A stretch of DNA of 64,000 nt from a virus (IMGVR_UViG_2873314349_000003), one strand, 5' to 3'. Shown: positions 1-64,000, counted from the stretch's first letter. Program-made: numbers and translations. Notes: generated from the letters alone by a model not told the origin.

Positions 1-3
1 GCG

Positions 4-1284
4 ATGAGCGAGACCATCTCCACCAAGCCCTGGTCTGGCTTCTCCGCCGCGGACTACTCCATTGAGCAGTGGCGCAAGGCGTGCCTGATCGGGCCGGCGG
101 AGGCCTCCGACAGCAAGGGCGACTACTCCCTGCCGGTCCGCGAGCCGGACGGCACGCTGAACCGCAACGCCGTGCACGCCGCGGCCGCCCGGATCGGGCA
201 GGTCAAGGCGGATACGGGTGCCAAGAGCTCCGCCGCGAAGACGTTGGCCGCCCTCTACCGCCAGCTGGATGAGGACCCGCCCGAATCTCTCGCCGCGCTC
301 GCCGAACCTCAGACCAAGCCGGCGAAGGAGGCCGCGTCTGACCGGCACGCCGAGCTGGTCGAGGGTGGCGGCAGCATCGGCGCCTACCTCGAGTCGCGCA
401 TCCACGCCGTGTTCACCCAGCTCACCGACGACATGTACGGCGAAGGCCACCTCACCCGGGACGAACGCATCGCCCTGTCCAGCGCGATCGGCGATGGGCT
501 GAAGGCCTTCGTCGCGCGCGTCGAGGCCGACCAGCCGGGCCTGTACCGGCGCGGCCTCTACGACACCCTCCAGGACGCGCCCGCCATGGTGTCGGAGACC
601 TCCGGCGCCACGCTGCCCGCACCCGCCGAGGCGGCCCCCGCCGCAGCCTCCCAGCCCGTCGACGCGCCGCCGGCGGCCGTCGAGGAGTCCACCCCACCGG
701 GCACCCCGCCCGTCCCCACAGAACAGATCAAGGAGAGCGAGATGCCCGAGCTCACCGAAGAGCTGCAGCGCCAGCTGGCCGAAGCCGCCACGCTGGGCAG
801 CAAGCTCGAGGAGGCCATGGCCCTGCTCGGCACGGCCACCACCCAGCTCCAGGCCCTCACCGAGCGCGCTGACGCCGCCGACGCCCGTGCGGACGCCGCC
901 GACGCCAAGGCACTGCGCCTGGAGAACGACAAGGCCGCCCGTACCGCGGTCGCCGAGGCGCTGCAAAACAGCACGCTGCCCGCCCGTTGCCACGCCCGGG
1001 TCACCGAGTCGGTGTGCCGCGCGTTGCCCACGCTCGAGAGCGGCGAGCTGGACACCGCGGCGCTGAGCGAGTCCATCACCGCGGCGATCGACGCCGAGAA
1101 CAGCTACGCCGCCGGACTGCTGGAGGACAGCGGGGCCGGGCAGGTCCGCGGCCTGGGCGAGAGCAAGCCGCTCGCCACCGAACCGCTCAGTGAGTCCGAC
1201 TTCGAGACCGGCCTGGCCGAGCAGTTCGCCCGGCTCGGCCTGACCAGCGACGCCGCCAAGGCCGCGGCCGCAGGAAGGCGGTAA
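4..1284 (+). CDS. Prohead protease/scaffold protein (may start upstream of the window)
   Basis: Precedes cement and capsid genes; Ala/Glu-rich coiled-coil C-terminal half; internal AAGGAG+ATG at 742. Confidence 0.7.
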   Translation: MSETISTKPWSGFSAADYSIEQWRKACLIGPAEASDSKGDYSLPVREPDGTLNRNAVHAAAARIGQVKADTGAKSSAAKTLAALYRQLDEDPPESLAALAEPQTKPAKEAASDRHAELVEGGGSIGAYLESRIHAVFTQLTDDMYGEGHLTRDERIALSSAIGDGLKAFVARVEADQPGLYRRGLYDTLQDAPAMVSETSGATLPAPAEAAPAAASQPVDAPPAAVEESTPPGTPPVPTEQIKESEMPELTEELQRQLAEAATLGSKLEEAMALLGTATTQLQALTERADAADARADAADAKALRLENDKAARTAVAEALQNSTLPARCHARVTESVCRALPTLESGELDTAALSESITAAIDAENSYAAGLLEDSGAGQVRGLGESKPLATEPLSESDFETGLAEQFARLGLTSDAAKAAAAGRR

Positions 1285-1291
1285 CCACCCG

Positions 1292-1636
1292 ATGGCCACC
1301 AACACCGAGCACATGTGGACCAAGAGCCTCAGCGTGCCGTGCACCGCGCCGACCACACCGAACTCCGGGGACCCCGTGCTGTACGGGCAGCTCCCCGGTG
1401 TCGCGCTCATCGACGAGCAGGCCGACGGCCTCACCACCATCGCCCTGGACGGCGTGTTCCGGCTGCCGGTCAAGGGCGAGACCACGACCAACGCCGCGGT
1501 GAACGCCGGCGACATCCTCTACTACGACTCGGGTGTGATCAACAAGGACTCCAGCAACGGCGTGCGCTTCGGGTACGCGCTGGACGCCGTCGCCTCCGGG
1601 GCCACCACCACCATCGGCGTCCTCGTCGGCTACTAG
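1292..1636 (+). CDS. DUF2190-type capsid cement/decoration protein
   Basis: 114 aa, SGDPV..G..GVAL, GVF.LP, GD.LY pattern; lies between scaffold and capsid. Confidence 0.8.
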   Translation: MATNTEHMWTKSLSVPCTAPTTPNSGDPVLYGQLPGVALIDEQADGLTTIALDGVFRLPVKGETTTNAAVNAGDILYYDSGVINKDSSNGVRFGYALDAVASGATTTIGVLVGY

Positions 1637-1649
1637 GAGAACCACTTCC

Positions 1650-2870
1650 ATGACGCTCACCACCGACTCCGGCACCTCGCTCGGTCTGGTCGACTCCTAC
1701 ACCGGCGGCACCGAGCACGCCGCCACCTCCCGCATCTACGCCAGCGAGGGCCGCCGGATCACCCGCCGCACCCAGGACCCGCGCTACCAGCGCGACCTGA
1801 CCGAGGCGCTCAGGCTCTACGAGCGGGTCCTGGGCGGCAATCGGCGCGCCGCCCTGGACTTCCAGGAATCCATGTCCCGCTCGGACTTCCAGTTCCTGTT
1901 CGGCGACGTCATCGACCGCCAACTGCTGGCCTTCTACAACACGATGCCCGTCAACTGGGACATCACCGCCCGCCGCGGCCGCGTCCGCGACTTTCGCACC
2001 GTCAAGCGGTTCACCCTGGACGGTGGCCGCGGCGTGCTGTCGGAGGTCGGCGAGCTCGCCCCGTACAAGGCCCGCGCGGTCGTCGACGGCGCCTACGAGT
2101 ACTCGGTCAAGAAGTACGGCGCGGAGATCCCGATCTCATGGGAGACCGTCGTCAACGACGACCTGGACGCCCTGTCGGACCTGCCCAGCACGCTCGGCCT
2201 GGCCGCGCGGCGCACCGAGGAACGGTTCGCCACCGCCCTGTACGCCAGCAGCTCGGGCCCGAACTCGACGTTCTTCTCCAACGCCCACAAGAACGTGATC
2301 AACCCCACCGTCGGCGGCGCCGGGGTCACCGTCACCAACCCCGCGCTGTCGGTGTCGGCGCTGCAGGTCGCCATGCAGATCATGGGCCAGCAGGTCGACT
2401 CCGACGGCGGCCCGATCTACGTGCAGTCGGTGGTGCTGGAGGTGCCTCCGGCGCTGGAGGTCGTGGCCAACAACATCGTCAACTCCACCGAGATCCTGTC
2501 GGCCAGCGGCGGCGGTGACGGCACCGGCAACGACCAGCTGCGCGTCCAGAACTGGATGCGCAACCGTGTCACCGTCCGCGTCAACCCCTGGCTCCCGCTG
2601 ATCGACACCACCACCGGCAACTCCGCGTGGTACCTGTTCGCCTCCCCCAGCTCGGGCCGCCCGGCGATGGAGGTCGGCTTCCTGATCGGCCACGAGACCC
2701 CCGAGCTGTGGATGAAGTCCCCCGACGCGGTTCGTGTCGGCGGCGGCCCGGTCGCACCGGAGGAGGGCGACTTCGAGCACGACGGCATCCGCTACCGCGT
2801 CCGCCACGTCCTGGGCGGCACGCCGATGGACCACAAGATGGCGATCGCCTCCACCGGCACCAGCTCCTGA
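1650..2870 (+). CDS. Major capsid protein (Mu gpT-like)
   Basis: 406 aa; VRDFR, KYG..I.ISWE.VVNDDL, LEVPPALE, WYLFA motifs; position. Confidence 0.9.
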   Translation: MTLTTDSGTSLGLVDSYTGGTEHAATSRIYASEGRRITRRTQDPRYQRDLTEALRLYERVLGGNRRAALDFQESMSRSDFQFLFGDVIDRQLLAFYNTMPVNWDITARRGRVRDFRTVKRFTLDGGRGVLSEVGELAPYKARAVVDGAYEYSVKKYGAEIPISWETVVNDDLDALSDLPSTLGLAARRTEERFATALYASSSGPNSTFFSNAHKNVINPTVGGAGVTVTNPALSVSALQVAMQIMGQQVDSDGGPIYVQSVVLEVPPALEVVANNIVNSTEILSASGGGDGTGNDQLRVQNWMRNRVTVRVNPWLPLIDTTTGNSAWYLFASPSSGRPAMEVGFLIGHETPELWMKSPDAVRVGGGPVAPEEGDFEHDGIRYRVRHVLGGTPMDHKMAIASTGTSS

Positions 2871-2871
2871 C

Positions 2872-3186
2872 ATGGGACACCCGCTGCCGACGCCTCGCAG
2901 TGATGCCGAGGAGTACGCCGCCGCGCAGCTTCAGGTGCTGGACGACATCCGGGGCCTGCTGCGGGATGTCCGCGACCGGCTGCCCGAGCGGCCGGCGGCC
3001 CAGGTGGGGGGCCGGGTGGAGCTGCGCGAGCCTGTTCCCGCTCCGTCCCCCGGCGGGGAGGAGGCCGCGCCGCAGGCCAAGCCCGCCACCAACTCCGCCC
3101 CCGGGAAGTCCGCTGCGGCGACGGCCGGTCCCACACGGCCCGGCCGCGCGCGGCGCAAGACCACGCCCAACAAGGAGAGCTCCTGA
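2872..3186 (+). CDS. Hypothetical phage protein
   Basis: ATG 2 nt after the capsid stop, overlaps next start. Confidence 0.65.
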   Translation: MGHPLPTPRSDAEEYAAAQLQVLDDIRGLLRDVRDRLPERPAAQVGGRVELREPVPAPSPGGEEAAPQAKPATNSAPGKSAAATAGPTRPGRARRKTTPNKESS

Positions 3187-3539
3187 TGAGCGCTACCGCC
3201 AAGGGCCAGCCGAACGGGCTGGCCACCCTGGACTCCACCGGCAAGGTCCCGGCGACGCAGCTGGCGGGCCGGTCGGCCGTCGCGCCGCTCACCGCCACCG
3301 CGACCCTGGACTTCGCCTCCATCAGCGCGGGCGCGATCGGCACCCACACCGTGACCGTGACCGGCGCGGCCGCCGGCGACAAGGTCGCCCTGGGCCCGCC
3401 GGCCGCCATCGAGGCCGGGCTGATCTGGTGCGCGTATGTCTCGGCCGCCAACACCGTGACGATCCGGCTGCTCAACACCACCGGCGGCGCCGTCGACCCG
3501 GCCAGCGCGAGCTGGAAGGTCGCCGTCTTCACCACCTGA
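3186..3539 (+). CDS. Small virion structural/decoration protein
   Basis: RBS AAGGAG; ATLDSTGKVP motif, beta-rich. Confidence 0.65.
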   Translation: MSATAKGQPNGLATLDSTGKVPATQLAGRSAVAPLTATATLDFASISAGAIGTHTVTVTGAAAGDKVALGPPAAIEAGLIWCAYVSAANTVTIRLLNTTGGAVDPASASWKVAVFTT

Positions 3540-3541
3540 TC

Positions 3542-3910
3542 ATGGCGATCGACTACTCCACCCCCGCAGGCCAGGTGCGGCTGCTGATCCCGGACACCGA
3601 CGAGCAGAACCTGCTGCTCAACGACCCGCAGATCGAGGCGTTCCTCTCATTGAACAGCGGCAATGTCCGGCTCGCCGCTGCTCAGGCCCTGGACGTCATC
3701 GCCGCATCAGAGGCGCTGATCTCCAAGAAGCTCACGATCGACGGGCGCTCCACCGACGGGCCCGCCGTGGCCGCCTCCCTCAAGGCCGCCGCCACCGAGC
3801 TGCGCCGCCAGGTCGACGCGGGCGAGGGCGACGACACCGCGGGCGGGTTCGACATCGTGAACTTCGACCCGCAGGCGGGCCTGCGCGGCTGGGGCGCCGG
3901 CTTCCTGTGA
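3542..3910 (+). CDS. Head-to-tail adaptor
   Basis: MAIDYSTPAGQVRLLIPDTD...IEAFL..VRLAAAQALD pattern; C-terminal part of ORF 2627..3910. Confidence 0.8.
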   Translation: MAIDYSTPAGQVRLLIPDTDEQNLLLNDPQIEAFLSLNSGNVRLAAAQALDVIAASEALISKKLTIDGRSTDGPAVAASLKAAATELRRQVDAGEGDDTAGGFDIVNFDPQAGLRGWGAGFL

Positions 3911-3923
3911 AGGAGGCGATCGC

Positions 3924-4361
3924 GTGCCGCTCGGAGGCCACACGCCGATCCATCCTCGCTGGTCGGAGCACCATCGGCCGGTGGCCACAGGCACTCAGAC
4001 CGGACGCTGCCGCATCACCCGGCACACCGGTAGCACCGGGAATCTGGACACAGACCTGGTCTGGCACCCCGGGATGACGCGGATCACGCTCTACACCGGG
4101 CCTTGCCACATCGCCCCGCCGGTGCCCGTCGGCTACCAGGCCGTCGGGGAGCGCCGCACCGGCACCACCGACTACCAGGTCGCCATCGGATGGGACGCCC
4201 CGGAGATCCTCGACGGCGACGACGTCGAGATCCTGGCCGCCGAGGACCCCGAGCTGGTCGGCCGACGCCTGAGGGTCACCAGCGCGGTCGGCGATGGCGG
4301 TACCCAGCAGTGGGAGCGGCTGCTGACCTGCGTGCAGGACACCACCAACCGGGAGCGGTGA
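3924..4361 (+). CDS. Head-to-tail stopper (DUF6093-like)
   Basis: RBS AAGGAGG; LYTGPC, GDDVEI..DPELVGRRLRV; position. Confidence 0.7.
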   Translation: MPLGGHTPIHPRWSEHHRPVATGTQTGRCRITRHTGSTGNLDTDLVWHPGMTRITLYTGPCHIAPPVPVGYQAVGERRTGTTDYQVAIGWDAPEILDGDDVEILAAEDPELVGRRLRVTSAVGDGGTQQWERLLTCVQDTTNRER

Positions 4362-4792
4362 TGGCGGAGTTCGAGTTCGATGAGGTCATCACTCACATCC
4401 GGCGCATCGAAAAGGCCACCGCCGAGGTGACGGCCAAAAGTCGCCTGGTCGTGGAGAAGACCGGCCACAACACTGTCGGCTACGCCCAGAACCTGGCGCC
4501 CGTGGACACCGGCAACCTGCGTGCCTCGATCGGAGTGGACTTCGACGACGACGGCCTGGGGTTCGAGGCCGGGCCGACGGCGGAGTACGGCGCCGATGTG
4601 GAGTACGGGACCCGGCCGCACGTGATCCGCCCTCGCGAGAAGAAGGCCCTGTACTGGCCGGACGCCAAGCACCCGATGCGGAAGGTCAACCACCCGGGGA
4701 CCACGCCGCAGCCCTACATGCGGCCGGCGTTCGACCGGGCGACACAGGAGTTCGACGCGGCGATCGATGCGATTCTCCGGGATGCCTTCTGA
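4361..4792 (+). CDS. HK97 gp10-like neck protein
   Basis: APVDTGNLRASI, VEYGT, QPYMRPA motifs. Confidence 0.9.
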   Translation: MAEFEFDEVITHIRRIEKATAEVTAKSRLVVEKTGHNTVGYAQNLAPVDTGNLRASIGVDFDDDGLGFEAGPTAEYGADVEYGTRPHVIRPREKKALYWPDAKHPMRKVNHPGTTPQPYMRPAFDRATQEFDAAIDAILRDAF

Positions 4793-5232
4793 TGGCGGTC
4801 AGCCCGGCGGCGCCGGCCGCCCCTCACACCGTGGCCTTCACCACGGCGTTGGCCGCCGCAGATCTCGCTGTCGATGTCGGCGTCGCTCCCGCGGGGGCTG
4901 GCTGGCAGGGCGAGCCGGGCGAGTCGCAGTTCGTGCCGTACGTCGTCCTGTTCCCCTCGCCCGGCAGCACTGACGGCGACCTCGGCGATCCCAACGCCTA
5001 TCTCGACTACGAGACGCAGGCCACGGTCGTCGGTGTCACCCCGGCGCAGGTCGAGCGGGCCATGGACAAGGTCAAGGCCACGCTGGTCGGCCGCCAGCTC
5101 GACGTGACCGGCCGCAACTCCTACCGCGTGCAGCTGGGCGAGGGCGGTCGGCCGATCAGCCGCGACGACTCGGTCCAGCCTCCGGAGTACTACGCCAGCG
5201 CGCTGTTCACCCTGCGCACCGGCCCCGCCTAA
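4792..5232 (+). CDS. Tail terminator
   Basis: PYVVL motif, position upstream of the tail tube. Confidence 0.7.
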   Translation: MAVSPAAPAAPHTVAFTTALAAADLAVDVGVAPAGAGWQGEPGESQFVPYVVLFPSPGSTDGDLGDPNAYLDYETQATVVGVTPAQVERAMDKVKATLVGRQLDVTGRNSYRVQLGEGGRPISRDDSVQPPEYYASALFTLRTGPA

Positions 5233-5300
5233 CCACCTCATCTCCCGAGCCCGGCGCCTGAGGCGTGCGGGCCCTTTCGCATGTCCTGGAGGAGCCCCTC

Positions 5301-5630
5301 GTGGCGACATACGGCATCCAGAGCCCGAGCCCGAACGGTGTGACGCTGACGTTCCGTTCCGCGGCGTCGAGCGACAAGATCAGCGGTCTGCGCACCAAGG
5401 CCGGCCGCATCCTCGTCAACAACGCCTCCGGCGCCTCGGTGAACCTCACGTTCTCACCGCCCGGCAACACCGGGTACGGCGTCGCCAACCCCACCAAGGT
5501 CGTCGCGTGCGCGGCGGGCCAGATCACCGAGATCACCCTGCTGCCGGAGTACCGGGACGCCACCGACGGCTACAACATCGCGCTCGCCTGGTCGGCCACC
5601 AGCAGCGTGACCTGGGCGGCGATCCGCTGA
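5301..5630 (+). CDS. Phage structural protein
   Basis: GGAGGAG RBS then GTG; beta-rich. Confidence 0.65.
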   Translation: MATYGIQSPSPNGVTLTFRSAASSDKISGLRTKAGRILVNNASGASVNLTFSPPGNTGYGVANPTKVVACAAGQITEITLLPEYRDATDGYNIALAWSATSSVTWAAIR

Positions 5631-5863
5631 TGCCGCGCCGCATGATCCCGGTCCGCAACAAGACGACCGGCCAGGAAGCACTGGTGTCCGAGCGCGCCTT
5701 CCCCCTGTTCGCCGCCTCCCACGAGCGGCTCGACCACGACACCCCCACCGATGCCACCGAGGCCGCCTCCCCGGACGCCTCTCCGGCGGTGTCCTCACCT
5801 GCCCCGCAGGCCACAACCCCCAAGCCCCAGCGCCGCGGTGCGGCCACCGACGACAAGGAGTAG
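5630..5863 (+). CDS. Hypothetical phage protein
   Basis: TGATG overlap with the previous gene. Confidence 0.6.
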   Translation: MPRRMIPVRNKTTGQEALVSERAFPLFAASHERLDHDTPTDATEAASPDASPAVSSPAPQATTPKPQRRGAATDDKE

Positions 5864-5869
5864 CCGCCC

Positions 5870-6358
5870 ATGGCTGGTGCAGACCTTCTCGGCGACGGCA
5901 ACGTCAAGGTCACCTTCTGCCTGACCATCGCCGACATCGACAACCCCACCGCTGCAGAGCTGAACGGCGGCGTGGACCTGCAGGAGCACATCACCAAGCA
6001 GGGCCTGGACATCCAGCCCGACCAGGCGTCGGTGGACAACACCGCGCTCGCCTCGCGCACCGAGACCGAGGACGCCGGCACCGTGTCCTACAAGATCGAG
6101 CTGACCTGCAAGCGCAAGCAGCTCACGCTGGAGGACATCGCCTGGCACACCCTCACCGACGGCCAGCTCGGCTACCTGGCGGTGCGGCGCAACCTGCCGC
6201 ACGAGACCGCCTGGGCCGCAGGGCAGGACGCCGAGGTCCACCCGGTCCGCTGCGGCCGCCCGAACATGCAGCCGCCTGAGCTGAACACCGCCCAGCAGTT
6301 CAAGAGCAAGCTGTTCAACCACGCCGAGTCCGCGCCGTCTGCGGTGGTGGCCGCCTGA
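5870..6358 (+). CDS. Major tail (tube) protein
   Basis: IADIDNPTAAELNGGVDL, GYLAVRR motifs of actinophage tail tubes. Confidence 0.85.
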   Translation: MAGADLLGDGNVKVTFCLTIADIDNPTAAELNGGVDLQEHITKQGLDIQPDQASVDNTALASRTETEDAGTVSYKIELTCKRKQLTLEDIAWHTLTDGQLGYLAVRRNLPHETAWAAGQDAEVHPVRCGRPNMQPPELNTAQQFKSKLFNHAESAPSAVVAA

Positions 6359-6894
6359 TGGACCTGAAGATCGATGACATCCTCGGGAAGCTGCAGCTGC
6401 CGGAGAAGAGCGTCCCGCTGTGCCTGCGCGCTGACCTGCAGGCCCGCTTCGACACCCTGGAGCGGGACCTGCGGGCGGCGCAGCGCGCACCCGAGCAGGA
6501 CTCCCTGGCCGGCAGCGGCGCCACCGCGCGGGAGATCGCCAACCAGATCGAGGCGATCCGGACGGAGATGCAGGCCCACACCGTCGCCTTCCTGCTGAGG
6601 GCCTTGCCCAACAAGGAGTGGTCCGACCTTCTCAAGCAGCACCCACCCCGCAAGGGCAACCAGGGCGACCTCGTCTCGGACTACAACACCGAGACCTTCC
6701 CCGTCGCGGCGCTGGCGGCGTGCTGCAAGTCGCCCAAGATGACCGAAGACCAAGCGGGGCAGCTGGTGGATGCGATCACCAACGGCCAGTGGTCCCGGCT
6801 CACCATGGCGATCGGCGAGCTGAACAACGGCGGTGGGGACATCCCTTTCTCCGTCGCCGCATCCGCGCTGGCGGGCGGCACGCCGACGAGCTAA
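6358..6894 (+). CDS. Tail assembly chaperone (G)
   Basis: Between tube and tape measure; slippery heptamer near the 3' end. Confidence 0.85.
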   Translation: MDLKIDDILGKLQLPEKSVPLCLRADLQARFDTLERDLRAAQRAPEQDSLAGSGATAREIANQIEAIRTEMQAHTVAFLLRALPNKEWSDLLKQHPPRKGNQGDLVSDYNTETFPVAALAACCKSPKMTEDQAGQLVDAITNGQWSRLTMAIGELNNGGGDIPFSVAASALAGGTPTS

Positions 6895-7250
6895 CCCTGG
6901 CCGCCTACTACCGGATTCCGCGGTCCAAGCTGCTGGGCCGCGAGCCGGTGGAGACGACGACCTACCACTACGACGAGCAGGGCCGGCTCACCCACACGGT
7001 GACCCTTCGGGAGCCGGAGTGGCTGGAGGATGACGTCGCGTGGGCGTTGGCGTGGAAGCAGGAGCAGGCCGGTCTGTGCCCGGGGTGCAAGCTGCCGTTG
7101 GAGGAGACGACCGACCCGGCCAACGACGGACGCTACCGGGTGCCTCCGGCAACTCGGTGCTTTGCGTGCACTCCGCTAGCCGAGGCGCATAAGGAGTATG
7201 CCGCCTCAGCCCCAGGGGTACTGCTGCACGCGGAAAAGGACGAGGAATAA
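6843..7250 (+). CDS. Tail assembly chaperone -1 frameshift extension (GT)
   Basis: C CCT TTC at 6843-6849 in XXXYYYZ phase; -1 frame open to 7250 with CPGC/CFAC. Confidence 0.8.
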   Translation, partial: PFLRRRIRAGGRHADELTLAAYYRIPRSKLLGREPVETTTYHYDEQGRLTHTVTLREPEWLEDDVAWALAWKQEQAGLCPGCKLPLEETTDPANDGRYRVPPATRCFACTPLAEAHKEYAASAPGVLLHAEKDEE

Positions 7251-7255
7251 GACGG

Positions 7256-7786
7256 CTACTCGGCGCAAGCCAGGATTTCCTCTTGCGTTTCGGCCCCCTG
7301 AAGGCATTCCACGGTCTTCTGATTATTGTCGCTGACCTGGTTAACCGTGTTGTTGAACTCGTTCACGGCGGTGAAGGTGACGCGGGCGCCGTTGAACGCG
7401 GCGATCAAGGCCAGGAGGCTGAGGAAGACCGCGATGTTGGTCGTGCGGCTGTTGTTGGCGGTGCCGCGGCGCACACGTCCCATGCCGGCGATGCCCAGGG
7501 CCATGGCGATGATGGCCAGCGGCCCGCCGATGACGAAGGCGATGGGGACGATACCGCACAGTAGGCCGATAATCGCGCAGATCATCGCGGCTAAGCCCAG
7601 GCCGTTGCGGGGTTCGGGCATGGCCATGGGCATAGGCATGGGGTGCTGGTAGCCGTACGGCGGCTGCGCAGGGTGGGGATGGCCGGGCGGCGGCCCGTAC
7701 TGCTGAGGGTGGCCGTACTGCTGCGGCGGACCGTAGGACTGCGGCGGGTAGGGCGGCTGGCCATGGCCGTAGGGCTGCTGATTCAT
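7256..7786 (-). CDS. DUF4190-like membrane protein with Pro/Gln/Tyr-rich N-terminus (moron)
   Basis: RBS AGGAG; NGLGLAAMICAIIG and 2-3 TM segments; antisense within the tail operon. Confidence 0.8.
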   Translation of the reverse strand: MNQQPYGHGQPPYPPQSYGPPQQYGHPQQYGPPPGHPHPAQPPYGYQHPMPMPMAMPEPRNGLGLAAMICAIIGLLCGIVPIAFVIGGPLAIIAMALGIAGMGRVRRGTANNSRTTNIAVFLSLLALIAAFNGARVTFTAVNEFNNTVNQVSDNNQKTVECLQGAETQEEILACAE

Positions 7787-7924
7787 CGGCACTCCTGATC
7801 AACATGGCGCGCGCGGCGCTTCCAGTCCCCCGACCGGTCTCGATGATGACGGCCATCTCGCTCACGCGGTTGTCAATCGTCGCAAGTCGTTATGCGGTGA
7901 TTTCTGGGGCGGGGGTGGTCCGCC

Positions 7925-10900
7925 TTGGCCGACCGCACGATCACCACCCGCCTCCGCTTGGATGTCTCCCAGTTCGTCGCCGGGGAGAGCAAGGCCAAGG
8001 GCAGCCTCAACAACCTGAACCGGCAGTTCGCCGAGACCGCGGGCGCGGCCGAGGGGTTCCGTAAGAAGCTCGAGGCGTCGTTCAAGCGGCTGCCGGACAT
8101 CAAGATCACGGCGGATTCTCTTCCGGCCGAGGTCAAGCTGGCCGAGCTGCGCGCCAGGATGCAGACGCTGGCGGCGCAGAAGATCGGCGTGGACATCGAC
8201 GCCAGCGCGGCGCTGGTGCAGATGGCCGCCATCCAGGCCGAGCTGCAGGAGCTCGAGGGCCAGACCTCGTTCGAGGTCCGGGCCGACGTCGGCAAGGCCC
8301 TGGCCGACATCGAGTCGGTGATCCGCGAGGTCCAGCGGCTCGACAACAGCGCGGTGCAGGTCCCCGTCGAGGTGGAGATCCGCGGCGGCGCCTTCGCTGA
8401 GCGGCTGCGCGCCCAGGTCGATGCGGCCGCCCGGTCCCTGCCGAAGATCCCGCTCGACGCCGACTCCACCCCGGCGCAGCGGCAGGTCGCCGACCTGCGG
8501 GCGCGCCTGGAGTCACTGGGCAGCAAGCGGGTCGGGATCGACATCGACGCCGCGAGTGCGATCGCGCAGGTGCGGTCCATCGAGTCTGAGCTGTCCCGGA
8601 TCGACGGCGACTCGGCCACCATCGACATCCGCGCGGACGCGGCCTCGGCGGCGGCCGCGCTGGCGGTGATCAGCGGCGAGGTGTCCCGGCTGGACGGCCG
8701 TACCGCTAACGCGCGCGTCAACGTGGACATCGCCGGTGCGCTGGCCGCGATCGGGACGGTGGCCGCCGCGCTGGCTGGGCTTGCCGCGGTGCCTGCGCTG
8801 GCGTCGGTGGGGTTCGCCGCCGCCGGGCTGGGCGCGGCGTTCGGCGCGGCGGGCGTCGGCGCGGCCTCTTTCGCCGCAGTGGCGGTGCCGTCGCTGGGCC
8901 GGGTCAACGAGGCGCTGAAGGAGCAGGAGTCCGCGAGCCGGTCGGCTGGCGGGGCGGGCAAGAGCTTGGCGGCGTCCCAGGCCGAGGCCGCGGCTCGGGC
9001 GTTGCAACTGGCCGAGGCGCAGAACCGGGTGCGGGATGCGGCTGTCGCCGTGGTGCAGGCCAAGCGCGCTCTGCGGTCGGCGATCGATGACGTGACGCGG
9101 GCCCAGGAGGATGAGCGCCGCGCGTCCGATGATCTTGCACGGGCGGTTGAGGACGGCGCCCGCCGGCACGCTGAGGCGCTTAGGCAGGTCGAGGACGGCG
9201 AGCGCGCCGTCCGCGACGCACAGGCCGATGCGCTGCGCGCGCAGGAAGCTCTGAACGACGCCCGTCGTGAAGAGGAGCGCAGCCTCCAGGACCTGGGCAA
9301 CCGGCTGATCGACACTCGACTTGACCAGCGGCAGGCCGCGGTCGACCTGCAGGACGCGGAAGCGCGGCTGAACGCGACCCGGGCCGATCCGCGAGCGACG
9401 CCCAAGGACATCGAGCGCGCGGAGATCGCCTACGAGCGTGCCAAGCAGCGCGTCACCGAGCTGCAGATCTCCATCGAGCGGCTTCAGCAGGAGCAGAGCG
9501 AGGCCGACAAGAACGGCGTCGAGGGCTCCGACCGCGTCAAGAACGCAAAAGACGCCCTTGAGCAGGCAAATCGCCGTATAGAGGAATCCGAGCGGGCTCT
9601 GGCGGAAACCAGGGCAAATGTCGCTCGCGTTGATGAGGAAAGCGCACGCCGTGTAGCCGACTCGCAACGGCAGGTTGCTGAGTCGCATCGGCGTGTAGCC
9701 GACGCCCAGGCCAAGGTGATCGACTCCCAGGAGCGGCTCGTCCGGAGCCAGCGCGACGCCGAGATGGCGGCCCGCCGGCTCAAGGTCGAGCAACTGCAGG
9801 CCAAGGCCGCCATGGAGCAGACCGGCGGTTCGGCAGGCGGAGCGATCACCAAGATGTCGCAGCTGTCCAAGGCCGAGAAGGAGCTGGCCAAGGACATGGC
9901 CGCCTTCAAGACGACCTACGAGGACTGGCAGAAGAGCCTCCAGCCGGACGTCTTCCCGGTCATCTCCGGCGGCCTGGACCTCATCGCCGATGCCCTGCCG
10001 AAGCTGAACCCGCTGGTCAGGGGCGCAGCGGCCGGGTTCACCTTGCTGGAGAAGCGTGCCGGCGAGGCGTTGAAGGATCCCTTCTGGGATGAGTTCATCC
10101 GCCGGCTCAGCGCCGAGATCCCGGGGGCGATCGACGATTTCGGTGCCGCTGCGTTGAATGTCGGCAAGGGCGCCGCCGGGATGATCCAGGCGTTCCTCCC
10201 CTACGCAGGTGACCTGACCGATTGGGTAGTCGGCATCACCAAGCGGTTCGCCGACTGGGGGACCAACCTGGAGACCAGCCCGGGCTTCAAGGCGTTCGTG
10301 GCCTACGCCCAGGCGAACCTGCCCAAGGTGCAGAAGATCGTCGAGAACATCGGCACCGCCGTGGCGAAGATCCTCCAGGCGGCGGCCGCGCCCGGGCAGG
10401 GGGCCCTGGACTTCCTGGTCGGCCTGTCTCAGAAGCTGGCCGAGCTGTCGCCGGACCAGATTCAGGCCATCGCCGGCGGTATCGGGGCGATCTTCACGGC
10501 GGCCAAGCTCGGTACGACGATCAAGCTCGGCGGCTTCCTCGTCCTGGCCGACGTACTGTCCGAGATGAGCCCGGGCCAGATCCAGGCGCTGGCTGGGGCC
10601 ATCGTCGCGGTCATGCTCGCGGTCAAGGGCTACCAGACCGCGACCGATGCCATCGAGTTCTTTCAAGGGCTGCGCGGCGAGGTCGGCAAGGCCGGCGATG
10701 CCGCCGGCGCCGCCCGCGGGAAGTTCTCCGGCCTCGGAGGAGTCCTGCAGGGCGCGGGGATCGCCGCCGGCATAACCGCCATCGCCGCGGGCGTGGGCCT
10801 GCTCGACGACAAGTTGTCGGGGCTGAGTCCCAACATGTCGAACCTGACCCGGCACCTCGGCGACTGGGTCAAGGGCGGCAAACCGGCCGCTGATGTCCTC

Positions 10901-13105
10901 GATCAGATCCAGGGCAAGATCAGCATTCTGGACCCGCGCGGGCTGCAGGGCATCGGCGATGTCGTGCAGCGGATGAGCAGCGGGCATTGGTGGGACGAGC
11001 TCGACACCCAGATGGCCGGCTTCGCCAACACGCTCGGGGGGAAGATCGGCGTCACGCTGGATCACGGCACGAAGCGGGTCCAGAACCTCGACCAGGCCAT
11101 GGCCAGCATGGTGGCCTCGGGCAACCCGCAGGAAGCGGCGAAGCTCTTCGACGCCATCACCAAGCAGGCGCAGAACGCCGGCACCCCCCTGAACCGGCTG
11201 AAGGACCTGTTCCCGCAGTACACCGACGCCGTTGGGAAGTCGGTCCAGCCGACCAACGAAGCCGGCAGCGCGATCGATACGGCCAAGCAGAAGCTCGACG
11301 GCTTCAATACCTCCCTGTCGACCTTCTCAGGCCGGACGGATGCCTTTACCGCGCTGCAGAACATGCGCCAGGCATACAACGACGCCCGGGACGCCATCGA
11401 CGCCGCCAACGGCAAGCTGGACATTAACGCCCAGATGACCGATAAGCAGCGCGACGCGGTGATCCGGGCCCGTGACATGTTCGTCGGCTACCTGGAGAGG
11501 GTCCGCGACGGCGCCGATGCTCAGGCCAAGCTGTCGGGGAAGACCACTGACGCCACGCGCACGGTCCTTGAGCAGCTTCCCAAGCTCAGCGACCTGGCCG
11601 GGTCGAACAAGGAAGCCCGCGCCCAGGTTCTGCTGCTGGCCGATGCCTATGGAATTTCCCGCAGTGACGCGCTCAAAGCGATGGAGGGCGGCAAGAAACT
11701 CAAGGAGGTCTTGGACAAGCTGAAGTCGAAGCAGATTCGCATCGACATGGAAACCAAGGCTGCGGAGGAAAAGCTTAAGAAGCTGTATGACTGGCAGCTG
11801 AAAATCCTCGGAGTGAATACTAAGCTGCCCGAGACCATCGCGGCGCCGAAGACCAAGACCAAGGCCGACGGCGGCGTGAGTTTCAACCCATACGCTGCGG
11901 GCGGCATCGCCTATTTCGCATCCGGCGCGGAGAATCACATCGCGCAGATCGCCCCGGCCGGGGCGATGCGTGTGTGGGCCGAGCCGGAGACCGGAGGCGA
12001 GAGCTACATCCCGCTGGCGCCCAGCAAGCGGGAGCGCAGCACGCAGATCCTCGCGGCGACCGCCCAGATCATGGGCTACCAGCTCATGCCCGCGGGCAAG
12101 CTCGCGCTGATCGCCATGGCCGCCGGCGGGCTGGTCGCCGGCCAGAGGACGCCGGTGCTGTCCACCGGCCCGGCGACCGGCGGGCTGACGGTGAGCATCG
12201 ACAATCTCGGCCAGATGACGGCCAGCCTGGATGCGGTGAACGCCGGGCTCAACGAGCAGCTCGCCGGAGCCACCGGCGTGCTTACCTCCACCATCAGCGA
12301 GACCGGCACCCTGACCAAGACCATCTCCTCGGCGGGGCAGGCGGCAGGCAAGGTGGCCACCACCACCGGCCAGGCCGCCACCACCACGGCCTCGGGCACG
12401 GCGAAACTGACCACGGCGATCACCTCCCTGACCAAAGCGATCACGAGCCTGACCGCCGCGGTGAACAAGGCCGGGTCGCTGGCCGGCGGCGGGGCGGGCA
12501 GCAAGGCGCCCGCGAAGAAGACCACCGCCACCAAGAAGCCCGCGGCCCGCACTGACCCGAACGATGTCACCTACGACCGGGGCCCGACCAGGAAGAACAA
12601 CACGGGCACGCTGACCGCGGAGCTGCCCCCCAAGCCGTCCAACCAGGTCGAACCTTACGGCGGCAGCGGCGATGGCAGCGGGTCGATCGTGGGGGCCGCG
12701 GCGTACGCCGGGGCGTTGGCCGGGGTCGGCGGCGCGGCGGGGCTGATCGGCGCGTCGGCGGGCCGGGCGTTCGGTTCGGTCATGGCGGGATCGGCGGCGC
12801 AGGTGGCACGGTCGCTGCCGCTGAACGGCACCGGCTCGGGCGGCACCCAGGCCCGGTCGGCGCAACGGTCCGCGCCGCAGATGGGCGGTGGCGGCGCATC
12901 CTACTCCGGGGTGTACGGGGCTGGGGCGGCGCAGAGCGGATCGCTGGCAGGGCGGCTGGCGCACGACGCCGCGACGGGCACGGCTGGTTCAGCCAAGTCG
13001 AGCAGCGGCCGAGACGGGCCGTTGATCGAGAACTTCTACGCCGCGCCGAACAGCTCGCCTCGGCAGCTCGCCGAGGAGCTGAACTTCCTGCAGCGTCGCC
13101 GGTGA
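7925..13105 (+). CDS. Tape measure protein
   Basis: 1726 aa, Ala-rich coiled coil, WAEPETGGESYIPL motif. Confidence 0.95.
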   Translation: MADRTITTRLRLDVSQFVAGESKAKGSLNNLNRQFAETAGAAEGFRKKLEASFKRLPDIKITADSLPAEVKLAELRARMQTLAAQKIGVDIDASAALVQMAAIQAELQELEGQTSFEVRADVGKALADIESVIREVQRLDNSAVQVPVEVEIRGGAFAERLRAQVDAAARSLPKIPLDADSTPAQRQVADLRARLESLGSKRVGIDIDAASAIAQVRSIESELSRIDGDSATIDIRADAASAAAALAVISGEVSRLDGRTANARVNVDIAGALAAIGTVAAALAGLAAVPALASVGFAAAGLGAAFGAAGVGAASFAAVAVPSLGRVNEALKEQESASRSAGGAGKSLAASQAEAAARALQLAEAQNRVRDAAVAVVQAKRALRSAIDDVTRAQEDERRASDDLARAVEDGARRHAEALRQVEDGERAVRDAQADALRAQEALNDARREEERSLQDLGNRLIDTRLDQRQAAVDLQDAEARLNATRADPRATPKDIERAEIAYERAKQRVTELQISIERLQQEQSEADKNGVEGSDRVKNAKDALEQANRRIEESERALAETRANVARVDEESARRVADSQRQVAESHRRVADAQAKVIDSQERLVRSQRDAEMAARRLKVEQLQAKAAMEQTGGSAGGAITKMSQLSKAEKELAKDMAAFKTTYEDWQKSLQPDVFPVISGGLDLIADALPKLNPLVRGAAAGFTLLEKRAGEALKDPFWDEFIRRLSAEIPGAIDDFGAAALNVGKGAAGMIQAFLPYAGDLTDWVVGITKRFADWGTNLETSPGFKAFVAYAQANLPKVQKIVENIGTAVAKILQAAAAPGQGALDFLVGLSQKLAELSPDQIQAIAGGIGAIFTAAKLGTTIKLGGFLVLADVLSEMSPGQIQALAGAIVAVMLAVKGYQTATDAIEFFQGLRGEVGKAGDAAGAARGKFSGLGGVLQGAGIAAGITAIAAGVGLLDDKLSGLSPNMSNLTRHLGDWVKGGKPAADVLDQIQGKISILDPRGLQGIGDVVQRMSSGHWWDELDTQMAGFANTLGGKIGVTLDHGTKRVQNLDQAMASMVASGNPQEAAKLFDAITKQAQNAGTPLNRLKDLFPQYTDAVGKSVQPTNEAGSAIDTAKQKLDGFNTSLSTFSGRTDAFTALQNMRQAYNDARDAIDAANGKLDINAQMTDKQRDAVIRARDMFVGYLERVRDGADAQAKLSGKTTDATRTVLEQLPKLSDLAGSNKEARAQVLLLADAYGISRSDALKAMEGGKKLKEVLDKLKSKQIRIDMETKAAEEKLKKLYDWQLKILGVNTKLPETIAAPKTKTKADGGVSFNPYAAGGIAYFASGAENHIAQIAPAGAMRVWAEPETGGESYIPLAPSKRERSTQILAATAQIMGYQLMPAGKLALIAMAAGGLVAGQRTPVLSTGPATGGLTVSIDNLGQMTASLDAVNAGLNEQLAGATGVLTSTISETGTLTKTISSAGQAAGKVATTTGQAATTTASGTAKLTTAITSLTKAITSLTAAVNKAGSLAGGGAGSKAPAKKTTATKKPAARTDPNDVTYDRGPTRKNNTGTLTAELPPKPSNQVEPYGGSGDGSGSIVGAAAYAGALAGVGGAAGLIGASAGRAFGSVMAGSAAQVARSLPLNGTGSGGTQARSAQRSAPQMGGGGASYSGVYGAGAAQSGSLAGRLAHDAATGTAGSAKSSSGRDGPLIENFYAAPNSSPRQLAEELNFLQRRR

Positions 13106-13161
13106 CCCGCCCGGCCGGCGGTGCTGCTCATCCACCCATTTTGTGATCTTGGGGGTTTCGC

Positions 13162-13386
13162 ATGCCCAGACCCGATCCCGACGAGCCGGGTATCACCTAC
13201 GGCGAGAAGCTGCGCCGCAAGGGCCTGCAGATCCGCCCGCGCGGCTGGACCGACGCCACCCGTGACCAGCACGCCTTCGGCCGGCGCGCTGATGGGGTGC
13301 GGTGGAAGCGCACCCGCGACCAGCTCGGCCACGACACCACCGAGCACGCCGACGACCGCGTCGATGTGCAGATCAACCTGCGCTGA
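13162..13386 (+). CDS. Hypothetical phage protein
   Basis: 74 aa, operon-consistent codon usage. Confidence 0.65.
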   Translation: MPRPDPDEPGITYGEKLRRKGLQIRPRGWTDATRDQHAFGRRADGVRWKRTRDQLGHDTTEHADDRVDVQINLR

Positions 13387-13395
13387 GGGGGCCGG

Positions 13396-13863
13396 GTGGC
13401 TATCACCACAGAGGGCTGGTTCGTCGACACCCAAGTCAAGATCGCGACGAACGCGATCGCCCTCAACCTGGGCGACACCACGCCGGGCATGTTCAAGTTC
13501 GCCCTGTTCCTCGACACCATCACCCCCAACTTCTCGCAGGCCAACCCCGCCTACGGCAGTGCGCCGTTCAACAGCGGAGAGGCCTCGGGCGCGGGCTACA
13601 CCGCCGAGGGCATCGCGCTGAGCGGGGTGGTCTACGAGGAACACCCCTCAGCGGCCGGGTGGGTGCGCTGGGACTTCAACAACCTGTCCTGGGCGGGGTC
13701 CACCATCACCGGCGCCAAGGCCGGTCTGATCCACGTGCCGAGCCTGTCGTACCGGGCCGTGCTGCTGCGCACCTTCGGCCAGGCCTACTCCACCAACGAC
13801 GGCACCTTCGGCATCAACCTGCCGAGCGACGGCGTCGCCAAGTCTCGGGTCATCACGGCCTGA
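13396..13863 (+). CDS. Minor tail-associated protein
   Basis: FKFALF, GAGYTAEG, TNDGTF pattern. Confidence 0.7.
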   Translation: MAITTEGWFVDTQVKIATNAIALNLGDTTPGMFKFALFLDTITPNFSQANPAYGSAPFNSGEASGAGYTAEGIALSGVVYEEHPSAAGWVRWDFNNLSWAGSTITGAKAGLIHVPSLSYRAVLLRTFGQAYSTNDGTFGINLPSDGVAKSRVITA

Positions 13864-13927
13864 CGGGTCCCGGCAACGACCTCACCCCTGCCCCTGTAGG
13901 GCAGGGGTTTCGCATGAAAGGGGCCCG

Positions 13928-14386
13928 ATGGCCACCTATGCAATCGACACCAACGGCGATATCGCCCTGTCGGCGGCGACTGCCAAAACGATCCTGAACG
14001 TGATCGCGGCCTCGGGTGGCCTGGTGAAGATCACCGAGCTGAGTGTCTCCTTCGATGGCACCAGTTCCACCGCCGAACCGGTCACGGTCGAGCTGTGCGC
14101 CTCCACCCAGGCGGGCGCCGGCACCTCGACCTCCCACACCCCGCTCCAGGTGTCCGGCGCGACCCGGACCGTCAGCGCGACCGGCGCGCGCAACTACTCA
14201 GCGGAGCCGACCGTGCTGACCGTCCGCAAGCGGTGGCTGGTCCACCCCCAGGGCGGGCTGCTCGTGGTGCAGTTCCCGCTCAGCCGCGAGCCGCAACTGG
14301 CGGCCACCGGCGGCTGGGCGCTGCGCTGCACCGCCCCGGCGACCGTGAACGTGCAGGCCTACCTGGAATTCGCCGAGAACGAGTAG
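13928..14386 (+). CDS. Phage structural protein
   Basis: GAAAGGGG RBS; beta-rich. Confidence 0.7.
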   Translation: MATYAIDTNGDIALSAATAKTILNVIAASGGLVKITELSVSFDGTSSTAEPVTVELCASTQAGAGTSTSHTPLQVSGATRTVSATGARNYSAEPTVLTVRKRWLVHPQGGLLVVQFPLSREPQLAATGGWALRCTAPATVNVQAYLEFAENE

Positions 14387-14398
14387 GAGAACCACCTG

Positions 14399-14623
14399 AT
14401 GGTGTACCTGTACTGGCGGTGGCCCGGCACGCACACCGACGCCGACGGGCGTCCGGTCACCGAGCGGCGCGCGCCCTACGGCAGCCTGAGCGACGCACGC
14501 GGCCAAGCCGACCACGACCTCGCCCTGTGTAAGGCGTCCGACGACTATGCCGCGGCGCCGCTTCGAGTCCTGGACGACGGCGGCCGGGTGCTGTGGGAGG
14601 CCACGATCCCTGCGGGCAGGTAG
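14399..14623 (+). CDS. Hypothetical protein
   Basis: AGGAG RBS; fills the operon gap. Confidence 0.6.
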   Translation: MVYLYWRWPGTHTDADGRPVTERRAPYGSLSDARGQADHDLALCKASDDYAAAPLRVLDDGGRVLWEATIPAGR

Positions 14624-14626
14624 CCG

Positions 14627-15298
14627 ATGATCGGTTTCGCGTCCTCGCCGAATGTCGCCGTGTCCGACACAAGCACCGTCGAGACGGCGCTGTTCTCCCC
14701 TCCCGCAGGTTCTTTGCTGGTGGCGGTGCTGATGTGCTTCGACACCGGCTCCAGGCCACCAACCAACACCGGGACGGCCTTGACGTGGACACCTCGGATG
14801 CTCACCTCGGGGGTACGCATCTACACCGCCCCCAACAACACCGATCAGACGAACATCAAGGTGTCAGCCCCGTTCGACACCGAGCAGGGAGCCGTCAAGG
14901 TCCACGTCGCCACCGGTGTTGACCTCACAGTGCCCGTGGGAGCGACGGGGAGCGGCAGCACCGCCACCAACAACGCGACCATCACCGCCTACACCAGCAC
15001 CGTGGACGGATCCCGCGGTATCTGCGGCGCGGTCGAAGAGAACGCTCTGGGCACCCCCTCGAGCACTGACCAGGCGGAGCCCTGGAGTGTGAACCTCGGC
15101 CTCAAGGGTCTGTCGCTGCTCAAAGCCACCAACACCACACCGGTCGGCTCCACCGTCACCTTCAACCTCGACGCGGCCGGCTCCTCTCCCGCCTCCTGGG
15201 AGTGGGCGGCGCTCGAACTTCTCCCCTCGCTCAGCCCCAGCCGCCCCATCCGGCTGATGAATGTCGGCCAAGCCGTCAAACGCGGCACCATCTGGTAG
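14627..15298 (+). CDS. Minor tail/baseplate-associated beta-rich protein
   Basis: FSPPAGSLLVAV, Thr-rich; position. Confidence 0.65.
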   Translation: MIGFASSPNVAVSDTSTVETALFSPPAGSLLVAVLMCFDTGSRPPTNTGTALTWTPRMLTSGVRIYTAPNNTDQTNIKVSAPFDTEQGAVKVHVATGVDLTVPVGATGSGSTATNNATITAYTSTVDGSRGICGAVEENALGTPSSTDQAEPWSVNLGLKGLSLLKATNTTPVGSTVTFNLDAAGSSPASWEWAALELLPSLSPSRPIRLMNVGQAVKRGTIW

Positions 15299-15313
15299 CC
15301 GAGGGGAGCGTGC

Positions 15314-16369
15314 GTGGCTCGTATCGGGCGCGGGTTCCCCTCCCGGATCACCGCGATCAAACCGGCAAGATCCACCGACGCGATCGTCGAGCTGGAGACG
15401 TTCGCCACCGTCTGGGAATTCCCCGCCCTTGAGGTCACCTCGCCCTCGATCGGCATCGAGCTGCCGGTGTTCGCCACCACCTGGGAATTCCCCGCGCTCG
15501 AGGTTGTCTACGACACCGAGATCAACCTGACGGCCTTCTCCACGGTGTGGGAGTTCCCGCCGCTGGCGGTGGACACACCGATCCTGCCCGGCATCACGAT
15601 CACCCGCGACGGCGAGATCGAGTGGCGAGGCGTCCTGTGGTCCTCGGCCAACAAGTTCCGCCCCCAGAACGATCTCGCCGGGTGGGACGACCTGCCCGGG
15701 CTGGACTCCGGTAACGCGCCCCGGGCCAACGACGACGGCTCGTGGGCCGGTCCGGACTATCCCGAGCAGCGCTCCGTCAGCGTGACCGTGCAGATCGACG
15801 ACCAGACCGCCTTCGCCGCCTCCCGCAAGGCCATCCGCGACCTGCTGACCCCCGGCGACGATGAGAGCGAGTACCCGCTGGTGATCCGGATCAGCGGGGA
15901 GACCTTGCTGGCCTACGGCAAGGTCGCCAAGCGGATCATCCCCTCGACGCTGGCGGGCATCGGCAAGGCCGACGTCGCGATCCAGTGGGTCTGCGCCGAC
16001 CCCTACCGGTACTGGCTGACCGAGTTCGGGATCACCGTCACCCCTGAAGGGCCGCAGGTCATCTCCAACGGCGGCGGCGCGCGCACCAAGCCGCGGCTGC
16101 GCTTCCACGGCCCCGCCAGCGTCCCCCGCATCCGGGTGGCCGGCCGGATCCTGGCGTTCCAGGTCGAACTCGGCGCCGGAGATGTCTTCGACGTCAACTG
16201 CCGGACCGGCGACACCACGATCGGCGAACTGGACTACGTGCGCGTCCATGACTTCTCGGTGGCCATCACCGACCTGGTGATCCCCCCGGGTGACTGGGAG
16301 CTGGAGTACATCCCCGACTCCGGCGGCGCCGCCGGGGTGGATGTGTTCTGGCGGCCCGCCGAAAGCTGA
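15314..16369 (+). CDS. Distal tail (Dit-like) protein with three N-terminal repeats
   Basis: GWDDLPGLD, QWVCADPYRY motifs; FxTxWEFPxLxV x3. Confidence 0.8.
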   Translation: MARIGRGFPSRITAIKPARSTDAIVELETFATVWEFPALEVTSPSIGIELPVFATTWEFPALEVVYDTEINLTAFSTVWEFPPLAVDTPILPGITITRDGEIEWRGVLWSSANKFRPQNDLAGWDDLPGLDSGNAPRANDDGSWAGPDYPEQRSVSVTVQIDDQTAFAASRKAIRDLLTPGDDESEYPLVIRISGETLLAYGKVAKRIIPSTLAGIGKADVAIQWVCADPYRYWLTEFGITVTPEGPQVISNGGGARTKPRLRFHGPASVPRIRVAGRILAFQVELGAGDVFDVNCRTGDTTIGELDYVRVHDFSVAITDLVIPPGDWELEYIPDSGGAAGVDVFWRPAES

Positions 16370-16394
16370 CCTTGCGCGCGGATCGGGGGTCGGT

Positions 16395-17558
16395 GTGGCC
16401 GTCCGGTACAGGTATGTATTCGCCGACCTGCTCACCGACCAGACCATCGATGACCTGCCGCTCAGCAAGGTCTCCTTCGACCACCGCATCAACCAGCCGG
16501 GCACCTTCGCCGGCGGCCTGCCGATCACCAACCGGCGGATCGCCCGCCGGCTGGACCGGGTGATCCCCGCCGACATCGACGACCTGTCAGCGGGCCCAGG
16601 CCGGATCGTGTGCCACTGCCTGCGCGACAACGGCACGCGCGTGGACCTGTGGGGGACGTACTGGATCTGGTACGCCAAAACCAGCCAGGGCCGCAAGGGG
16701 CCGCCGCAGGTGGACCTGCGCGGCATGTCCTTGGACGGCTACCTGGCGTCGGTGGAGATCCAGCAGAACTTCATCCGGTACGGCACCGACCGGGTCACCA
16801 TCGCCCGGGACCTGCTCACCGAGGCCCAGGCCCTGCCGTACACCGGGCTCGGCATCGCCTTCGCTTCCGGCACCAGCGGCGTGCTCCAGGACCTGATCGT
16901 CGCGGCCACCGACAAGGCCAACTACGGCGAAACCGTACGCAAGCTGGCCGAGCAGACCAACGGGTTCGAAACCCACATGGACACCTACCTGGCCGACGGA
17001 CAGCGGCGGCGCGAGCTGCGCTGGGCGTTCCCCAAGCTCGGCGACGTCGACGGCCGCCACCACGAGTTCTCCCAGCCAGGCAACGTGCTCGAATGGTCGC
17101 AGGAGTCCGACGCGCTGCGCGGCGGCACCCGGTGGCGGGCCCGCGGCGACTCGGCCAACAACGACCTGTCGGCGGCGTCCGGGCCGCAGTTCTCCACCCC
17201 GGTGGAGGCCACCGCGCACCTGCAGGCCGGGTGGCCGCGCATCGACCGGACCCTGGACCTGCAGGGGGAGATCGACCCCTCGGCGCTGAAGTCGTATGCG
17301 GCGTACTGGGCGGCGACCGCGGCCGGCGCCGTGCGGGTACACACCGCGACCGTGCGCCTGGACCCGGCCACCTCGCTCACCCCGCACCGGCTCGGGGACT
17401 ACGCCACGCTGCGGCTCACCAACCAGCGTTTCCCCCGCCGCAACGGGGTCGCAAGCTTCGTGCGCAGCTGGAGGGTGATCGGCATGGAGATCAGGCCGCC
17501 CGAGCGGGGCAACGGCATCGAAGAGGCCAATCTGATCTTCGAGGAGCTGGTGGCCTGA
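16395..17558 (+). CDS. Minor tail (hub/Tal-like) protein
   Basis: YRYVFADLLT..IDDLPL, GWPRID, LGD motifs; follows Dit. Confidence 0.8.
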   Translation: MAVRYRYVFADLLTDQTIDDLPLSKVSFDHRINQPGTFAGGLPITNRRIARRLDRVIPADIDDLSAGPGRIVCHCLRDNGTRVDLWGTYWIWYAKTSQGRKGPPQVDLRGMSLDGYLASVEIQQNFIRYGTDRVTIARDLLTEAQALPYTGLGIAFASGTSGVLQDLIVAATDKANYGETVRKLAEQTNGFETHMDTYLADGQRRRELRWAFPKLGDVDGRHHEFSQPGNVLEWSQESDALRGGTRWRARGDSANNDLSAASGPQFSTPVEATAHLQAGWPRIDRTLDLQGEIDPSALKSYAAYWAATAAGAVRVHTATVRLDPATSLTPHRLGDYATLRLTNQRFPRRNGVASFVRSWRVIGMEIRPPERGNGIEEANLIFEELVA

Positions 17559-18313
17559 TGCCCGTCGGATACCCCCAGGACGCCCTGGTACGGATCGAAC
17601 GGCTCGAAAAGCTGGTCGACCAGCTGTACACCGCCTCCCAGACCCGGCCGGCCCAAGACGTCATCCGCTCGGCTGCGGTCACCATCGGCGACCCCGATGG
17701 GGCCCACATCAAGCTGATCCCGATGGGCGACATCGGCGCCGAGATCCACCTCACCCCCGCCTCCGGGACGAACCCGACCAAGCTGCAGGCCGACACCAGC
17801 GCCGGGTACCCGGGCGAGGCGGCCCTGCACATCGTCTCCGGCGACGCCGGCGCGGTGTCCTCAGAGCTGCTGCTGGCCTCCGGCCAGGTGTCCATGCGGA
17901 TCCTGGACGGCGGCGGCGACGCCGGCGGGTTTGCCTACTGGGGGTCTGATCGGGCGAGGTTCGGGTTCATCGACGGGAGCAACGACAACTACTTCGACTT
18001 CTCCGGCAACGGCATCTCCCGGCATTACGGGCAGTGGGAGGACTTCGGTTCGCTGGCCTCCAACGCCGGCGTGCTGTCGGGGTCCTGGACGATCGCCAGC
18101 GGCTTCGTCGGGGCGACGGTCCACTATCCCTCCACCATGGACAGCAACATGGGGCCTGTCGCCTCCCTTCGGGACGGCGCGTCCAACCCGAACTTCTACC
18201 ACTGCCTGACCTCGAGCACGACGAGCTCCTACGACCACGACTGGTCGCCTTCTGGCGGCTTGGGGGGTCCGCTCACCGGCAAGGCGGGCTACTTCTGGAG
18301 CTTCCGCCACTGA
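17558..18313 (+). CDS. Minor tail protein
   Basis: TGATG overlap; N-terminal RIERLEK coil then beta-rich. Confidence 0.7.
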   Translation: MPVGYPQDALVRIERLEKLVDQLYTASQTRPAQDVIRSAAVTIGDPDGAHIKLIPMGDIGAEIHLTPASGTNPTKLQADTSAGYPGEAALHIVSGDAGAVSSELLLASGQVSMRILDGGGDAGGFAYWGSDRARFGFIDGSNDNYFDFSGNGISRHYGQWEDFGSLASNAGVLSGSWTIASGFVGATVHYPSTMDSNMGPVASLRDGASNPNFYHCLTSSTTSSYDHDWSPSGGLGGPLTGKAGYFWSFRH

Positions 18314-18330
18314 CCTGAAAGGAGGGGCGC

Positions 18331-19050
18331 GTGCCTGAGTTGGTCGAGATCTACGACAGTGAGGCCTCCTACCAGGGCCGGCCGCCGGACTTGACCTCCC
18401 CGCGGTTGGACCCGGACGCGAGCGTGGAGCCGACGTGGGGTGTGCACCTGTGGGATCCGGGGCGCGGCGGCCGCCGGATGGCGATCATCCCGCACGTCCG
18501 GCTTGAGACGACTGTGGTGCAGCGCGGTCACGACCCTGAGGACCTGGAGGGCATCGTGGCCACGATCTTGCACCTGCCCTACCTGCCCGACCCGGGCGAC
18601 CCGCTCTCCTACGACGACCCCGCTCAGATGGCGCTGCTGAACGCCGTCGCCGACGTGCCCGACGCGCTGATGCCAGGCATGCCGCAGGCCGAGAAGTTGG
18701 AAGCGACCCTGGCGCTGGTCGCCGCGGTGCGCGAGCACCGCATCACCGTGGATCCGGCCTCCCGGCAGGACCGGCAGGGGGCACTGGACTGGCGGCGCGC
18801 GGTGATCCTCGCAGCGGGTGACCGGCTTCCGGCGGAGTACCGGCTCGGGCTGGAGGATCAGGCGCCGGAACATCCGCTGGACGCGATCCTGGCCGGCGTG
18901 CGGTTGGACCCGGCACGGATCGCCGCCCGCCGGCAGCGCGAAGCGTGGGCGGCCGCGAGACGCGAGCGGGTGGCGAGCCGCGCTGTGGCGCTCATGGGGC
19001 CGCGCAACTTCGGGTTCGGCCGAATCGTGCCGACCGACCCTGCGGGCTGA
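18331..19050 (+). CDS. Hypothetical phage protein
   Basis: GAAAGGAGG RBS; 239 aa. Confidence 0.7.
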   Translation: MPELVEIYDSEASYQGRPPDLTSPRLDPDASVEPTWGVHLWDPGRGGRRMAIIPHVRLETTVVQRGHDPEDLEGIVATILHLPYLPDPGDPLSYDDPAQMALLNAVADVPDALMPGMPQAEKLEATLALVAAVREHRITVDPASRQDRQGALDWRRAVILAAGDRLPAEYRLGLEDQAPEHPLDAILAGVRLDPARIAARRQREAWAAARRERVASRAVALMGPRNFGFGRIVPTDPAG

Positions 19051-19178
19051 CGACTTTTGCGTGCAGCACGCCAACCTTGTAGCCGGTCGACCGTCCGCCT
19101 CACCTTCTGACGGGCGTTGCACCACTCTCTCCCCCCTGACGTGCTGCCCCTGATCTCGGGCGCGGTCGGCACCCACCC

Positions 19179-19562
19179 ATGCCCGAGACCGGAGGCCGAG
19201 TGGAACTGCTGTCGATCACGGCGGCACAGGCGAGCGTCCTCGGCAGCATCATCGCCGCGCTGGTCGGAACCGTCGTGTACGGCTTCCGACTGGTCTACGT
19301 CGGCCGACTGGTCCCGAGGTCCACGGTCGACGCGCTCACCGACTCCGCCGAGCAGCGCGTCAAGGCCGCCAAGGAGTACGCCGAGCAGAAGGCCGCCGAA
19401 GCCGCCGAGTACAAGGCGGCGTGGCTGGCCTCCGAAAAGGCGCGGCACGAGCAGGACGTGCAGATCGGCGAGCTGATGGAGTCCAGCCGCACCACGGTCG
19501 CGATCCTGCGGTCCATCGCCCCCGTACCCCCCGGAGAGGCCCGCGATGTGGTGGCCCCGTAG
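19179..19562 (+). CDS. Membrane protein, holin-like (true start may be GTG at about 19200)
   Basis: One TM, GRLVPR motif, coiled coil; lysis cassette. Confidence 0.65.
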   Translation: MPETGGRVELLSITAAQASVLGSIIAALVGTVVYGFRLVYVGRLVPRSTVDALTDSAEQRVKAAKEYAEQKAAEAAEYKAAWLASEKARHEQDVQIGELMESSRTTVAILRSIAPVPPGEARDVVAP

Positions 19563-19803
19563 ACGCCGGCCCGCGCCGGACCCCGCGCCCGAACCGCAGA
19601 TCACCACCGAAGAGCCTCAGCGCCTGGCCGCCGCGCGCGCCGCGCGCCGCCAGGCCGAGCGGCAGCTGGAGCTGGCCCGGGCGCGGCGGCCGGAGGTCGA
19701 GCAGATCGCCTCCTCGCTGCGCCGGGTCCGCGAACGCAACGGGTTCGCCGAGATCTTCGCCAACGCCTTGAGAGGAACCCCTGGTGATCCATCAGCTGGG
19801 TAG
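19546..19803 (+). CDS. Small lysis-cassette protein
   Basis: RERNGFAEIF motif typical of this position in actinophages. Confidence 0.6.
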   Translation: MWWPRRRRPAPDPAPEPQITTEEPQRLAAARAARRQAERQLELARARRPEVEQIASSLRRVRERNGFAEIFANALRGTPGDPSAG

Positions 19804-20110
19804 CGTCCTGGTCGTCCTGGCCACGACCGAGGCGCTCGCCTGCGCAGTGTTCTACGGGCTGTTCTTCCGCTGGTGGACCAGCGACGAGGGCCGCCACCTG
19901 TTCACCTTCATGGGCGTGGTCGCCGCGGCGATGACCTTGTGGACGGTCCTGCTGGTCGCTGGCGGGACCGCATGGACTCCGGCACCGGCAGGGCCCCGGG
20001 AGTGGGCGCGGACGCTCACCTTCGCCGCGATCGCCTGGATCCTCGGCGACCGGCTTCGCCTGCTGGCCAAGGGCAAACGCAACGAACGGCGAGACGGAAG
20101 GAGACGCTGA
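19784..20110 (+). CDS. Putative holin (3 TM)
   Basis: WW.S..GRHL.F motif, three hydrophobic segments. Confidence 0.65.
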   Translation: MIHQLGSVLVVLATTEALACAVFYGLFFRWWTSDEGRHLFTFMGVVAAAMTLWTVLLVAGGTAWTPAPAGPREWARTLTFAAIAWILGDRLRLLAKGKRNERRDGRRR

Positions 20111-20111
20111 C

Positions 20112-21089
20112 ATGCCGTATCTGACCCAGCTCGCCGAGGTGGCCCGCCGCACCGGATACCCCGTGACCGAGTGCCCCGGGTGGAAGACCCGCGGCCACGG
20201 CCCCCAGCCCGCAGTCGAGGGGGTGGTGTGCCACCACACCGCCGACCGGGAGGACCTGCACGTAGTCCGCGACGGCCGGCCCGGGCTGGACGGGCCGCTG
20301 TCGCAGATCTGGCTGCGCCATGACGGGCGAATCTTCATCGTCGCTGCGGGCCGGTGCTGGCATAACGCCCCCTCCACCTCGCCGAACCATACCAACAGCG
20401 CCTCGATCGGCATCGAGGCCGAAAACAACGGCCGCTCGCCTTGGCCGGCGGGACAGCTCGACGCCTACCGCCGGTTGTGCGCCGAACTGTGCAAGGAGTT
20501 CGGTCTGCCGGCCTCTCGGGTGCGGGGCCACAAGGAAGTCAACACCGCCAAGTCCGACCCCCACACCTTGTCCATGAACGACTTCCGTGCCGAGGTGGCA
20601 CGGCTCATGACCGGCGCCGGGCCGACCCCGGCCAGCGCCACGCGTGTAGAGGAGGACGCCGTGCCCGAAATCGTGTCCCTGGGCGCCGGCCGCGACCAGG
20701 ATGTGCCCGCCGCGGGCGAACTGGTGGTGCGCTGGCACACCGAGTACGTGGACGACCCCGACGACCACGGCGCCGACGGTGTGGCGGTGTTCGCCGACGG
20801 CGCGCGGTGGGCGCTGTGTGACGCACTGGTCAAGCTGCGCGGCCTGCAGCCTGGCGAGGACGTGGACCTGGCGTGGACGCGGTGCTCCCGCGACGGCACG
20901 AAGGTTCTGGACGACCCGTGGCGGTTGACCGTGCACGCCGACCCCGACGGCCGGATCGAGCGCAACCTGGGTGGCCAGTTCGCGCTGAGCGCGGACAACC
21001 AGCTGCGGCTGCGGATCCTCAACCCCGGGCCGCGGCCGGTGACGCTGGAGAAGGTGACGATGGCGAAGATCGCCTTGTTCCGGCGTTGA
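20112..21089 (+). CDS. Endolysin, N-acetylmuramoyl-L-alanine amidase
   Basis: HHTA, WHNA, IGIEAEN, GHKE..KSDP Zn-amidase motifs. Confidence 0.92.
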   Translation: MPYLTQLAEVARRTGYPVTECPGWKTRGHGPQPAVEGVVCHHTADREDLHVVRDGRPGLDGPLSQIWLRHDGRIFIVAAGRCWHNAPSTSPNHTNSASIGIEAENNGRSPWPAGQLDAYRRLCAELCKEFGLPASRVRGHKEVNTAKSDPHTLSMNDFRAEVARLMTGAGPTPASATRVEEDAVPEIVSLGAGRDQDVPAAGELVVRWHTEYVDDPDDHGADGVAVFADGARWALCDALVKLRGLQPGEDVDLAWTRCSRDGTKVLDDPWRLTVHADPDGRIERNLGGQFALSADNQLRLRILNPGPRPVTLEKVTMAKIALFRR

Positions 21090-21131
21090 CCAGAGGCTGA
21101 GGCTCGGCGAACTCTCAGACCACTTTTCTGT

Positions 21132-21157
21132 GACCTGCGGCGACGCGGGTCCTTTTT
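21132..21157 (+). terminator. Intrinsic terminator
   Basis: GACCTGCG-GCGA-CGCGGGTC followed by a T tract. Confidence 0.7.
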
Positions 21158-21185
21158 GTTGCCCGGCTTCGTCCGAGGAGACCGC

Positions 21186-21752
21186 GTGCCCCCATCTGAC
21201 GGCGCGGCCATGCGAGCGGCAGCTCTCACGGCCGCCATCAAGACCCACCTGCTCGTGGGTGACCTGCGGCTGTGTCTCGGCGTGAGCCGGGATGAGGCCA
21301 TCGCTCACGCCGAGGACGCGATCCGACAGACCGCCGACACGTTCGCGGCGTGGATCGCCGGCACGACCCGACTCCGCCTCATCCCCGGCCCCGTCGTCGA
21401 CGAGGCCACCGGCGCGCCCGCGGGCGCAACCTTCACTGGAGAGAAGATGCAGCTCAACACCGGCCAGAAGATCACGTACACGGTCGACACCGAGGACGCC
21501 TCCGGCTACGACACCAACGAGACCATCGAGTGGTCTGTCGACAACGCCGACTCGCTGGTGCTCACCGTCTCGGAGGACACCCGCTCGGCGACCGTCGTGT
21601 CCGGCGCCCCGGGTTCCGGCGTGCTGAAGGCGTCGATCCCCGCGCTTGGCCTGGAGGCCACCGAGGCCATCGACATCGTCCCGGCCGGCACCGCCACCAT
21701 CAAGCTCGTCGCGGGCCCGGTCGAGGAGGAGAACCCGGCCCCCGAGCAGTAA
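21186..21752 (+). CDS. Protein with C-terminal Ig-like domain (second start at 21447)
   Basis: GAGGAG RBS + GTG; IEWSVDN..LTVSED..ATV Ig-like pattern. Confidence 0.6.
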   Translation: MPPSDGAAMRAAALTAAIKTHLLVGDLRLCLGVSRDEAIAHAEDAIRQTADTFAAWIAGTTRLRLIPGPVVDEATGAPAGATFTGEKMQLNTGQKITYTVDTEDASGYDTNETIEWSVDNADSLVLTVSEDTRSATVVSGAPGSGVLKASIPALGLEATEAIDIVPAGTATIKLVAGPVEEENPAPEQ

Positions 21753-21799
21753 CAGCAAGTCCCCGCCTCGGCGGGCCCTGAACCCCTGAGGAGGGGTAC

Positions 21800-22060
21800 A
21801 TGCACATCTCACCCGATCCGGCGCCCTCGAAGCGGCCGGTCGAAGCCAAGGTCAAGGCGGCCGGCGTCGGGGCTTTCCTCGGCTCGATCGGTCTGCTGGC
21901 CATCCTCCAGGCCGTGGACGCCGACCACAGCCTCATCGACTTCCTGCCCGACTGGCTGGAAACCGTCCTCATCCCGCTGATCCCGACCGGCATCACGGTC
22001 GCCGCGGGCTGGAGGGCCCAGCACACCCCGCGCCCGGACCTACCGGACGACCAGCGATGA
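21800..22060 (+). CDS. Holin
   Basis: VEAKVKAA, two TM, GW.A.HTPR motif. Confidence 0.8.
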   Translation: MHISPDPAPSKRPVEAKVKAAGVGAFLGSIGLLAILQAVDADHSLIDFLPDWLETVLIPLIPTGITVAAGWRAQHTPRPDLPDDQR

Positions 22061-22181
22061 CCCCAGGTGGCCAGGGCTAGCGTGAGTCGTTGTCCTAACG
22101 GTCACAGGTACTGCCGCGGTCATGGGTGGACATCGACGCCAGCACGCCCCGCGATAGTCCGGTCATGTCACTTGCGTGCGC

Positions 22182-22224
22182 AGCAGCCCGTATCCCTCCC
22201 CAAGGAGGGGTACGGGCTGCTTTT
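22182..22224 (+). terminator. Terminator closing the late operon
   Basis: GCAGCCCGTATCCCTCC / GGAGGGGTACGGGCTGC + TTTT. Confidence 0.85.
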
Positions 22225-22279
22225 GGCGTTTTCAGACGTCGTTTCGCTCCGCCCCACACGCCCGGCGGGAGTACGCTCA

Positions 22280-23260
22280 GTGGCCGTGGATGTGCTGAAG
22301 GAACATGGGCTTGCCCGGTCCGAAGAAGAGGTCCTCGAGCACCTCGTGTTGGACATGCTCTACGAATACGCCGCCTTGGATCCCAGCCTCGTCCCTCGCC
22401 TGCACGAACTCGCTGAGGCCGTAGGGCGGCACGGCGACGTGCCACGGCTCCTAGAGCACGCGGAGAGCATCATCCATGGCCTCGATTCTCGGGGCGTGAT
22501 CTCTGTTGCAAGGTCGGTGGGCGGCTGGGTGAACTTCGGCCTCGCGATCACCCCGGATGGTAAGCGGGAAGCCCAGCGGGTGCGGCGGAGGCGTGCGGAC
22601 ATCGCCGCGCGCCGCGCGGCGTGTCGAATCGCGCTCCTTCGGTGGCTCTATGGCCAGGACGCGAAGGTCGAGACGCCCAGCATGGCGAATGCCGAGCACT
22701 TCTTCCTGGACTGCCTCTCGTTCTTCTGGGGCGAGCAGTTCCAGGCGGGCGAGGTGGACCGCGCTGCGGCACGGCTGCGTGAGGACAAGCTCATCACGGG
22801 GGGCGAGAGCTGGGGAGGGCACACCCCGCGCGCGCAGATCACGTCGAGGGGGATTGACTGCGTGGAGCAGGACCAAGGGGATATCGCGGCATACATGGGG
22901 AGGATGGCGATGAGCGGCGGCCAGCACGTCAGTGTCGGCGGGGACTTCCACGGCCAGCTCGGTATGACCGGACAAGGGGACGTCACGCAGACGCAGGACC
23001 AGAAGGTCGACATCAAGAAGATCATGAGTGTGCTGGACGGGGTCCGCGCTCAGCTGCCCACCCTGGGCCTCGACGCGGAGGATGCCGAGGGCCTGGATCG
23101 AACGATCGCTGAGATCGAGGAGAAGGGCAACGCTGGCGAGCTCACCCAGGAGGAGAAGAAGACTCTGCTCCAGCGGATCGGGGGCTTCCTGGGGAAGGCG
23201 ACGGCCTTTCTTGGGCCGGCGCTTCTGGCGGCGGTGCAGCAGCTGGCCGAGTCCTCCTAG
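22280..23260 (+). CDS. Hypothetical protein: winged-helix-like repeats, G/Q-rich linker, helical tail
   Basis: Likely start GTG 22280; two 'IT..G' wing motifs. Confidence 0.65.
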   Translation: MAVDVLKEHGLARSEEEVLEHLVLDMLYEYAALDPSLVPRLHELAEAVGRHGDVPRLLEHAESIIHGLDSRGVISVARSVGGWVNFGLAITPDGKREAQRVRRRRADIAARRAACRIALLRWLYGQDAKVETPSMANAEHFFLDCLSFFWGEQFQAGEVDRAAARLREDKLITGGESWGGHTPRAQITSRGIDCVEQDQGDIAAYMGRMAMSGGQHVSVGGDFHGQLGMTGQGDVTQTQDQKVDIKKIMSVLDGVRAQLPTLGLDAEDAEGLDRTIAEIEEKGNAGELTQEEKKTLLQRIGGFLGKATAFLGPALLAAVQQLAESS

Positions 23261-23276
23261 TAGCACGGGCACTAAG

Positions 23277-23302
23277 GGCGCCCGCCCCGGAGGGCGGGCG
23301 CC
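23277..23302. terminator. Hairpin between convergent genes
   Basis: GGCGCCCGCCC-CGGA-GGGCGGGCGCC perfect 11-bp stem. Confidence 0.75.
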
Positions 23303-23330
23303 GAGGAGTTCCTTGGCAACCTGGGTGCGG

Positions 23331-23498
23331 TCAGATGCCCAGGGAGTCAAGGACCGGCGGAACGGCGCCGAGCAGGACCGCCAGGGCCACAACCACTCCA
23401 ACAAGCAGCTTGGGGGCTGTGATGGAGGTACGGCGGACTGCGTAGGCCGCGGTCGTAAGGATGGCGATGACGCCGATCAGCGGGATGTGCTGGTGCAT
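23331..23498 (-). CDS. 55-aa two-TM peptide (paralog of 37726..37905)
   Basis: Hand-translated MHQHIPLIGVIAILTTAAYAVRRTSITAPKLLVGVVVALAVLLGAVPPVLDSLGI. Confidence 0.7.
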   Translation of the reverse strand: MHQHIPLIGVIAILTTAAYAVRRTSITAPKLLVGVVVALAVLLGAVPPVLDSLGI

Positions 23499-23796
23499 GG
23501 GCAGTTCCCCTTCGCCTATGTTAGTCGACCTCTGTCTCGATTCCGCCCGAATTGCTCACGGTTGGTAATTGTCCGCGTACGGTCGGCAATCGAAGGCAAA
23601 CTCTAGCGGCTCGCTTGACTGTGCGGCCCATGTGTTTGCCGATCCTGAGGAAGATTCGGGGGGCGCGTTCGCAGCTACACGCTAAGTGAACGTCTGAACA
23701 CGCTAGGGTTGAGGGTTGGTGCATGGTTTTCTTAGTCGACCTCTGCGCCCAAGGGCGGGAAGCCCCCGGCTGGTAACCGCGGGGCCCCCGCCCGCT

Positions 23797-23976
23797 TCAA
23801 CGCGACGGCAGGGAGACGACCTCGACCAGGTCCTCCAGCGCGACGTGCTCGGCGACCTCGGCCACCGACCGGGCGTACGCGACCAGAACTCCGTACTGGC
23901 GGATCCTCAGCACCTGTCGGCCGTTCAGCACGATCCGATCGATCACGAAACGATCCGGCCCAGCCCATATTGACAC
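23797..23976 (-). CDS. 59-aa protein (paralog of 38193..38375)
   Basis: Hand-translated MSIWAGPDRFVIDRIVLNGRQVLRIRQYGVLVAYARSVAEVAEHVALEDLVEVVSLPSR. Confidence 0.7.
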   Translation of the reverse strand: MSIWAGPDRFVIDRIVLNGRQVLRIRQYGVLVAYARSVAEVAEHVALEDLVEVVSLPSR

Positions 23977-24055
23977 CCCGCCAGGCTAAGAATTCGCAGG
24001 TCAAGGGATGGCAAAGCGAGCGTAGATCCCCTCGTGAGCGCTGTACCGGTGGTGC

Positions 24056-24721
24056 ATGCCATTCACACCCCCGCGGCGGTCCGCCGCTCTCATCTCCCTG
24101 AGCATGCTCCTGGCCGCTCTCCTTGGCGGATCACCGGCGTCCGCCGCACCGGTCACGCTGCCTGAGCCCTCGCCGGCCGCGACCGCACGCGTCGAACTCG
24201 CCGAGCTCGCGGTTGACGTGCCCCATGCGATGACCGGCTACTCCCGGGCGAAGTTCCCGCACTGGATCGAGCAGGGCGGGTCGTGCTCCACCCGCGAGGT
24301 CGTCCTCGAACGCGACGGGACCGCCGTCGAGCGAGACGAGGAGTGCCGGGCGGTCTCGGGCACCTGGCACAGCGAGTACGACGGCAAGACACTCACGGCC
24401 GCTGCCCAGGTCGACATCGACCACGTGGTGCCGCTGGCCAACGCCTGGCGCTCGGGTGCGGACGCCTGGTCGACGGCCAAGCGGAGAGCCTTCGCCAACG
24501 ACCTCGTAAACCCACAGCTCATCGCCGTGTCCGCCGCCAGCAACCGGGCCAAGGGCGACCAGAACCCGGCGCAGTGGAAGCCGCCGCTGCGCTCCTACTG
24601 GTGCACCTACGCCCGCGCCTGGACGGACGTTAAGCACCTCTACGGGCTCGCCGTCACCACCGAGGAGAAGACGGCGCTCGACCAGATGCTCGACACCTGC
24701 CCCGACGGCCAGAACCCATGA
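24056..24721 (+). CDS. Secreted HNH nuclease (DUF1524-like)
   Basis: Signal peptide; GYSR.KFPHW, DIDHVVPL..AW.SGA, NRAKGD. Confidence 0.9.
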   Translation: MPFTPPRRSAALISLSMLLAALLGGSPASAAPVTLPEPSPAATARVELAELAVDVPHAMTGYSRAKFPHWIEQGGSCSTREVVLERDGTAVERDEECRAVSGTWHSEYDGKTLTAAAQVDIDHVVPLANAWRSGADAWSTAKRRAFANDLVNPQLIAVSAASNRAKGDQNPAQWKPPLRSYWCTYARAWTDVKHLYGLAVTTEEKTALDQMLDTCPDGQNP

Positions 24722-24993
24722 GCGACCGACTTGAAGCCCACGTCGTCGCCGGCCCTGGTGGCGTCATGACGGACGAGGTCGGCGTGGTCACCGGGGACCT
24801 CACCGTGGCCACCGAGGTCCGCGGCGACCAAGCCACCATCACCGTCCAGTACACCGGAGCCGAGGAGTGGTACACCGTCACCGGCAGCCCGCTCACGGTC
24901 GTCGGCTGCGACGGGCCATGGGTGCACGCCGCGGTGGTGCGCGCCGTTGCGGCGGGACTGCCTGAGGGGCTCGCGGAGATGGAGGCCGAGTAG
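24718..24993 (+). CDS. Hypothetical protein coupled to the nuclease
   Basis: ATGA overlap; VQY.GAEEWYTVTGSP. Confidence 0.7.
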   Translation: MSDRLEAHVVAGPGGVMTDEVGVVTGDLTVATEVRGDQATITVQYTGAEEWYTVTGSPLTVVGCDGPWVHAAVVRAVAAGLPEGLAEMEAE

Positions 24994-25033
24994 CAAGCCC
25001 TCGGGCGCGAGGAACCCGCCATAGATACGAATA

Positions 25034-25063
25034 GGCCCCGGTCCTCCGCGAAGGATCGGGGCC
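25034..25063. terminator. Bidirectional hairpin
   Basis: GGCCCCGGTCCT / AGGATCGGGGCC between convergent genes. Confidence 0.7.
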
Positions 25064-25074
25064 GACGCGAACGG

Positions 25075-25332
25075 CTATGCGCGCTTCCAGCGCCACCGGC
25101 CATTGCTGTACCGGGTGCACCGATAGCGATTTCCGGTCTTCGAGATGCCGAGCTTGCCGTGCGCGGCGGCCGGGCAGTACGCGCCCGGGGTGATGCAGTT
25201 CCAGTGGTTGCCGACGCGCTTGTACTGGCAGGCCGCGGCGGCCGTGGTGGCGTCGGCGGCGCCTACGGCGACGGGGGCGACCAGCAGCCCGGCGGCCAGG
25301 GCGGCGGTGGAAACGAGAGAGCGGAAGCGCAA
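25075..25332 (-). CDS. Small secreted basic Cys-containing protein
   Basis: GGAGG RBS + TTG; signal peptide; four Cys, PGAYCP motif. Confidence 0.75.
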   Translation of the reverse strand: MRFRSLVSTAALAAGLLVAPVAVGAADATTAAAACQYKRVGNHWNCITPGAYCPAAAHGKLGISKTGNRYRCTRYSNGRWRWKRA

Positions 25333-25498
25333 GAGGACCTCCTGTGGGGATGAACACGAAGAAGACGAGGGTCGCCCGCGCGTGGTTTGCGTGGTGTCCG
25401 GATCCGGACGTTCGCAGCGGCTTCGCCGTAGTCGGGGTGTTCTCGCTGATCGGAATCGCTGCTCGTAGGATCGGCCACAACCCGCGGCCGGGGGAGCT

Positions 25499-26014
25499 TC
25501 ATGGCCGACTACGAGATCCCTGACGACCTGCTGAAGCCTCAGGTGGCCTTCGAGCGCGGGCAAAGGGATTGACTGCTGGCGCGCCGGCCGCTCGGGCGGT
25601 GGGACACGGCCAGGGCACCTTGCACGACAGGCATGCAGCACGGTTTGCAGGGTGAGGCGAATGCAGATGTTGGATCGCGGTGCGTAGCTGCTGGTACTTG
25701 TCGTCTGACTCGCTCGCCGCCTTGCCGCGGAGGACAAGCGAGACCATGAAAGCGCCCCACCCTCCCAGCAGGAGAACGACGCCGATTGCGACGGGGGACA
25801 TCGCCTGCGCCTGGCACTGCTGGACAGCCATCGCGGTCAAGGAGCCATCGTCGACAACCTGGCCACCAGAGGCGAAAAGGGCGAACACAGCCGGCCCGCA
25901 AGACGCGGTAGTGCCCAGTACGTTCAGCGACACCGGCCAGAAGGCAGCGATCAGGCCGACGACCGTCCCCAGCAGCGCGGCTATCGGGCCCCACGGTAAT
26001 CGGCGCGACTTCAT
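25499..26014 (-). CDS. Two-TM membrane protein with C-terminal Cys motif
   Basis: GGGAG RBS; TM-loop(C..C)-TM; CLSC...WPC; 3' end uncertain. Confidence 0.55.
   Translation of the reverse strand: MKSRRLPWGPIAALLGTVVGLIAAFWPVSLNVLGTTASCGPAVFALFASGGQVVDDGSLTAMAVQQCQAQAMSPVAIGVVLLLGGWGAFMVSLVLRGKAASESDDKYQQLRTAIQHLHSPHPANRAACLSCKVPWPCPTARAAGAPAVNPFARARRPPEASAGRQGSRSRP
25501..25572 (+). pseudogene. Truncated copy of the 37214 gene
   Basis: MADYEIPDDLLKPQVAF then a stop; same leader. Confidence 0.75.
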
Positions 26015-26400
26015 CGTGCGGCTCCCTCTTTACCCAGTACGTGACGCGGCAACGCTAGTCCTGGTGTGCGCGGGCAGGGCGTCGTGTGTACGAAATGTGA
26101 CCCCCGTACGATCGGCGCCGCACCGCGAGCACGGGGAGCATCCGTCGCAGTAGCGCCAGCGTTAGATTTGGGGCGCATCAAGCGTGCGTTAGGTTGTGCG
26201 ACAAACCATGCCGTCCTGGTATCGCGAACGAGTGGCAAGCGAGGAATGGTGCAAGCGCATGGTTGCGGCTATGACACGCCTCCGCCTTCGGATCGGCGTG
26301 AATGCGGACGGTCGGCCGCGGCTGAAGCTCCCATTAAGAGGCGAGGGGGGAATACACGAAAGGTGACGGGTGGATCACTCTTCTACTACCGCAGCTGACC

Positions 26401-26570
26401 CGGTGTGCATGGTCGGAGTCAGCGGCTGGGGGCTCCGGCGCCGCTCACGCCGACGACGGTGAGGTCACTCGCCGCCGCGGCCTGAAGCTCCAGGTCTAGG
26501 ACGACGCCGGCCCCGGGCAGCTCGGCCTCTTGACGCCCCCGGCCCAGCTCCACAGCAGATAACCGCCTGG
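26401..26570 (+). pseudogene. Degenerate inverted copy of the 3' half of 30888..31208
   Basis: CMVGVSGW, GAAH.D.GEVT, GQLGL, APGPAPQQITAW with a frameshift and a stop. Confidence 0.8.
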
Positions 26571-26644
26571 TTGGAGTCCCGACGACGGTGATCACTAAGT
26601 CGTCAACACGACCGTTACCCCAGATCAGAGGCAACTTCGTCAGG

Positions 26645-28315
26645 TCAGTCCTGCGCCGTTGTAGCGCTGCGGATGTCTGCAGGTGTTGCTACTGGTCGGC
26701 GCGTGCGTCCGGTCACAAGGCCGATGATCGAGCTGATCTCGGTGATCCGCGCTTTGTGGGCGATGACGAGGTAGAGGAACATGCCAAGGCCACCACCAAC
26801 GGCCAGAGAGAGCAGCGCGTTGGAAAATCCTGGCGAGCGGAACAGTTGCTGAGCAATCCAGAGCGAGGCCAGCGCGAGCACGGCGCCGGGCAGTGAGCAC
26901 CAGTACATCTTGGTCAAGATCGAGCCGATAGCCCATCCCCCGAGCCCTTGCGCGCGGCGACTGGCTAGCATCCACGCCGCGACGGCACCCGCCGCATAGG
27001 CGACGGCGTAGGCGAAGGCGAGTCCCATGACGACATACCGGGCAGGCAGCACGAAGTACAGGGTCATCATAAGCAAGGCGTGAAGTGCCGTTGTGCCCGC
27101 ACCTACCAGTACCGGCGTGCGGGTGTCGCCGAAGCTGTAGAAGACGCGGAGCAGTAACTGGAAGATCGTGAACGGCATCAGCGCCAGGCCGTACACCTGC
27201 AGCACGTTGCCGATGTAGACGGCGTCGTCCACCGTTGTGGCCCCGTGCGCGTAGATCGGCACGGTGATGGCCGGTCCCAGGATCATCAGCAGCAACGACA
27301 TCGGCACCATCACCGCGCTGATGAGGCGCACGCCCGACTGGAACTCATCACGGACCAGGTCGAGCCGCCCTTCACCGGCCGCGCGGCTCATCCGGGGCAG
27401 CATGGCGGTGATCACCGAGACGCCGATGACGCCGTAGGGCAGTTGGAAGAGCTGGAAGGCGAAGGTGTAGGGAGTGATGCCGTGGCCGGGCACCTGGTCG
27501 CCGGCCGAGCTGGACAAATTTGTGGTGAGCATGAAGCCCAGCTGGGTGATCACCACATACCCTATGGTCCAAATACCCATTCTGGACATCTCGCCCAGTC
27601 GGGCGTTGCGCACGTCGAAGCGGGGGCGGAAAGAGAACCCGGCCCGCTTGAGCGACACGATCAGAACCACCGACTGGGCCACGATCCCGGCCGTGGTACC
27701 CAAGCCGAGTAGTGCGAGCTGCGCATCGGTGACCTGCGAGATGTTGCCGCCCGCGTGGCCGGTGACTAGCGCGAAGGCCAGTAGGACGCAGATCACCACG
27801 AGGTTGTTGACCACTGGTGCCCACATGGGCGCCGCGAAGCGGTCGCGGGTGTTGAGTATGGCGCCGGCCACGGCGCCGATGCCGAAGAAGGCCAGCTGCG
27901 GCAGGATGAACCTGGCCAGCGTCACCGCGACCTTGAATTCGTTGCTGTCGGGCGCCCAGTTGGTGGTGTACAGGTCGATCAGCAGTGGTGCGGCGAGCAC
28001 CGCCACGACCGCCACAACGATCAGCGTGAGCGTGACGATGGTCATCAGCCGTTGTTCGTAGGCCCGTCCGCCGTCGGGGTCCTGCTGCTGCGCTTTGACG
28101 ATCATGGGGACCACGACGCTGCTCAGCACGCCGAGCAGGAGCAGATCCAGGATGCTGTACGGAATGGCGTAGGCCGCGTTGTACGCGTCGCCCATCGCCG
28201 CCGTGCCGATGGCATAGGCGAGCACCATCGTGCGAACGAATCCGGTGACCCTGGACACCATCGTGCCTGCCGCCATGATCGCGCTGACACGCAGGCTGCG
28301 ACTCATGCTGCTCAT
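26645..28315 (-). CDS. murJ: MurJ/MviN lipid II flippase homolog
   Basis: MAAGTMVSRVTGFVR, DAYNAA..IP, FQLPYG, multi-TM MOP pattern. Confidence 0.9.
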   Translation of the reverse strand: MSSMSRSLRVSAIMAAGTMVSRVTGFVRTMVLAYAIGTAAMGDAYNAAYAIPYSILDLLLLGVLSSVVVPMIVKAQQQDPDGGRAYEQRLMTIVTLTLIVVAVVAVLAAPLLIDLYTTNWAPDSNEFKVAVTLARFILPQLAFFGIGAVAGAILNTRDRFAAPMWAPVVNNLVVICVLLAFALVTGHAGGNISQVTDAQLALLGLGTTAGIVAQSVVLIVSLKRAGFSFRPRFDVRNARLGEMSRMGIWTIGYVVITQLGFMLTTNLSSSAGDQVPGHGITPYTFAFQLFQLPYGVIGVSVITAMLPRMSRAAGEGRLDLVRDEFQSGVRLISAVMVPMSLLLMILGPAITVPIYAHGATTVDDAVYIGNVLQVYGLALMPFTIFQLLLRVFYSFGDTRTPVLVGAGTTALHALLMMTLYFVLPARYVVMGLAFAYAVAYAAGAVAAWMLASRRAQGLGGWAIGSILTKMYWCSLPGAVLALASLWIAQQLFRSPGFSNALLSLAVGGGLGMFLYLVIAHKARITEISSIIGLVTGRTRRPVATPADIRSATTAQD

Positions 28316-28902
28316 CCTCCAACCGGTGTTCTACTGACGACGATCAGGTCGCGCACGGACTGGCTCCGCTTGAACGCCGGTCCCGCCGTGTGAGGACTCC
28401 GGCAATATGCCAGTCGAAAATACCGCAGTACTGCGGCTGTACTGAACCGACGGCAACAGCCCACGAGCGTATCGGAAGCGGCGATAGCCCGCGTCGGTGT
28501 AGCGCCGTGTTGGAGAATCACCATTCGCTGTGATATGGACCGGCGGCGGCAGTGAAGGCTCGGCGTCGAAGTCGCGGTCAACGCCTGAGTACGGGGAGCA
28601 CTACTGACCGTGCCCCAATTCGGCCACACTCCCAAGTAGTAGACGACATCCGTTTCAGTTCGCCTACCCGTAATTAGGGTATCCATCTTTCCGAAAACTC
28701 ATCGTTTTTAACCCAGAGCGAAATACTATGCCCACCTCCGTACCGGCGAAGATCTGAATTGGTTAATATCTGCAGTGCGGCGCTGGTTTGGTCGGGGCGC
28801 ACGGCCTCCCCCCATTCCGAATTCACGCCGCGCGCGGCACGCTGGCTTCGGTTCCAGCGTGCATTTCGGCAAGGTTTCATACCTACCCCCGAAAGGCGGG
28901 AC

Positions 28903-29262
28903 ATGAAAAAGCGACTCGTGCTGGCATCGGTATTGACGGGTGGGGCTTTAGCCACTTCCCTTCTGGTAACAGGCCCGCCGGCCTCTGCCACCAGCACATC
29001 AGCCGCACTTCTTCTCTGCACGCACGCGCCACTGTCCAGCGGAGGTAAGGCAGGTGGCAAGTCCTGGTGCCCCAGCCACCCGGCCCAGCACACACACCGT
29101 GTGTGGGTCGACTGCAGGCCTCAGGGAAGTCCCTTCACCCACAGGGTCTACGGCCCTTACGTCGGCGGAACATCCACTTCAACGGCTTGGTGTGATTTGG
29201 GTGAGACTTCACCCAACGTCGGCCACGAGGAGTTCGCCGAACCCCCTCTTCTGGGTAGGTAA
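28903..29262 (+). CDS. Small secreted protein with four Cys
   Basis: GAAAGG RBS; MKKR signal peptide; YGPYV...STAWC. Confidence 0.75.
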   Translation: MKKRLVLASVLTGGALATSLLVTGPPASATSTSAALLLCTHAPLSSGGKAGGKSWCPSHPAQHTHRVWVDCRPQGSPFTHRVYGPYVGGTSTSTAWCDLGETSPNVGHEEFAEPPLLGR

Positions 29263-29537
29263 GGATCGCCAGGCGTAAACGCTGGCAGAATAGTAAGCAG
29301 GACTAAAACGCGATAGCGTGGGCCGGTGGCGGAGTAACGTGATCCGCCACCGGTTCGGTGCGTAAGAAGGATGAATCGTCGCCATATCGCTAATGCCATG
29401 CCAGGAAGCTGATAGGTGCGAGCCTTGTGCATTAGTCGTCGATATGGCCTTCACGCGCCATTGACCAGCTTCCTATCCGGATCAATTCAGGATGTTGATG
29501 TATACGCGAACTGCCTCGGCATGAGCAGCTTCTGTTG

Positions 29538-29660
29538 TTACACAGCGTCGGCGACCTTGTCATCCAGCAGCACGTACAACCGGGCGGTGTTAGTGCAGGC
29601 ATTGCCGAGGCGGCAGTCCACGACCTCGATGGAGACGCCAACCTCTACGCACGCGTGCTG
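29538..29660 (-). pseudogene. Tyrosine recombinase C-terminal remnant
   Basis: Hand-translated GVSIEVVDCRLGNACTNTARLYVLLDDKVADAV resembles box II (LGH...Y). Confidence 0.6.
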
Positions 29661-30081
29661 AGAGCTCTTGTAGCTGCATAGGCAGATACCCGGATGGCCA
29701 CCCGCCTGCGCGGGCGGCTAGGTAGGCCGGTGGTTGTGCCTGGGTCTGCATTCGGCAAGACGGCGGCGTGTCATCCCAAGGGGCCGCCGTTCGGGCGGCA
29801 GTAATTGGGGTGCCACCGGAGTACGGCGGAAACGGGCCGCATCTGCCGGAGACCGCACGTCAGGCGGTGGGAGCGGACGCCGGGGTTTCGCCTGTGGATG
29901 GCGGTGCCGGCGGGTACCGCTAACGGCTGTCCTGCGGTTCCTCAACCCCCGATGCGGGGTGACTCTCCACCGCGCGTCATGTGATTCCCATGGTGTGGCC
30001 GGTCTCGGCGCGCGCCGGTCGATGACCGGCGGCGTCATCGCTTAGAGCTGGGAACGTTGGTTCCCGTCAGAAGGATGAATC

Positions 30082-30528
30082 ATGCCGACCGAATCACTTC
30101 AGGAACTGAAGGACTACTACCGCCAAAGCGGCGCTAGGACGGGGATCAAGCTCGGTGACGACGAGATGCGCCGGGTCATCTCGCTGCTCCCTGAGCTGGG
30201 GCCCATGGTCGAGACGCCGCCCGCTGAGCTCCGCTACATCGAGGGACTCCTGCGCCTACCGCTCGGGGCGGTTGGTGGCTTCTGGGTCATCCCTGCCTCG
30301 GGCGGATCGCCCTGTCCGTGCGGTCGCACGCCGACCGCGCTGGACATCGTCGCGTATGCCGTCAACCAACGGGTGCATGAGGAGCGGCTGCTGCGTGACA
30401 CCGTGCTCGGCGTGCACAACGTCTTCGAGTTCGCCGACGAGGGGCGCACTGCGCCGTGCCATGTTTGCGGACGGGAGTTCACCAGCCGCTCCTACTGGAT
30501 CGACAGGCACAAGTACCTGTACGCATGA
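30082..30528 (+). CDS. Hypothetical protein, possible Zn binding
   Basis: 148 aa; CPC and CHVC. Confidence 0.7.
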   Translation: MPTESLQELKDYYRQSGARTGIKLGDDEMRRVISLLPELGPMVETPPAELRYIEGLLRLPLGAVGGFWVIPASGGSPCPCGRTPTALDIVAYAVNQRVHEERLLRDTVLGVHNVFEFADEGRTAPCHVCGREFTSRSYWIDRHKYLYA

Positions 30529-30887
30529 AGAAGCGTCGCGTTGGCCGCGGCCTTGGCGCGGCTGGCGTGCGCCTCGGCGCAGCCGACCAGCGCGTGGGAG
30601 ATGCTTCCATAAGGTGTACATCAGGGGCGGCCGGAGTAATACGACCTGCGGAGCCACGGACTTTCGCAGAGCGGAGCCCCGACTTATCCCTCGCTGTTAG
30701 AGCCGGAACGTCAGGCCCCCACCAAGGTCGCCACCGATGGGTGGCCCTTTCGGGCGCATTCCGGCCGTACCCCTAATTGTGCGTACGCGCCGAGGCGCGC
30801 AGGTACGCGCGTACCCGCGCGAGCGGCTAGGTAGGCGCCTAGGAATGTAGGTGGTTGCCTATGCATGGACCTAGGTCCGCGCCCGGG

Positions 30888-31208
30888 TCACCAGGCGGGC
30901 AGCTGCTGCGGGGCTGGACCGGGGGCGAGGGCGCCGAACAGGTCGAGCTGCCCATCGGCGGCGGGCTGGTGGAGCTTCAGGCAGCGGCGGCAGGTGACCT
31001 CGCCGTGGTCGGGGTGGGCGGCGCCGGGGTCCCAGCCGCTGACGCCGACCATGCACGCCGGGCCGGGCATCAGGTGCCCGCCCAGCCAGCGCGTCATCGC
31101 GACCTGGTGGACGATGCCGCTGGAGCGCACCCGCAGGTGCGCCCCGCCGGCGTAGGCGGCGCGGGCGGCGGCCGCGATGTCGGCCAGCGCCTCGTAGGTG
31201 CCGCTCAC
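30888..31208 (-). CDS. Small His/Cys protein with C-terminal QLDLF
   Basis: GTGA overlap with the recombinase stop; H, C, CRRC. Confidence 0.75.
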   Translation of the reverse strand: MSGTYEALADIAAAARAAYAGGAHLRVRSSGIVHQVAMTRWLGGHLMPGPACMVGVSGWDPGAAHPDHGEVTCRRCLKLHQPAADGQLDLFGALAPGPAPQQLPAW

Positions 31209-32268
31209 AGCCCGGTCACCGGGTTGTCGGTCCAGCGGTCGCCCTCTTCGAGGTAGCCGAGCAGCGCGCGGGAGCCGTCGGCCCAGCCGCCGTGGCGGCC
31301 GATGCGCTCCAGGGTCTTGCCGTCGCGCCGGGCGGCGGTGGCGAACCCGCGGCGCAGGCTGTGGCCGCTCCAGCGGCCTTCCAACCCGGCGGCCGCGGCG
31401 ATGCGCGCCACAACGTCGGCGACGGCCTCGGCGGTCATCCGCCCGGCCGGGTCGCCGATGGTGCGGCCTTCCCGGCGCAGGGGCGGAGCGATGCGGCCGT
31501 GCCGGTCGATGCGCACCAGCAGCGGCCCGGCGGTGCTGCCGGCCTGTCCATGGCGGCCAGCAGGTCGCGCACCGCGCGCACCGGGCACGTCGCGGGGACG
31601 CGGCCGTAGGGGATGGCCGCCTCGGTGAACTTCTTGATCTTCCGCCGGTAGACGGTGACCAGCAGCCCGTCAGAGGTCTCGGCGACGTCGGCGATGTCCA
31701 GCGCGGCCAGCTCGCTGACGCGGGCCGCGCAGGCGTAGCCGAGCAGCAGCGCGACCGCGTCGCATTTGCCGGCCAGCGTGGCCCGGTCGAGGGTGGCGAG
31801 CATGGCGCGCAGGGCGTCGGGCACGGCGGGGTCGGCCTTGCGGGGCCGGGCGGCGGGATCCTTGGCCAGGGCCAGGCGCTCGCGGTACCCGGCCAGCACC
31901 TTACGGGCGGCCTTGGTCTGCGGCGGGCCCGCGTCGGCGGCCTGGTGCATGGTGCGGATCGCCGCCAGGGCCCGCTCGATGGACGGCGGGGCGAGCGGCC
32001 GACCGGTGCGCGCCGAGGGCACGGCGGTCAGGTGGGTGACGTACTCGGTGACGGTCTGGGCGGTCGCCGGCATCGGCGCGCGGCCGCGCTCGGCGCACCA
32101 GGCGGCGAAGGCGCTCCAGTCGCGGGCGTAGGCGCGGCGGGTCGACTCCGGGACGCCGGCCTCGATCGCCGCGCGGGCGGCCGGGCTCAGCCAGTGGTCG
32201 ACGGCGGTGTGCGCCGGGAGGGTCGCCGGGTCGGCCGGGCCGGTCCGGCGGGGTGCGAGCGCGGTCAC
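31205..32268 (-). pseudogene. Cre-like tyrosine recombinase, single frameshift near 31549
   Basis: STRRAYARDW, ARVSEL in one frame; GHSLRRG, RHGGW, GY in the other. Confidence 0.85.
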
Positions 32269-32295
32269 GGGTGTGCCTCCCGGGGCGAATGTTGA

Positions 32296-32318
32296 CTCCT
32301 GACAAGAATTATCAGGAG
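32296..32318. promoter_or_regulatory. Inverted repeat upstream of the recombinase
   Basis: CTCCTGACAA-GAA-TTATCAGGAG. Confidence 0.6.
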
Positions 32319-32579
32319 CCAGAACGAGACGACGGGGGACCACACCAGCCGACACCAGCCAACACCGGGCCCAGACTCAACGGCCTGTCGGCCGATCATC
32401 TGAGCTCGTCAATTGATGAACACTTCGCGCGCGGCTCGCCGTCGATAGGCTTTGCCTCAGCTTGGTCTTGGTTGGTCGCTGTCTCATCGGACGGCTCCAC
32501 GTGGTTGCCCGAAGGGCGGCCCCACCGGCCGGTCTCTGCGGAGTCGGCTTGGTGGTCCAACCAGGAGACAGGTAGTGCC

Positions 32580-32753
32580 ATGGGAAAGCACCGTCGTTCG
32601 GATGCTGAGGGGCCAAGGTCTGGGGGAGTTCCCTGGGGCCGGCTTATCGCCTTTGGCGGGCGCGGCCTGGTTCGCGTGCTGCTGTGGGAGATCGGCCGGC
32701 GTCTTTGGTCACTGCTGACCGATGACGACGGCCCTGGTCCTCTCTCGCGCTGA
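32580..32753 (+). CDS. Small hypothetical protein
   Basis: AGGAG RBS; MGKHRR start. Confidence 0.5.
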   Translation: MGKHRRSDAEGPRSGGVPWGRLIAFGGRGLVRVLLWEIGRRLWSLLTDDDGPGPLSR

Positions 32754-32881
32754 CACGCGAGGAGGACCGAGGACCGCCCGAACTGGGGGAGGAGCCACCA
32801 GCGCCCGAGTCCGGCAAGACTCACCGGGCACGGGGTTTCTCCCCCATCTCTTTTCTCAAGCCTTCGCCACGGTGGTCGTCA

Positions 32882-33171
32882 GTGCGACCGGCGAGTGTAA
32901 GCGTCCGCGCTTACACATCACGGTACACATGCGCGGGGGGTTTCTCGACCGAAGAAACCTCACCACCGAAGTCGCGGCGCATCCGGGTGTCATGACCGCC
33001 CGGGACGTCCCCCGCGGTTGACCTGACAGCACAGTGCTCCAGACGCGCCGCCGGGACTGCAAGGGACCGGGTGCGTGTGGTCGCATTGGAAGGCGGTGCG
33101 ACCGGAGAGTGTAAGCATCCGCGCTTACACGAATCACGGGGCCGGGCGCGTGTCGTCGCACTGGAAGGCGG
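32882..33171. repeat. Two families of direct repeats, one with an internal palindrome
   Basis: 32882-32923 vs 33096-33139; 33075-33096 vs 33150-33171. Confidence 0.8.
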
Positions 33172-33236
33172 ATAGCTGGAGCCCTAGGGAGCGATCACGG
33201 CGGTGGCCTGCCACTCGGGGTGATTACGGTGCGCTC

Positions 33237-34058
33237 GTGGACAGCCTCGCCAAGCTCGCCCGGTCGGTCGCCGAGTTCGCCGATACCGCCTCGCTCACGC
33301 TGGTGCCCGCCGTTCCTGGGCATGCCCTCGGGGCGGAGGTGTGCCTGGCCCCGGACGTGCTGGATCTGCCCGGGTTCTTGGCTCTGGCGCGCAAGCTCGG
33401 GGGCGGGGTGCTCTACCTGAAGGCCGCACCGTTCGACCCCGGCGATGATGAGTACGAGGTCGACGATCCGCCCGAGCACCTGCTTAAGCGCAATGGGCAG
33501 ATCGGTCAGCTCAGCGTCGCGTTCGCCACGAACGGCATCGTGCACTTCTGGAAGCATCGCGCCGGCTGGTACGCCGAGTGGCAGCAGCTCGCCGAGGATG
33601 AGGAGTCGCCGGACGACGCCGAGGACGAAGACGGCCGGCTCACCGAGGAGGAGCGGGAGCGGCTCACCGCCGAACTCGTCGAGGCGCTGCTGGCCAACCC
33701 GGAGTTCCGGGCCGCCAAGGCAGGAGCCCGGCACCGGACCGGCAGCCTGCTGATCCCGCCGGACACTCCTCGGGTGGTCGAATGGGAGGCGCTCCGGATC
33801 GCCTACGACCGGGCCGATGAGCTGGCCAGAGCGGCGTATGCGCAGATCAGCGATGACCGCCTCGATGAGCTGGCGGCCGAGCTGCTGGCCACGCCCGAAT
33901 ACCAGCGGGCCAGCGCGCCGGCGACCCGCAAGCAGACCACCGAGCGGTTCCTCACCCGTCACGCGGACGGATTCAGCCCGCCGGCCCCGATACGCGATGA
34001 GCTGTACGCGCGGGCCCAGAAGCTCGCCAAGGCCAACAAGTCGGGGGGGCTATTCTAA
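33237..34058 (+). CDS. Hypothetical acidic protein
   Basis: Long ORF with strong GC3 bias; two ELLA.PE(F/Y) repeats. Confidence 0.75.
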   Translation: MDSLAKLARSVAEFADTASLTLVPAVPGHALGAEVCLAPDVLDLPGFLALARKLGGGVLYLKAAPFDPGDDEYEVDDPPEHLLKRNGQIGQLSVAFATNGIVHFWKHRAGWYAEWQQLAEDEESPDDAEDEDGRLTEEERERLTAELVEALLANPEFRAAKAGARHRTGSLLIPPDTPRVVEWEALRIAYDRADELARAAYAQISDDRLDELAAELLATPEYQRASAPATRKQTTERFLTRHADGFSPPAPIRDELYARAQKLAKANKSGGLF

Positions 34059-34366
34059 CCGCCGACCGAAGCGGCCGCGCGTCGGCCGACGGCAGGGCCG
34101 ATGCCTGCATAGCTCAGCTGCGACAACGTAGGCCGACCCTCTTGGGAAGGTCTATCGCGGTCCGGGGCGACGATCGCCAGAGGTGGCGAATCAGCGGCCC
34201 GGACCGCGCCTATAGAACTACGCGCACGACGGCGTCCCGGCGAGGAAGCGTGGATCGGGATCGCGCCAGGCCATCCTGCGCCGTGCGCGCTCGGCGCTAT
34301 CCCCGTGCATGCCGTACGAAGTACTGGGTTTCGTGAAGTAAGGACAGGCGCTGAAGGTGTCGGCTG

Positions 34367-34618
34367 CTACGGGGTACCGGCGGGCAGACCAGTCTCCGGG
34401 TCGTGCCCAGTCGCCACGCGCGAGGCGCGCAGGAATTCCGGATCCTCATCCGGGTCGACGTTGTACTCCAGCGCCCAACTTCGGTACAGCTCGTTGAACA
34501 CACGGTCGGCGTCGCGGCCGACCAGCAGCGGCCGGGGCAGTTCGTTGTCATCATCCTTGACCGTTCTAGGGCACGGGTTCCGCGACCGGGGCCTGGGGGA
34601 TTGTTCCGAGGGGTTCAT
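34367..34618 (-). CDS. Hypothetical protein
   Basis: ATGA overlap with the upstream ORF. Confidence 0.5.
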   Translation of the reverse strand: MNPSEQSPRPRSRNPCPRTVKDDDNELPRPLLVGRDADRVFNELYRSWALEYNVDPDEDPEFLRASRVATGHDPETGLPAGTP

Positions 34619-35817
34619 ACGGCTTTTTCAACCCGCCTCGACTGGGGTGCGAATTGCGCCGACTCTAGATCCACTCCTTGTAGCCATCGGATGTAGGCCT
34701 CTCGCTCATTCTTGCGGCGGTCCAGTGACTCGCCAGCCATGTGCAGCGTGGTCATCTCCTTGCCCAGGATTTTGTCGTAGCGGGTCTCCCGTGCGGCCTC
34801 GTAGACCCCGTAGCCAGTGATGTCGCCGGCCGACATCCGCCCGGTCCGGCCGAAGATCAGCGCAGGTTCCAGATCCTTGAAGAACACCCAAGTCTGCCGG
34901 AGTCCGCCGCCGCGCATGCCGACCACGTAGCCGCGCTCGACAACGTGCGCCCTGGTGTCCCGGGCGAGGGGCAGCGTCCCAGCCTGGGCCAGGTTGATGT
35001 GGTCATATTTCGGCGGGTTGTTGCCGACTATCCGTCGGTCGTCGCGCGCTCTCGCCATCTCCTCGGACTGTCCGCCGAGCGGCTTACGGCCGTTGGCATC
35101 GGGGCCTGTGAGAACTGTGGCCAGGTCAGGAGGGGGCGAGAGGAAAGGGTCGCGGCGACTGATGCTTGGGCGAGTTGGGAGCGGGGCCCGCTGGTGTTCC
35201 CGCAGACGCAGGTGCTGCCAGGCTTGGGTCCAGGTCTCGAGGTCGGCGCGGCAGGCGATCACGATGGCGCGGACGATCTCCAGCGGGGGCATACGTTCCC
35301 GGTTGGGGTTGAGCGCGTCGTACACGGTGCTTTTGGCCAGCCGAATCTCGGCTGCGGATGCCACGTCGTAGTAGCTACGCTGCCCGCTCCAAGCCCGCAA
35401 CTCGCGCAGCGCCAGCACGAACTCGCGGGCTGAGTGTGCCTGCCAGGGATCGGGGGCCGACGGTGTGGGGTGCTGGGGTGCGGTGTGGGCCCTGGCCATG
35501 CTGCTGCTTGTCGCGGACGTCTGGCGCGAGACTGCCGGGCGCCGACGCCGGGGGGCTTTGTGTGCTCGTTCCCACCGCTCCTGCCAGTCCTCGGGCTGTT
35601 CGCCGCACGCGATGACGTAGTCACGCAGAACCTCCCAGGTCGGGCAGGTCCGCCCGCGGGCGGCTTCCGCCAGCGGGGAGTGCCTGCTGAGGCAGCGGGG
35701 ATCTTCGGCCATCTTGCGATAGGTGGGTTGGCCGGCCCGTGCGCGCAAGTCACGCAGCGCAAGCGCCAGCTCAACGACCGGGCCTTCCCCAGTGATGGGG
35801 CTCTCGGGTCTTCCCAT
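34615..35817 (-). CDS. Tandem XRE-like HTH protein with a C-terminal extension
   Basis: MGRPE..LRDLR..AG.PTYR.MA and LRELR.WSG..SY..LAKST repeats. Confidence 0.75.
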   Translation of the reverse strand: MGRPESPITGEGPVVELALALRDLRARAGQPTYRKMAEDPRCLSRHSPLAEAARGRTCPTWEVLRDYVIACGEQPEDWQERWERAHKAPRRRRPAVSRQTSATSSSMARAHTAPQHPTPSAPDPWQAHSAREFVLALRELRAWSGQRSYYDVASAAEIRLAKSTVYDALNPNRERMPPLEIVRAIVIACRADLETWTQAWQHLRLREHQRAPLPTRPSISRRDPFLSPPPDLATVLTGPDANGRKPLGGQSEEMARARDDRRIVGNNPPKYDHINLAQAGTLPLARDTRAHVVERGYVVGMRGGGLRQTWVFFKDLEPALIFGRTGRMSAGDITGYGVYEAARETRYDKILGKEMTTLHMAGESLDRRKNEREAYIRWLQGVDLESAQFAPQSRRVEKAV

Positions 35818-35828
35818 CGGGGTCTCGC

Positions 35829-36029
35829 TCAGCGCTCGGACGCGATCTGGGTCACCACCGCGTCCAGGCGCGCGATCGCGGTGACCGCCGCGAGCGCCAC
35901 GCCCAGCGCCAGGGCCGGGTCCCGGCCCGTCACCGACAGCACGACGACGAACAGCAGCACCACGAGCAGGATCACCAGGCGCCCGGACGAGCCGGGGCGC
36001 GGGACGGGCAGGCAGGGCAGGAACGGCAT
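35829..36029 (-). CDS. Small two-TM protein
   Basis: GGAGG RBS; hydrophobic; precedes the HTH gene. Confidence 0.6.
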   Translation of the reverse strand: MPFLPCLPVPRPGSSGRLVILLVVLLFVVVLSVTGRDPALALGVALAAVTAIARLDAVVTQIASER

Positions 36030-36716
36030 GAATGCCTCCAAGCGTGTTGTGGTCCGGACGAGCGTGGTTCGACGGTGTGAGGGGACGCGCGACGGGGTTG
36101 CCCTCCCCGTGCGCCTCAGACGTCGATACACGCATCATCGCGGCTGATCGCCGTGGCGGGGAGCGGGACGTGACGATCGGCTTTCGCGAACAATCCCACA
36201 CAGACCGGACCGGCATACGACAACCGTTTCTTCCCTGCTCGGCGGCCTAAGCAAGAGATTGTGCGGGCCGGTGGCGCGATCCACGACGGTCCGCCTCAGT
36301 CCGGAGCAGTCCTAGACGATCCGATGGGGGCCGTAGGTGTTCCTGGTCCTCGGGGTCATGGCCGATGATGGTTGGGTAGCGCCGGGAACAGCGGCCTCCG
36401 AATCGGAGCATCGCCCCTGGTCGCAGCCCCAAAGCGTCAGTTTGTTGGTCCGGACGAGCGCCGTGGGCTATTACATGAACGGCCCTCCGCCATTGCCCGG
36501 CGGGGGGCCGTTGTCGGTGGCAAACCTGAGACAATCCTCCGGACAATCTGATGCCGCACAACCTCCGACGGCGTGCACGACCAGATGTCCCACCAGGAGA
36601 TGACCTCCCTGGCCGTGCAACACCGGGCCGACACGCAGGGCGTGGCCGACGCCCTCACCGTGGCCGCCGCCGGGCCGGGGCGGGGGTGAAGCGAAGGGGG
36701 GCGGGCAGGCAGGGCT

Positions 36717-37060
36717 TCACTCGGGGAGCAGTGTCCTGCGATCCGGTGCGAGCGGGGACTGGCTGGTACAACCGCCGTCCACCACGAGTGTCTGCCCTGT
36801 CATGTAGCGCGACTCGTCGGAGGCGAGGAAGAGCATCGTGTTGCCGATGTCTTCGGGAGCCCCCAGATACGGCAGCGCGTTGTGACTCTGGAGCCGCTCG
36901 ATGGCCTCGGCCGGCATGTTGTCGCGCAGTGCCGGAGTCATCACCGCCCCCGGGGCGACGGCGTTGCAGCGGACCCGCTGCGGCCCGTACTGGACGGCGA
37001 TGTATCTGGTGACGTTGATCAACGCCGCCTTCACCGCGCCGTAGGCGATCTGCAAGGAGT
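36717..37060 (-). pseudogene. SDR oxidoreductase C-terminal fragment
   Basis: YGAVK, NAVAPG, TGQTLVVDGG; no N-terminal GxxxGxG. Confidence 0.85.
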
Positions 37061-37213
37061 CGCCCAGCAGGCGGACCAGAGCGCCCCGGAGGGCGCCGTG
37101 ACCCACTGCGTCGATCGTTCTACGCGTGCTCGGATCGTGGCGGCAGGGCGCCATCCTCACGCCAGGAGGCCCCTCGTAGGATCGGCCCGTACCGCGCGAC
37201 CCGGGGGAGCATC

Positions 37214-37516
37214 ATGGCCGACTACGAGATCCCTGACGACATGCTCAAGGCACAGGTGGCCTTCTACGAGGCCGACGCCGTGGTGCAGTCCTTCGAGGGG
37301 AACCTGCCGCCGGCGTCCGAGATTGTTGCCGGTGAGGCGGCCATCAGTCCGGCGCAGGAGGAGGAGCTGGCCGCGGCGCGCCGCGAGCGTGGGCTGGCGC
37401 TGGATGCCCTGTACGCGCCTCACGACTGGTGGGGCCAGGCGGACAGCAGGCTGGCGGCCCGTGAGGCGCTGCAGAAGGCCGGCTGGGAGGCATTCCAGAA
37501 GCCGCCGCGGAGCTGA
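37214..37516 (+). CDS. Helical hypothetical protein (paralog of 38898..39188)
   Basis: GGGGGAG RBS; P.D.L.AQ..Y.ADA, LP....VAGEA shared. Confidence 0.8.
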   Translation: MADYEIPDDMLKAQVAFYEADAVVQSFEGNLPPASEIVAGEAAISPAQEEELAAARRERGLALDALYAPHDWWGQADSRLAAREALQKAGWEAFQKPPRS

Positions 37517-37725
37517 GGGCTCAAGGTGTGGCTGGGCCCTCTCACACCCTCGCAGCGAAAGGGCCGCAACGCCGCCCTCGCCGTCGCCCCCGCGACAGCG
37601 TCACCATTGGGACGCACCAAACGAACGTTAGGTTGCGCGTGAAACCATGCCCGCTGGCTATGAGAACGCGCCCGCCTCCAGCGTGGAGACGGGCGCGTCA
37701 TGCTATGTCGGCAGCCTGGATGCGG

Positions 37726-37905
37726 TCAGTCTGGAAGCGCGTCGAGGATCAGGGGGACGGCGCCGAGCAGCGCGGCCAACGCGAGGACGAGTTTCGCCAT
37801 GCCACCGGGGGCGGCAGTGGAGGATCGTCTGATCGCGTAGGCGGCCACCGCGAGCACGGCAAGCACAATGCTCGCTTTGGCGGCTTTGAGCAGGGTGGAC
37901 TCCAT
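37726..37905 (-). CDS. 59-aa two-TM peptide
   Basis: AGGAG RBS; MESTLLKAAKASIVLAVLAVAAYAIRRSSTAAPGGMAKLVLALAALLGAVPLILDALPD. Confidence 0.7.
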   Translation of the reverse strand: MESTLLKAAKASIVLAVLAVAAYAIRRSSTAAPGGMAKLVLALAALLGAVPLILDALPD

Positions 37906-38192
37906 TCGGTCTCCTAGTAGGGATTGCCGGGCATCGCCGACCTCGCCCGCAGTCGCTACGGCTGGTATCTGTCCGTATGCGAAACGCGATCGGCAGTCGC
38001 ACTCTAGTGGAGTGATCGGAGATGCGTATCAGGATCGACGATCCATCCCACTCGATCGTCATGGATCCCTCTGAGTCCCTGGACAACGAGCAGAGAGACG
38101 CTATTGTCGCCCGGGAGCAGGGACCGATTGCCGGGCCCGTGCGTAGGGCGGGGCGCCTCCCGGCTGGTATCCGCGGAGCCGCCCCGCCCGCT

Positions 38193-38375
38193 TCACCGCC
38201 TCGGCAGAGAGACGACCTCCACCAGGTCCTCCAGTGCAACGATCGCGGCCAGCTCCCGCACGGAGTGGACGTAGGCGACCACATAGCCCAGCTGGCAGAC
38301 CCGCATCGTCGGCCGGCCGTTCAGCACGATGCACTCCACCTCGAAGCCGTCCGTGCCGACCCGCCGCGCTGCCAT
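38193..38375 (-). CDS. 60-aa protein (IVLNGR family)
   Basis: Paralog of 23797..23976. Confidence 0.7.
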   Translation of the reverse strand: MAARRVGTDGFEVECIVLNGRPTMRVCQLGYVVAYVHSVRELAAIVALEDLVEVVSLPRR

Positions 38376-38418
38376 GGGGACAGGATAGGAAAGGGCAGGT
38401 CAGAGGATGGCAAGAGCC

Positions 38419-38781
38419 CTAGCTGGGTAGCTTCGCGAGCGCGTCCAGCATGGCTTGAGCGGAAGCGACGTCCGCCTCTGTGTAGCAATGAGGGTTATTG
38501 ATGATCATATGGGCGCCGGTTCGGGATTCATGCGAACCGTCGGTGACTCCGTTGTTGATCTTGAACTGTCGGGTGCCTTCCTCAATGTGTTCTGCGGCCT
38601 CCTTCTGAATCGCGGCGCAGTCCCCGCCTTCACTCTCTGGCACCAGAACGGTGAACTCGGCGCCACCGGCGAGATACCCCGCATAGAAGATGGCCCCGGC
38701 CCCGAGGAGCCACCCGCAGATCTTAAGGAAGATCTTTTCGCCGGGCAGTAATCGAGAGGGGCGGGAGGGCTTAGAGGTCAT
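38419..38781 (-). CDS. Single-TM protein with a Cys pair
   Basis: N-terminal TM; DC...NPHCY. Confidence 0.65.
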   Translation of the reverse strand: MTSKPSRPSRLLPGEKIFLKICGWLLGAGAIFYAGYLAGGAEFTVLVPESEGGDCAAIQKEAAEHIEEGTRQFKINNGVTDGSHESRTGAHMIINNPHCYTEADVASAQAMLDALAKLPS

Positions 38782-38897
38782 GCGAGTGTGACGCGGACTG
38801 GTCGCTGCTGGTGTACTTCGCTACCGGTGGGGCGTCGCCGATGATCGAGATCAGCCCTCGTAGGATCGGCCCGAAACGCACGATCCAGGGGAGCACC

Positions 38898-39188
38898 ATG
38901 GCCGACGACACCGAGATCGAGTTCCCTGCCGACCTGCTGCAGGCCCAGCGGGACTACTACGCCGCCGACGCCGAAGTTGAGCGGCTCGTCGCCCAGCTCC
39001 CCTCGTCAGTGGACGTCGTCGCCGGCGAAGCCGCGTGGGACGAGGATCTGCGCGCTGCGGTCGAGGGTGCCCGGGCTGAGCGAGGCCGGCTCGTGGGGAT
39101 CCTGTACGGACACGAGTACTGGGAGACCGCGATGGACAAGTACGCCCGACGGCTGGAACTGCAGAAGCTGGCCCGCGCTCAAGGCTGA
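38898..39188 (+). CDS. Helical hypothetical protein
   Basis: GGGGAG RBS; paralog of 37214. Confidence 0.8.
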   Translation: MADDTEIEFPADLLQAQRDYYAADAEVERLVAQLPSSVDVVAGEAAWDEDLRAAVEGARAERGRLVGILYGHEYWETAMDKYARRLELQKLARAQG

Positions 39189-39244
39189 GCCTGGACATGG
39201 TAACGCCCCGCCACCCGAGGGTAACGGGGCGAGAGGCGCGCTGC

Positions 39245-39751
39245 CTATCGCGACTGGGCGGGTTCCGCGTCGAGGCAGGGTTGGCACATGGCCACGTCCA
39301 CGGTTCCCACGCTCGCGCTGCGGTAGCGCACCGTACCGGCCGCTTCCCCGGCGCAGATACCCATTCGATCGTCGTGACGGCGACCGCAGAAGCAGTGGCA
39401 GCGGCCGGGATCGGGCTCGATCTCGCCGCGCTCGTGGGCTTCGATCAAGGTGCGACCCTGCGGAGAATTCGCGAACTCGACGAAAGCCTGCCACTCCGGC
39501 GACTGCGCCAGGGTTCGCGCCATGCTGGCGTACGCTTCACCGATCTGGCGAATGGATTCCTGCATTGCCATGGCCAGCGGCACGAACGCCTGCGTGAGGC
39601 CCTCAAGCTGCTCCGGAGTGATCACAGGAAGCTTGGGAGGCTGCACTCGGTGCGGTGCTTCCGGCGTCCACCGCATAGCGTCGCCCTCATGTGGATCCCA
39701 CTCCAGGGCGCCATCGATCGCGGCGAGAATGTGGTCGGTGCGGTCCTGCAT
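39245..39751 (-). CDS. Hypothetical protein with C-terminal Cys cluster
   Basis: CHCFC...H..C...CQPC. Confidence 0.65.
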   Translation of the reverse strand: MQDRTDHILAAIDGALEWDPHEGDAMRWTPEAPHRVQPPKLPVITPEQLEGLTQAFVPLAMAMQESIRQIGEAYASMARTLAQSPEWQAFVEFANSPQGRTLIEAHERGEIEPDPGRCHCFCGRRHDDRMGICAGEAAGTVRYRSASVGTVDVAMCQPCLDAEPAQSR

Positions 39752-39881
39752 GGGTCGATCCTCTCGCACAGTCAAGATCATTAGGGGTGGCTGATAATCG
39801 GCGTTATCGGTACATGGAGCGCGACGGCCGTTCTCCCTGTTGTCAGAGGGAGGGCGGCCGTCGCGTGTGGATCAGCTCTGA

Positions 39882-40433
39882 TTAGGAAGCGTGCCTGTCC
39901 AGCCAACCTGGCTTGATCGCAGGGGCGGGCACTCGGCCTTGGTCCACGGCATCCAGGTCGGTCATGTCGAGCATGATCTGGAAGAGGTACAGAACGCGCA
40001 GCACCTTGACCGCCGCCAAGCACACGGCGGCCTCGAAGATCCAGCGAGCGGCGACCAGCTCGCCCGATTTGTTACCGTCAAGCGCCATGGCCACCAGGCA
40101 AGCCAGAGCGGCGAGCATTGGGAGCGCCAGCGTCCCGAGCCATTGATTACGTAGGGTCTTGCCGAACGTGCGCTTGGCGGTTCGGGCGCGATCTCCTTGG
40201 GCGCTGGAGTAGTGGGCTACGGCGGCTGACGCGAACCCGAAGATGATCGCGATGACGGTAGCGCCGGTCGTGTACAGATCCTTGCGATCGTCCTGCGCCA
40301 TCCATCCGATGACGTCCCCATGGTGGAACTTGAGCACGACGAACAGGTGCAAGCCGACGAGCGCGGCGGAGAACAGAAGGTCGATTGCTGGGTGCTCGAT
40401 GATCAGGTCAGCCAAGCGACGCTCAGACGTCAT
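39882..40433 (-). CDS. Four-TM membrane protein
   Basis: GGAAGG RBS; four hydrophobic segments. Confidence 0.8.
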   Translation of the reverse strand: MTSERRLADLIIEHPAIDLLFSAALVGLHLFVVLKFHHGDVIGWMAQDDRKDLYTTGATVIAIIFGFASAAVAHYSSAQGDRARTAKRTFGKTLRNQWLGTLALPMLAALACLVAMALDGNKSGELVAARWIFEAAVCLAAVKVLRVLYLFQIMLDMTDLDAVDQGRVPAPAIKPGWLDRHAS

Positions 40434-40470
40434 GGCGCACCCTTCCCTGGTCACACCGTGAACACGGACA

Positions 40471-41394
40471 CTAGCGGTCGATGGCGTCCACAGCCAGGCG
40501 CAACGCGTGTTCGACTTCGGCCGCTACTGTCATGATTGCACCCACGGCCGACGAATTTCGGATCAGCTGTCCCTGGGCGTCGAAACTCGATATCCGCCTC
40601 TTGGCCGTGATTCGCTCCTGCATGAGGTTGACGCTCTCGGCCTCCGCCTCCTCGGTGGCGTCGAAGTAGGTGAGCTTGGCTCTGGCGTTCTCGGCCACGT
40701 CGGTGATAGCGGCCAACTGCATGACATCGTCAAGGAGCTCGCGGTGTGCCCTGCGGTAGGACTTGTCCTTGGGGACGTCGACGATGATCGTGATCTTCGC
40801 GTCGCCGTACTCCTGCCGGAGTGTGTGGATGGTGCGGCCCAGTCTGGTGTTGGCGTCGGCCACGGCTGCCGCCTTGCTGGTCCCCACGCGGAATTCCATC
40901 GTCTGCGCGCCGTCGGCCTTCTGGATCTTGTCCATCGCGCTTTTGCTCACGATGGCACGGACATCGACCTCACCTTCTAGGATGTCGATGCCATTGATCC
41001 ACTCGGCGAGAGCGTTGGACCCGGGGGCCGAGGTCGAGCCTCGGATCATTCCAACGATGTTTCCATAGGGCAAGAAGCACATGACCGAGGTCTCGAGGAG
41101 ACCGCGGTTCTCGGCGCTGTTGAACTGTTCGATGGACCCGTCCTCGAAGTTCACTTGCTCGATCCACTCGGCGGCGTCCTTGACCTTCCCGAGCAGGAGG
41201 TGGTCCGTTTCCTGGTAGGTCACGACCTGGCCGACTAGGGTCCGCAGCCGGCCCCGGACCATCCGGTCCTTGATCGGTGCGCCAAACAGCCCGGCGAGGA
41301 TCTTGGGCCAGTCGATCTGTGTCATCCGCTCGTGCTTGTCGCTGACTATCTCGTAAAACGCAACGGTTCGTTCCCTGTCTTTCCTGTTCGTCAT
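40471..41394 (-). CDS. Soluble 307-aa protein, partner of the 4TM gene
   Basis: Long ORF directly upstream in the same orientation. Confidence 0.8.
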   Translation of the reverse strand: MTNRKDRERTVAFYEIVSDKHERMTQIDWPKILAGLFGAPIKDRMVRGRLRTLVGQVVTYQETDHLLLGKVKDAAEWIEQVNFEDGSIEQFNSAENRGLLETSVMCFLPYGNIVGMIRGSTSAPGSNALAEWINGIDILEGEVDVRAIVSKSAMDKIQKADGAQTMEFRVGTSKAAAVADANTRLGRTIHTLRQEYGDAKITIIVDVPKDKSYRRAHRELLDDVMQLAAITDVAENARAKLTYFDATEEAEAESVNLMQERITAKRRISSFDAQGQLIRNSSAVGAIMTVAAEVEHALRLAVDAIDR

Positions 41395-41593
41395 GGAACG
41401 ACACCGCCTTCGATAGGAGTGGGAGTGGAGCGACTATCCCACATTGCGGACGGTCTCGAATGGGATCTAACGGGCAATCCGGAGACAGTTGGTCATAACG
41501 GATTGCTATGGGCCGAGGTTGAAGAAGACGAGCAACTAGTGCATCACCCTCTGCGGTCGCCCTTGCGTGAATAGTGGGCGGAAGCAGCCCGCG

Positions 41594-42562
41594 TCAGCCC
41601 AGAACGGCGGCGACGATCTGTGACGGGTCCTGCTCCAGCCGATTGCGCGCGTGGATGTACCGGCGGGTCGTCTCCGGCGAGGCGTGGCCGAGCGCGTCCT
41701 GCAGGTGCGACAGCGGTGCCTTGTACTCATCCGCCACCGTGGCGAACGTGTGCCGCAGCGTGTGCGGCGTCACCCGTTCCGGATGCTCCAGCCCGGCGTC
41801 TCGAGCGATCCGCTGGACAAGGGCGAACAGGTACCGCGAGGCGAGCGGTTGGCCCGACGCGGTGACGAACAGCGAGCCGTCGAGGTCGGCCACCGCGACG
41901 CCTTCCGCCCGGGCGCGCGCCTCGAGGTAGGCGTCCAGAGCCGCGGCGGGCGCGGGCGGCAGGTTTCGCACCCGCACCTTCTTGCCCTTGCCGACGATCC
42001 GCACTGTGCGGTGGCCGCGTTCGAAGCCGAGCGAGGACATCTGGAGCGCGCACACCTCGGCCACGCGCGGGCCGATCGCGACCATCAACCGGATGACGGC
42101 CGCCGTGCGCAGCGCCGCCGGCGCGCGGTCGGCGTCCGCCGCGGCGATGAGCGCCCGCGCCTCCTCCTCGGTCAGCCCGACCGTCTCCGAGTGCATCCGG
42201 TCGAGCTTCGGCCGCGCCGCCGCGGTGAACCGGGGCGGGTCGATCGCGTCCTCCTCGACCAGGAAGCCGTACCAGGAGGAGACCGCGGCGAGCTTCGCCG
42301 CCACGGTGGCTGGCTTGCAACTGCGCGGCGGGACCTCCAGCCACCTCGCCCACAAGTTCCCCTCCCCACGGGAGGCGGTGAGCGGGTTGATGTCCGCGCC
42401 GGCGGCGAACGCGAGCCACTGGGCCAGGTGCACCCGGTAGGCGCGGCGGGTCGCAGGGGAGGAGAACGACAGCAGCCAGTCCATCGTCAGCTGCTGGATC
42501 CGGTCGGGCAGCGGCGTTGGGACAGTTAGGTCGGCGGCCGGGGCTCGGTCGACGATCGTCAC
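41594..42562 (-). CDS. XerC/D-like tyrosine recombinase, intact
   Basis: GPRVAE, GKGKK, HTLRH, LGHAS, RRY. Confidence 0.92.
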   Translation of the reverse strand: MTIVDRAPAADLTVPTPLPDRIQQLTMDWLLSFSSPATRRAYRVHLAQWLAFAAGADINPLTASRGEGNLWARWLEVPPRSCKPATVAAKLAAVSSWYGFLVEEDAIDPPRFTAAARPKLDRMHSETVGLTEEEARALIAAADADRAPAALRTAAVIRLMVAIGPRVAEVCALQMSSLGFERGHRTVRIVGKGKKVRVRNLPPAPAAALDAYLEARARAEGVAVADLDGSLFVTASGQPLASRYLFALVQRIARDAGLEHPERVTPHTLRHTFATVADEYKAPLSHLQDALGHASPETTRRYIHARNRLEQDPSQIVAAVLG

Positions 42563-42774
42563 TCTCGCTCCTCATAGGGTGGTCAGGGGATTGTGAGACA
42601 TCAAGACTTTTGATCACGTTTCCGAACACCACGCGGGCCCGGATCGGAGTCTCGCACCAGTCCGTACGGATCTTGCTCGGAAACCGTCGATTCCGAACAC
42701 CAGGGGCCGCAGGACTGGCGCGCGAGAACAAGCCTTGTCATGCCCCAGAGCTGCCGGATTTGCCTGAATCGAAC

Positions 42775-43176
42775 TCACCGCCTCCGCGCGGCCGACGCGC
42801 GCCCGAGCTGGAAAGCGATCAGCACGGTCAGCTCGGCCACCACCGCGCGCAACCCGGCATCCACGTCGTCCTCGCCGCCGGCATCGGTCCACGCCGCCCG
42901 CGCGGCCGGGAGGAGCTCCTCGATGGCGCGCCGGCTGAGCAGCCGGGGCCGGGTGATGGTCATGGAGCGCGCGGCGAGTGCGGCGAGGATGTCGGAGGTG
43001 GCCTTCTCCACGGCCTGGTCGTCGACCGGGCCGAACGCCCCGCCGCCCCGCTCGTGGCCTTGCCCGTATTGGAGGGTGTTGGCGATCACGACGCGGGCGC
43101 CCGGGTCGAGCAGCGCTGCCACCAGGTGGTCGCGGTCGGTGTAGTACTGGGCCACCCTGTCGGTGCTGTCGCTCAT
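42775..43176 (-). CDS. Hypothetical protein
   Basis: AGGAGAGG RBS; GC3 bias. Confidence 0.65.
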   Translation of the reverse strand: MSDSTDRVAQYYTDRDHLVAALLDPGARVVIANTLQYGQGHERGGGAFGPVDDQAVEKATSDILAALAARSMTITRPRLLSRRAIEELLPAARAAWTDAGGEDDVDAGLRAVVAELTVLIAFQLGRASAARRR

Positions 43177-43350
43177 GGCGTTCCTCTCCTGGGGGCGTCC
43201 CGCTCGGGCGAGGCGAGCGGGGCGCGTAGCGGTAAGGGTGGGGCTCAACGGGCAGCGCGGTCCAGTGCGACCGGTCGGCGCCCGCATCGTGTGGTCTTTT
43301 CGTGGGGCGTCCCACCCGCGCCTTCCCCGCGGGCGGGACGCGGGTACGGG

Positions 43351-43722
43351 CTACGCCTGGATGACGGGACTGTGCACGTCCCGGTGGGTGAGCTGCACGG
43401 CCACGCCGCAGTCGCGCAACCCGCGAGCGATCTCGGCGGCCAACACCACCGAGCGGCGCCGCCCGCCGGCGCATCCGGCGGCGATGGTGCAGTCCAGGCC
43501 GCAGGAGGCCAGGCCGATGGCGTAGTGGATGGCCGCGGCGATGGTGGAGCCGATGCCCGGGGTGGCCATGACGTGGTCGCGGACGTCCGCGTCGAGGCCG
43601 GTGGCGTGCCGCATGGCGGGGTCGTCGCAGCGGTTGCGGAACAGGCGGCGGGCGTCGATGGTCAGGTCGGCCTCAGGCGCCGGGGCGTGGCCGTAGCCGA
43701 AAGACATGACGTGGATGGTCAC
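43351..43722 (-). CDS. RapZ C-terminal-domain-like protein
   Basis: SFGYGH, TGLD..V, GCAGGRRRSV, HRD. Confidence 0.8.
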   Translation of the reverse strand: MTIHVMSFGYGHAPAPEADLTIDARRLFRNRCDDPAMRHATGLDADVRDHVMATPGIGSTIAAAIHYAIGLASCGLDCTIAAGCAGGRRRSVVLAAEIARGLRDCGVAVQLTHRDVHSPVIQA

Positions 43723-44408
43723 CGGCTACCGCCCTCGGGGCAGGCGTCGAGGATGTCGGCGAGCATCTGGCGGTGGGCGGCGAACACCCGGCCGCCGTAG
43801 CCTGCGATGTGGTGGACGAGGTCGTTGTAGGTGTCGGCCCTGACCCACTCGGCGCGCTTGGCGTCGTCGGCGCCCACCAGTGCGGGCAGGTCGGCGCGGT
43901 GCATGGTGCCCATGTGCGCGCGGACCGGGACGGTGACCATCCACGCCTCGTCGCTCTGGCGCGGGTCGGGGACGACGCGGGCCGGGAGCGCGACCCACAG
44001 GGCGTTGTGCTCCCCGAGGACGAGTCCGGTCTCCTCGGCTAGCTCGCGGATCGCCGTCGCGGTCGGCTCCTCGCCGGGGTCCGCTTTGCCACCGGGGAGC
44101 GCCCAGCCGTGGCCGTCGGCGCGCTCCACCATGACGATCCACCGGTGGCCGTCCTCGTCCCAGGCAGTGGGGATCGCATCAGCGCACACCTGCTCACCCC
44201 AATGGCCCAACTCGTTGCGGCCGTACCGGATGCCGGTCGGTGCGCACGGGTTGAGCGGACGGCCGTCGACGACCTCGAAGGCGATCAGGGCGGCGGCCTG
44301 CCGGGGCGGCCAGTCGATCCGGGTCGGGTCGGTCTGCGGGTCGGCCCAGCCCTCGGTGACGCCGGTGGTGAGGACGTCGGGGTGGGTGTACTGGCGGCCG
44401 GGCATCAC
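43719..44408 (-). CDS. NUDIX hydrolase, NUDT9/ADP-ribose pyrophosphatase-like
   Basis: PLNP..PTG..GR..LG.WG, canonical Nudix box, GADDA, FAAH. Confidence 0.85.
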   Translation of the reverse strand: MMPGRQYTHPDVLTTGVTEGWADPQTDPTRIDWPPRQAAALIAFEVVDGRPLNPCAPTGIRYGRNELGHWGEQVCADAIPTAWDEDGHRWIVMVERADGHGWALPGGKADPGEEPTATAIRELAEETGLVLGEHNALWVALPARVVPDPRQSDEAWMVTVPVRAHMGTMHRADLPALVGADDAKRAEWVRADTYNDLVHHIAGYGGRVFAAHRQMLADILDACPEGGSR

Positions 44409-44662
44409 ATGCCTCCGTCGAGGTAGCGGGCGACGATGCCGCGCTCGGCGTCGTCCAGGCTGGCGAGGATCTCCTCGGCGCGGTCCGGGGTCACCTCGTG
44501 GTTGGAGATCCAGCGTTCGGCCTCGTCGGTGAGGGTCTCCAGGGCCATCCAGTCGCCGTTCTCGCGGGCGTCGGCGAGCAGGTTGTTGAGGTGGGCGCGA
44601 ATGGCGTCCTCGGCGGTTTCCCGCTCGGCGGTGGTGAGCAGCGGGTAGGTGAGTACGGGCAT
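44405..44662 (-). CDS. Hypothetical protein
   Basis: Overlaps the NUDIX start. Confidence 0.65.
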   Translation of the reverse strand: MPVLTYPLLTTAERETAEDAIRAHLNNLLADARENGDWMALETLTDEAERWISNHEVTPDRAEEILASLDDAERGIVARYLDGGM

Positions 44663-44759
44663 GATGGGTGTACCTCTCTGATGGGGTGGGCGGGCGCGCC
44701 CGGCGTGGGCGTTCTTGGCGGAGTGACCACGCTGGTGCGCGCCCGCGCAGGGTTGAGTC

Positions 44760-44945
44760 CTAGCGCCACTTGCCGACGGTCATGGGCTGGGCCCAGCTGT
44801 GGGTCTTGCTCCTGTCGATGACGATGTCGCCGTTGTCCTTGAGGACGACCTCGCTCGGGGTGACGCCGTCGGCCTTGAAGTCGGCGCAGACCTTGTCCTT
44901 GATCTTCTTGATGGCGGCGTCGCGGTCGGCCTTGCTCTGCGGCAT
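44760..44945 (-). CDS. Hypothetical protein
   Basis: AAGGAG RBS. Confidence 0.65.
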   Translation of the reverse strand: MPQSKADRDAAIKKIKDKVCADFKADGVTPSEVVLKDNGDIVIDRSKTHSWAQPMTVGKWR

Positions 44946-44989
44946 CGTGTGCTCCTTCTTCGTTGTGTGCTGCGTGGCGGTGGGAGTGG

Positions 44990-45238
44990 TCAGCCGAACA
45001 GGCGGTGCAGTCCCTTGGCGCGGGCGCCGGCGCGCCGCAGGGCGTCTTCCTTCAACCGGGTGGCCTTGCGCTTGCCGACGGCGGCCACTAGCTCGCCCTC
45101 GGCCTGGTTCTTGGCCTGTCTGGTGACGCCGAGCCCGGTCGCGGTCTCGGCGAGCTTGCTGAGCGTGGCGGCGGTCGCGGCGGCCTGCTTGGCCTTGGCG
45201 AGCTGGCCGGCGGTCATGCGGCTGGGCATCGCCGTCAC
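44990..45238 (-). CDS. Small basic protein
   Basis: GTGA overlap with HU. Confidence 0.6.
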   Translation of the reverse strand: MTAMPSRMTAGQLAKAKQAAATAATLSKLAETATGLGVTRQAKNQAEGELVAAVGKRKATRLKEDALRRAGARAKGLHRLFG

Positions 45239-45525
45239 CTCGCCGCGGGGGTCTTGTTCACCAGGGCCTTGAACTCGGTGCCGGGCTTGAACCGAGGGAC
45301 CCGGGACTCGGCGATGTGGATGGTCTCGCCGGTGGAGGGGTTGCGGCCCTGCCGGGCCGGCTTGTGGGACGCCTCCCAGGTGCCGAACCCGATGACCTGG
45401 ACCCGGTCGCCGGAGGCGACCGCGGTGCGGATGGTGTCCAGGACTGCGGTGACCGCGGCCTCGGCGGTCGTCTTGTGGATGTCGAGCCGCTCGGCTACGG
45501 CGGCGATGAGCTCGGTCTTGTTCAT
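45235..45525 (-). CDS. hup: HU family DNA-binding protein
   Basis: MNKTELI, GFGTW, GRNPSTGE, PRFKPG. Confidence 0.95.
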   Translation of the reverse strand: MNKTELIAAVAERLDIHKTTAEAAVTAVLDTIRTAVASGDRVQVIGFGTWEASHKPARQGRNPSTGETIHIAESRVPRFKPGTEFKALVNKTPAAR

Positions 45526-45560
45526 GGACGATCCTTTCGGGGTGATAGGTCGGGGGCGGG

Positions 45561-45740
45561 TTACCGGTAGATCCAGGGGATGTTCTTCTCGGCCTTGGCG
45601 ACCTCGCTGTTGAGCTGCAGGTACTCGTCGGTCTCGTCGCGGTCGGTGTTAGCCTCCAGCGCCTCGCGGGCCTGCTTGTACGCCTGGACGGCGGCTTTGC
45701 GCTCCTGCGGGCTCTGGCCCTTGTTTCTGATCAAACCCAT
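45561..45740 (-). CDS. 59-aa hypothetical protein
   Basis: Hand-translated MGLIRNKGQSPQERKAAVQAYK...IPWIYR; AAAGGGAG RBS. Confidence 0.6.
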   Translation of the reverse strand: MGLIRNKGQSPQERKAAVQAYKQAREALEANTDRDETDEYLQLNSEVAKAEKNIPWIYR

Positions 45741-45837
45741 GTCGTTCTCCCTTTCTTTGGCGTTATTGCTGTAGGTGCCGCTCCGGGCTCTGGCACGATC
45801 GGGGCGGACCAGGCGAGCGTCCGCCGGTGGTGACGGT

Positions 45838-46038
45838 TCAGGGCACCCGGCGGCACTTCTCGGCGTGGGACCCGGCCGCCTGCGGCGAGACGTCGCGGCG
45901 GCTGTGCCCGCAGCCCTGGCAGGTCACCGTGCCGACGGGGTAGCGGCCGCCCGCGCGGCCGTGCGGCGCGGACAGCCCGGTCTCGGTCCAGGTGGTGAGC
46001 ACTCCGCCAAGGGTGCGGAACTTTTGGGTGGTGGCCAT
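45838..46038 (-). CDS. Small Zn-finger-like protein
   Basis: AGGAGG RBS; CQGC...HAEKC. Confidence 0.65.
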   Translation of the reverse strand: MATTQKFRTLGGVLTTWTETGLSAPHGRAGGRYPVGTVTCQGCGHSRRDVSPQAAGSHAEKCRRVP

Positions 46039-46126
46039 GGGGCTCCTCCTATAGAGGTGGTCGGGTGTGGAGCGGACGTTCCGAGCGCGCCCGGATCGCC
46101 GGGCGGCTCCCGCAGCGTCCGCGCCG

Positions 46127-46699
46127 TCAGCGGGCGAGGTCCAAGCGGCGGGCGCGGGCGTACACCGGCGGGTGGCCTGTGAAGACAAAGCCGCCGGCGG
46201 CGTGCCACCACGGGTCGACCACCAGGTCGGCGGCGTGCATGGCGGCCATCGCCTCGCGGCCGGGCAGGCCCGCGCGGTCGAGCAGGGCCAGGGCGCGGGC
46301 GTCGGCGGCGACCTCACGGCGCCGGTACATGGCGTTGGTGGCCAGCCACACCATCGCCGCCGCGGTGGCCAGCCCGCCGAGCACGGCCCAGGCGTCCGCC
46401 AGCGCGGCGATCAGCGCGGCCACGCCGAGGGCGCGCTGCAGGTAGATGATCCAGTAGTCGACCGGGTCGGTGGTGTGGCCGAGGTCGTGGTGGGCGAGCT
46501 CGTGGCCCAGGGTGGCCAGGCGCACCAGCGGCGGCTCGGCTACGGCCTCGCCGCCGAAGACGACCGTGGGGCCGGGGGAGCAGCGGTGGGAGCGTTCGGC
46601 GCGGGCCGCCCCCGACATGTGCGGGGCGGCGGTGACGGTCAGGTGCGGCATGCCTGCGGCGCGGCGCAGCGTCTCGGCATGGTTAAGCAGGTCACACAT
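46127..46699 (-). CDS. M48-like membrane metallopeptidase
   Basis: HELAH, two TM, EVAAD, HP. Confidence 0.85.
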   Translation of the reverse strand: MCDLLNHAETLRRAAGMPHLTVTAAPHMSGAARAERSHRCSPGPTVVFGGEAVAEPPLVRLATLGHELAHHDLGHTTDPVDYWIIYLQRALGVAALIAALADAWAVLGGLATAAAMVWLATNAMYRRREVAADARALALLDRAGLPGREAMAAMHAADLVVDPWWHAAGGFVFTGHPPVYARARRLDLAR

Positions 46700-46734
46700 G
46701 ATCGTTTCTCCTGATGTCGATCACGCGAAGGGCA

Positions 46735-46843
46735 GTTAGATCGCGGATTTCGAGTTAGGTTTCTAACCTCGCGCCGCCAGAGACACAGAGTTGCCCCTGA
46801 CCTGCGGAAAGTTAGGCAGTTACGTCGGCGTGAGCGGGTTAGC
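46735..46843. repeat. clt-like short repeats downstream of traB
   Basis: GTTAG/GTTAC at 46735, 46754, 46811, 46819, 46838. Confidence 0.45.
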
Positions 46844-46893
46844 CGAGCGGTCGACGAGGGCTCTGTAGAGGCATCCACGCCGCGCGGCTCGAC

Positions 46894-49068
46894 CTAATTC
46901 GCTCCGTCCACGGCTTGGGCCGCGCGCAGGGCGAGTGCCTCGCGGATGAGGTCGGGGTAGACCGGCCACTTGTTGCCGGTGGAGGGCACCTTGACCCCGA
47001 GCTCGGCGAGCTGCTCGCGCAACTGCTTGCCGGAGAGCCGGGCGTAGGGCGCCCACCGGGGGGCGTGCCGGGACAGCAGCGCGGGCAGGTCCGCCAGGTA
47101 CCGCATCTCGCCTCCGAGCACTGCGGCCAGGTCCTCCAGCAGATCCCGCTCATCCTCGGGCTGAGCGGCGACGCCGGCCTTCTCGCGGATTCGCAGGGCA
47201 CGCTCAACGACCACGCCCGCCTCGGCCTGGGTCACGTAGTAGCCGCGCAGCAGCCCGGGCTTGGCGGTGAACCCGCGGGCCATGAACGTGCCCACGTCGC
47301 CGGGGCCCTCGTCGGTTTTGGGCTCCAGGCCGACAGCGGAGATTCCCGCCGTGTAGGAGCCGGTGCCGAGGATGGCGTCGTTGCTGGTCTGGTCGCCAAT
47401 CGCGAAGCACGCCTTGTTGGAAGTGATGGCCATGAGCCTGCGCGGCAGCGACGCCGAGGAGGGCTCCGGCGTCGCGAAGATCAACGTGACGGCGTACTTG
47501 CGGGCCGCGCTCTCTAGCTTGACCGCGATCTCCAGGGCGGCGGCGCCGTACTCCTCGTGCATGAACAGGGCCTGGCACTCGTCGATCACGATGATGCGCG
47601 GGCGCAGCCGGGCGTCCTTCTCGGCCAGCTCGCGGGTCACAGCGCGCGCGCCGTGCTCCTGCAGAGCCTTACCGCGGACGTTCAGGTCGTCGTACATGTC
47701 GCGGAGCGTGGCCAGGCACGCCTCCACGACCTCCTCCCCGGTCCCGGTCATCAGGGTGCGCAGCCGGGGCTTCATCGGGTCGTAGTCGGCATTGACCGCC
47801 ATGACGAACACGTCCGCGTCGACCAGCGGGTCGAGCAGCGCGCCGAGCAGGGCGGTGATGATGAGCGTGGACTTGCCCGACCCCATCATCCCGGCGATGC
47901 CGTAGTTAGCCTCGAACAGCCGGCCGATGATGGTCTTGCCGCGGATGTCCATGGCGACGGGCACGCCCTTGAAGTAGTCCCCTACACCGTCGGTGAGCAG
48001 GGGCCACGGCGGAACCGGGCCGGTCAAGGCACCCTGGTCGGCCACCCACAGGTCCAGTACACCGGGCAGGTTGCGCGGCTCGGTAGGCCAGACCTCGACA
48101 GGGAAACGCACCAGGTTGTGCGCCAGGACCGGCTTCTTCTTGACGATCATCTCCACTGTCACGGCCGGTGGGAGTTCCACCTGGGTGCGGTAGCCCTTGC
48201 CGTCCCGTTCGGTGGGTAGCACGAACCGGGGCCGCCACCCACCCCTGAACGCCTTGTTCAACGCGGAGATCTCCAGGTTGCGTAGCGCGTTGAGGATCGC
48301 TCCCTCGTCGGGTATCACGTCCCGGCCGGTGGCGGCTTCCTCGGCGGACCCGGAGATCCACCGCGGTAGCGCCCCCACCCGGCGCCCTTCCAGGTACGCG
48401 GCGAGGGCCAGGGCGAGCGGCGCCACGACCGGCACCGCGGGCCACACGAACGCCACGGCGCTGAACACCGACCGGACCGCGCTGAACACCGCTGCGAACA
48501 CCGTGGTCGGCTCCGCCACGCCCGCCATGCCGACGCCGATGCTGACCACCAGCAACACACCTCCTGTACCAGCGGCCACGGCGCCTGCGAGTTTGGCCAG
48601 GCCCACCACCATGCCCGGCAGATCGGCCAGGCGGGTGTGCCGCGCCTGCTGGGCGCGCTGCTTACGCTCGATCCACTCCGCCAGCGCCTCCCGGTCGCCT
48701 GCGGCTTCGGCGGCGCGGATCTGTCGCCGGTGCACGCCGAACGTGGCGGCGTCGTAGGCGCGGACGATCCACGACCGCACGCCCTGGGCCACGGTGAGCA
48801 GGACGCCGGCGGTGCCGCGCGCTCCGGCGCGGGCCCGCTCGGACCGGGGCAGGCGGGTGATACTGCCGACGATCCTGACCTGCAAGGACTTGCCCGGCTC
48901 GGCGTCGTCCTTGAACAGCACGCGGCCCTCGATCACGGGATGGGGTTCGGCGTCCCGGCCAGGCGCGTCTTGCTCGTGGTCCCGCGGAGCGGAGGCCGGG
49001 GTGAGATGCAGCGGCGGGGCGTCCTCGCCGTCGCGGACGACGTAGAACCGGCGGTCGGGGTGGCTCAT
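46894..49068 (-). CDS. FtsK/SpoIIIE-family conjugative translocase (TraB-like)
   Basis: TM region; Walker A GMMGSGKS; Walker B IIVIDECQ. Confidence 0.9.
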   Translation of the reverse strand: MSHPDRRFYVVRDGEDAPPLHLTPASAPRDHEQDAPGRDAEPHPVIEGRVLFKDDAEPGKSLQVRIVGSITRLPRSERARAGARGTAGVLLTVAQGVRSWIVRAYDAATFGVHRRQIRAAEAAGDREALAEWIERKQRAQQARHTRLADLPGMVVGLAKLAGAVAAGTGGVLLVVSIGVGMAGVAEPTTVFAAVFSAVRSVFSAVAFVWPAVPVVAPLALALAAYLEGRRVGALPRWISGSAEEAATGRDVIPDEGAILNALRNLEISALNKAFRGGWRPRFVLPTERDGKGYRTQVELPPAVTVEMIVKKKPVLAHNLVRFPVEVWPTEPRNLPGVLDLWVADQGALTGPVPPWPLLTDGVGDYFKGVPVAMDIRGKTIIGRLFEANYGIAGMMGSGKSTLIITALLGALLDPLVDADVFVMAVNADYDPMKPRLRTLMTGTGEEVVEACLATLRDMYDDLNVRGKALQEHGARAVTRELAEKDARLRPRIIVIDECQALFMHEEYGAAALEIAVKLESAARKYAVTLIFATPEPSSASLPRRLMAITSNKACFAIGDQTSNDAILGTGSYTAGISAVGLEPKTDEGPGDVGTFMARGFTAKPGLLRGYYVTQAEAGVVVERALRIREKAGVAAQPEDERDLLEDLAAVLGGEMRYLADLPALLSRHAPRWAPYARLSGKQLREQLAELGVKVPSTGNKWPVYPDLIREALALRAAQAVDGAN

Positions 49069-49361
49069 GCGTGCTCCAAGGAAGAGCGAGCGGTGAGAGA
49101 TACCAGGTGCTCGGCCACCACGAGCAGGACGGAACCAGTACCGCGCGCGACGTGCACGCACATCCAGCACCCCGCGGCCATGACGTACAGGGCGGGCACC
49201 ACGACCAGGAGCAGACCGCGGCCGGCGCACCGCCACCACCCGGCCCGGCACGCCGCCTCGCTCAGCTGGGCCGGGGTGCGGGCGTCGGCCGTGGCCTCGC
49301 GCAGCGAGCACAGGGCGACAGCGGCCACGGCAAGCAGGCCGGCGAGGATCGTGGCCATCAC
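49065..49361 (-). CDS. Membrane protein
   Basis: Hydrophobic; ATGA-coupled to FtsK. Confidence 0.55.
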   Translation of the reverse strand: MMATILAGLLAVAAVALCSLREATADARTPAQLSEAACRAGWWRCAGRGLLLVVVPALYVMAAGCWMCVHVARGTGSVLLVVAEHLVSLTARSSLEHA

Positions 49362-49546
49362 GCACCTCCGCGGCCGTGTCGCCGGTCGAGCATGGCGAAG
49401 TACTCCGGCGTGTCGAACTCGGGGCAGTCACAGGGCGCGTGCGCGCACAGGGCGCACCGGACCTGGGAGGCGTCGATCTGCCCGGCGGCGTAGGCGTCCA
49501 GGTCGGGGGACGTCTTGATGCTGATGTGGGGCGTCTTCTTGCTCAT
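49358..49546 (-). CDS. Small Cys-rich protein
   Basis: CALC..PCDCP. Confidence 0.6.
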   Translation of the reverse strand: MSKKTPHISIKTSPDLDAYAAGQIDASQVRCALCAHAPCDCPEFDTPEYFAMLDRRHGRGGA

Positions 49547-49559
49547 CGCAGGGCTCCTG

Positions 49560-49760
49560 TCAGGGGTTCTCGATGAGTTGGTCGATGTCGCCGTCGGCGA
49601 GCCGGGTGGTGACCTGGTCGAGGTCCTTGGCGACCTTGGCGTAGTGGCGCATGGCCTCGGTGTCGCCGCGCTTCTTGGCGGCGGCGGCCTTGCGCAGGTT
49701 GCGGGCGGTGGCGTCGGAGCTGCGTTCGATCGCGTCGGCGCGGGTCTTGAACAGCGTCAC
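49560..49760 (-). CDS. Hypothetical protein
   Basis: GGAG RBS; operon context. Confidence 0.6.
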   Translation of the reverse strand: MTLFKTRADAIERSSDATARNLRKAAAAKKRGDTEAMRHYAKVAKDLDQVTTRLADGDIDQLIENP

Positions 49761-49778
49761 GGTCGGCTCTCCAGCGGG

Positions 49779-50228
49779 TCAGGCGGCGATGATGAGGGCG
49801 GTGATGAACAGCCAGCCGATATGCCAGGACTGGTCGAGGGCGTAGGCGCCGGTGCCCAGGTGTGGGGCGTCGTCGCGGCCGGGGCGGGGTGCGCCGAGCC
49901 GGTAGAAGTCGCCCTTGCCGATGCGCTCGGCGAGGGCGGCCAGGGTGGTGCGGCGGTCGGCCCAGTAGTGCGAGGCCGCGTCCACCGCCAGGCCGGCCAG
50001 CACGGCGGCGGGGTGGAGCCGGGCCCCGGTGGCCAGCTCCAGGGCGAGCAGGAACGCGGCCTTGGTGGCGGTGAGCGTGGCGACGTGGCGGGCGCAGGCC
50101 AGGCGCCCCGTTCGGCCGGGGGTGCCCTTGATGCACGCCTGCGCGTGGGTCTGCACCCAGTGGTCGCCGAAGCTGTGCGCGGCGTAGAGGGCGGCGAACA
50201 CAGCGGCGAAAGTCGCGAGGGTCATCAC
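49779..50228 (-). CDS. DUF3307-like membrane protein
   Basis: AH..GDHWVQT, HY.ADRR, LDQSWH. Confidence 0.8.
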   Translation of the reverse strand: MMTLATFAAVFAALYAAHSFGDHWVQTHAQACIKGTPGRTGRLACARHVATLTATKAAFLLALELATGARLHPAAVLAGLAVDAASHYWADRRTTLAALAERIGKGDFYRLGAPRPGRDDAPHLGTGAYALDQSWHIGWLFITALIIAA

Positions 50229-51763
50229 GACACCTCCAGGCGGGTTATGTTGATGTCGTCGGCGTGGACACTCGGCGCGCCGTTCACGGTGGCTGGCGCA
50301 GAGGGCGGCTGGACGACATTGCCGGGCAGGAACCGGTAACCCTTGGCGGTCATCTCTTCGCGCGCCGCCTGGACACGAAGCCGTGCCCAGCCCTTGCTGA
50401 ATCCGTATCGCTCGACGATCTCGCCTTGGGTGGGCGTGCGGCCTTTACGCATGGCCGCGCGGACCCACTTCTCGGCCTCGCGATTGTCCTGCTCATCCGG
50501 ACGATCCCGGTCACTGTCGTGCTCGCTGTCGAGGGCCGGAGAAGTGACCGGCTGGATGACAGGCGAGGGGGTGTCGGCGGGGGGCTGCGGCGGACAGTCG
50601 ATCGTCGTCGCCGTGGTCACTTCATCGTTAGCCGGAGTGATCGGCGAAGTGACCGGTGAAGTGATCGCGGCGATGGCGCCGTGGTGGTCGATGGCCGGCC
50701 CTTCGACCGTCGTCGCGACGGTCATTTCGCCGGGCGCCGGAGTGGTGTCGGCAATGACCATCTGGGTGACCGTGATGAGGTCGGACTGGGTGCGGATGAG
50801 GGCCGCCTGGGCGGCCGTGATCTGTTCGCGGGCTCGGTCGAGCAGTACCGCCCCCTCGGTCGTGGTCTCGTCGGCCTGGACCGCGAGGATCGCCGCCGAG
50901 GGGGACTGCTCGCCGTGGCGGACCGCCCACTTCAACGCCTGCCAGGTCTCCGCGCGGTGGAGCACCCAGCGCAAGACGCTGAACTTGGGGGCCCGTGGGT
51001 CGATGAGCCCAGCGGTGCGGAGCTGGGTTCGGTGCAGGTGCCGGGAGTGCATGGCCCACAACCAGGGCGACAGGATCGACGCCAGGCCGAACATGATGGC
51101 CTGGTCGGTGGGATGCCCGTCCGGGGCGTAGTGGTGGTAGTTGAGCCCGCCCACGATCAGGGCGATGGCGTAGGAGGTGACGCGCAGCCGGAACACACTG
51201 TCGCCTTCGATGAGGGCGACGTGGGCGTGCCAGCCGACGTAGATAGCGATGGACTCCACCACTGCAGCGGCACCGAGCGCGGCCAGCAGATCCCAGCCGA
51301 ACCCCTTGTGGAAGGCGGTGACCTGCCCGGCGATCGCGACCAGGTTGACGCCGACGATCGCGCCGACCAGGACGAGGGTGCGGCGCAGCGTCTCGGCGCG
51401 CCGGCGAGCCGTGCCCCACCAGGCGGCCCGATCGCGGCTTCGGATGTCCTTGCGGTGGCGCTTGGCCTCCTCGGCGCGCTGTCGGCGCCGCAGCCGGGCC
51501 TCGGCGAGGATGTCCTCGCGCCGGGCCTCGGCTTCGGCGTCACGGGCACGCCGCTCGGCTCGCGTGGGCCTGGTCGAGGGCGAGGTCGAGGCGTCGTCCC
51601 AACCATGCGTGGTGTCCTCGGCCGCAGGCATGCGGGTGGTGCTGCGCTCGCGCTCGATCCGGAGCTGGGTGTCGGAGCGCAGCACCTCGGCCTGAGCACG
51701 GCGGGCCTCGGCGTCGGCCTCGGCGACCGCCCGCTCGGCCCGGTGATCGTAGAAGGTGGTCAC
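50225..51763 (-). CDS. Spread (SpdB/DUF2637-like) membrane protein with C-terminal HTH
   Basis: Coiled coil, four TM, Pro/Thr linker, terminal HTH-like segment. Confidence 0.7.
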   Translation of the reverse strand: MTTFYDHRAERAVAEADAEARRAQAEVLRSDTQLRIERERSTTRMPAAEDTTHGWDDASTSPSTRPTRAERRARDAEAEARREDILAEARLRRRQRAEEAKRHRKDIRSRDRAAWWGTARRRAETLRRTLVLVGAIVGVNLVAIAGQVTAFHKGFGWDLLAALGAAAVVESIAIYVGWHAHVALIEGDSVFRLRVTSYAIALIVGGLNYHHYAPDGHPTDQAIMFGLASILSPWLWAMHSRHLHRTQLRTAGLIDPRAPKFSVLRWVLHRAETWQALKWAVRHGEQSPSAAILAVQADETTTEGAVLLDRAREQITAAQAALIRTQSDLITVTQMVIADTTPAPGEMTVATTVEGPAIDHHGAIAAITSPVTSPITPANDEVTTATTIDCPPQPPADTPSPVIQPVTSPALDSEHDSDRDRPDEQDNREAEKWVRAAMRKGRTPTQGEIVERYGFSKGWARLRVQAAREEMTAKGYRFLPGNVVQPPSAPATVNGAPSVHADDINITRLEVS

Positions 51764-51909
51764 GACGCCACCGGCCGGATCACGTAGGCGAGCGCAGCCT
51801 CGAAGCACGCCGGCTCGCACGCCTGCATGAACGACAGCATCGTGGCGGTCTGTGTGGGCGTCAGGTGGGACAGCGCGTCCTGCATGGCCGCGCGGTCGAG
51901 GTCGCTCAT
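51760..51909 (-). CDS. Hypothetical protein
   Basis: Coupled on both sides. Confidence 0.55.
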   Translation of the reverse strand: MSDLDRAAMQDALSHLTPTQTATMLSFMQACEPACFEAALAYVIRPVAS

Positions 51910-52100
51910 CGGGCGCTCCGGGCGGTGTTGTGGGCGTGGATCCGCTCGCGGTCGCGGGCGCACGCGGCGTCGGTCTCTTCGCGCTGGGCGGGGGAGAGGC
52001 GGGGCATCACGGCGTCACGGGTGGGGATGTGCTCGCCGAGTGCCTCGTAGAGGACCCGGATGAGCAGGTCCGTGGCCTCGGCGTTGGACAGGCGGCTCAC
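51906..52100 (-). CDS. Hypothetical protein
   Basis: Coupled on both sides. Confidence 0.55.
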   Translation of the reverse strand: MSRLSNAEATDLLIRVLYEALGEHIPTRDAVMPRLSPAQREETDAACARDRERIHAHNTARSAR

Positions 52101-52261
52101 CGCGGACTCCGGAGGGTGCGGGTGGGGCGGCGGCAGACGTGGCTGCCGGTGAACTGGGCGCTGCAACGCGAGCAGGTGGTGATCGGCGTGGTGGGGGCGT
52201 CGTTGGCACCGGCCGGCCACTGCTGCCGGGCGTGCGGCGCAAGCGAGGGGACTGTGGTCAC
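52097..52261 (-). CDS. Small protein with CxxC..HxC
   Basis: Coupled on both sides. Confidence 0.45.
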   Translation of the reverse strand: MTTVPSLAPHARQQWPAGANDAPTTPITTCSRCSAQFTGSHVCRRPTRTLRSPR

Positions 52262-52587
52262 GACGGCTGCCCGCCAACCGCCGGACAGATCCGGCACGAG
52301 GAGTCGCCGCAGGACGTCGCCGTGGGCGCGGGCATGGCCGACGGGTCGTCGGGGGCGACCGCCTCCCGGGTGGCCTGAATCTGGAGGACCGCGTCGTAGA
52401 GGGCCGCGGAGAACAACTCCAGCTCGGCCTCGTCGAACGTCTCCTCCGTGTGCATGTCGATGATCGTGCGGGCGATGTCGAAGCCGTAGATGCGGATCAG
52501 GTCGATGACGAGGGCCGCGCCGGATCGCAAGCCGAAGGTGAAGATGGACGTGGGGGCGTCGGACGTGGGCGGAGTACGCTCAGCCAT
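52258..52587 (-). CDS. First gene of the leftward transfer operon
   Basis: AGGAGAG RBS. Confidence 0.65.
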   Translation of the reverse strand: MAERTPPTSDAPTSIFTFGLRSGAALVIDLIRIYGFDIARTIIDMHTEETFDEAELELFSAALYDAVLQIQATREAVAPDDPSAMPAPTATSCGDSSCRICPAVGGQPS

Positions 52588-52685
52588 GGATCTCTCTCCT
52601 GTAACGGCAGGTTGGAGGGTCTAGGGCCTGTTCGGTGTTCCAGCACCGGGCAGGCCCGTTTTGCGTTGGTCGCCTCTGACGACTT

Positions 52686-52737
52686 CTTGCGGGTGTGGCC
52701 ACACCCAAGTTACGTTAGGTGTGGCCACACCCGCAAG
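52686..52737. promoter_or_regulatory. Twin palindromic operator
   Basis: GGTGTGGCCACACC at 52692-52705 and 52718-52731 inside a 20-bp inverted repeat. Confidence 0.85.
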
Positions 52738-52795
52738 TCGCATCCAAGGAGAGCTGCAATTGATAACCGAGGGCCATACCCCGTACCGTGATCTC

Positions 52796-52981
52796 GTGCC
52801 CAACCAGCCATCGACCCCGAAGCACGGCGTCCGGATCCCGGACGTCCGGTGGAACGCCTTCGGCGAGCGTGCGCAGCAACAGGGCACCGATCGGACCAAG
52901 TTGATCAACGCGTTCATGGCGTGGTACATCCGCGAACCCGGCGCCGAACTGCCCGAACGTCCATCGGTCGGCGAGGAATAA
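52796..52981 (+). CDS. Ribbon-helix-helix repressor
   Basis: MPNQP.TP...VRIPD..W..F.......GTDR...I..F..WY. Confidence 0.8.
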   Translation: MPNQPSTPKHGVRIPDVRWNAFGERAQQQGTDRTKLINAFMAWYIREPGAELPERPSVGEE

Positions 52982-53030
52982 CGCCAGCTAATAGGCACCT
53001 TTCAATTCAACGTAGGGCGCCATGAGTAAA

Positions 53031-53082
53031 CGATGCACTGAGAGTGCATCGCTGATGCAGCGTGACCGCTCTCAGTGCATCG
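53031..53082. promoter_or_regulatory. Palindromic operator upstream of HTH-NUDIX
   Basis: CGATGCACT-GAG-AGTGCATCG plus a further AGTGCATCG half-site. Confidence 0.7.
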
Positions 53083-53152
53083 CCAGTGCGTCCTTCGACG
53101 CGCTTGTTAACATCAAGGTCCATCCGCTGGTACGGCCCGCAGGGAGCCGGAC

Positions 53153-53815
53153 GTGGACGTCGTAGACCGCTGGACCGGGCGCCATGCCTGCGCTCTCCAG
53201 GCTGCGTTACGCATGACCCACGATGAGTTCGCTGAGTCGCTGGGTGTCGCCCGCAGAACCGTCGCCGCATGGCACGGCAGGCCGGCCGTGGTCTTGCGCT
53301 CCGACATGCAGCGCGCTCTGGACACCGCCTATGAGAGGGCGCCCGCGACAGCCCGGGCCCGATTCATGCAACACCTCGGTCGCCTGCAGCGCGGCCCCGG
53401 CAAGCAAGAGCAGGCGCTCACGGTGGCCATCGCTGTCGTCGTCAAGGATGGGCACGTGCTCCTGGTGTGCAGGCGCGACGCCGAGACGGCAGGCATCACC
53501 TGGCAGTTCGTCGCTGGCGTCGTCAAGCCCGGCGTAGCACCCGAGATCATCGCGGTCCGGGAGACCTTTGCCGAGACCGGCGTGCACTGCTCCGTCCGAA
53601 CGCACCTCGGCAGCCGCCTTCACCCAGTGACGGGCGTCCACTGCGACTACTACCTGTGCGACTACCTTGCAGGGGACGTCGAGAACCGCGACCCCGAAGA
53701 GAATGTGAGCGCCATCTGGGCGCTGCAGACCGCTCTCACCCGCTTCATACCGCCCGAACAGATCTACGCCCCGGTGCTCGACGCCATCGAGGAGAACCAT
53801 GAACGACCAGCCTGA
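53153..53815 (+). CDS. XRE-HTH fused to a degenerate NUDIX domain
   Basis: LRMT.DEFAE.LGV..RTVAAW; GVVKPGV..RETFAETG. Confidence 0.85.
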   Translation: MDVVDRWTGRHACALQAALRMTHDEFAESLGVARRTVAAWHGRPAVVLRSDMQRALDTAYERAPATARARFMQHLGRLQRGPGKQEQALTVAIAVVVKDGHVLLVCRRDAETAGITWQFVAGVVKPGVAPEIIAVRETFAETGVHCSVRTHLGSRLHPVTGVHCDYYLCDYLAGDVENRDPEENVSAIWALQTALTRFIPPEQIYAPVLDAIEENHERPA

Positions 53816-54200
53816 ACGGCCCGCCATTGCCGCTGCCGTCATCGTGGACGACGGTCGACTCCTACTCGTCCGCCGTCGAGTCAGCGAGGGGAGCCTGTCG
53901 TGGCAGTTCCCGGCCGGTGCCGTGGAAGCGGGAGAGTCCGGGGAAGAGGCTGCCGTGCGAGAAACGCGTGAGGAGACGGGCCTCGCGGTCGTCCCGGTCA
54001 AGCATCTCGGGGAACGCATCCACCCGAACACCGGCCGTCTCATGATCTACGTGGCATGCGAGGTGCTCGACGGATCTGCTCATGTGGCCGACGCCGACGA
54101 ACTCGCCGAGGTCGAATGGTGCGATCGCGTGTTGGTGGCAGACCATGTCCCCTACCCGTTCTATGAGCCTGTTCAGGCGTACTTGGACGGGCTCCTCTGA
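53799..54200 (+). CDS. NUDIX hydrolase
   Basis: Canonical GAVEAGE..AAVRETREETG. Confidence 0.9.
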   Translation: MNDQPERPAIAAAVIVDDGRLLLVRRRVSEGSLSWQFPAGAVEAGESGEEAAVRETREETGLAVVPVKHLGERIHPNTGRLMIYVACEVLDGSAHVADADELAEVEWCDRVLVADHVPYPFYEPVQAYLDGLL

Positions 54201-54218
54201 GCCAGTCGCAGCGAGCTC

Positions 54219-55106
54219 CTATGCGCCTGGGTGCTGCTGGGCTGCCCGACGTCGCCGACGTAGTTCACGCTGAGCCTGCGCACGGGCACACTCACGCGAG
54301 CAATACTTCACGCCCTCCGATCGGTATTGTCCGTACTCCGCACGTCCCCGTTGGCGGACGAAGGGGCGGCCGCAGGGCTCATTTGTGCATCTTTTGACGG
54401 GTGTTCCTTCTGCAAGGTGGTTGTACAGCTGCAAGAATGACACGGAGAAGATCGTGGGCCATCTATCGGATAGATCCCCCAGTCCGACGCTGAATTTCCG
54501 TAGCGCGCCGTTCATTGTGTCCTTAAGGTCCGAGAGGCGTAGTTCAATTTCAAGCTTCCTAAGTGCGTTCAAAGATTCTGGCCATAGAAAAGGCTTGTCG
54601 CTATTGAGCTGCTGTAGGAAGCGCAAACGCTCGTCGGAAACATCTGGCTCGACGACCCTCTCCAAGCCTCCTTCTTCCTGGCAGGCCAGCCATGTTTGGA
54701 CGGCGCGCTGAGCGAGACGGATATGGAATGACACCTCCTCGCGGTGGAAGCCTGACCCCGACCTGAAGCGATCGCGGTGCTCCTCTTCGGTAGGAATGGC
54801 TGCAATCTCGTCTTCGTGATCGAGACGCAACGACTGGTGTATTTCCTGAAATTCAAAGGCGAACAGCAAGCCGTAGGTTCTCATGAGATGAGCTGCGGCG
54901 TCGAGGTCGTCGGGTGGCGTTTCAAGTAGCTCCCGCATGTAGAAGTCTTGCGGAAGGTGGATGGGACTCCCTCGCAGGATCCCAGCCGGCCACGCAAGCC
55001 AATCGCCATCTACTTCCACCTCAAGCAATGGAGTCACGGGAGGGGTTGGGATCACAGTCCCCGGCCAGAGCGTAGGACGAAATCGTGGGTCGAGGTATGA
55101 CGTCAT
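54219..55106 (-). CDS. Protein with C-terminal CGNR-like Zn finger
   Basis: RC.NEPCGR.F...YCSREC...RR. Confidence 0.75.
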
Positions 55107-55187
55107 GGCGCCACCCTAGCCGCTAGGGTCGTAGCACGTAACCCTCTTCCTCTGTACCACGCCCCCGGCAGACTGGAAGGCTCCCAC

Positions 55188-55940
55188 ATGATCGACATCC
55201 CTGCACGAGCTTCTGCATCCCCCTTCGATGCGCTGCGCCACGAAGATCAGAACGGCGAGTATTGGACCGCCCGTGAGCTCCAGGTCGTCATGGGCTACGA
55301 GAAGTGGGAACACTTCCAAGACGTCATCGAACGCGCCATCCGATCCGCTGAGAACACCGGCACCTACTCTGAGCAGCCTTTTTCCCGGATCCGGGAGAAA
55401 GGCACCGGCGGCGCACCCCGCATCGACTACCGCTTGAGCCGTCACGCGGCCTACCTCGTGGCCATGAACGGCCATCCGAACAAGTCCCAGGTCGCCGCGG
55501 CGCAGGCGTACTTCACGGTCCGAACTCGCGAGGCCGAGGTCGCCATGGCCAAGCCCATGTCTGAGCTGGAGATGGCCCGCAAGTACGTCGCCGTCCTGGA
55601 GCGAGAGGCAGCCCTCTCCAAGGAGTTGGAGGTGGCTAAGCCCAAGGCCACCAAGTGGGAGGCCTACATCAACAGCGACGGCCTGATCGGCATGCGAGAG
55701 CTGGCCGACATCCTGAAGACCAACGTCGTCACGCTCACGAGCTGGCTGGTCGAGGTCAACCTGTTCCGCCGAAGCATCTCGCGGCACGGCGGCGCGCGGA
55801 ACCTCCCCCGGGCCACCACTCAGAACGCTGGCTACTTCGAGACCAAGACCGAGACGGCCAACGGCGCTGTGTTCCCCGTCGCCTACGCCACGCCTCGCGG
55901 GGTGGACGTGGTTGTGGATCTCTGGTGGCGGAAGCAATAA
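55188..55940 (+). CDS. Phage antirepressor (DinD/BRO-like N-terminus, KilAC/ANT C-terminus)
   Basis: EYWTARELQ..MGY..W..F, DY.LSR.A.YL, AQAYF, KPKA, TPRG. Confidence 0.88.
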   Translation: MIDIPARASASPFDALRHEDQNGEYWTARELQVVMGYEKWEHFQDVIERAIRSAENTGTYSEQPFSRIREKGTGGAPRIDYRLSRHAAYLVAMNGHPNKSQVAAAQAYFTVRTREAEVAMAKPMSELEMARKYVAVLEREAALSKELEVAKPKATKWEAYINSDGLIGMRELADILKTNVVTLTSWLVEVNLFRRSISRHGGARNLPRATTQNAGYFETKTETANGAVFPVAYATPRGVDVVVDLWWRKQ

Positions 55941-56415
55941 CCCAATTTGTGTGCAAACGCGGGCGGGGGACCTGGTGCTGCTGGACAACGGTGCGGCCAA
56001 TTACGAGGCCGCCGTCTCAGCCCCCGGACCGCTTCGACATCGGCCGCCCTGCCGTGCCGCATCTCAGCTCTGACCATCGGCATCGGCTACTGCATCGGCG
56101 CCCGTTGGCCTACACCGAGTTGCGGGTGGTCTTCTTCCAGCTCCCTACCCTCAAACTGGGGTGCGCGACCGACAAGCTGAGCTTGTTTGAGCAAATGCTC
56201 ACCGGCGGTCTGACCGCCCTACCGGTCATCTGGTGACCGCCGTGACCAAGACGAGCGCGAAGACGAACCTGCGGCCGGGTCTGTGGCCGGATGTACCCGA
56301 CGATTGCCCGCGCCCTGGACGAGGGCGGCCCGGCCGGGCGGCCACGCACCTACGGAAATCTCTTGCGTAGGTACGGCCGGCCGCCCGGTGAGGAGGTCAG
56401 CCAGAACACCGAGGG

Positions 56416-56871
56416 TCAGGCGATCCGCTGACGGCCGACGAGCGGCAGCCACCCCGCAGAGGACGGCCAGGTGCGGTGCGGCATCTGGGTCCGCAGATCC
56501 AACGCCTCAGCGGCCCAGCCTTCGGCGGCTTTCAGAGCGGGACCGGAGATCTGATCGTAGGCGGGGGCAACCCAGATCCAATGGAAGGCCTCGCGCTTCC
56601 ACCGCTCGGCCAGATGCTTTCTGATCCGCCCGGTCACGCCCTGGGCGCCAGACGCGTTGCCGAGCCACAGGATGCGGTGCTTGGCGTCGAGAGCGAGGTA
56701 CAGGCCGGGAGAGTAGGCCTGAACGCTGTCGACCCGGGACCAGAAAGGCTCGCCGCTGCTGTAGCAGCCCAAGGCGTGCGTCAGGAGCGGGACGTGATGC
56801 CGCTGCAGGACCGGCCCCGGCGCCGAAGCGTCGGCGTACGGGGCGCAGGCCGACGGCCCGATGCCGCTCAT
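56416..56871 (-). CDS. GIY-YIG-like nuclease (divergent)
   Basis: PGLY-x10-WLG, RIRKH, downstream helix Glu; ATGA-coupled to the upstream gene. Confidence 0.6.
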   Translation of the reverse strand: MSGIGPSACAPYADASAPGPVLQRHHVPLLTHALGCYSSGEPFWSRVDSVQAYSPGLYLALDAKHRILWLGNASGAQGVTGRIRKHLAERWKREAFHWIWVAPAYDQISGPALKAAEGWAAEALDLRTQMPHRTWPSSAGWLPLVGRQRIA

Positions 56872-58973
56872 TCGGTGTCCTGCGAGAAGGGGAAGTCGTT
56901 GATGTCGCCGGCCGTGGCGTCGGTGTTGGTCGGCCGATACCGCAGCAGCTTCAGCTGCTGGCTGGCGACCCCCAAGATGCCCTGCAGCGCCTCGAGCTCG
57001 TCCTGCCAGCCTTCCCGATCCTCGGCCGTCATCTCCCGGCCCTCCCCGACGAGAGGCACCATGGCCGTGAAATGCTCGGCGATAGCGTTCGCGGCTCGTT
57101 TCGCGCTCTTGAACAGGCCGACCGTGTTCTGGAGCTTGGCCGTCCACTGCTCGCTGGGCGACAGCTGGGACTGTGTGCCCGGCCTGCCGTCGGGCTCGGG
57201 CTGGCTGGTCTCCAACGGCCAATGGCTGGTGAACCACTCCGAGTCGGCCGCCTTCGTCTCGGTGGTCACCACCTCCCCGTTCACAACGCGGCGCAGACGG
57301 CCCTCAGGTGTGCCCTGCCGCGGCGCGGCCGGGCGGCCAGCGCGTACCTGGAGCACCTCGGCGAACGCGTCGATAGCCTCGACGAACAGCCTGATCCCGT
57401 CGCTGGTGGTGCGGGCTGCAGCGAGCTTGGTCGACGGCGTGCGCCGGTCGCCAGTGGATCCGTAGGAACCGAGGAGCACCTTGCCGTTGACCAGACCCGG
57501 AACCGCGACATGCGCCAACTCGGCACGAGCCTCGTCGCGGATCGGGCCGGGGTCGGCGGACATCGCGGCGGCGATCAGGTCAGCGGCCGACAGGCCGGTC
57601 GTAGGAATGCCCTGCCGGACCATCCGCTGATGGGGGGTGTCCATCGCGGCCGCCGGGAGATCGACTCCGCCGACTGCGGCGGTGAGCAGGGCGCTGCGGA
57701 TCTCGGCCCTGGTCTGCACGTGCTTAGCGGTCAGGTGTGCTGGCGGCGGCTCAACGAGCACCTTGGTCGTCCTGCGCAGATCGGGGATGTTGTTGGGGAA
57801 GACCACCCGGTCGACCAGCCGGACAAGCGCCACCACGGCCTCACGCGGCTCGGCGTGAAGACATGCAGCAGGCGTCGCACCGGACAGGACCGCGTGTTCC
57901 AGGTCCGTGATCGCGTCGGCGGCATACGCGGCGTCGGCCAGCTTGCGGCCGGACGCCATGGCCTGGTTGGCGCCGGTGAAGTCCAGCGGGCCCCGCAGGT
58001 GGGTGCGCAGGTTGGTCGAGGCCAGCGCTGCGTCGAAGTCCGGCCGGCTCTCGTCGGCCGGGACATATCCGATCACGAACGCGGCGTCGGTGGTCGCAAC
58101 CTGGATCGCGGCGTTGGCGGCCTCCGCGAACCGGCGATTCTGCATCGCCTCCGCGGCCTTGTTCGGATCGTCGGCCGGGATCTCGATGCTCTCGGGATCG
58201 ACGCCGAAGAACTCGTTGAGCTTCGCGGTGTATCGGTCCCGCCAGTCAGCCGGGTCCCGCCAGCGCTGATCCTCGGGTCCACCGAAGATCCGTTGAGGCA
58301 GGCCGAGCAGTCCGACCGCGGGGAGGAGGCCGTACAGGTCGTGGCGGTGCCGGGTGCGGTTGGAGCCGGCCGTGGCGGCGGAGGTGTCCCACACCTGGTC
58401 GCCGACGCGGTAGCGCACGATGTGGTAGGTGGCCCGCTCGGACTGGCCGGAGACCTGAAGGTCGGCCTTCAGGTCGTACTTACGGGCCTTCTCGGCCGCG
58501 TTCAGCCTGCCCTCGACGAAGGTCAGGTGGTCTATGAGCGACTGCTCGGACTCGAACTCGACCTCCAGTTGCGCGGGCTGGCGGCCGTCTGGCGCCGTCA
58601 TCGCCACGACGCGCGGCGTGGCCACGGCGACGGCCTGGGCCACGTCGTAGGCGAAGCGGATGTTGAACTGGTTGATCGCGCTGGCCAGACCGGGCTGCTT
58701 GGCGATCAGCTGGTAGAGGATGCCGTGCTCGGTCTTCACCTTGAGGACGGCGTTGGGTTTGAAGCCCTTGACCACGATGCCGGTGTTCTTGCTGCCGCTG
58801 GTTTCGATCAGGGGCTTGATGTTGGTGATGTCGGTGGCGAGGCGTTCCAGGGCGCTCTGGTCGAGAGTGCACCGTGGGTCTTTCAGGCCTGCCTGGACGA
58901 ACTGGGCCCGGTACTCGGGCTCGTCGAGGTAGGGGAAGGGTCCGGTCGGGCGGTTGGGACGACGCGGTGACAT
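56868..58973 (-). CDS. 701-aa protein, possible ParB/Srx-like N-terminal domain
   Basis: GAGG RBS; DL..DLQVSGQ.E and AGSNR motifs; C-terminal coiled coil. Confidence 0.75.
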   Translation of the reverse strand: MSPRRPNRPTGPFPYLDEPEYRAQFVQAGLKDPRCTLDQSALERLATDITNIKPLIETSGSKNTGIVVKGFKPNAVLKVKTEHGILYQLIAKQPGLASAINQFNIRFAYDVAQAVAVATPRVVAMTAPDGRQPAQLEVEFESEQSLIDHLTFVEGRLNAAEKARKYDLKADLQVSGQSERATYHIVRYRVGDQVWDTSAATAGSNRTRHRHDLYGLLPAVGLLGLPQRIFGGPEDQRWRDPADWRDRYTAKLNEFFGVDPESIEIPADDPNKAAEAMQNRRFAEAANAAIQVATTDAAFVIGYVPADESRPDFDAALASTNLRTHLRGPLDFTGANQAMASGRKLADAAYAADAITDLEHAVLSGATPAACLHAEPREAVVALVRLVDRVVFPNNIPDLRRTTKVLVEPPPAHLTAKHVQTRAEIRSALLTAAVGGVDLPAAAMDTPHQRMVRQGIPTTGLSAADLIAAAMSADPGPIRDEARAELAHVAVPGLVNGKVLLGSYGSTGDRRTPSTKLAAARTTSDGIRLFVEAIDAFAEVLQVRAGRPAAPRQGTPEGRLRRVVNGEVVTTETKAADSEWFTSHWPLETSQPEPDGRPGTQSQLSPSEQWTAKLQNTVGLFKSAKRAANAIAEHFTAMVPLVGEGREMTAEDREGWQDELEALQGILGVASQQLKLLRYRPTNTDATAGDINDFPFSQDTE

Positions 58974-59678
58974 ACCGCACCTCTGCTTTCGGGCGCAGGG
59001 CGGCAGGATTCCGCTGCCGTGCCCTGGAGGACAAGGACGCGGAGTGGGTCCGCCTCCCGTTGTGCAGAGGCCGGTGCCGCCGCCGTACCACCTCCCCGCC
59101 ATGGCAGGGCACTGGGCCGTTGCAACCACCTTGGACAGATCGCCGTACCGGACCGCCGCAAGCTCCTCAAGGGAACCGCGACATGTGGTCACCCCGAACC
59201 GATTCGATCCATTGGGGCTGGTGCGGGTCACCAACATCGGTGCGCTCCAAGCGCCATCTTAAGGGGTACGAGCGACAATCTCCCGATATTCGGTGTCCGC
59301 CAGCCGCACCGGTTCACTCGGCGTCTGGGCAGAAATGGACCGGTCACCGGCCGGGGACTTGCTGAGCTTCGGCCTTCCAAAGTTGTATTGCGCTCGGCGT
59401 GTTGTCCTCGCACGCGCTGGCCGTACATCTGCTTCTTGGCGAACTGCGGGTGACGTCGTAGGCCGCCCGCGAGGCGCGCGTTGTCCCAGCCGTCGAAGGC
59501 CATGCGCGGGGTACCGCCGAGATCGCATGGTGCGACCTCGGCACTGCGGCCGTCCGCGTGCGCTACCCGTTCCACAAGTCCGTGGAGGCGTACCTGGACG
59601 ACACTCTGAAGTGACAGCCGGGAGTGCCTTCTCGCGAGTGGGCGGCCAGCCGGGAGCCGTCCGCCTATCCTTGGGCCC

Positions 59679-59909
59679 ATGGCCTTCATCGAGGAGCGCG
59701 TCGACACCGTCGAGAACGACATCGCGGAGATCAAGGAGACCCTCGGAGCGCACTCCGAGGTGCTCGCCGGGCACACCCGCTCCCTGACCGCACTGGAGCG
59801 GAACACCGCACTGATGCGCGACGACATCGCCGAGCTGAAGGCCGGCCAGATCGAGATCCGGGACCTGCTCGCTCGCGTCGTCGCACGTCTGGAGGGTGTG
59901 CAGGCGTAG
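59679..59909 (+). CDS. Small coiled-coil protein
   Basis: Heptad pattern; hairpin at 59946-59979 follows. Confidence 0.65.
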   Translation: MAFIEERVDTVENDIAEIKETLGAHSEVLAGHTRSLTALERNTALMRDDIAELKAGQIEIRDLLARVVARLEGVQA

Positions 59910-60090
59910 ACCGCCCATCGCACGCTGATCCGTTAGCCTGACGTTGAGAGCCCTGGCGTGGGGAAGCGCTGGGGCTCTCGCTATGCCGGTAAACCTCACC
60001 GCCGGTTGCCACGTCTACTAATCCCACACCGAGGGCCTCACCGGCGCCCCGCGCTCCCGGTACGTGGAGCGCGGGGCGTTCGAGGGGTGA

Positions 60091-60669
60091 TCAGTCGCCG
60101 AGTGTCAGTGTGACCGGGTGGGTCATCTGCTCCCCGGTGTACTGCACGCGGCCGCGGTGGCTGATCTCGACGGCGTAGAAGGGGTGGCCGGCCTGGACGC
60201 CGGTGACGCTGAACAAGAAGATGCACACCCCGCGCTGGTGACTCCACGAGCCGTAGGCGAGCTCGCCGAGGCCGAGTGTGCGGCCCGACGGGTCGGAGAC
60301 CACCACCTGGGCGCCCTCGCGAATATCGCTGTACCCGCCCTTGGAGGTGCAGGTGAGGTCGTTCTCGATGATGGTGCTGTCGCTGCTGAAGCTCACTTCG
60401 AGCTGGCCGGTGACGGTCAGCGTGGAGGGCGACGGCGAGGGGGATGGCGACGCGGCGGCCGGGGCCGAGGCTGCTGCAGGGGCCGGCGTACTGCCCTGGG
60501 CGAGCGTGAGGATCGTGTAGGCGGCGCCGACGAGTAGCACCAGAGGCACGGTCACGGCGAGCACCCATAACAGTGTGCGGCGCCGCGGACGTGGCGGGGG
60601 AGGAGGCGGGTGGCCATAGCCCGGTGGCGGGCCGTAGGGGGGTTGCTGGGGGCCGTGCTGGTAGGCCAT
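60091..60669 (-). CDS. Membrane-anchored protein with Pro-rich N-terminus
   Basis: AGGAG RBS; one TM; C..GGYSDI..GAQV.V. Confidence 0.75.
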   Translation of the reverse strand: MAYQHGPQQPPYGPPPGYGHPPPPPPRPRRRTLLWVLAVTVPLVLLVGAAYTILTLAQGSTPAPAAASAPAAASPSPSPSPSTLTVTGQLEVSFSSDSTIIENDLTCTSKGGYSDIREGAQVVVSDPSGRTLGLGELAYGSWSHQRGVCIFLFSVTGVQAGHPFYAVEISHRGRVQYTGEQMTHPVTLTLGD

Positions 60670-60916
60670 CGCGGACTCCTGGGGAAAGCCTGGTGGACTT
60701 TTCCTGGACGGTCGGTGGACGCGGTGGGGTTACCGTGAGGTGCGTCTGGTGATCGGATTGTTAGCTCGCAAGGGGTGGGTGAGCCCGCCAGGCGCTAAAC
60801 TACGGAGAGTGACATGGCTGACGATCCGCTAGATCGCTTAGTGACCACTCGCCTTCGGGGTTTTCGCTGAAATCCCAGGTGAGAATACGCAAGCGGGTAT
60901 GTCGTACAGCCCAAAC

Positions 60917-60964
60917 CGCCTTACAAGCGAGGGGTCACTGGTTCGAACCCAGTAGCGCCCACCA
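60917..60964 (+). tRNA. 3' half of tRNA-Val(TAC): att core, not an intact tRNA
   Basis: CTTACAA anticodon loop, GGTTCGAACCC T-arm, CCA end; no 5' half upstream. Confidence 0.88.
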
Positions 60965-60972
60965 GCGAAAAC

Positions 60973-61024
60973 AGCCCCGTCTCCGACCTGGGAAAACGGG
61001 GCTCGTGCCATTACCGTGCCATTA
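60973..61024 (+). other. Hairpin plus arm-type integrase repeats
   Basis: AGCCCCGT/ACGGGGCT stem; CGTGCCATTA x2. Confidence 0.7.
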
Positions 61025-61044
61025 GCTCTCATCGGCGATCTTGC

Positions 61045-62181
61045 TCAGTGACCCCTCGCCTTGACGGTGAACACGTTTGTGATCTTGCTGTCCATGGCGT
61101 CAGCGATCTTACGGTCCGCTTCCGCCGTGCTGTGCTGGTAGATCATCGCCGCGCGTACGCTGTCGTGTCCCATTCGCTCCATGAGATCGCGAAGGCTCGC
61201 CCCGGACCCGGCCGCGAGCGTGTTGCCCGTGTGCCGCAGATCATGGAAGTGCAACCCAGGTAGGCCGATCTTGCGTGTGGCGTCCGCCCAGTTGGCCGCC
61301 CTGCGGAAGTTGCTCCGCCGGAAGATGCCGCCACGGGATCCCGTGAAGATCAGTGCGTCGTCTCCCGGACTTGTGTACTTCGCAAGGTGATCGTCCAGCG
61401 CCGGGATGATCGCCGAGGGGATCGCGACGGTACGCACTCCCGCCCGTGACTTGGGCGGACCGACGATCAGCTCTCCGGTGTCCAGCTCGACATGCTGTTG
61501 CCGGACGCTGACCGTGCCCGCCGTCAGGTTGAGGTCCATCCGCCGCAGCGCCGCCACCTCGCCCCATCGAAGGCTCGCGAACGTGGCCAGCAGCACGAGC
61601 GCCCGCAGCCGTTCCGGCATCAGATCGGCGAGCTGGAACACCTGCGCGACCGTGAGCACCGGCCGTTCCTCCGGCTTCTCCTCGCCGGCGCCTTTGATCC
61701 GGCACGGGTTACGCGGGATGATCCGGTCGTCTGCCGCCGTCATCAGCACGGCCCGCAGGAACCGGTACGACTTCGCCACCTCGGACGCACCCACGCCTTT
61801 GCCGACGAGCGTTGCCCGCCATTCCCTGATCACGGCCGTCTCGATCTTGCCGAGAGCCACGTTGCCGAGATAGGGAATGAGGTACCGCCGCAGCAGCCCC
61901 CGGTAGATCTCGACCGTACGAGGCCGGAGGTTCGCCCGCTCCTTGATCCACTTCTCGGCGTACTCGCCGAGCTTGACTTTCGCCCGCTGAGGGTCGGTCC
62001 AGTCACCAGTGACGAGCTTTGCTTCCACGAGCGCGAGCGCCTTGTCCGCGTCCCGCTCGGTGGCATAGGTGGCGTCACCGGTACGCATCCGCCCGTCCGG
62101 TCCGGGATAGCGGATCTGGAACCGGCCGGACGGCAGCTTGCGGATACTGCCGAAACGGCGTCGTCCCTCCCTGTTGGCCAT
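61045..62181 (-). CDS. int: AICE tyrosine integrase
   Basis: RFGSIRKLPSGR; LRWGE, PKS, HDLRH, MGH, IY. Confidence 0.95.
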   Translation of the reverse strand: MANREGRRRFGSIRKLPSGRFQIRYPGPDGRMRTGDATYATERDADKALALVEAKLVTGDWTDPQRAKVKLGEYAEKWIKERANLRPRTVEIYRGLLRRYLIPYLGNVALGKIETAVIREWRATLVGKGVGASEVAKSYRFLRAVLMTAADDRIIPRNPCRIKGAGEEKPEERPVLTVAQVFQLADLMPERLRALVLLATFASLRWGEVAALRRMDLNLTAGTVSVRQQHVELDTGELIVGPPKSRAGVRTVAIPSAIIPALDDHLAKYTSPGDDALIFTGSRGGIFRRSNFRRAANWADATRKIGLPGLHFHDLRHTGNTLAAGSGASLRDLMERMGHDSVRAAMIYQHSTAEADRKIADAMDSKITNVFTVKARGH

Positions 62182-63845
62182 CAGGCAGCCCTCCCCGTTG
62201 CCGAAAGATCTTCGATGGGTCGTCCGTCTGCGCGTGCTTGGGCTTGCTGGAGTGCGGTTCGCCAGCGTTGCCGGTTGGCGATCTCTTTTAGGAGCCGTTC
62301 GGCCAGGGGAGGCACGTCATGATCGGCGGGGGTTACGACTCGCCAGAGGTACCGGTGTGGTTCTACGGGCCGCGCCTGGTCATCGGTTGCCGAAAGGCCG
62401 AGCTGTTCCAGCACCCAGGCCCGGCGATCCTGCTTGTGCTCGGCCAGGGTCTTGCCCGACCACTTGCGCGAGACCAGGACCCGCCGACCCGCATAGCCGA
62501 GATGCTCGGGCTTATGTGCCTTGGACCGACACGAGCCCGGCCGCATCCCTGCCTTGGCTCCTTTGGGCTGCACGCCGTAGCGCAGCCAGTTCGAGCAACT
62601 CGGCGCGCACGGCTCGTAGCGAAGCACGTTCATCAGCCGTTCGACGTGCGCCCGCTGAGCGTCACTCGTGGCCTCGTGGCACTCGGTCAGTGATTTCGTG
62701 AGGTACTTGGTCAGGTAGTGCAGCCCGAGGTCGGCACCGGGCGATCCGGCGACCACGCCCTTGACGTCGACTTGTTCCCCTAGACGCACCACGTGGAAGG
62801 GCTGAGCGGCTTCGTCGGCGTCGAGCAGGTCGAGCGCCTGATCCCAGGTGGGCAGCACCTCACCGGTTCTCGGGTCGAGATAGTCGCCGGCCTGGCCGTC
62901 GCCGAGGTCGTCGGTGACCCACACGGGCAGGTGGTCACCCTCGAAACGGACCACGTCGCCCGATGGCCACCACACCTGATGGTAGGTGGCTGCCGCCACG
63001 GCCTTCACTTCAGCGCGGGGCATGGTGCCGCGTACGGCCATGTGCAGATGGGGCGCCAGCCGCCTTTGCGGTTCGACGGTGGCGAAGTACTGCACGTCAT
63101 AGCCCGCCACACGGCGAAGGTTCTGCACAAAGCGATCTACCACCTTGGGGAAGTGGATCGCATCACGCGCGGCGCGCACGTAGTCATAGGTGGAGGGGTC
63201 GACCGGTGTGCCGTCGTGACGGACCTTGCCGTAGCTGTCGCAGGTCAAGGTGATGAACAGCGACGGCCGGTGGATGCGCCCGTCCGGTGCGGTGAAGGTG
63301 CGTCCAACGGTGCGGTTCTCGCGTTGCCGCTTGGGCAGGTCGGGAGCGTCCTGCCTGCGACGGGTCGACCGAGTGCGCCGCGGCTTGCCCTCTCCGGGGA
63401 TCACGCTGCCACGGACCCCGGACGCGGCCAACTCGTCCTCTAACGTGGTGATGACCTCATCCCAGATCGCCACGTCTCCACCGATCTCCTCCTCCAGTTC
63501 CCGGAGCACGTGAGCATCGGCGCGTTCCTCGACGAGCCAAAGCTGACGGTCGTTTGGTTCGGCGGGTCCGGCGACCGGTTCGGCCTCCAGATGCCAGCCC
63601 TCGCGGCATTGGGCCCTACGGAGCTGGACCGCCCGGTTGGCGCACGGCTCACACTTGCTCGCCAGCGTGGCACCGCAGGGAATGTTGATGACCTCGGTCT
63701 TGCCGGTCTGGACGTCGGTGCGCTTGACCGGGATGGGCTGGACGCACACGCCGTGTTGCTTGGCGACCTCCTTGATGACGTCCAGAGCCAGCGGCATCGA
63801 GGAGCGTACGGCCCGGGGGAGACGGCGGTCGTTCGGGTTGGTCAC
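62181..63845 (-). CDS. repSA: RepSA-family replication initiator
   Basis: LT.DSYG, EPQRRLAPHLH, YLTKYLTK, SRKWSG. Confidence 0.9.
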   Translation of the reverse strand: MTNPNDRRLPRAVRSSMPLALDVIKEVAKQHGVCVQPIPVKRTDVQTGKTEVINIPCGATLASKCEPCANRAVQLRRAQCREGWHLEAEPVAGPAEPNDRQLWLVEERADAHVLRELEEEIGGDVAIWDEVITTLEDELAASGVRGSVIPGEGKPRRTRSTRRRQDAPDLPKRQRENRTVGRTFTAPDGRIHRPSLFITLTCDSYGKVRHDGTPVDPSTYDYVRAARDAIHFPKVVDRFVQNLRRVAGYDVQYFATVEPQRRLAPHLHMAVRGTMPRAEVKAVAAATYHQVWWPSGDVVRFEGDHLPVWVTDDLGDGQAGDYLDPRTGEVLPTWDQALDLLDADEAAQPFHVVRLGEQVDVKGVVAGSPGADLGLHYLTKYLTKSLTECHEATSDAQRAHVERLMNVLRYEPCAPSCSNWLRYGVQPKGAKAGMRPGSCRSKAHKPEHLGYAGRRVLVSRKWSGKTLAEHKQDRRAWVLEQLGLSATDDQARPVEPHRYLWRVVTPADHDVPPLAERLLKEIANRQRWRTALQQAQARADGRPIEDLSATGRAA

Positions 63846-64000
63846 GCGGCCTCACCGCCGTCCTCTACTGGGAGCGTGATGGCGGTCTGGCCGCACTCAC
63901 GGCATTCGACCAGGCCCCGCACCGGGTCCAGCCACAGCACGTCGCGGCAGCGGCATACCTCGCAGCACAGGCCGACCAGGAGGTGAACCAGCTTGGTCAT

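Follow-up and report, generated by a model that had tools for sequence, protein, structure and literature searches.

Does a single integrated element encode both a virion and the machinery for transfer between hyphae, or do the two gene sets belong to separate elements stacked at one tRNA gene? The question is raised by a viral stretch of 64,000 nucleotides (IMGVR_UViG_2873314349_000003; hereafter the window, with positions counted from its first nucleotide and negative positions lying to its left). A first-pass annotation had read virion genes, a TraB operon with no rep gene, an antirepressor and a tRNA-Val att site in that order, and this order is borne out by Pfam, PHROGs and NCBIfam searches and by the att match (Table 1). 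In our view, the phage, its cargo, the TraB module and the antirepressor probably form one integrated element, here called element A, for which we propose two routes of spread.

Element A is integrated at a tRNA-Val gene and spans 97.15 kb between its two att copies. The annotation had proposed to look for the intact tRNA-Val left of the window and for any other copy of the core. The intact tRNA-Val(TAC) was found at -36261..-36189, a distance of 36.2 kb from the window's left edge, and the phage integrase adjoins it; two more att copies lie at 74360-74403 (copy 3) and 75844-75886 (inverted), making four in all at tRNA-Val. The window is the right two-thirds of element A: of the span 1-60964 originally proposed for the element, the right end holds, and the left start lies about 36 kb beyond the window. 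As first stated, no tRNA-derived att lies between the lysis genes and traB, nor was any found between tRNA-Val and att copy 2; when all 84 tRNAs predicted in the genome were compared with the junction zones inside the element, matches did not rise above the chance level (12-15 nt). No repeat pair, direct repeats included, was found flanking 39-55 kb. The 21-nt motif near the right end and its copy beside the intact tRNA-Val may be a matching pair of arm sites for element A; a third, weaker copy is present at 61043-61062.

Table 1. Features in the window, from the phage head module to the start of element B.
Feature	Position	Strand	Evidence or remark
Head-module gene, family-less, open at window edge	1-1284	+	Coding signal; downstream of terminase, portal, MuF
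Major capsid protein	1650-2870	+	PF25209 Phage_capsid_4, E 6.5e-42
Major tail protein	5870-6358	+	phrog_2491, E 6e-25
Tape measure protein, 1726 aa	7925-13105	+	Several tape-measure PHROGs
Dit-like and minor tail proteins	15314-17558	+	phrog_5577, phrog_33
Endolysin, N-acetylmuramoyl-L-alanine amidase	20112-21089	+	PF01510, E 6e-22
One-TM holin-like gene, after endolysin	21800-22060	+	TM scan
Small-gene module, copy 1: 2-TM micropeptide, 49-aa protein, promoter-like stretch	23331-25551		Homologous to 37173-38413, 73-88%
GmrSD_C/HNH gene within copy 1	24104-24721		PF07510
Low-GC cassette with accessory murJ	26399-31062		GC 0.62-0.65; 173-nt inverted arms on both sides, 77% identity
Accessory murJ	26645-28315	-	PF03023, E 3.6e-92
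Tyrosine recombinase remnant	31435-32268	-	PF02899, E 5e-6, 27.2 bits (cut-off 22.3); PF00589, E 0.006, below cut-off
Small-gene module, copy 2	37173-39188		Homologues adjoin TraB operon in Nonomuraea and viral contig G345
Promoter-like stretch, 62 nt	39749-39810	-	81% identity to L016:15440-15501; in Planotetraspora directly after recombinase stop codon
Two-gene cargo: 4-TM protein and 307-aa protein	39882-41394	-	Insertion relative to Planotetraspora element
Intact XerC-like tyrosine recombinase, end of TraB operon	41594-42562	-	PF00589, E 3.9e-31
RapZ_C-like gene and NUDIX hydrolase (Pif-like position)	43351-44408	-	PF22740; PF00293, E 9e-16
HU-type DNA-binding protein	45235-45525	-	PF00216, E 4.6e-31
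TraB-type FtsK/SpoIIIE DNA translocase	46894-49068	-	phrog_1358, E 5.5e-15
SpdB2/DUF2637-like membrane protein, C-terminal HTH-like end	50225-51763	-	TM scan and sequence
52-nt palindrome between divergent genes	52686-52737		Candidate operator
Overlapping NUDIX gene pair	53213-54200	+	PF00293, E 4e-13 and 2.5e-21
Phage antirepressor, Bro-N and ANT	55188-55940	+	PF02498, PF03374
Coupled 701-aa and 151-aa genes, cargo	56416-58973	-	94% identical DNA in same-genus genome G004
21-nt motif	60835-60855	+	20/21 match (E 0.004) to copy 59-79 nt right of intact tRNA-Val
att copy 2, where element A ends on the right and element B begins	60917-60962	+	46/46 match to tRNA-Val 3' part
Element B integrase, pSAM2-type	61045-62181	-	PF00589
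Element B RepSA	62181-63845	-	PF20199, E 3.6e-96

The phage genes, assigned by Pfam and PHROGs, make up a complete temperate siphophage with integrase, repressor, replication, terminase, portal, capsid, tail and lysis functions. Of the hallmarks of a siphovirus prophage, element A has a tyrosine integrase beside att (phrog_1, -36080..-35151, adjoining tRNA-Val), a repressor (phrog_3949, -34370..-33801), terminase and portal genes (these two and MuF at -7673..-2616, left of the window edge), and genes for the major capsid protein, the tail tube, the tape measure protein and an endolysin. The head-module gene at the window edge was given no family by Pfam or PHROGs. The major tail protein shares 74-77% identity with a gene of the Nonomuraea G043 prophage, and tape measure homologues are present in G043, G042 and G297. 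The minor tail proteins are approximately 30% identical to those of isolated Streptomyces siphophages.

On the strand opposite to the phage late genes, the module at 41.6-54.2 kb contains genes for TraB, an SpdB2-like membrane protein, HU, NUDIX proteins and an Xer-like recombinase. TraB has a Walker A motif (GMMGSGKST), a Walker B motif (IIVIDE) and N-terminal TM segments, and its match to Pfam FtsK_SpoIIIE falls below the curated cut-off. Its homologues are TraB proteins encoded by small plasmids that transfer by conjugation, among them the 12,652-bp plasmid NC_007431 of S. venezuelae (27% identity, E 2e-14), and no match was obtained among 50,697 phage records. In each of the sequences taken into the tree, the traB frame is intact and free of internal stops. 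TraB of pSVH1 and pSG5 is an FtsK-like translocase of double-stranded DNA that binds clt. The element A protein resembles these two in its homologous motor domain (26.6-26.8% identity, E 2e-14), Walker A/B motifs and N-terminal membrane part; it differs in its low identity, and no clt/TRS repeat array was found in scans, where 8-mer clusters gave background only. The SpdB2/DUF2637 likeness of the gene at 50225-51763 is a lead, drawn from its TM layout and from the nearest named Atlas clusters (DUF2637 and "putative SpdB2", score 0.92-0.93); a homologue stands beside TraB in G042, G043 and G090. The palindrome is a candidate operator of the TraB operon, and the NUDIX pair has a counterpart, 78-84% identical, that closes the G041 module. 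No Rep family was detected by Pfam or NCBIfam in 39-60.9 kb, and the module appears to be of plasmid type and Rep-less.

Phage genes occur on both sides of the module. For the antirepressor beyond it, a homologue with 52% identity is located within the early region of the G043 prophage, and a homologue of gene g53 sits in the phage part of viral contig G345; the module thus appears to be embedded among phage genes. Between the antirepressor and att copy 2, profile searches gave no family for the coupled cargo genes.

The 20-kb zone at 22-41.5 kb is accreted, variable cargo with a recombinase remnant. It shows signs of accretion: the murJ cassette is low in GC, some sequence also occurs on the strain's own plasmid contig, and there are repeats with further copies in other parts of the chromosome. 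The first-pass annotation had found no host gene between lysis and traB; a murJ does lie there, and it is an accessory paralogue because the genome retains its own murJ elsewhere (72% identical). It had also spoken of recombinase remnants. One is indeed a remnant, 50% identical to a gene on a second contig of 25.5 kb (C2), whereas the recombinase ending the TraB operon is intact and had gone unremarked, as had the integrase and RepSA just right of att. The two-gene cargo next to that recombinase has no family, its sole match being a weak one to DUF6731 (E 0.0015), below the curated cut-off.

The capsid and traB linkage, which the annotation had proposed to look for in other genomes, recurs as phage lysis and tail genes with TraB in every assessable close relative. 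These close TraB relatives belong to the same bacterial family and comprise eight loci in genomes, a metagenomic viral contig and a locus split at a contig break; in all of them TraB is followed by lysis and tail genes of a phage, encoded on the other strand. The convergent order was read at G043:C14, G043:C16, G042:C20, G090:C1, G211:C4, G211:C8, G041:C44 and viral contig G345, and in G297 the phage and TraB parts lie on either side of the break. These approximately ten loci differ in integrases and structural genes, although the count of independent cases is inflated because all relatives are from one family and share ancestry. In G090, both parts lie within the 35.9 kb bounded by a pair of 43-nt tRNA-Ile repeats: one integrase, primase, terminase, portal, protease, capsid, major tail, tape measure and endolysin, then TraB, with no second integrase-sized gene or integrase homologue inside the att pair. 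In G211:C8 the pair is of 46 nt and derives from tRNA-Lys, and the 40.3 kb inside it include terminase, tail, lysis, NUDIX and TraB genes; gene content is resolved less finely here, and the absence of a second integrase applies to G090 alone. More distant TraB relatives (47-56% identity, Pseudonocardiaceae) are found in ordinary AICE-like contexts.

Because the convergent order recurs in the assessable close relatives, two of them with a single tRNA att pair, the genomic comparison, which is the decisive evidence, supports the phage and TraB module as one integrated unit at the level of architecture. Given the shared att pair and the pairing in approximately ten related loci, the phage may have a second way to spread, as naked DNA from hypha to hypha. 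The sequences themselves show which genes are present, how the att sites are placed and that the arrangement is conserved among the relatives; each functional step that follows is our inference. The integrase would recombine both att copies to release a circle, which would be copied by the phage replication genes; since these would copy the circle, the transfer module would need no RepSA or RepAM. Either late genes would then pack element DNA into virions, or the TraB operon would be de-repressed and the double-stranded circle pumped into a neighbouring hypha. Spd-type proteins would carry the element through the recipient mycelium, followed by re-integration at tRNA-Val. Such an element likely arose from a phage and an AICE in tandem at the same target tRNA, with subsequent loss of the internal att, the AICE integrase and the rep genes. 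The copy in the window has been enlarged by later insertions and may now be too big for a capsid. Its packaging as one unit is doubtful because it measures 97 kb against 36-58 kb in the compact relatives.

That size also suits a different explanation, which we consider unlikely: a prophage lacking its own right att, a decayed AICE (the integrase at 41594-42562 and TraB, with Rep lost) and further remnants, stacked with no functional link. Inside element A, the second recombinase that is still intact and the remnant of another count against a single element and for such a stack. The stack is further favoured by the heterogeneous composition of the cargo, the duplicated small-gene module with its diverged copies, and the evident tandem accretion at tRNA-Val, with four att copies and element B. 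Also weighing against the single element with two routes of spread are the accretion signs at 22-41.5 kb, the scans that turned up no clt-like array, the FtsK_SpoIIIE match below the cut-off and the AICE-like settings of the distant TraB relatives. Neither a tRNA-derived att between lysis and traB nor a direct repeat flanking 39-55 kb is present, however, and the convergent order is kept in about ten loci with differing integrases and structural genes, including the two compact relatives with a single att pair, of which G090 has no second integrase inside. The nested elements envisaged at first are real as regards cargo accretion, the module's own recombinase and the abutting integrase-RepSA element; the phage and the TraB module are enclosed by one att pair.

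The position of the recombinase, exactly at the phage/module junction both in the window and in G041 (75% identity), would fit an AICE-type satellite, in which the TraB module and its Xer-like recombinase insert into the right arms of prophages and ride in their capsids as a phage parasite. The module is joined to phages with unrelated structural genes, and the conserved 62-nt stretch adjoins the recombinase. We nevertheless regard this as improbable, less so only than the explanation that follows: modules of G090, G043, G042 and G345 contain no homologue of the recombinase, a search for flanking repeats found none, and beyond the module there are regulatory genes of phage type.

Right of att copy 2 lies element B, a separate 13.4-kb element reaching to att copy 3. 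It has the traits of a pSAM2-type AICE, namely an integrase, RepSA, a GntR-type Kor regulator and att repeats as bounds; no ORF of the size or family of a Tra protein was found in it (61-74.4 kb). It is highly improbable that the TraB module and this integrase-RepSA pair are halves of one AICE with the phage merely upstream. Two observations would fit such a split: read on the minus strand, the genes run rep, int, att, regulators, Spd, TraB, which is the Lentzea AICE order (TraB...rep-xis-int) circularly permuted, and in the window, G090 and G211:C8 an integrase stands immediately outside the distal att. Against it, arm repeats GTGCCATTA at both att copies 2 and 3 bound element B itself, no att lies at the phage/TraB junction, and ordinary AICE accretion at a hot-spot tRNA accounts for the integrases nearby.

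Among described elements, AICEs such as pSAM2, SLP1 and pMEA300 share with element A integration at a tRNA 3' end, an FtsK/SpoIIIE-type Tra and a NUDIX gene placed like Pif (PMC2440964, PMC3218068); the SpdB2-like gene of element A is a candidate counterpart of their Spd proteins. They measure 9-24 kb, carry RepSA, RepAM or Prim-Pol and have no virion genes, whereas element A is 97 kb, Rep-less and equipped with full virion and lysis sets; no RepSA, RepAM or Prim-Pol was found at 39-60.9 kb, RepSA occurring only beyond att in element B, and the module lacks the AICE size range with an own att pair. Elements like A would have been left out of the AICE survey because Int, Rep and Tra were all required (PMC3218068).

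Of the elements known so far, the Streptomyces plasmid-phage pZL12, with its phage phiZL12, comes closest (Zhong et al. 2010, J Bacteriol 192:3747, cited here through PMC3583192, PMC4487206 and PMC5431353). It offers a precedent, since its conjugal transfer, as summarised in PMC3583192, needs a tra gene. By these accounts, pZL12 and its relative pSLE1 resemble element A in combining tailed-phage particle genes with a tra gene (Streptomyces-type in pZL12) on one replicon. As described in PMC4487206, both are extrachromosomal plasmids of about 86-90 kb with ParA/ParB, whereas element A is tRNA-integrated with a tyrosine integrase; no ParA/ParB was seen among the scanned part of its early genes. 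Sequence relationship to either was not found, the minor tail protein having no match in 72,556 plasmid records and TraB none in phage records. PhiNon1 of Nonomuraea gerenzanensis, a 59-kb prophage that occurs in circular form as well as inserted at the 3' end of a tRNA-Val, has been called reminiscent of pZL12 (PMC5431353). It shares with element A a host of the same family and the tRNA-Val 3' end and differs in using another tRNA-Val (CAC). The main text of PMC5431353 makes no mention of TraB, and the only TraB-like match in the N. gerenzanensis record (31% identity) is on the chromosome. In an unrelated host phylum, the Streptococcus pyogenes prophage Phi1207.3 is reported to transfer by a conjugation-like process (PMC4260502), and it is in this report of transfer that it is comparable to element A.

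Element A, the integrated unit that reaches into the window from the left, measures 97,151 bp from repeat to repeat (negative coordinates lie left of the window and those with a plus sign past its right edge). The intact tRNA-Val(TAC), which the first-pass annotation had proposed to seek left of the window, was located with ARAGORN and has a host ROK-family gene on its left. Its last 46 nt are repeated perfectly at att copy 2, and shorter perfect copies of its 3' part form att copy 3 and an inverted fourth copy. An integrase (phrog_1) and a repressor lie immediately right of tRNA-Val, followed by about sixty plus-strand genes that include those for an AAA_24 protein, a C5 methyltransferase, a Toprim/AAA_25 primase-helicase, a tRNA-Met, and terminase, portal, and MuF proteins; the window's left edge falls inside the phage head module. 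A 21-nt motif is present both 59-79 nt right of tRNA-Val and 62-82 nt left of att copy 2, which fits a pair of matching arms of element A; a third, weaker copy is present in element B, the 13.4-kb neighbor between att copies 2 and 3. Element A comprises a temperate siphophage, with a complete-looking set of phage genes, and all DNA to 60.9 kb. The tRNA-Met(CAT) is carried by the phage, where it separates the early genes from the packaging genes; it lacks a repeat and is therefore not an att.

Features of element A and its flanks
Feature	Position	Strand	Basis or remark
tRNA-Val(TAC), intact	-36261..-36189		ARAGORN
tRNA-Met(CAT)	-12257..-12184 (left flank L002:7743-7816)		
Major capsid protein	1650-2870		Pfam/PHROGs
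Major tail protein	5870-6358		Pfam/PHROGs
Tape measure protein, 1726 aa	7925-13105		Pfam/PHROGs
Dit-like and minor tail proteins	15314-17558		Pfam/PHROGs
Amidase endolysin	20112-21089		Pfam/PHROGs
XerC-like tyrosine recombinase, intact	41594-42562	opposite	last in TraB operon
TraB	46894-49068	opposite	phrog_1358 FtsK/SpoIIIE-like match; Walker A and B; N-terminal TM segments
SpdB2/DUF2637-like membrane protein	50225-51763	opposite	followed in the operon by small genes
Bro-N/ANT antirepressor	55188-55940		
att copy 2	60917-60962		46-nt perfect repeat
att copy 3	+74360-74403		shorter perfect copy
Fourth att copy	+75844-75886	inverted	shorter perfect copy

The window corresponds to G000:C1:4111542-4175541. 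Genes were called with a codon-usage model trained on the window's long ORFs, which gives approximate starts and possibly some wrong short calls. The functions of element A's genes are throughout those inferred from Pfam, PHROGs, and NCBIfam scans; the NCBIfam scan of ten proteins from the module and the cargo gave no hits. ARAGORN also called a tRNA-Gly(GCC) at 8787-8860; as this position falls within the tape measure gene, the call is probably a false positive. A megablast search of phage records with window positions 1-25000 returned nothing, and the capsid-protein relatives in IMG/VR, only about 30% identical, supplied no context. Toward the distal att, coupled 701-aa and 151-aa genes (56342-59521), for which no family was found, share 94% DNA identity with a same-genus genome (G004 C31:79226-82395). 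The 86 nt at 59515-59600 are 72% identical to the NUDIX gene 3' end at 54104-54189, and are the remnant of another NUDIX gene close to the distal att.

The TraB operon is a single minus-strand unit, opposite to the phage genes, that starts at about 52.6 kb and ends at 41.6 kb. No public sequencing run that contains 41000-50999 was listed. Past TraB, in operon order, are genes for M48-like, HU, NUDIX, and RapZ_C-like proteins. TraB is homologous to Tra proteins encoded on small conjugative plasmids of actinomycetes, with a top match of 45% identity and matches of about 27% to plasmids of S. venezuelae (12.6 kb) and S. viridosporus (12.2 kb); it matched none of 50,697 phage records. The first-pass annotation had seen no rep gene in this operon, in agreement with the Pfam and NCBIfam scans, which found no Rep family between 39 and 60.9 kb. 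Phage replication genes serving the excised circle would account for a Rep-less TraB module. A search for clt using 8-mer cluster scans gave background only.

Fragments of the 84 tRNAs predicted in the genome gave chance-level matches only in the junction zones, and a search for a direct repeat pair flanking 39-55 kb likewise returned only chance-level matches; therefore, no att lies between the lysis genes and traB, as had been proposed from the sequence. The zone between them (22-41.5 kb) is something other than host core DNA. It includes a low-GC cassette with an accessory murJ (26399-31062) flanked by inverted 173-nt arms. A chromosomal murJ, 72% identical to the accessory gene, is present elsewhere in the genome and in all same-genus relatives, and closer copies (78-88%) are found on other contigs in three relatives. 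The zone also contains a recombinase remnant, and the protein of the adjoining gene is 94% identical to one on the strain's second contig. This 25.5-kb contig (C2; L138, L139) looks like a plasmid, with ParA-like and integrase matches, and shares with the island a small protein (94%), a recombinase (50%), and a NUDIX protein (81%). Copies of 33149-34085 and 36668-37072, 96-97% identical, occur at C1:3301927-3302865 and C1:5873871-5874274 of the chromosome; the two stretches are possibly short mobile sequences or products of recent exchange, and no family was found for a 273-aa ORF within them. A small-gene module is present in two diverged copies (23.3-25.5 kb and 37.2-39.2 kb). Across the loci compared, the lysis genes and the end of the TraB operon are as little as 0.24 kb (G211:C8) and as much as about 20 kb (window) apart, and this gap has the behavior of a cargo hot spot.

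Eleven close TraB relatives came from a scan with one genome per species, and family-level searches added more. These searches placed the host in the same family as Nonomuraea and Planotetraspora; Streptomyces was dropped as a host because the family-level search gave a set of genomes identical to that of the Nonomuraea genome's family. TraB of this type is present in 7 of the 401 sampled family genomes, the window's own included, and in none of 19 same-genus genomes. The conclusions do not depend on the unpublished genomes G025, G030, or G036. All relatives come from one bacterial family, and the cases are not independent. In two Nonomuraea loci (G043:C14 and G042:C20; TraB 59-61%), homologous tail and lysis genes and a tRNA-Met are followed by a TraB/Spd operon on the opposite strand. 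Identities to the window are 74-77% (G043) and 39-42% (G042) for the major tail protein, 42% for a minor tail protein, and 73% for the amidase (G043). Portal, tape measure, and lysis genes keep their order in G043:C16 and G211:C4 (TraB 56-61%), and the closest relative, a 46-kb metagenomic viral contig (G345; TraB 65-67%), has the same order as the other loci. In G297 (TraB 61%), TraB lies at the end of contig C25, and phage lysis and tail genes at the start of contig C42. A 90.6-kb Nonomuraea-type record including TraB is classed in IMG/VR as one provirus.

Two compact relatives have defined boundaries. In G090:C1 (TraB 62-64%), a 43-nt tRNA-Ile repeat pair surrounds 35.9 kb with one integrase, primase, terminase, portal, protease, capsid, major tail, tape measure, and endolysin genes, then TraB and a Spd-like gene; there is no second integrase-sized gene or integrase homolog within the pair. 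In G211:C8 (TraB 38%), a 46-nt tRNA-Lys repeat pair surrounds 40.3 kb with terminase, major tail, tape measure, lysis, NUDIX, and TraB genes. The Planotetraspora locus G041:C44 (TraB 67%) has a recombinase 75% and a NUDIX pair 78-84% identical to those of the window. It was considered as a free-standing 11-kb AICE, a reading rejected on the endolysin, tape measure, capsid, portal, and terminase genes that PHROGs identified immediately downstream, where tail, adaptor, and protease genes also occur, and on the serine-integrase-like gene at the far end of the element, beyond early genes up to 81% identical to those of the window's phage. A capsid-protein query found nothing in five genomes with TraB relatives; that TraB stands alone there proved wrong, as the phages are mosaic and were found by tail and lysis queries. 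The tRNA-Met and "tRNA-Ser" beside the Nonomuraea prophages were rejected as att sites, neither having a repeat. In the G043 prophage (L112:3944-5720), a TROVE/Ro60-like protein immediately follows the odd "tRNA-Ser" call, which is probably a tRNA-like Y RNA beside a phage-borne Ro60.

In Lentzea and Amycolatopsis, TraB relatives that are more distant (47-56%) lie beside replication-type genes (homologs of DNA methylase and primase regions), at several loci with xis and integrase homologs too; with our queries, no phage structural gene turned up at distances of up to 10 kb from these TraB genes. The TraB tree splits the phage and Lentzea/Amycolatopsis contexts on one branch (support 89/92), a split that coincides with host family, so that a single origin of the phage context is not demonstrated by the tree.

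The phage and TraB module behave as one inherited unit: their order is conserved across different integrases (tyrosine enzymes at three different tRNAs, and serine enzymes) and partly unrelated structural genes. The linkage of phage genes with traB, sought in other genomes at the suggestion of the first-pass annotation, recurs as tail and lysis genes beside TraB. Both parts lie inside one att pair in G090 and G211:C8; in the relatives with serine integrases, several boundaries are not set. The module is also embedded among phage genes: the antirepressor on its right has a 52%-identical homolog within the early region of the G043 phage, and the G090 gene adjoining the distal att has one beside the G041 serine integrase. 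A mere stack of elements, which the first-pass annotation called equally possible, is contradicted by the lack of an internal att and by the repeated occurrence of the pairing in relatives; it is a possible account of the window's own decayed, oversized copy. The recombinase at the phage/module junction suggested a satellite that inserts into prophages, but most modules have no junction recombinase and no flanking repeats were found. An AICE split across att copy 2 would fit the gene order but is countered by element B (window 60917-64000 on to +74403; right flank L003:1-10403), which has its own GTGCCATTA arm repeats just inside both ends.

As for the origin of the phage-TraB unit, a phage and an AICE may have integrated in tandem at the same tRNA core, with later deletion of the att between them and of the AICE's integrase and rep genes. 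The recombinase of the window and G041 sits exactly where the AICE integrase would be under this proposal. Integrase and rep elements lie past the distal att in the window and G090, and at least an integrase is so placed in G211:C8, indicating that tandems do form at these tRNA sites. In the window, this neighbor is element B, which encodes a pSAM2-type integrase, RepSA (PF20199, E 3.6e-96), a GntR regulator, an HTH_31 protein, a flavoprotein, and a Shedu SduA defense gene, and has no Tra gene. Given its arm repeats, it is a separate pSAM2-type AICE remnant. Beyond att copy 3 (L003:10593-15249; +74593..+79249) are an IS with an rve transposase, the inverted att copy, and a pPIWI_RE (prokaryotic Argonaute-related) module adjoining a 1104-aa gene; the tRNA-Val hot spot extends into a defense island.

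The closest precedent to element A is the Streptomyces plasmid-phage pZL12/phiZL12, which depends on a tra gene for conjugal transfer (PMC3583192). pSLE1 is related to pZL12 (PMC4487206), and PhiNon1 of Nonomuraea gerenzanensis has been likened to it (PMC5431353). These are plasmids or self-replicating elements, whereas element A is integrated at a tRNA and bounded by att sites. The literature searched contained no description of such tRNA-integrated, att-bounded TraB prophages.

In mycelial actinomycetes, gene flow is mostly credited to TraB-type conjugation and little to phages. We tentatively raise the possibility, itself rather doubtful, of a whole lineage of temperate actinomycete phages with two routes of spread, in capsids and as a naked dsDNA genome driven between hyphae by TraB. 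Phages and AICEs would interconvert by tandem integration at a shared tRNA and loss of redundant integrase and rep genes, and AICEs would in part be capsid-less descendants or donors of such phages. A prophage carrying TraB could establish lysogeny in new hosts with no need for receptors, lysis, or free particles, and would still have the virion as a means of dispersal through soil. This would alter the view of host range, superinfection immunity, and phage defense in these bacteria. It would also explain the Rep-less TraB modules dropped by AICE surveys, which demanded Int, Rep, and Tra together (PMC3218068). Directly testable models are available in the compact relatives (36-40 kb), each of which has one att pair.
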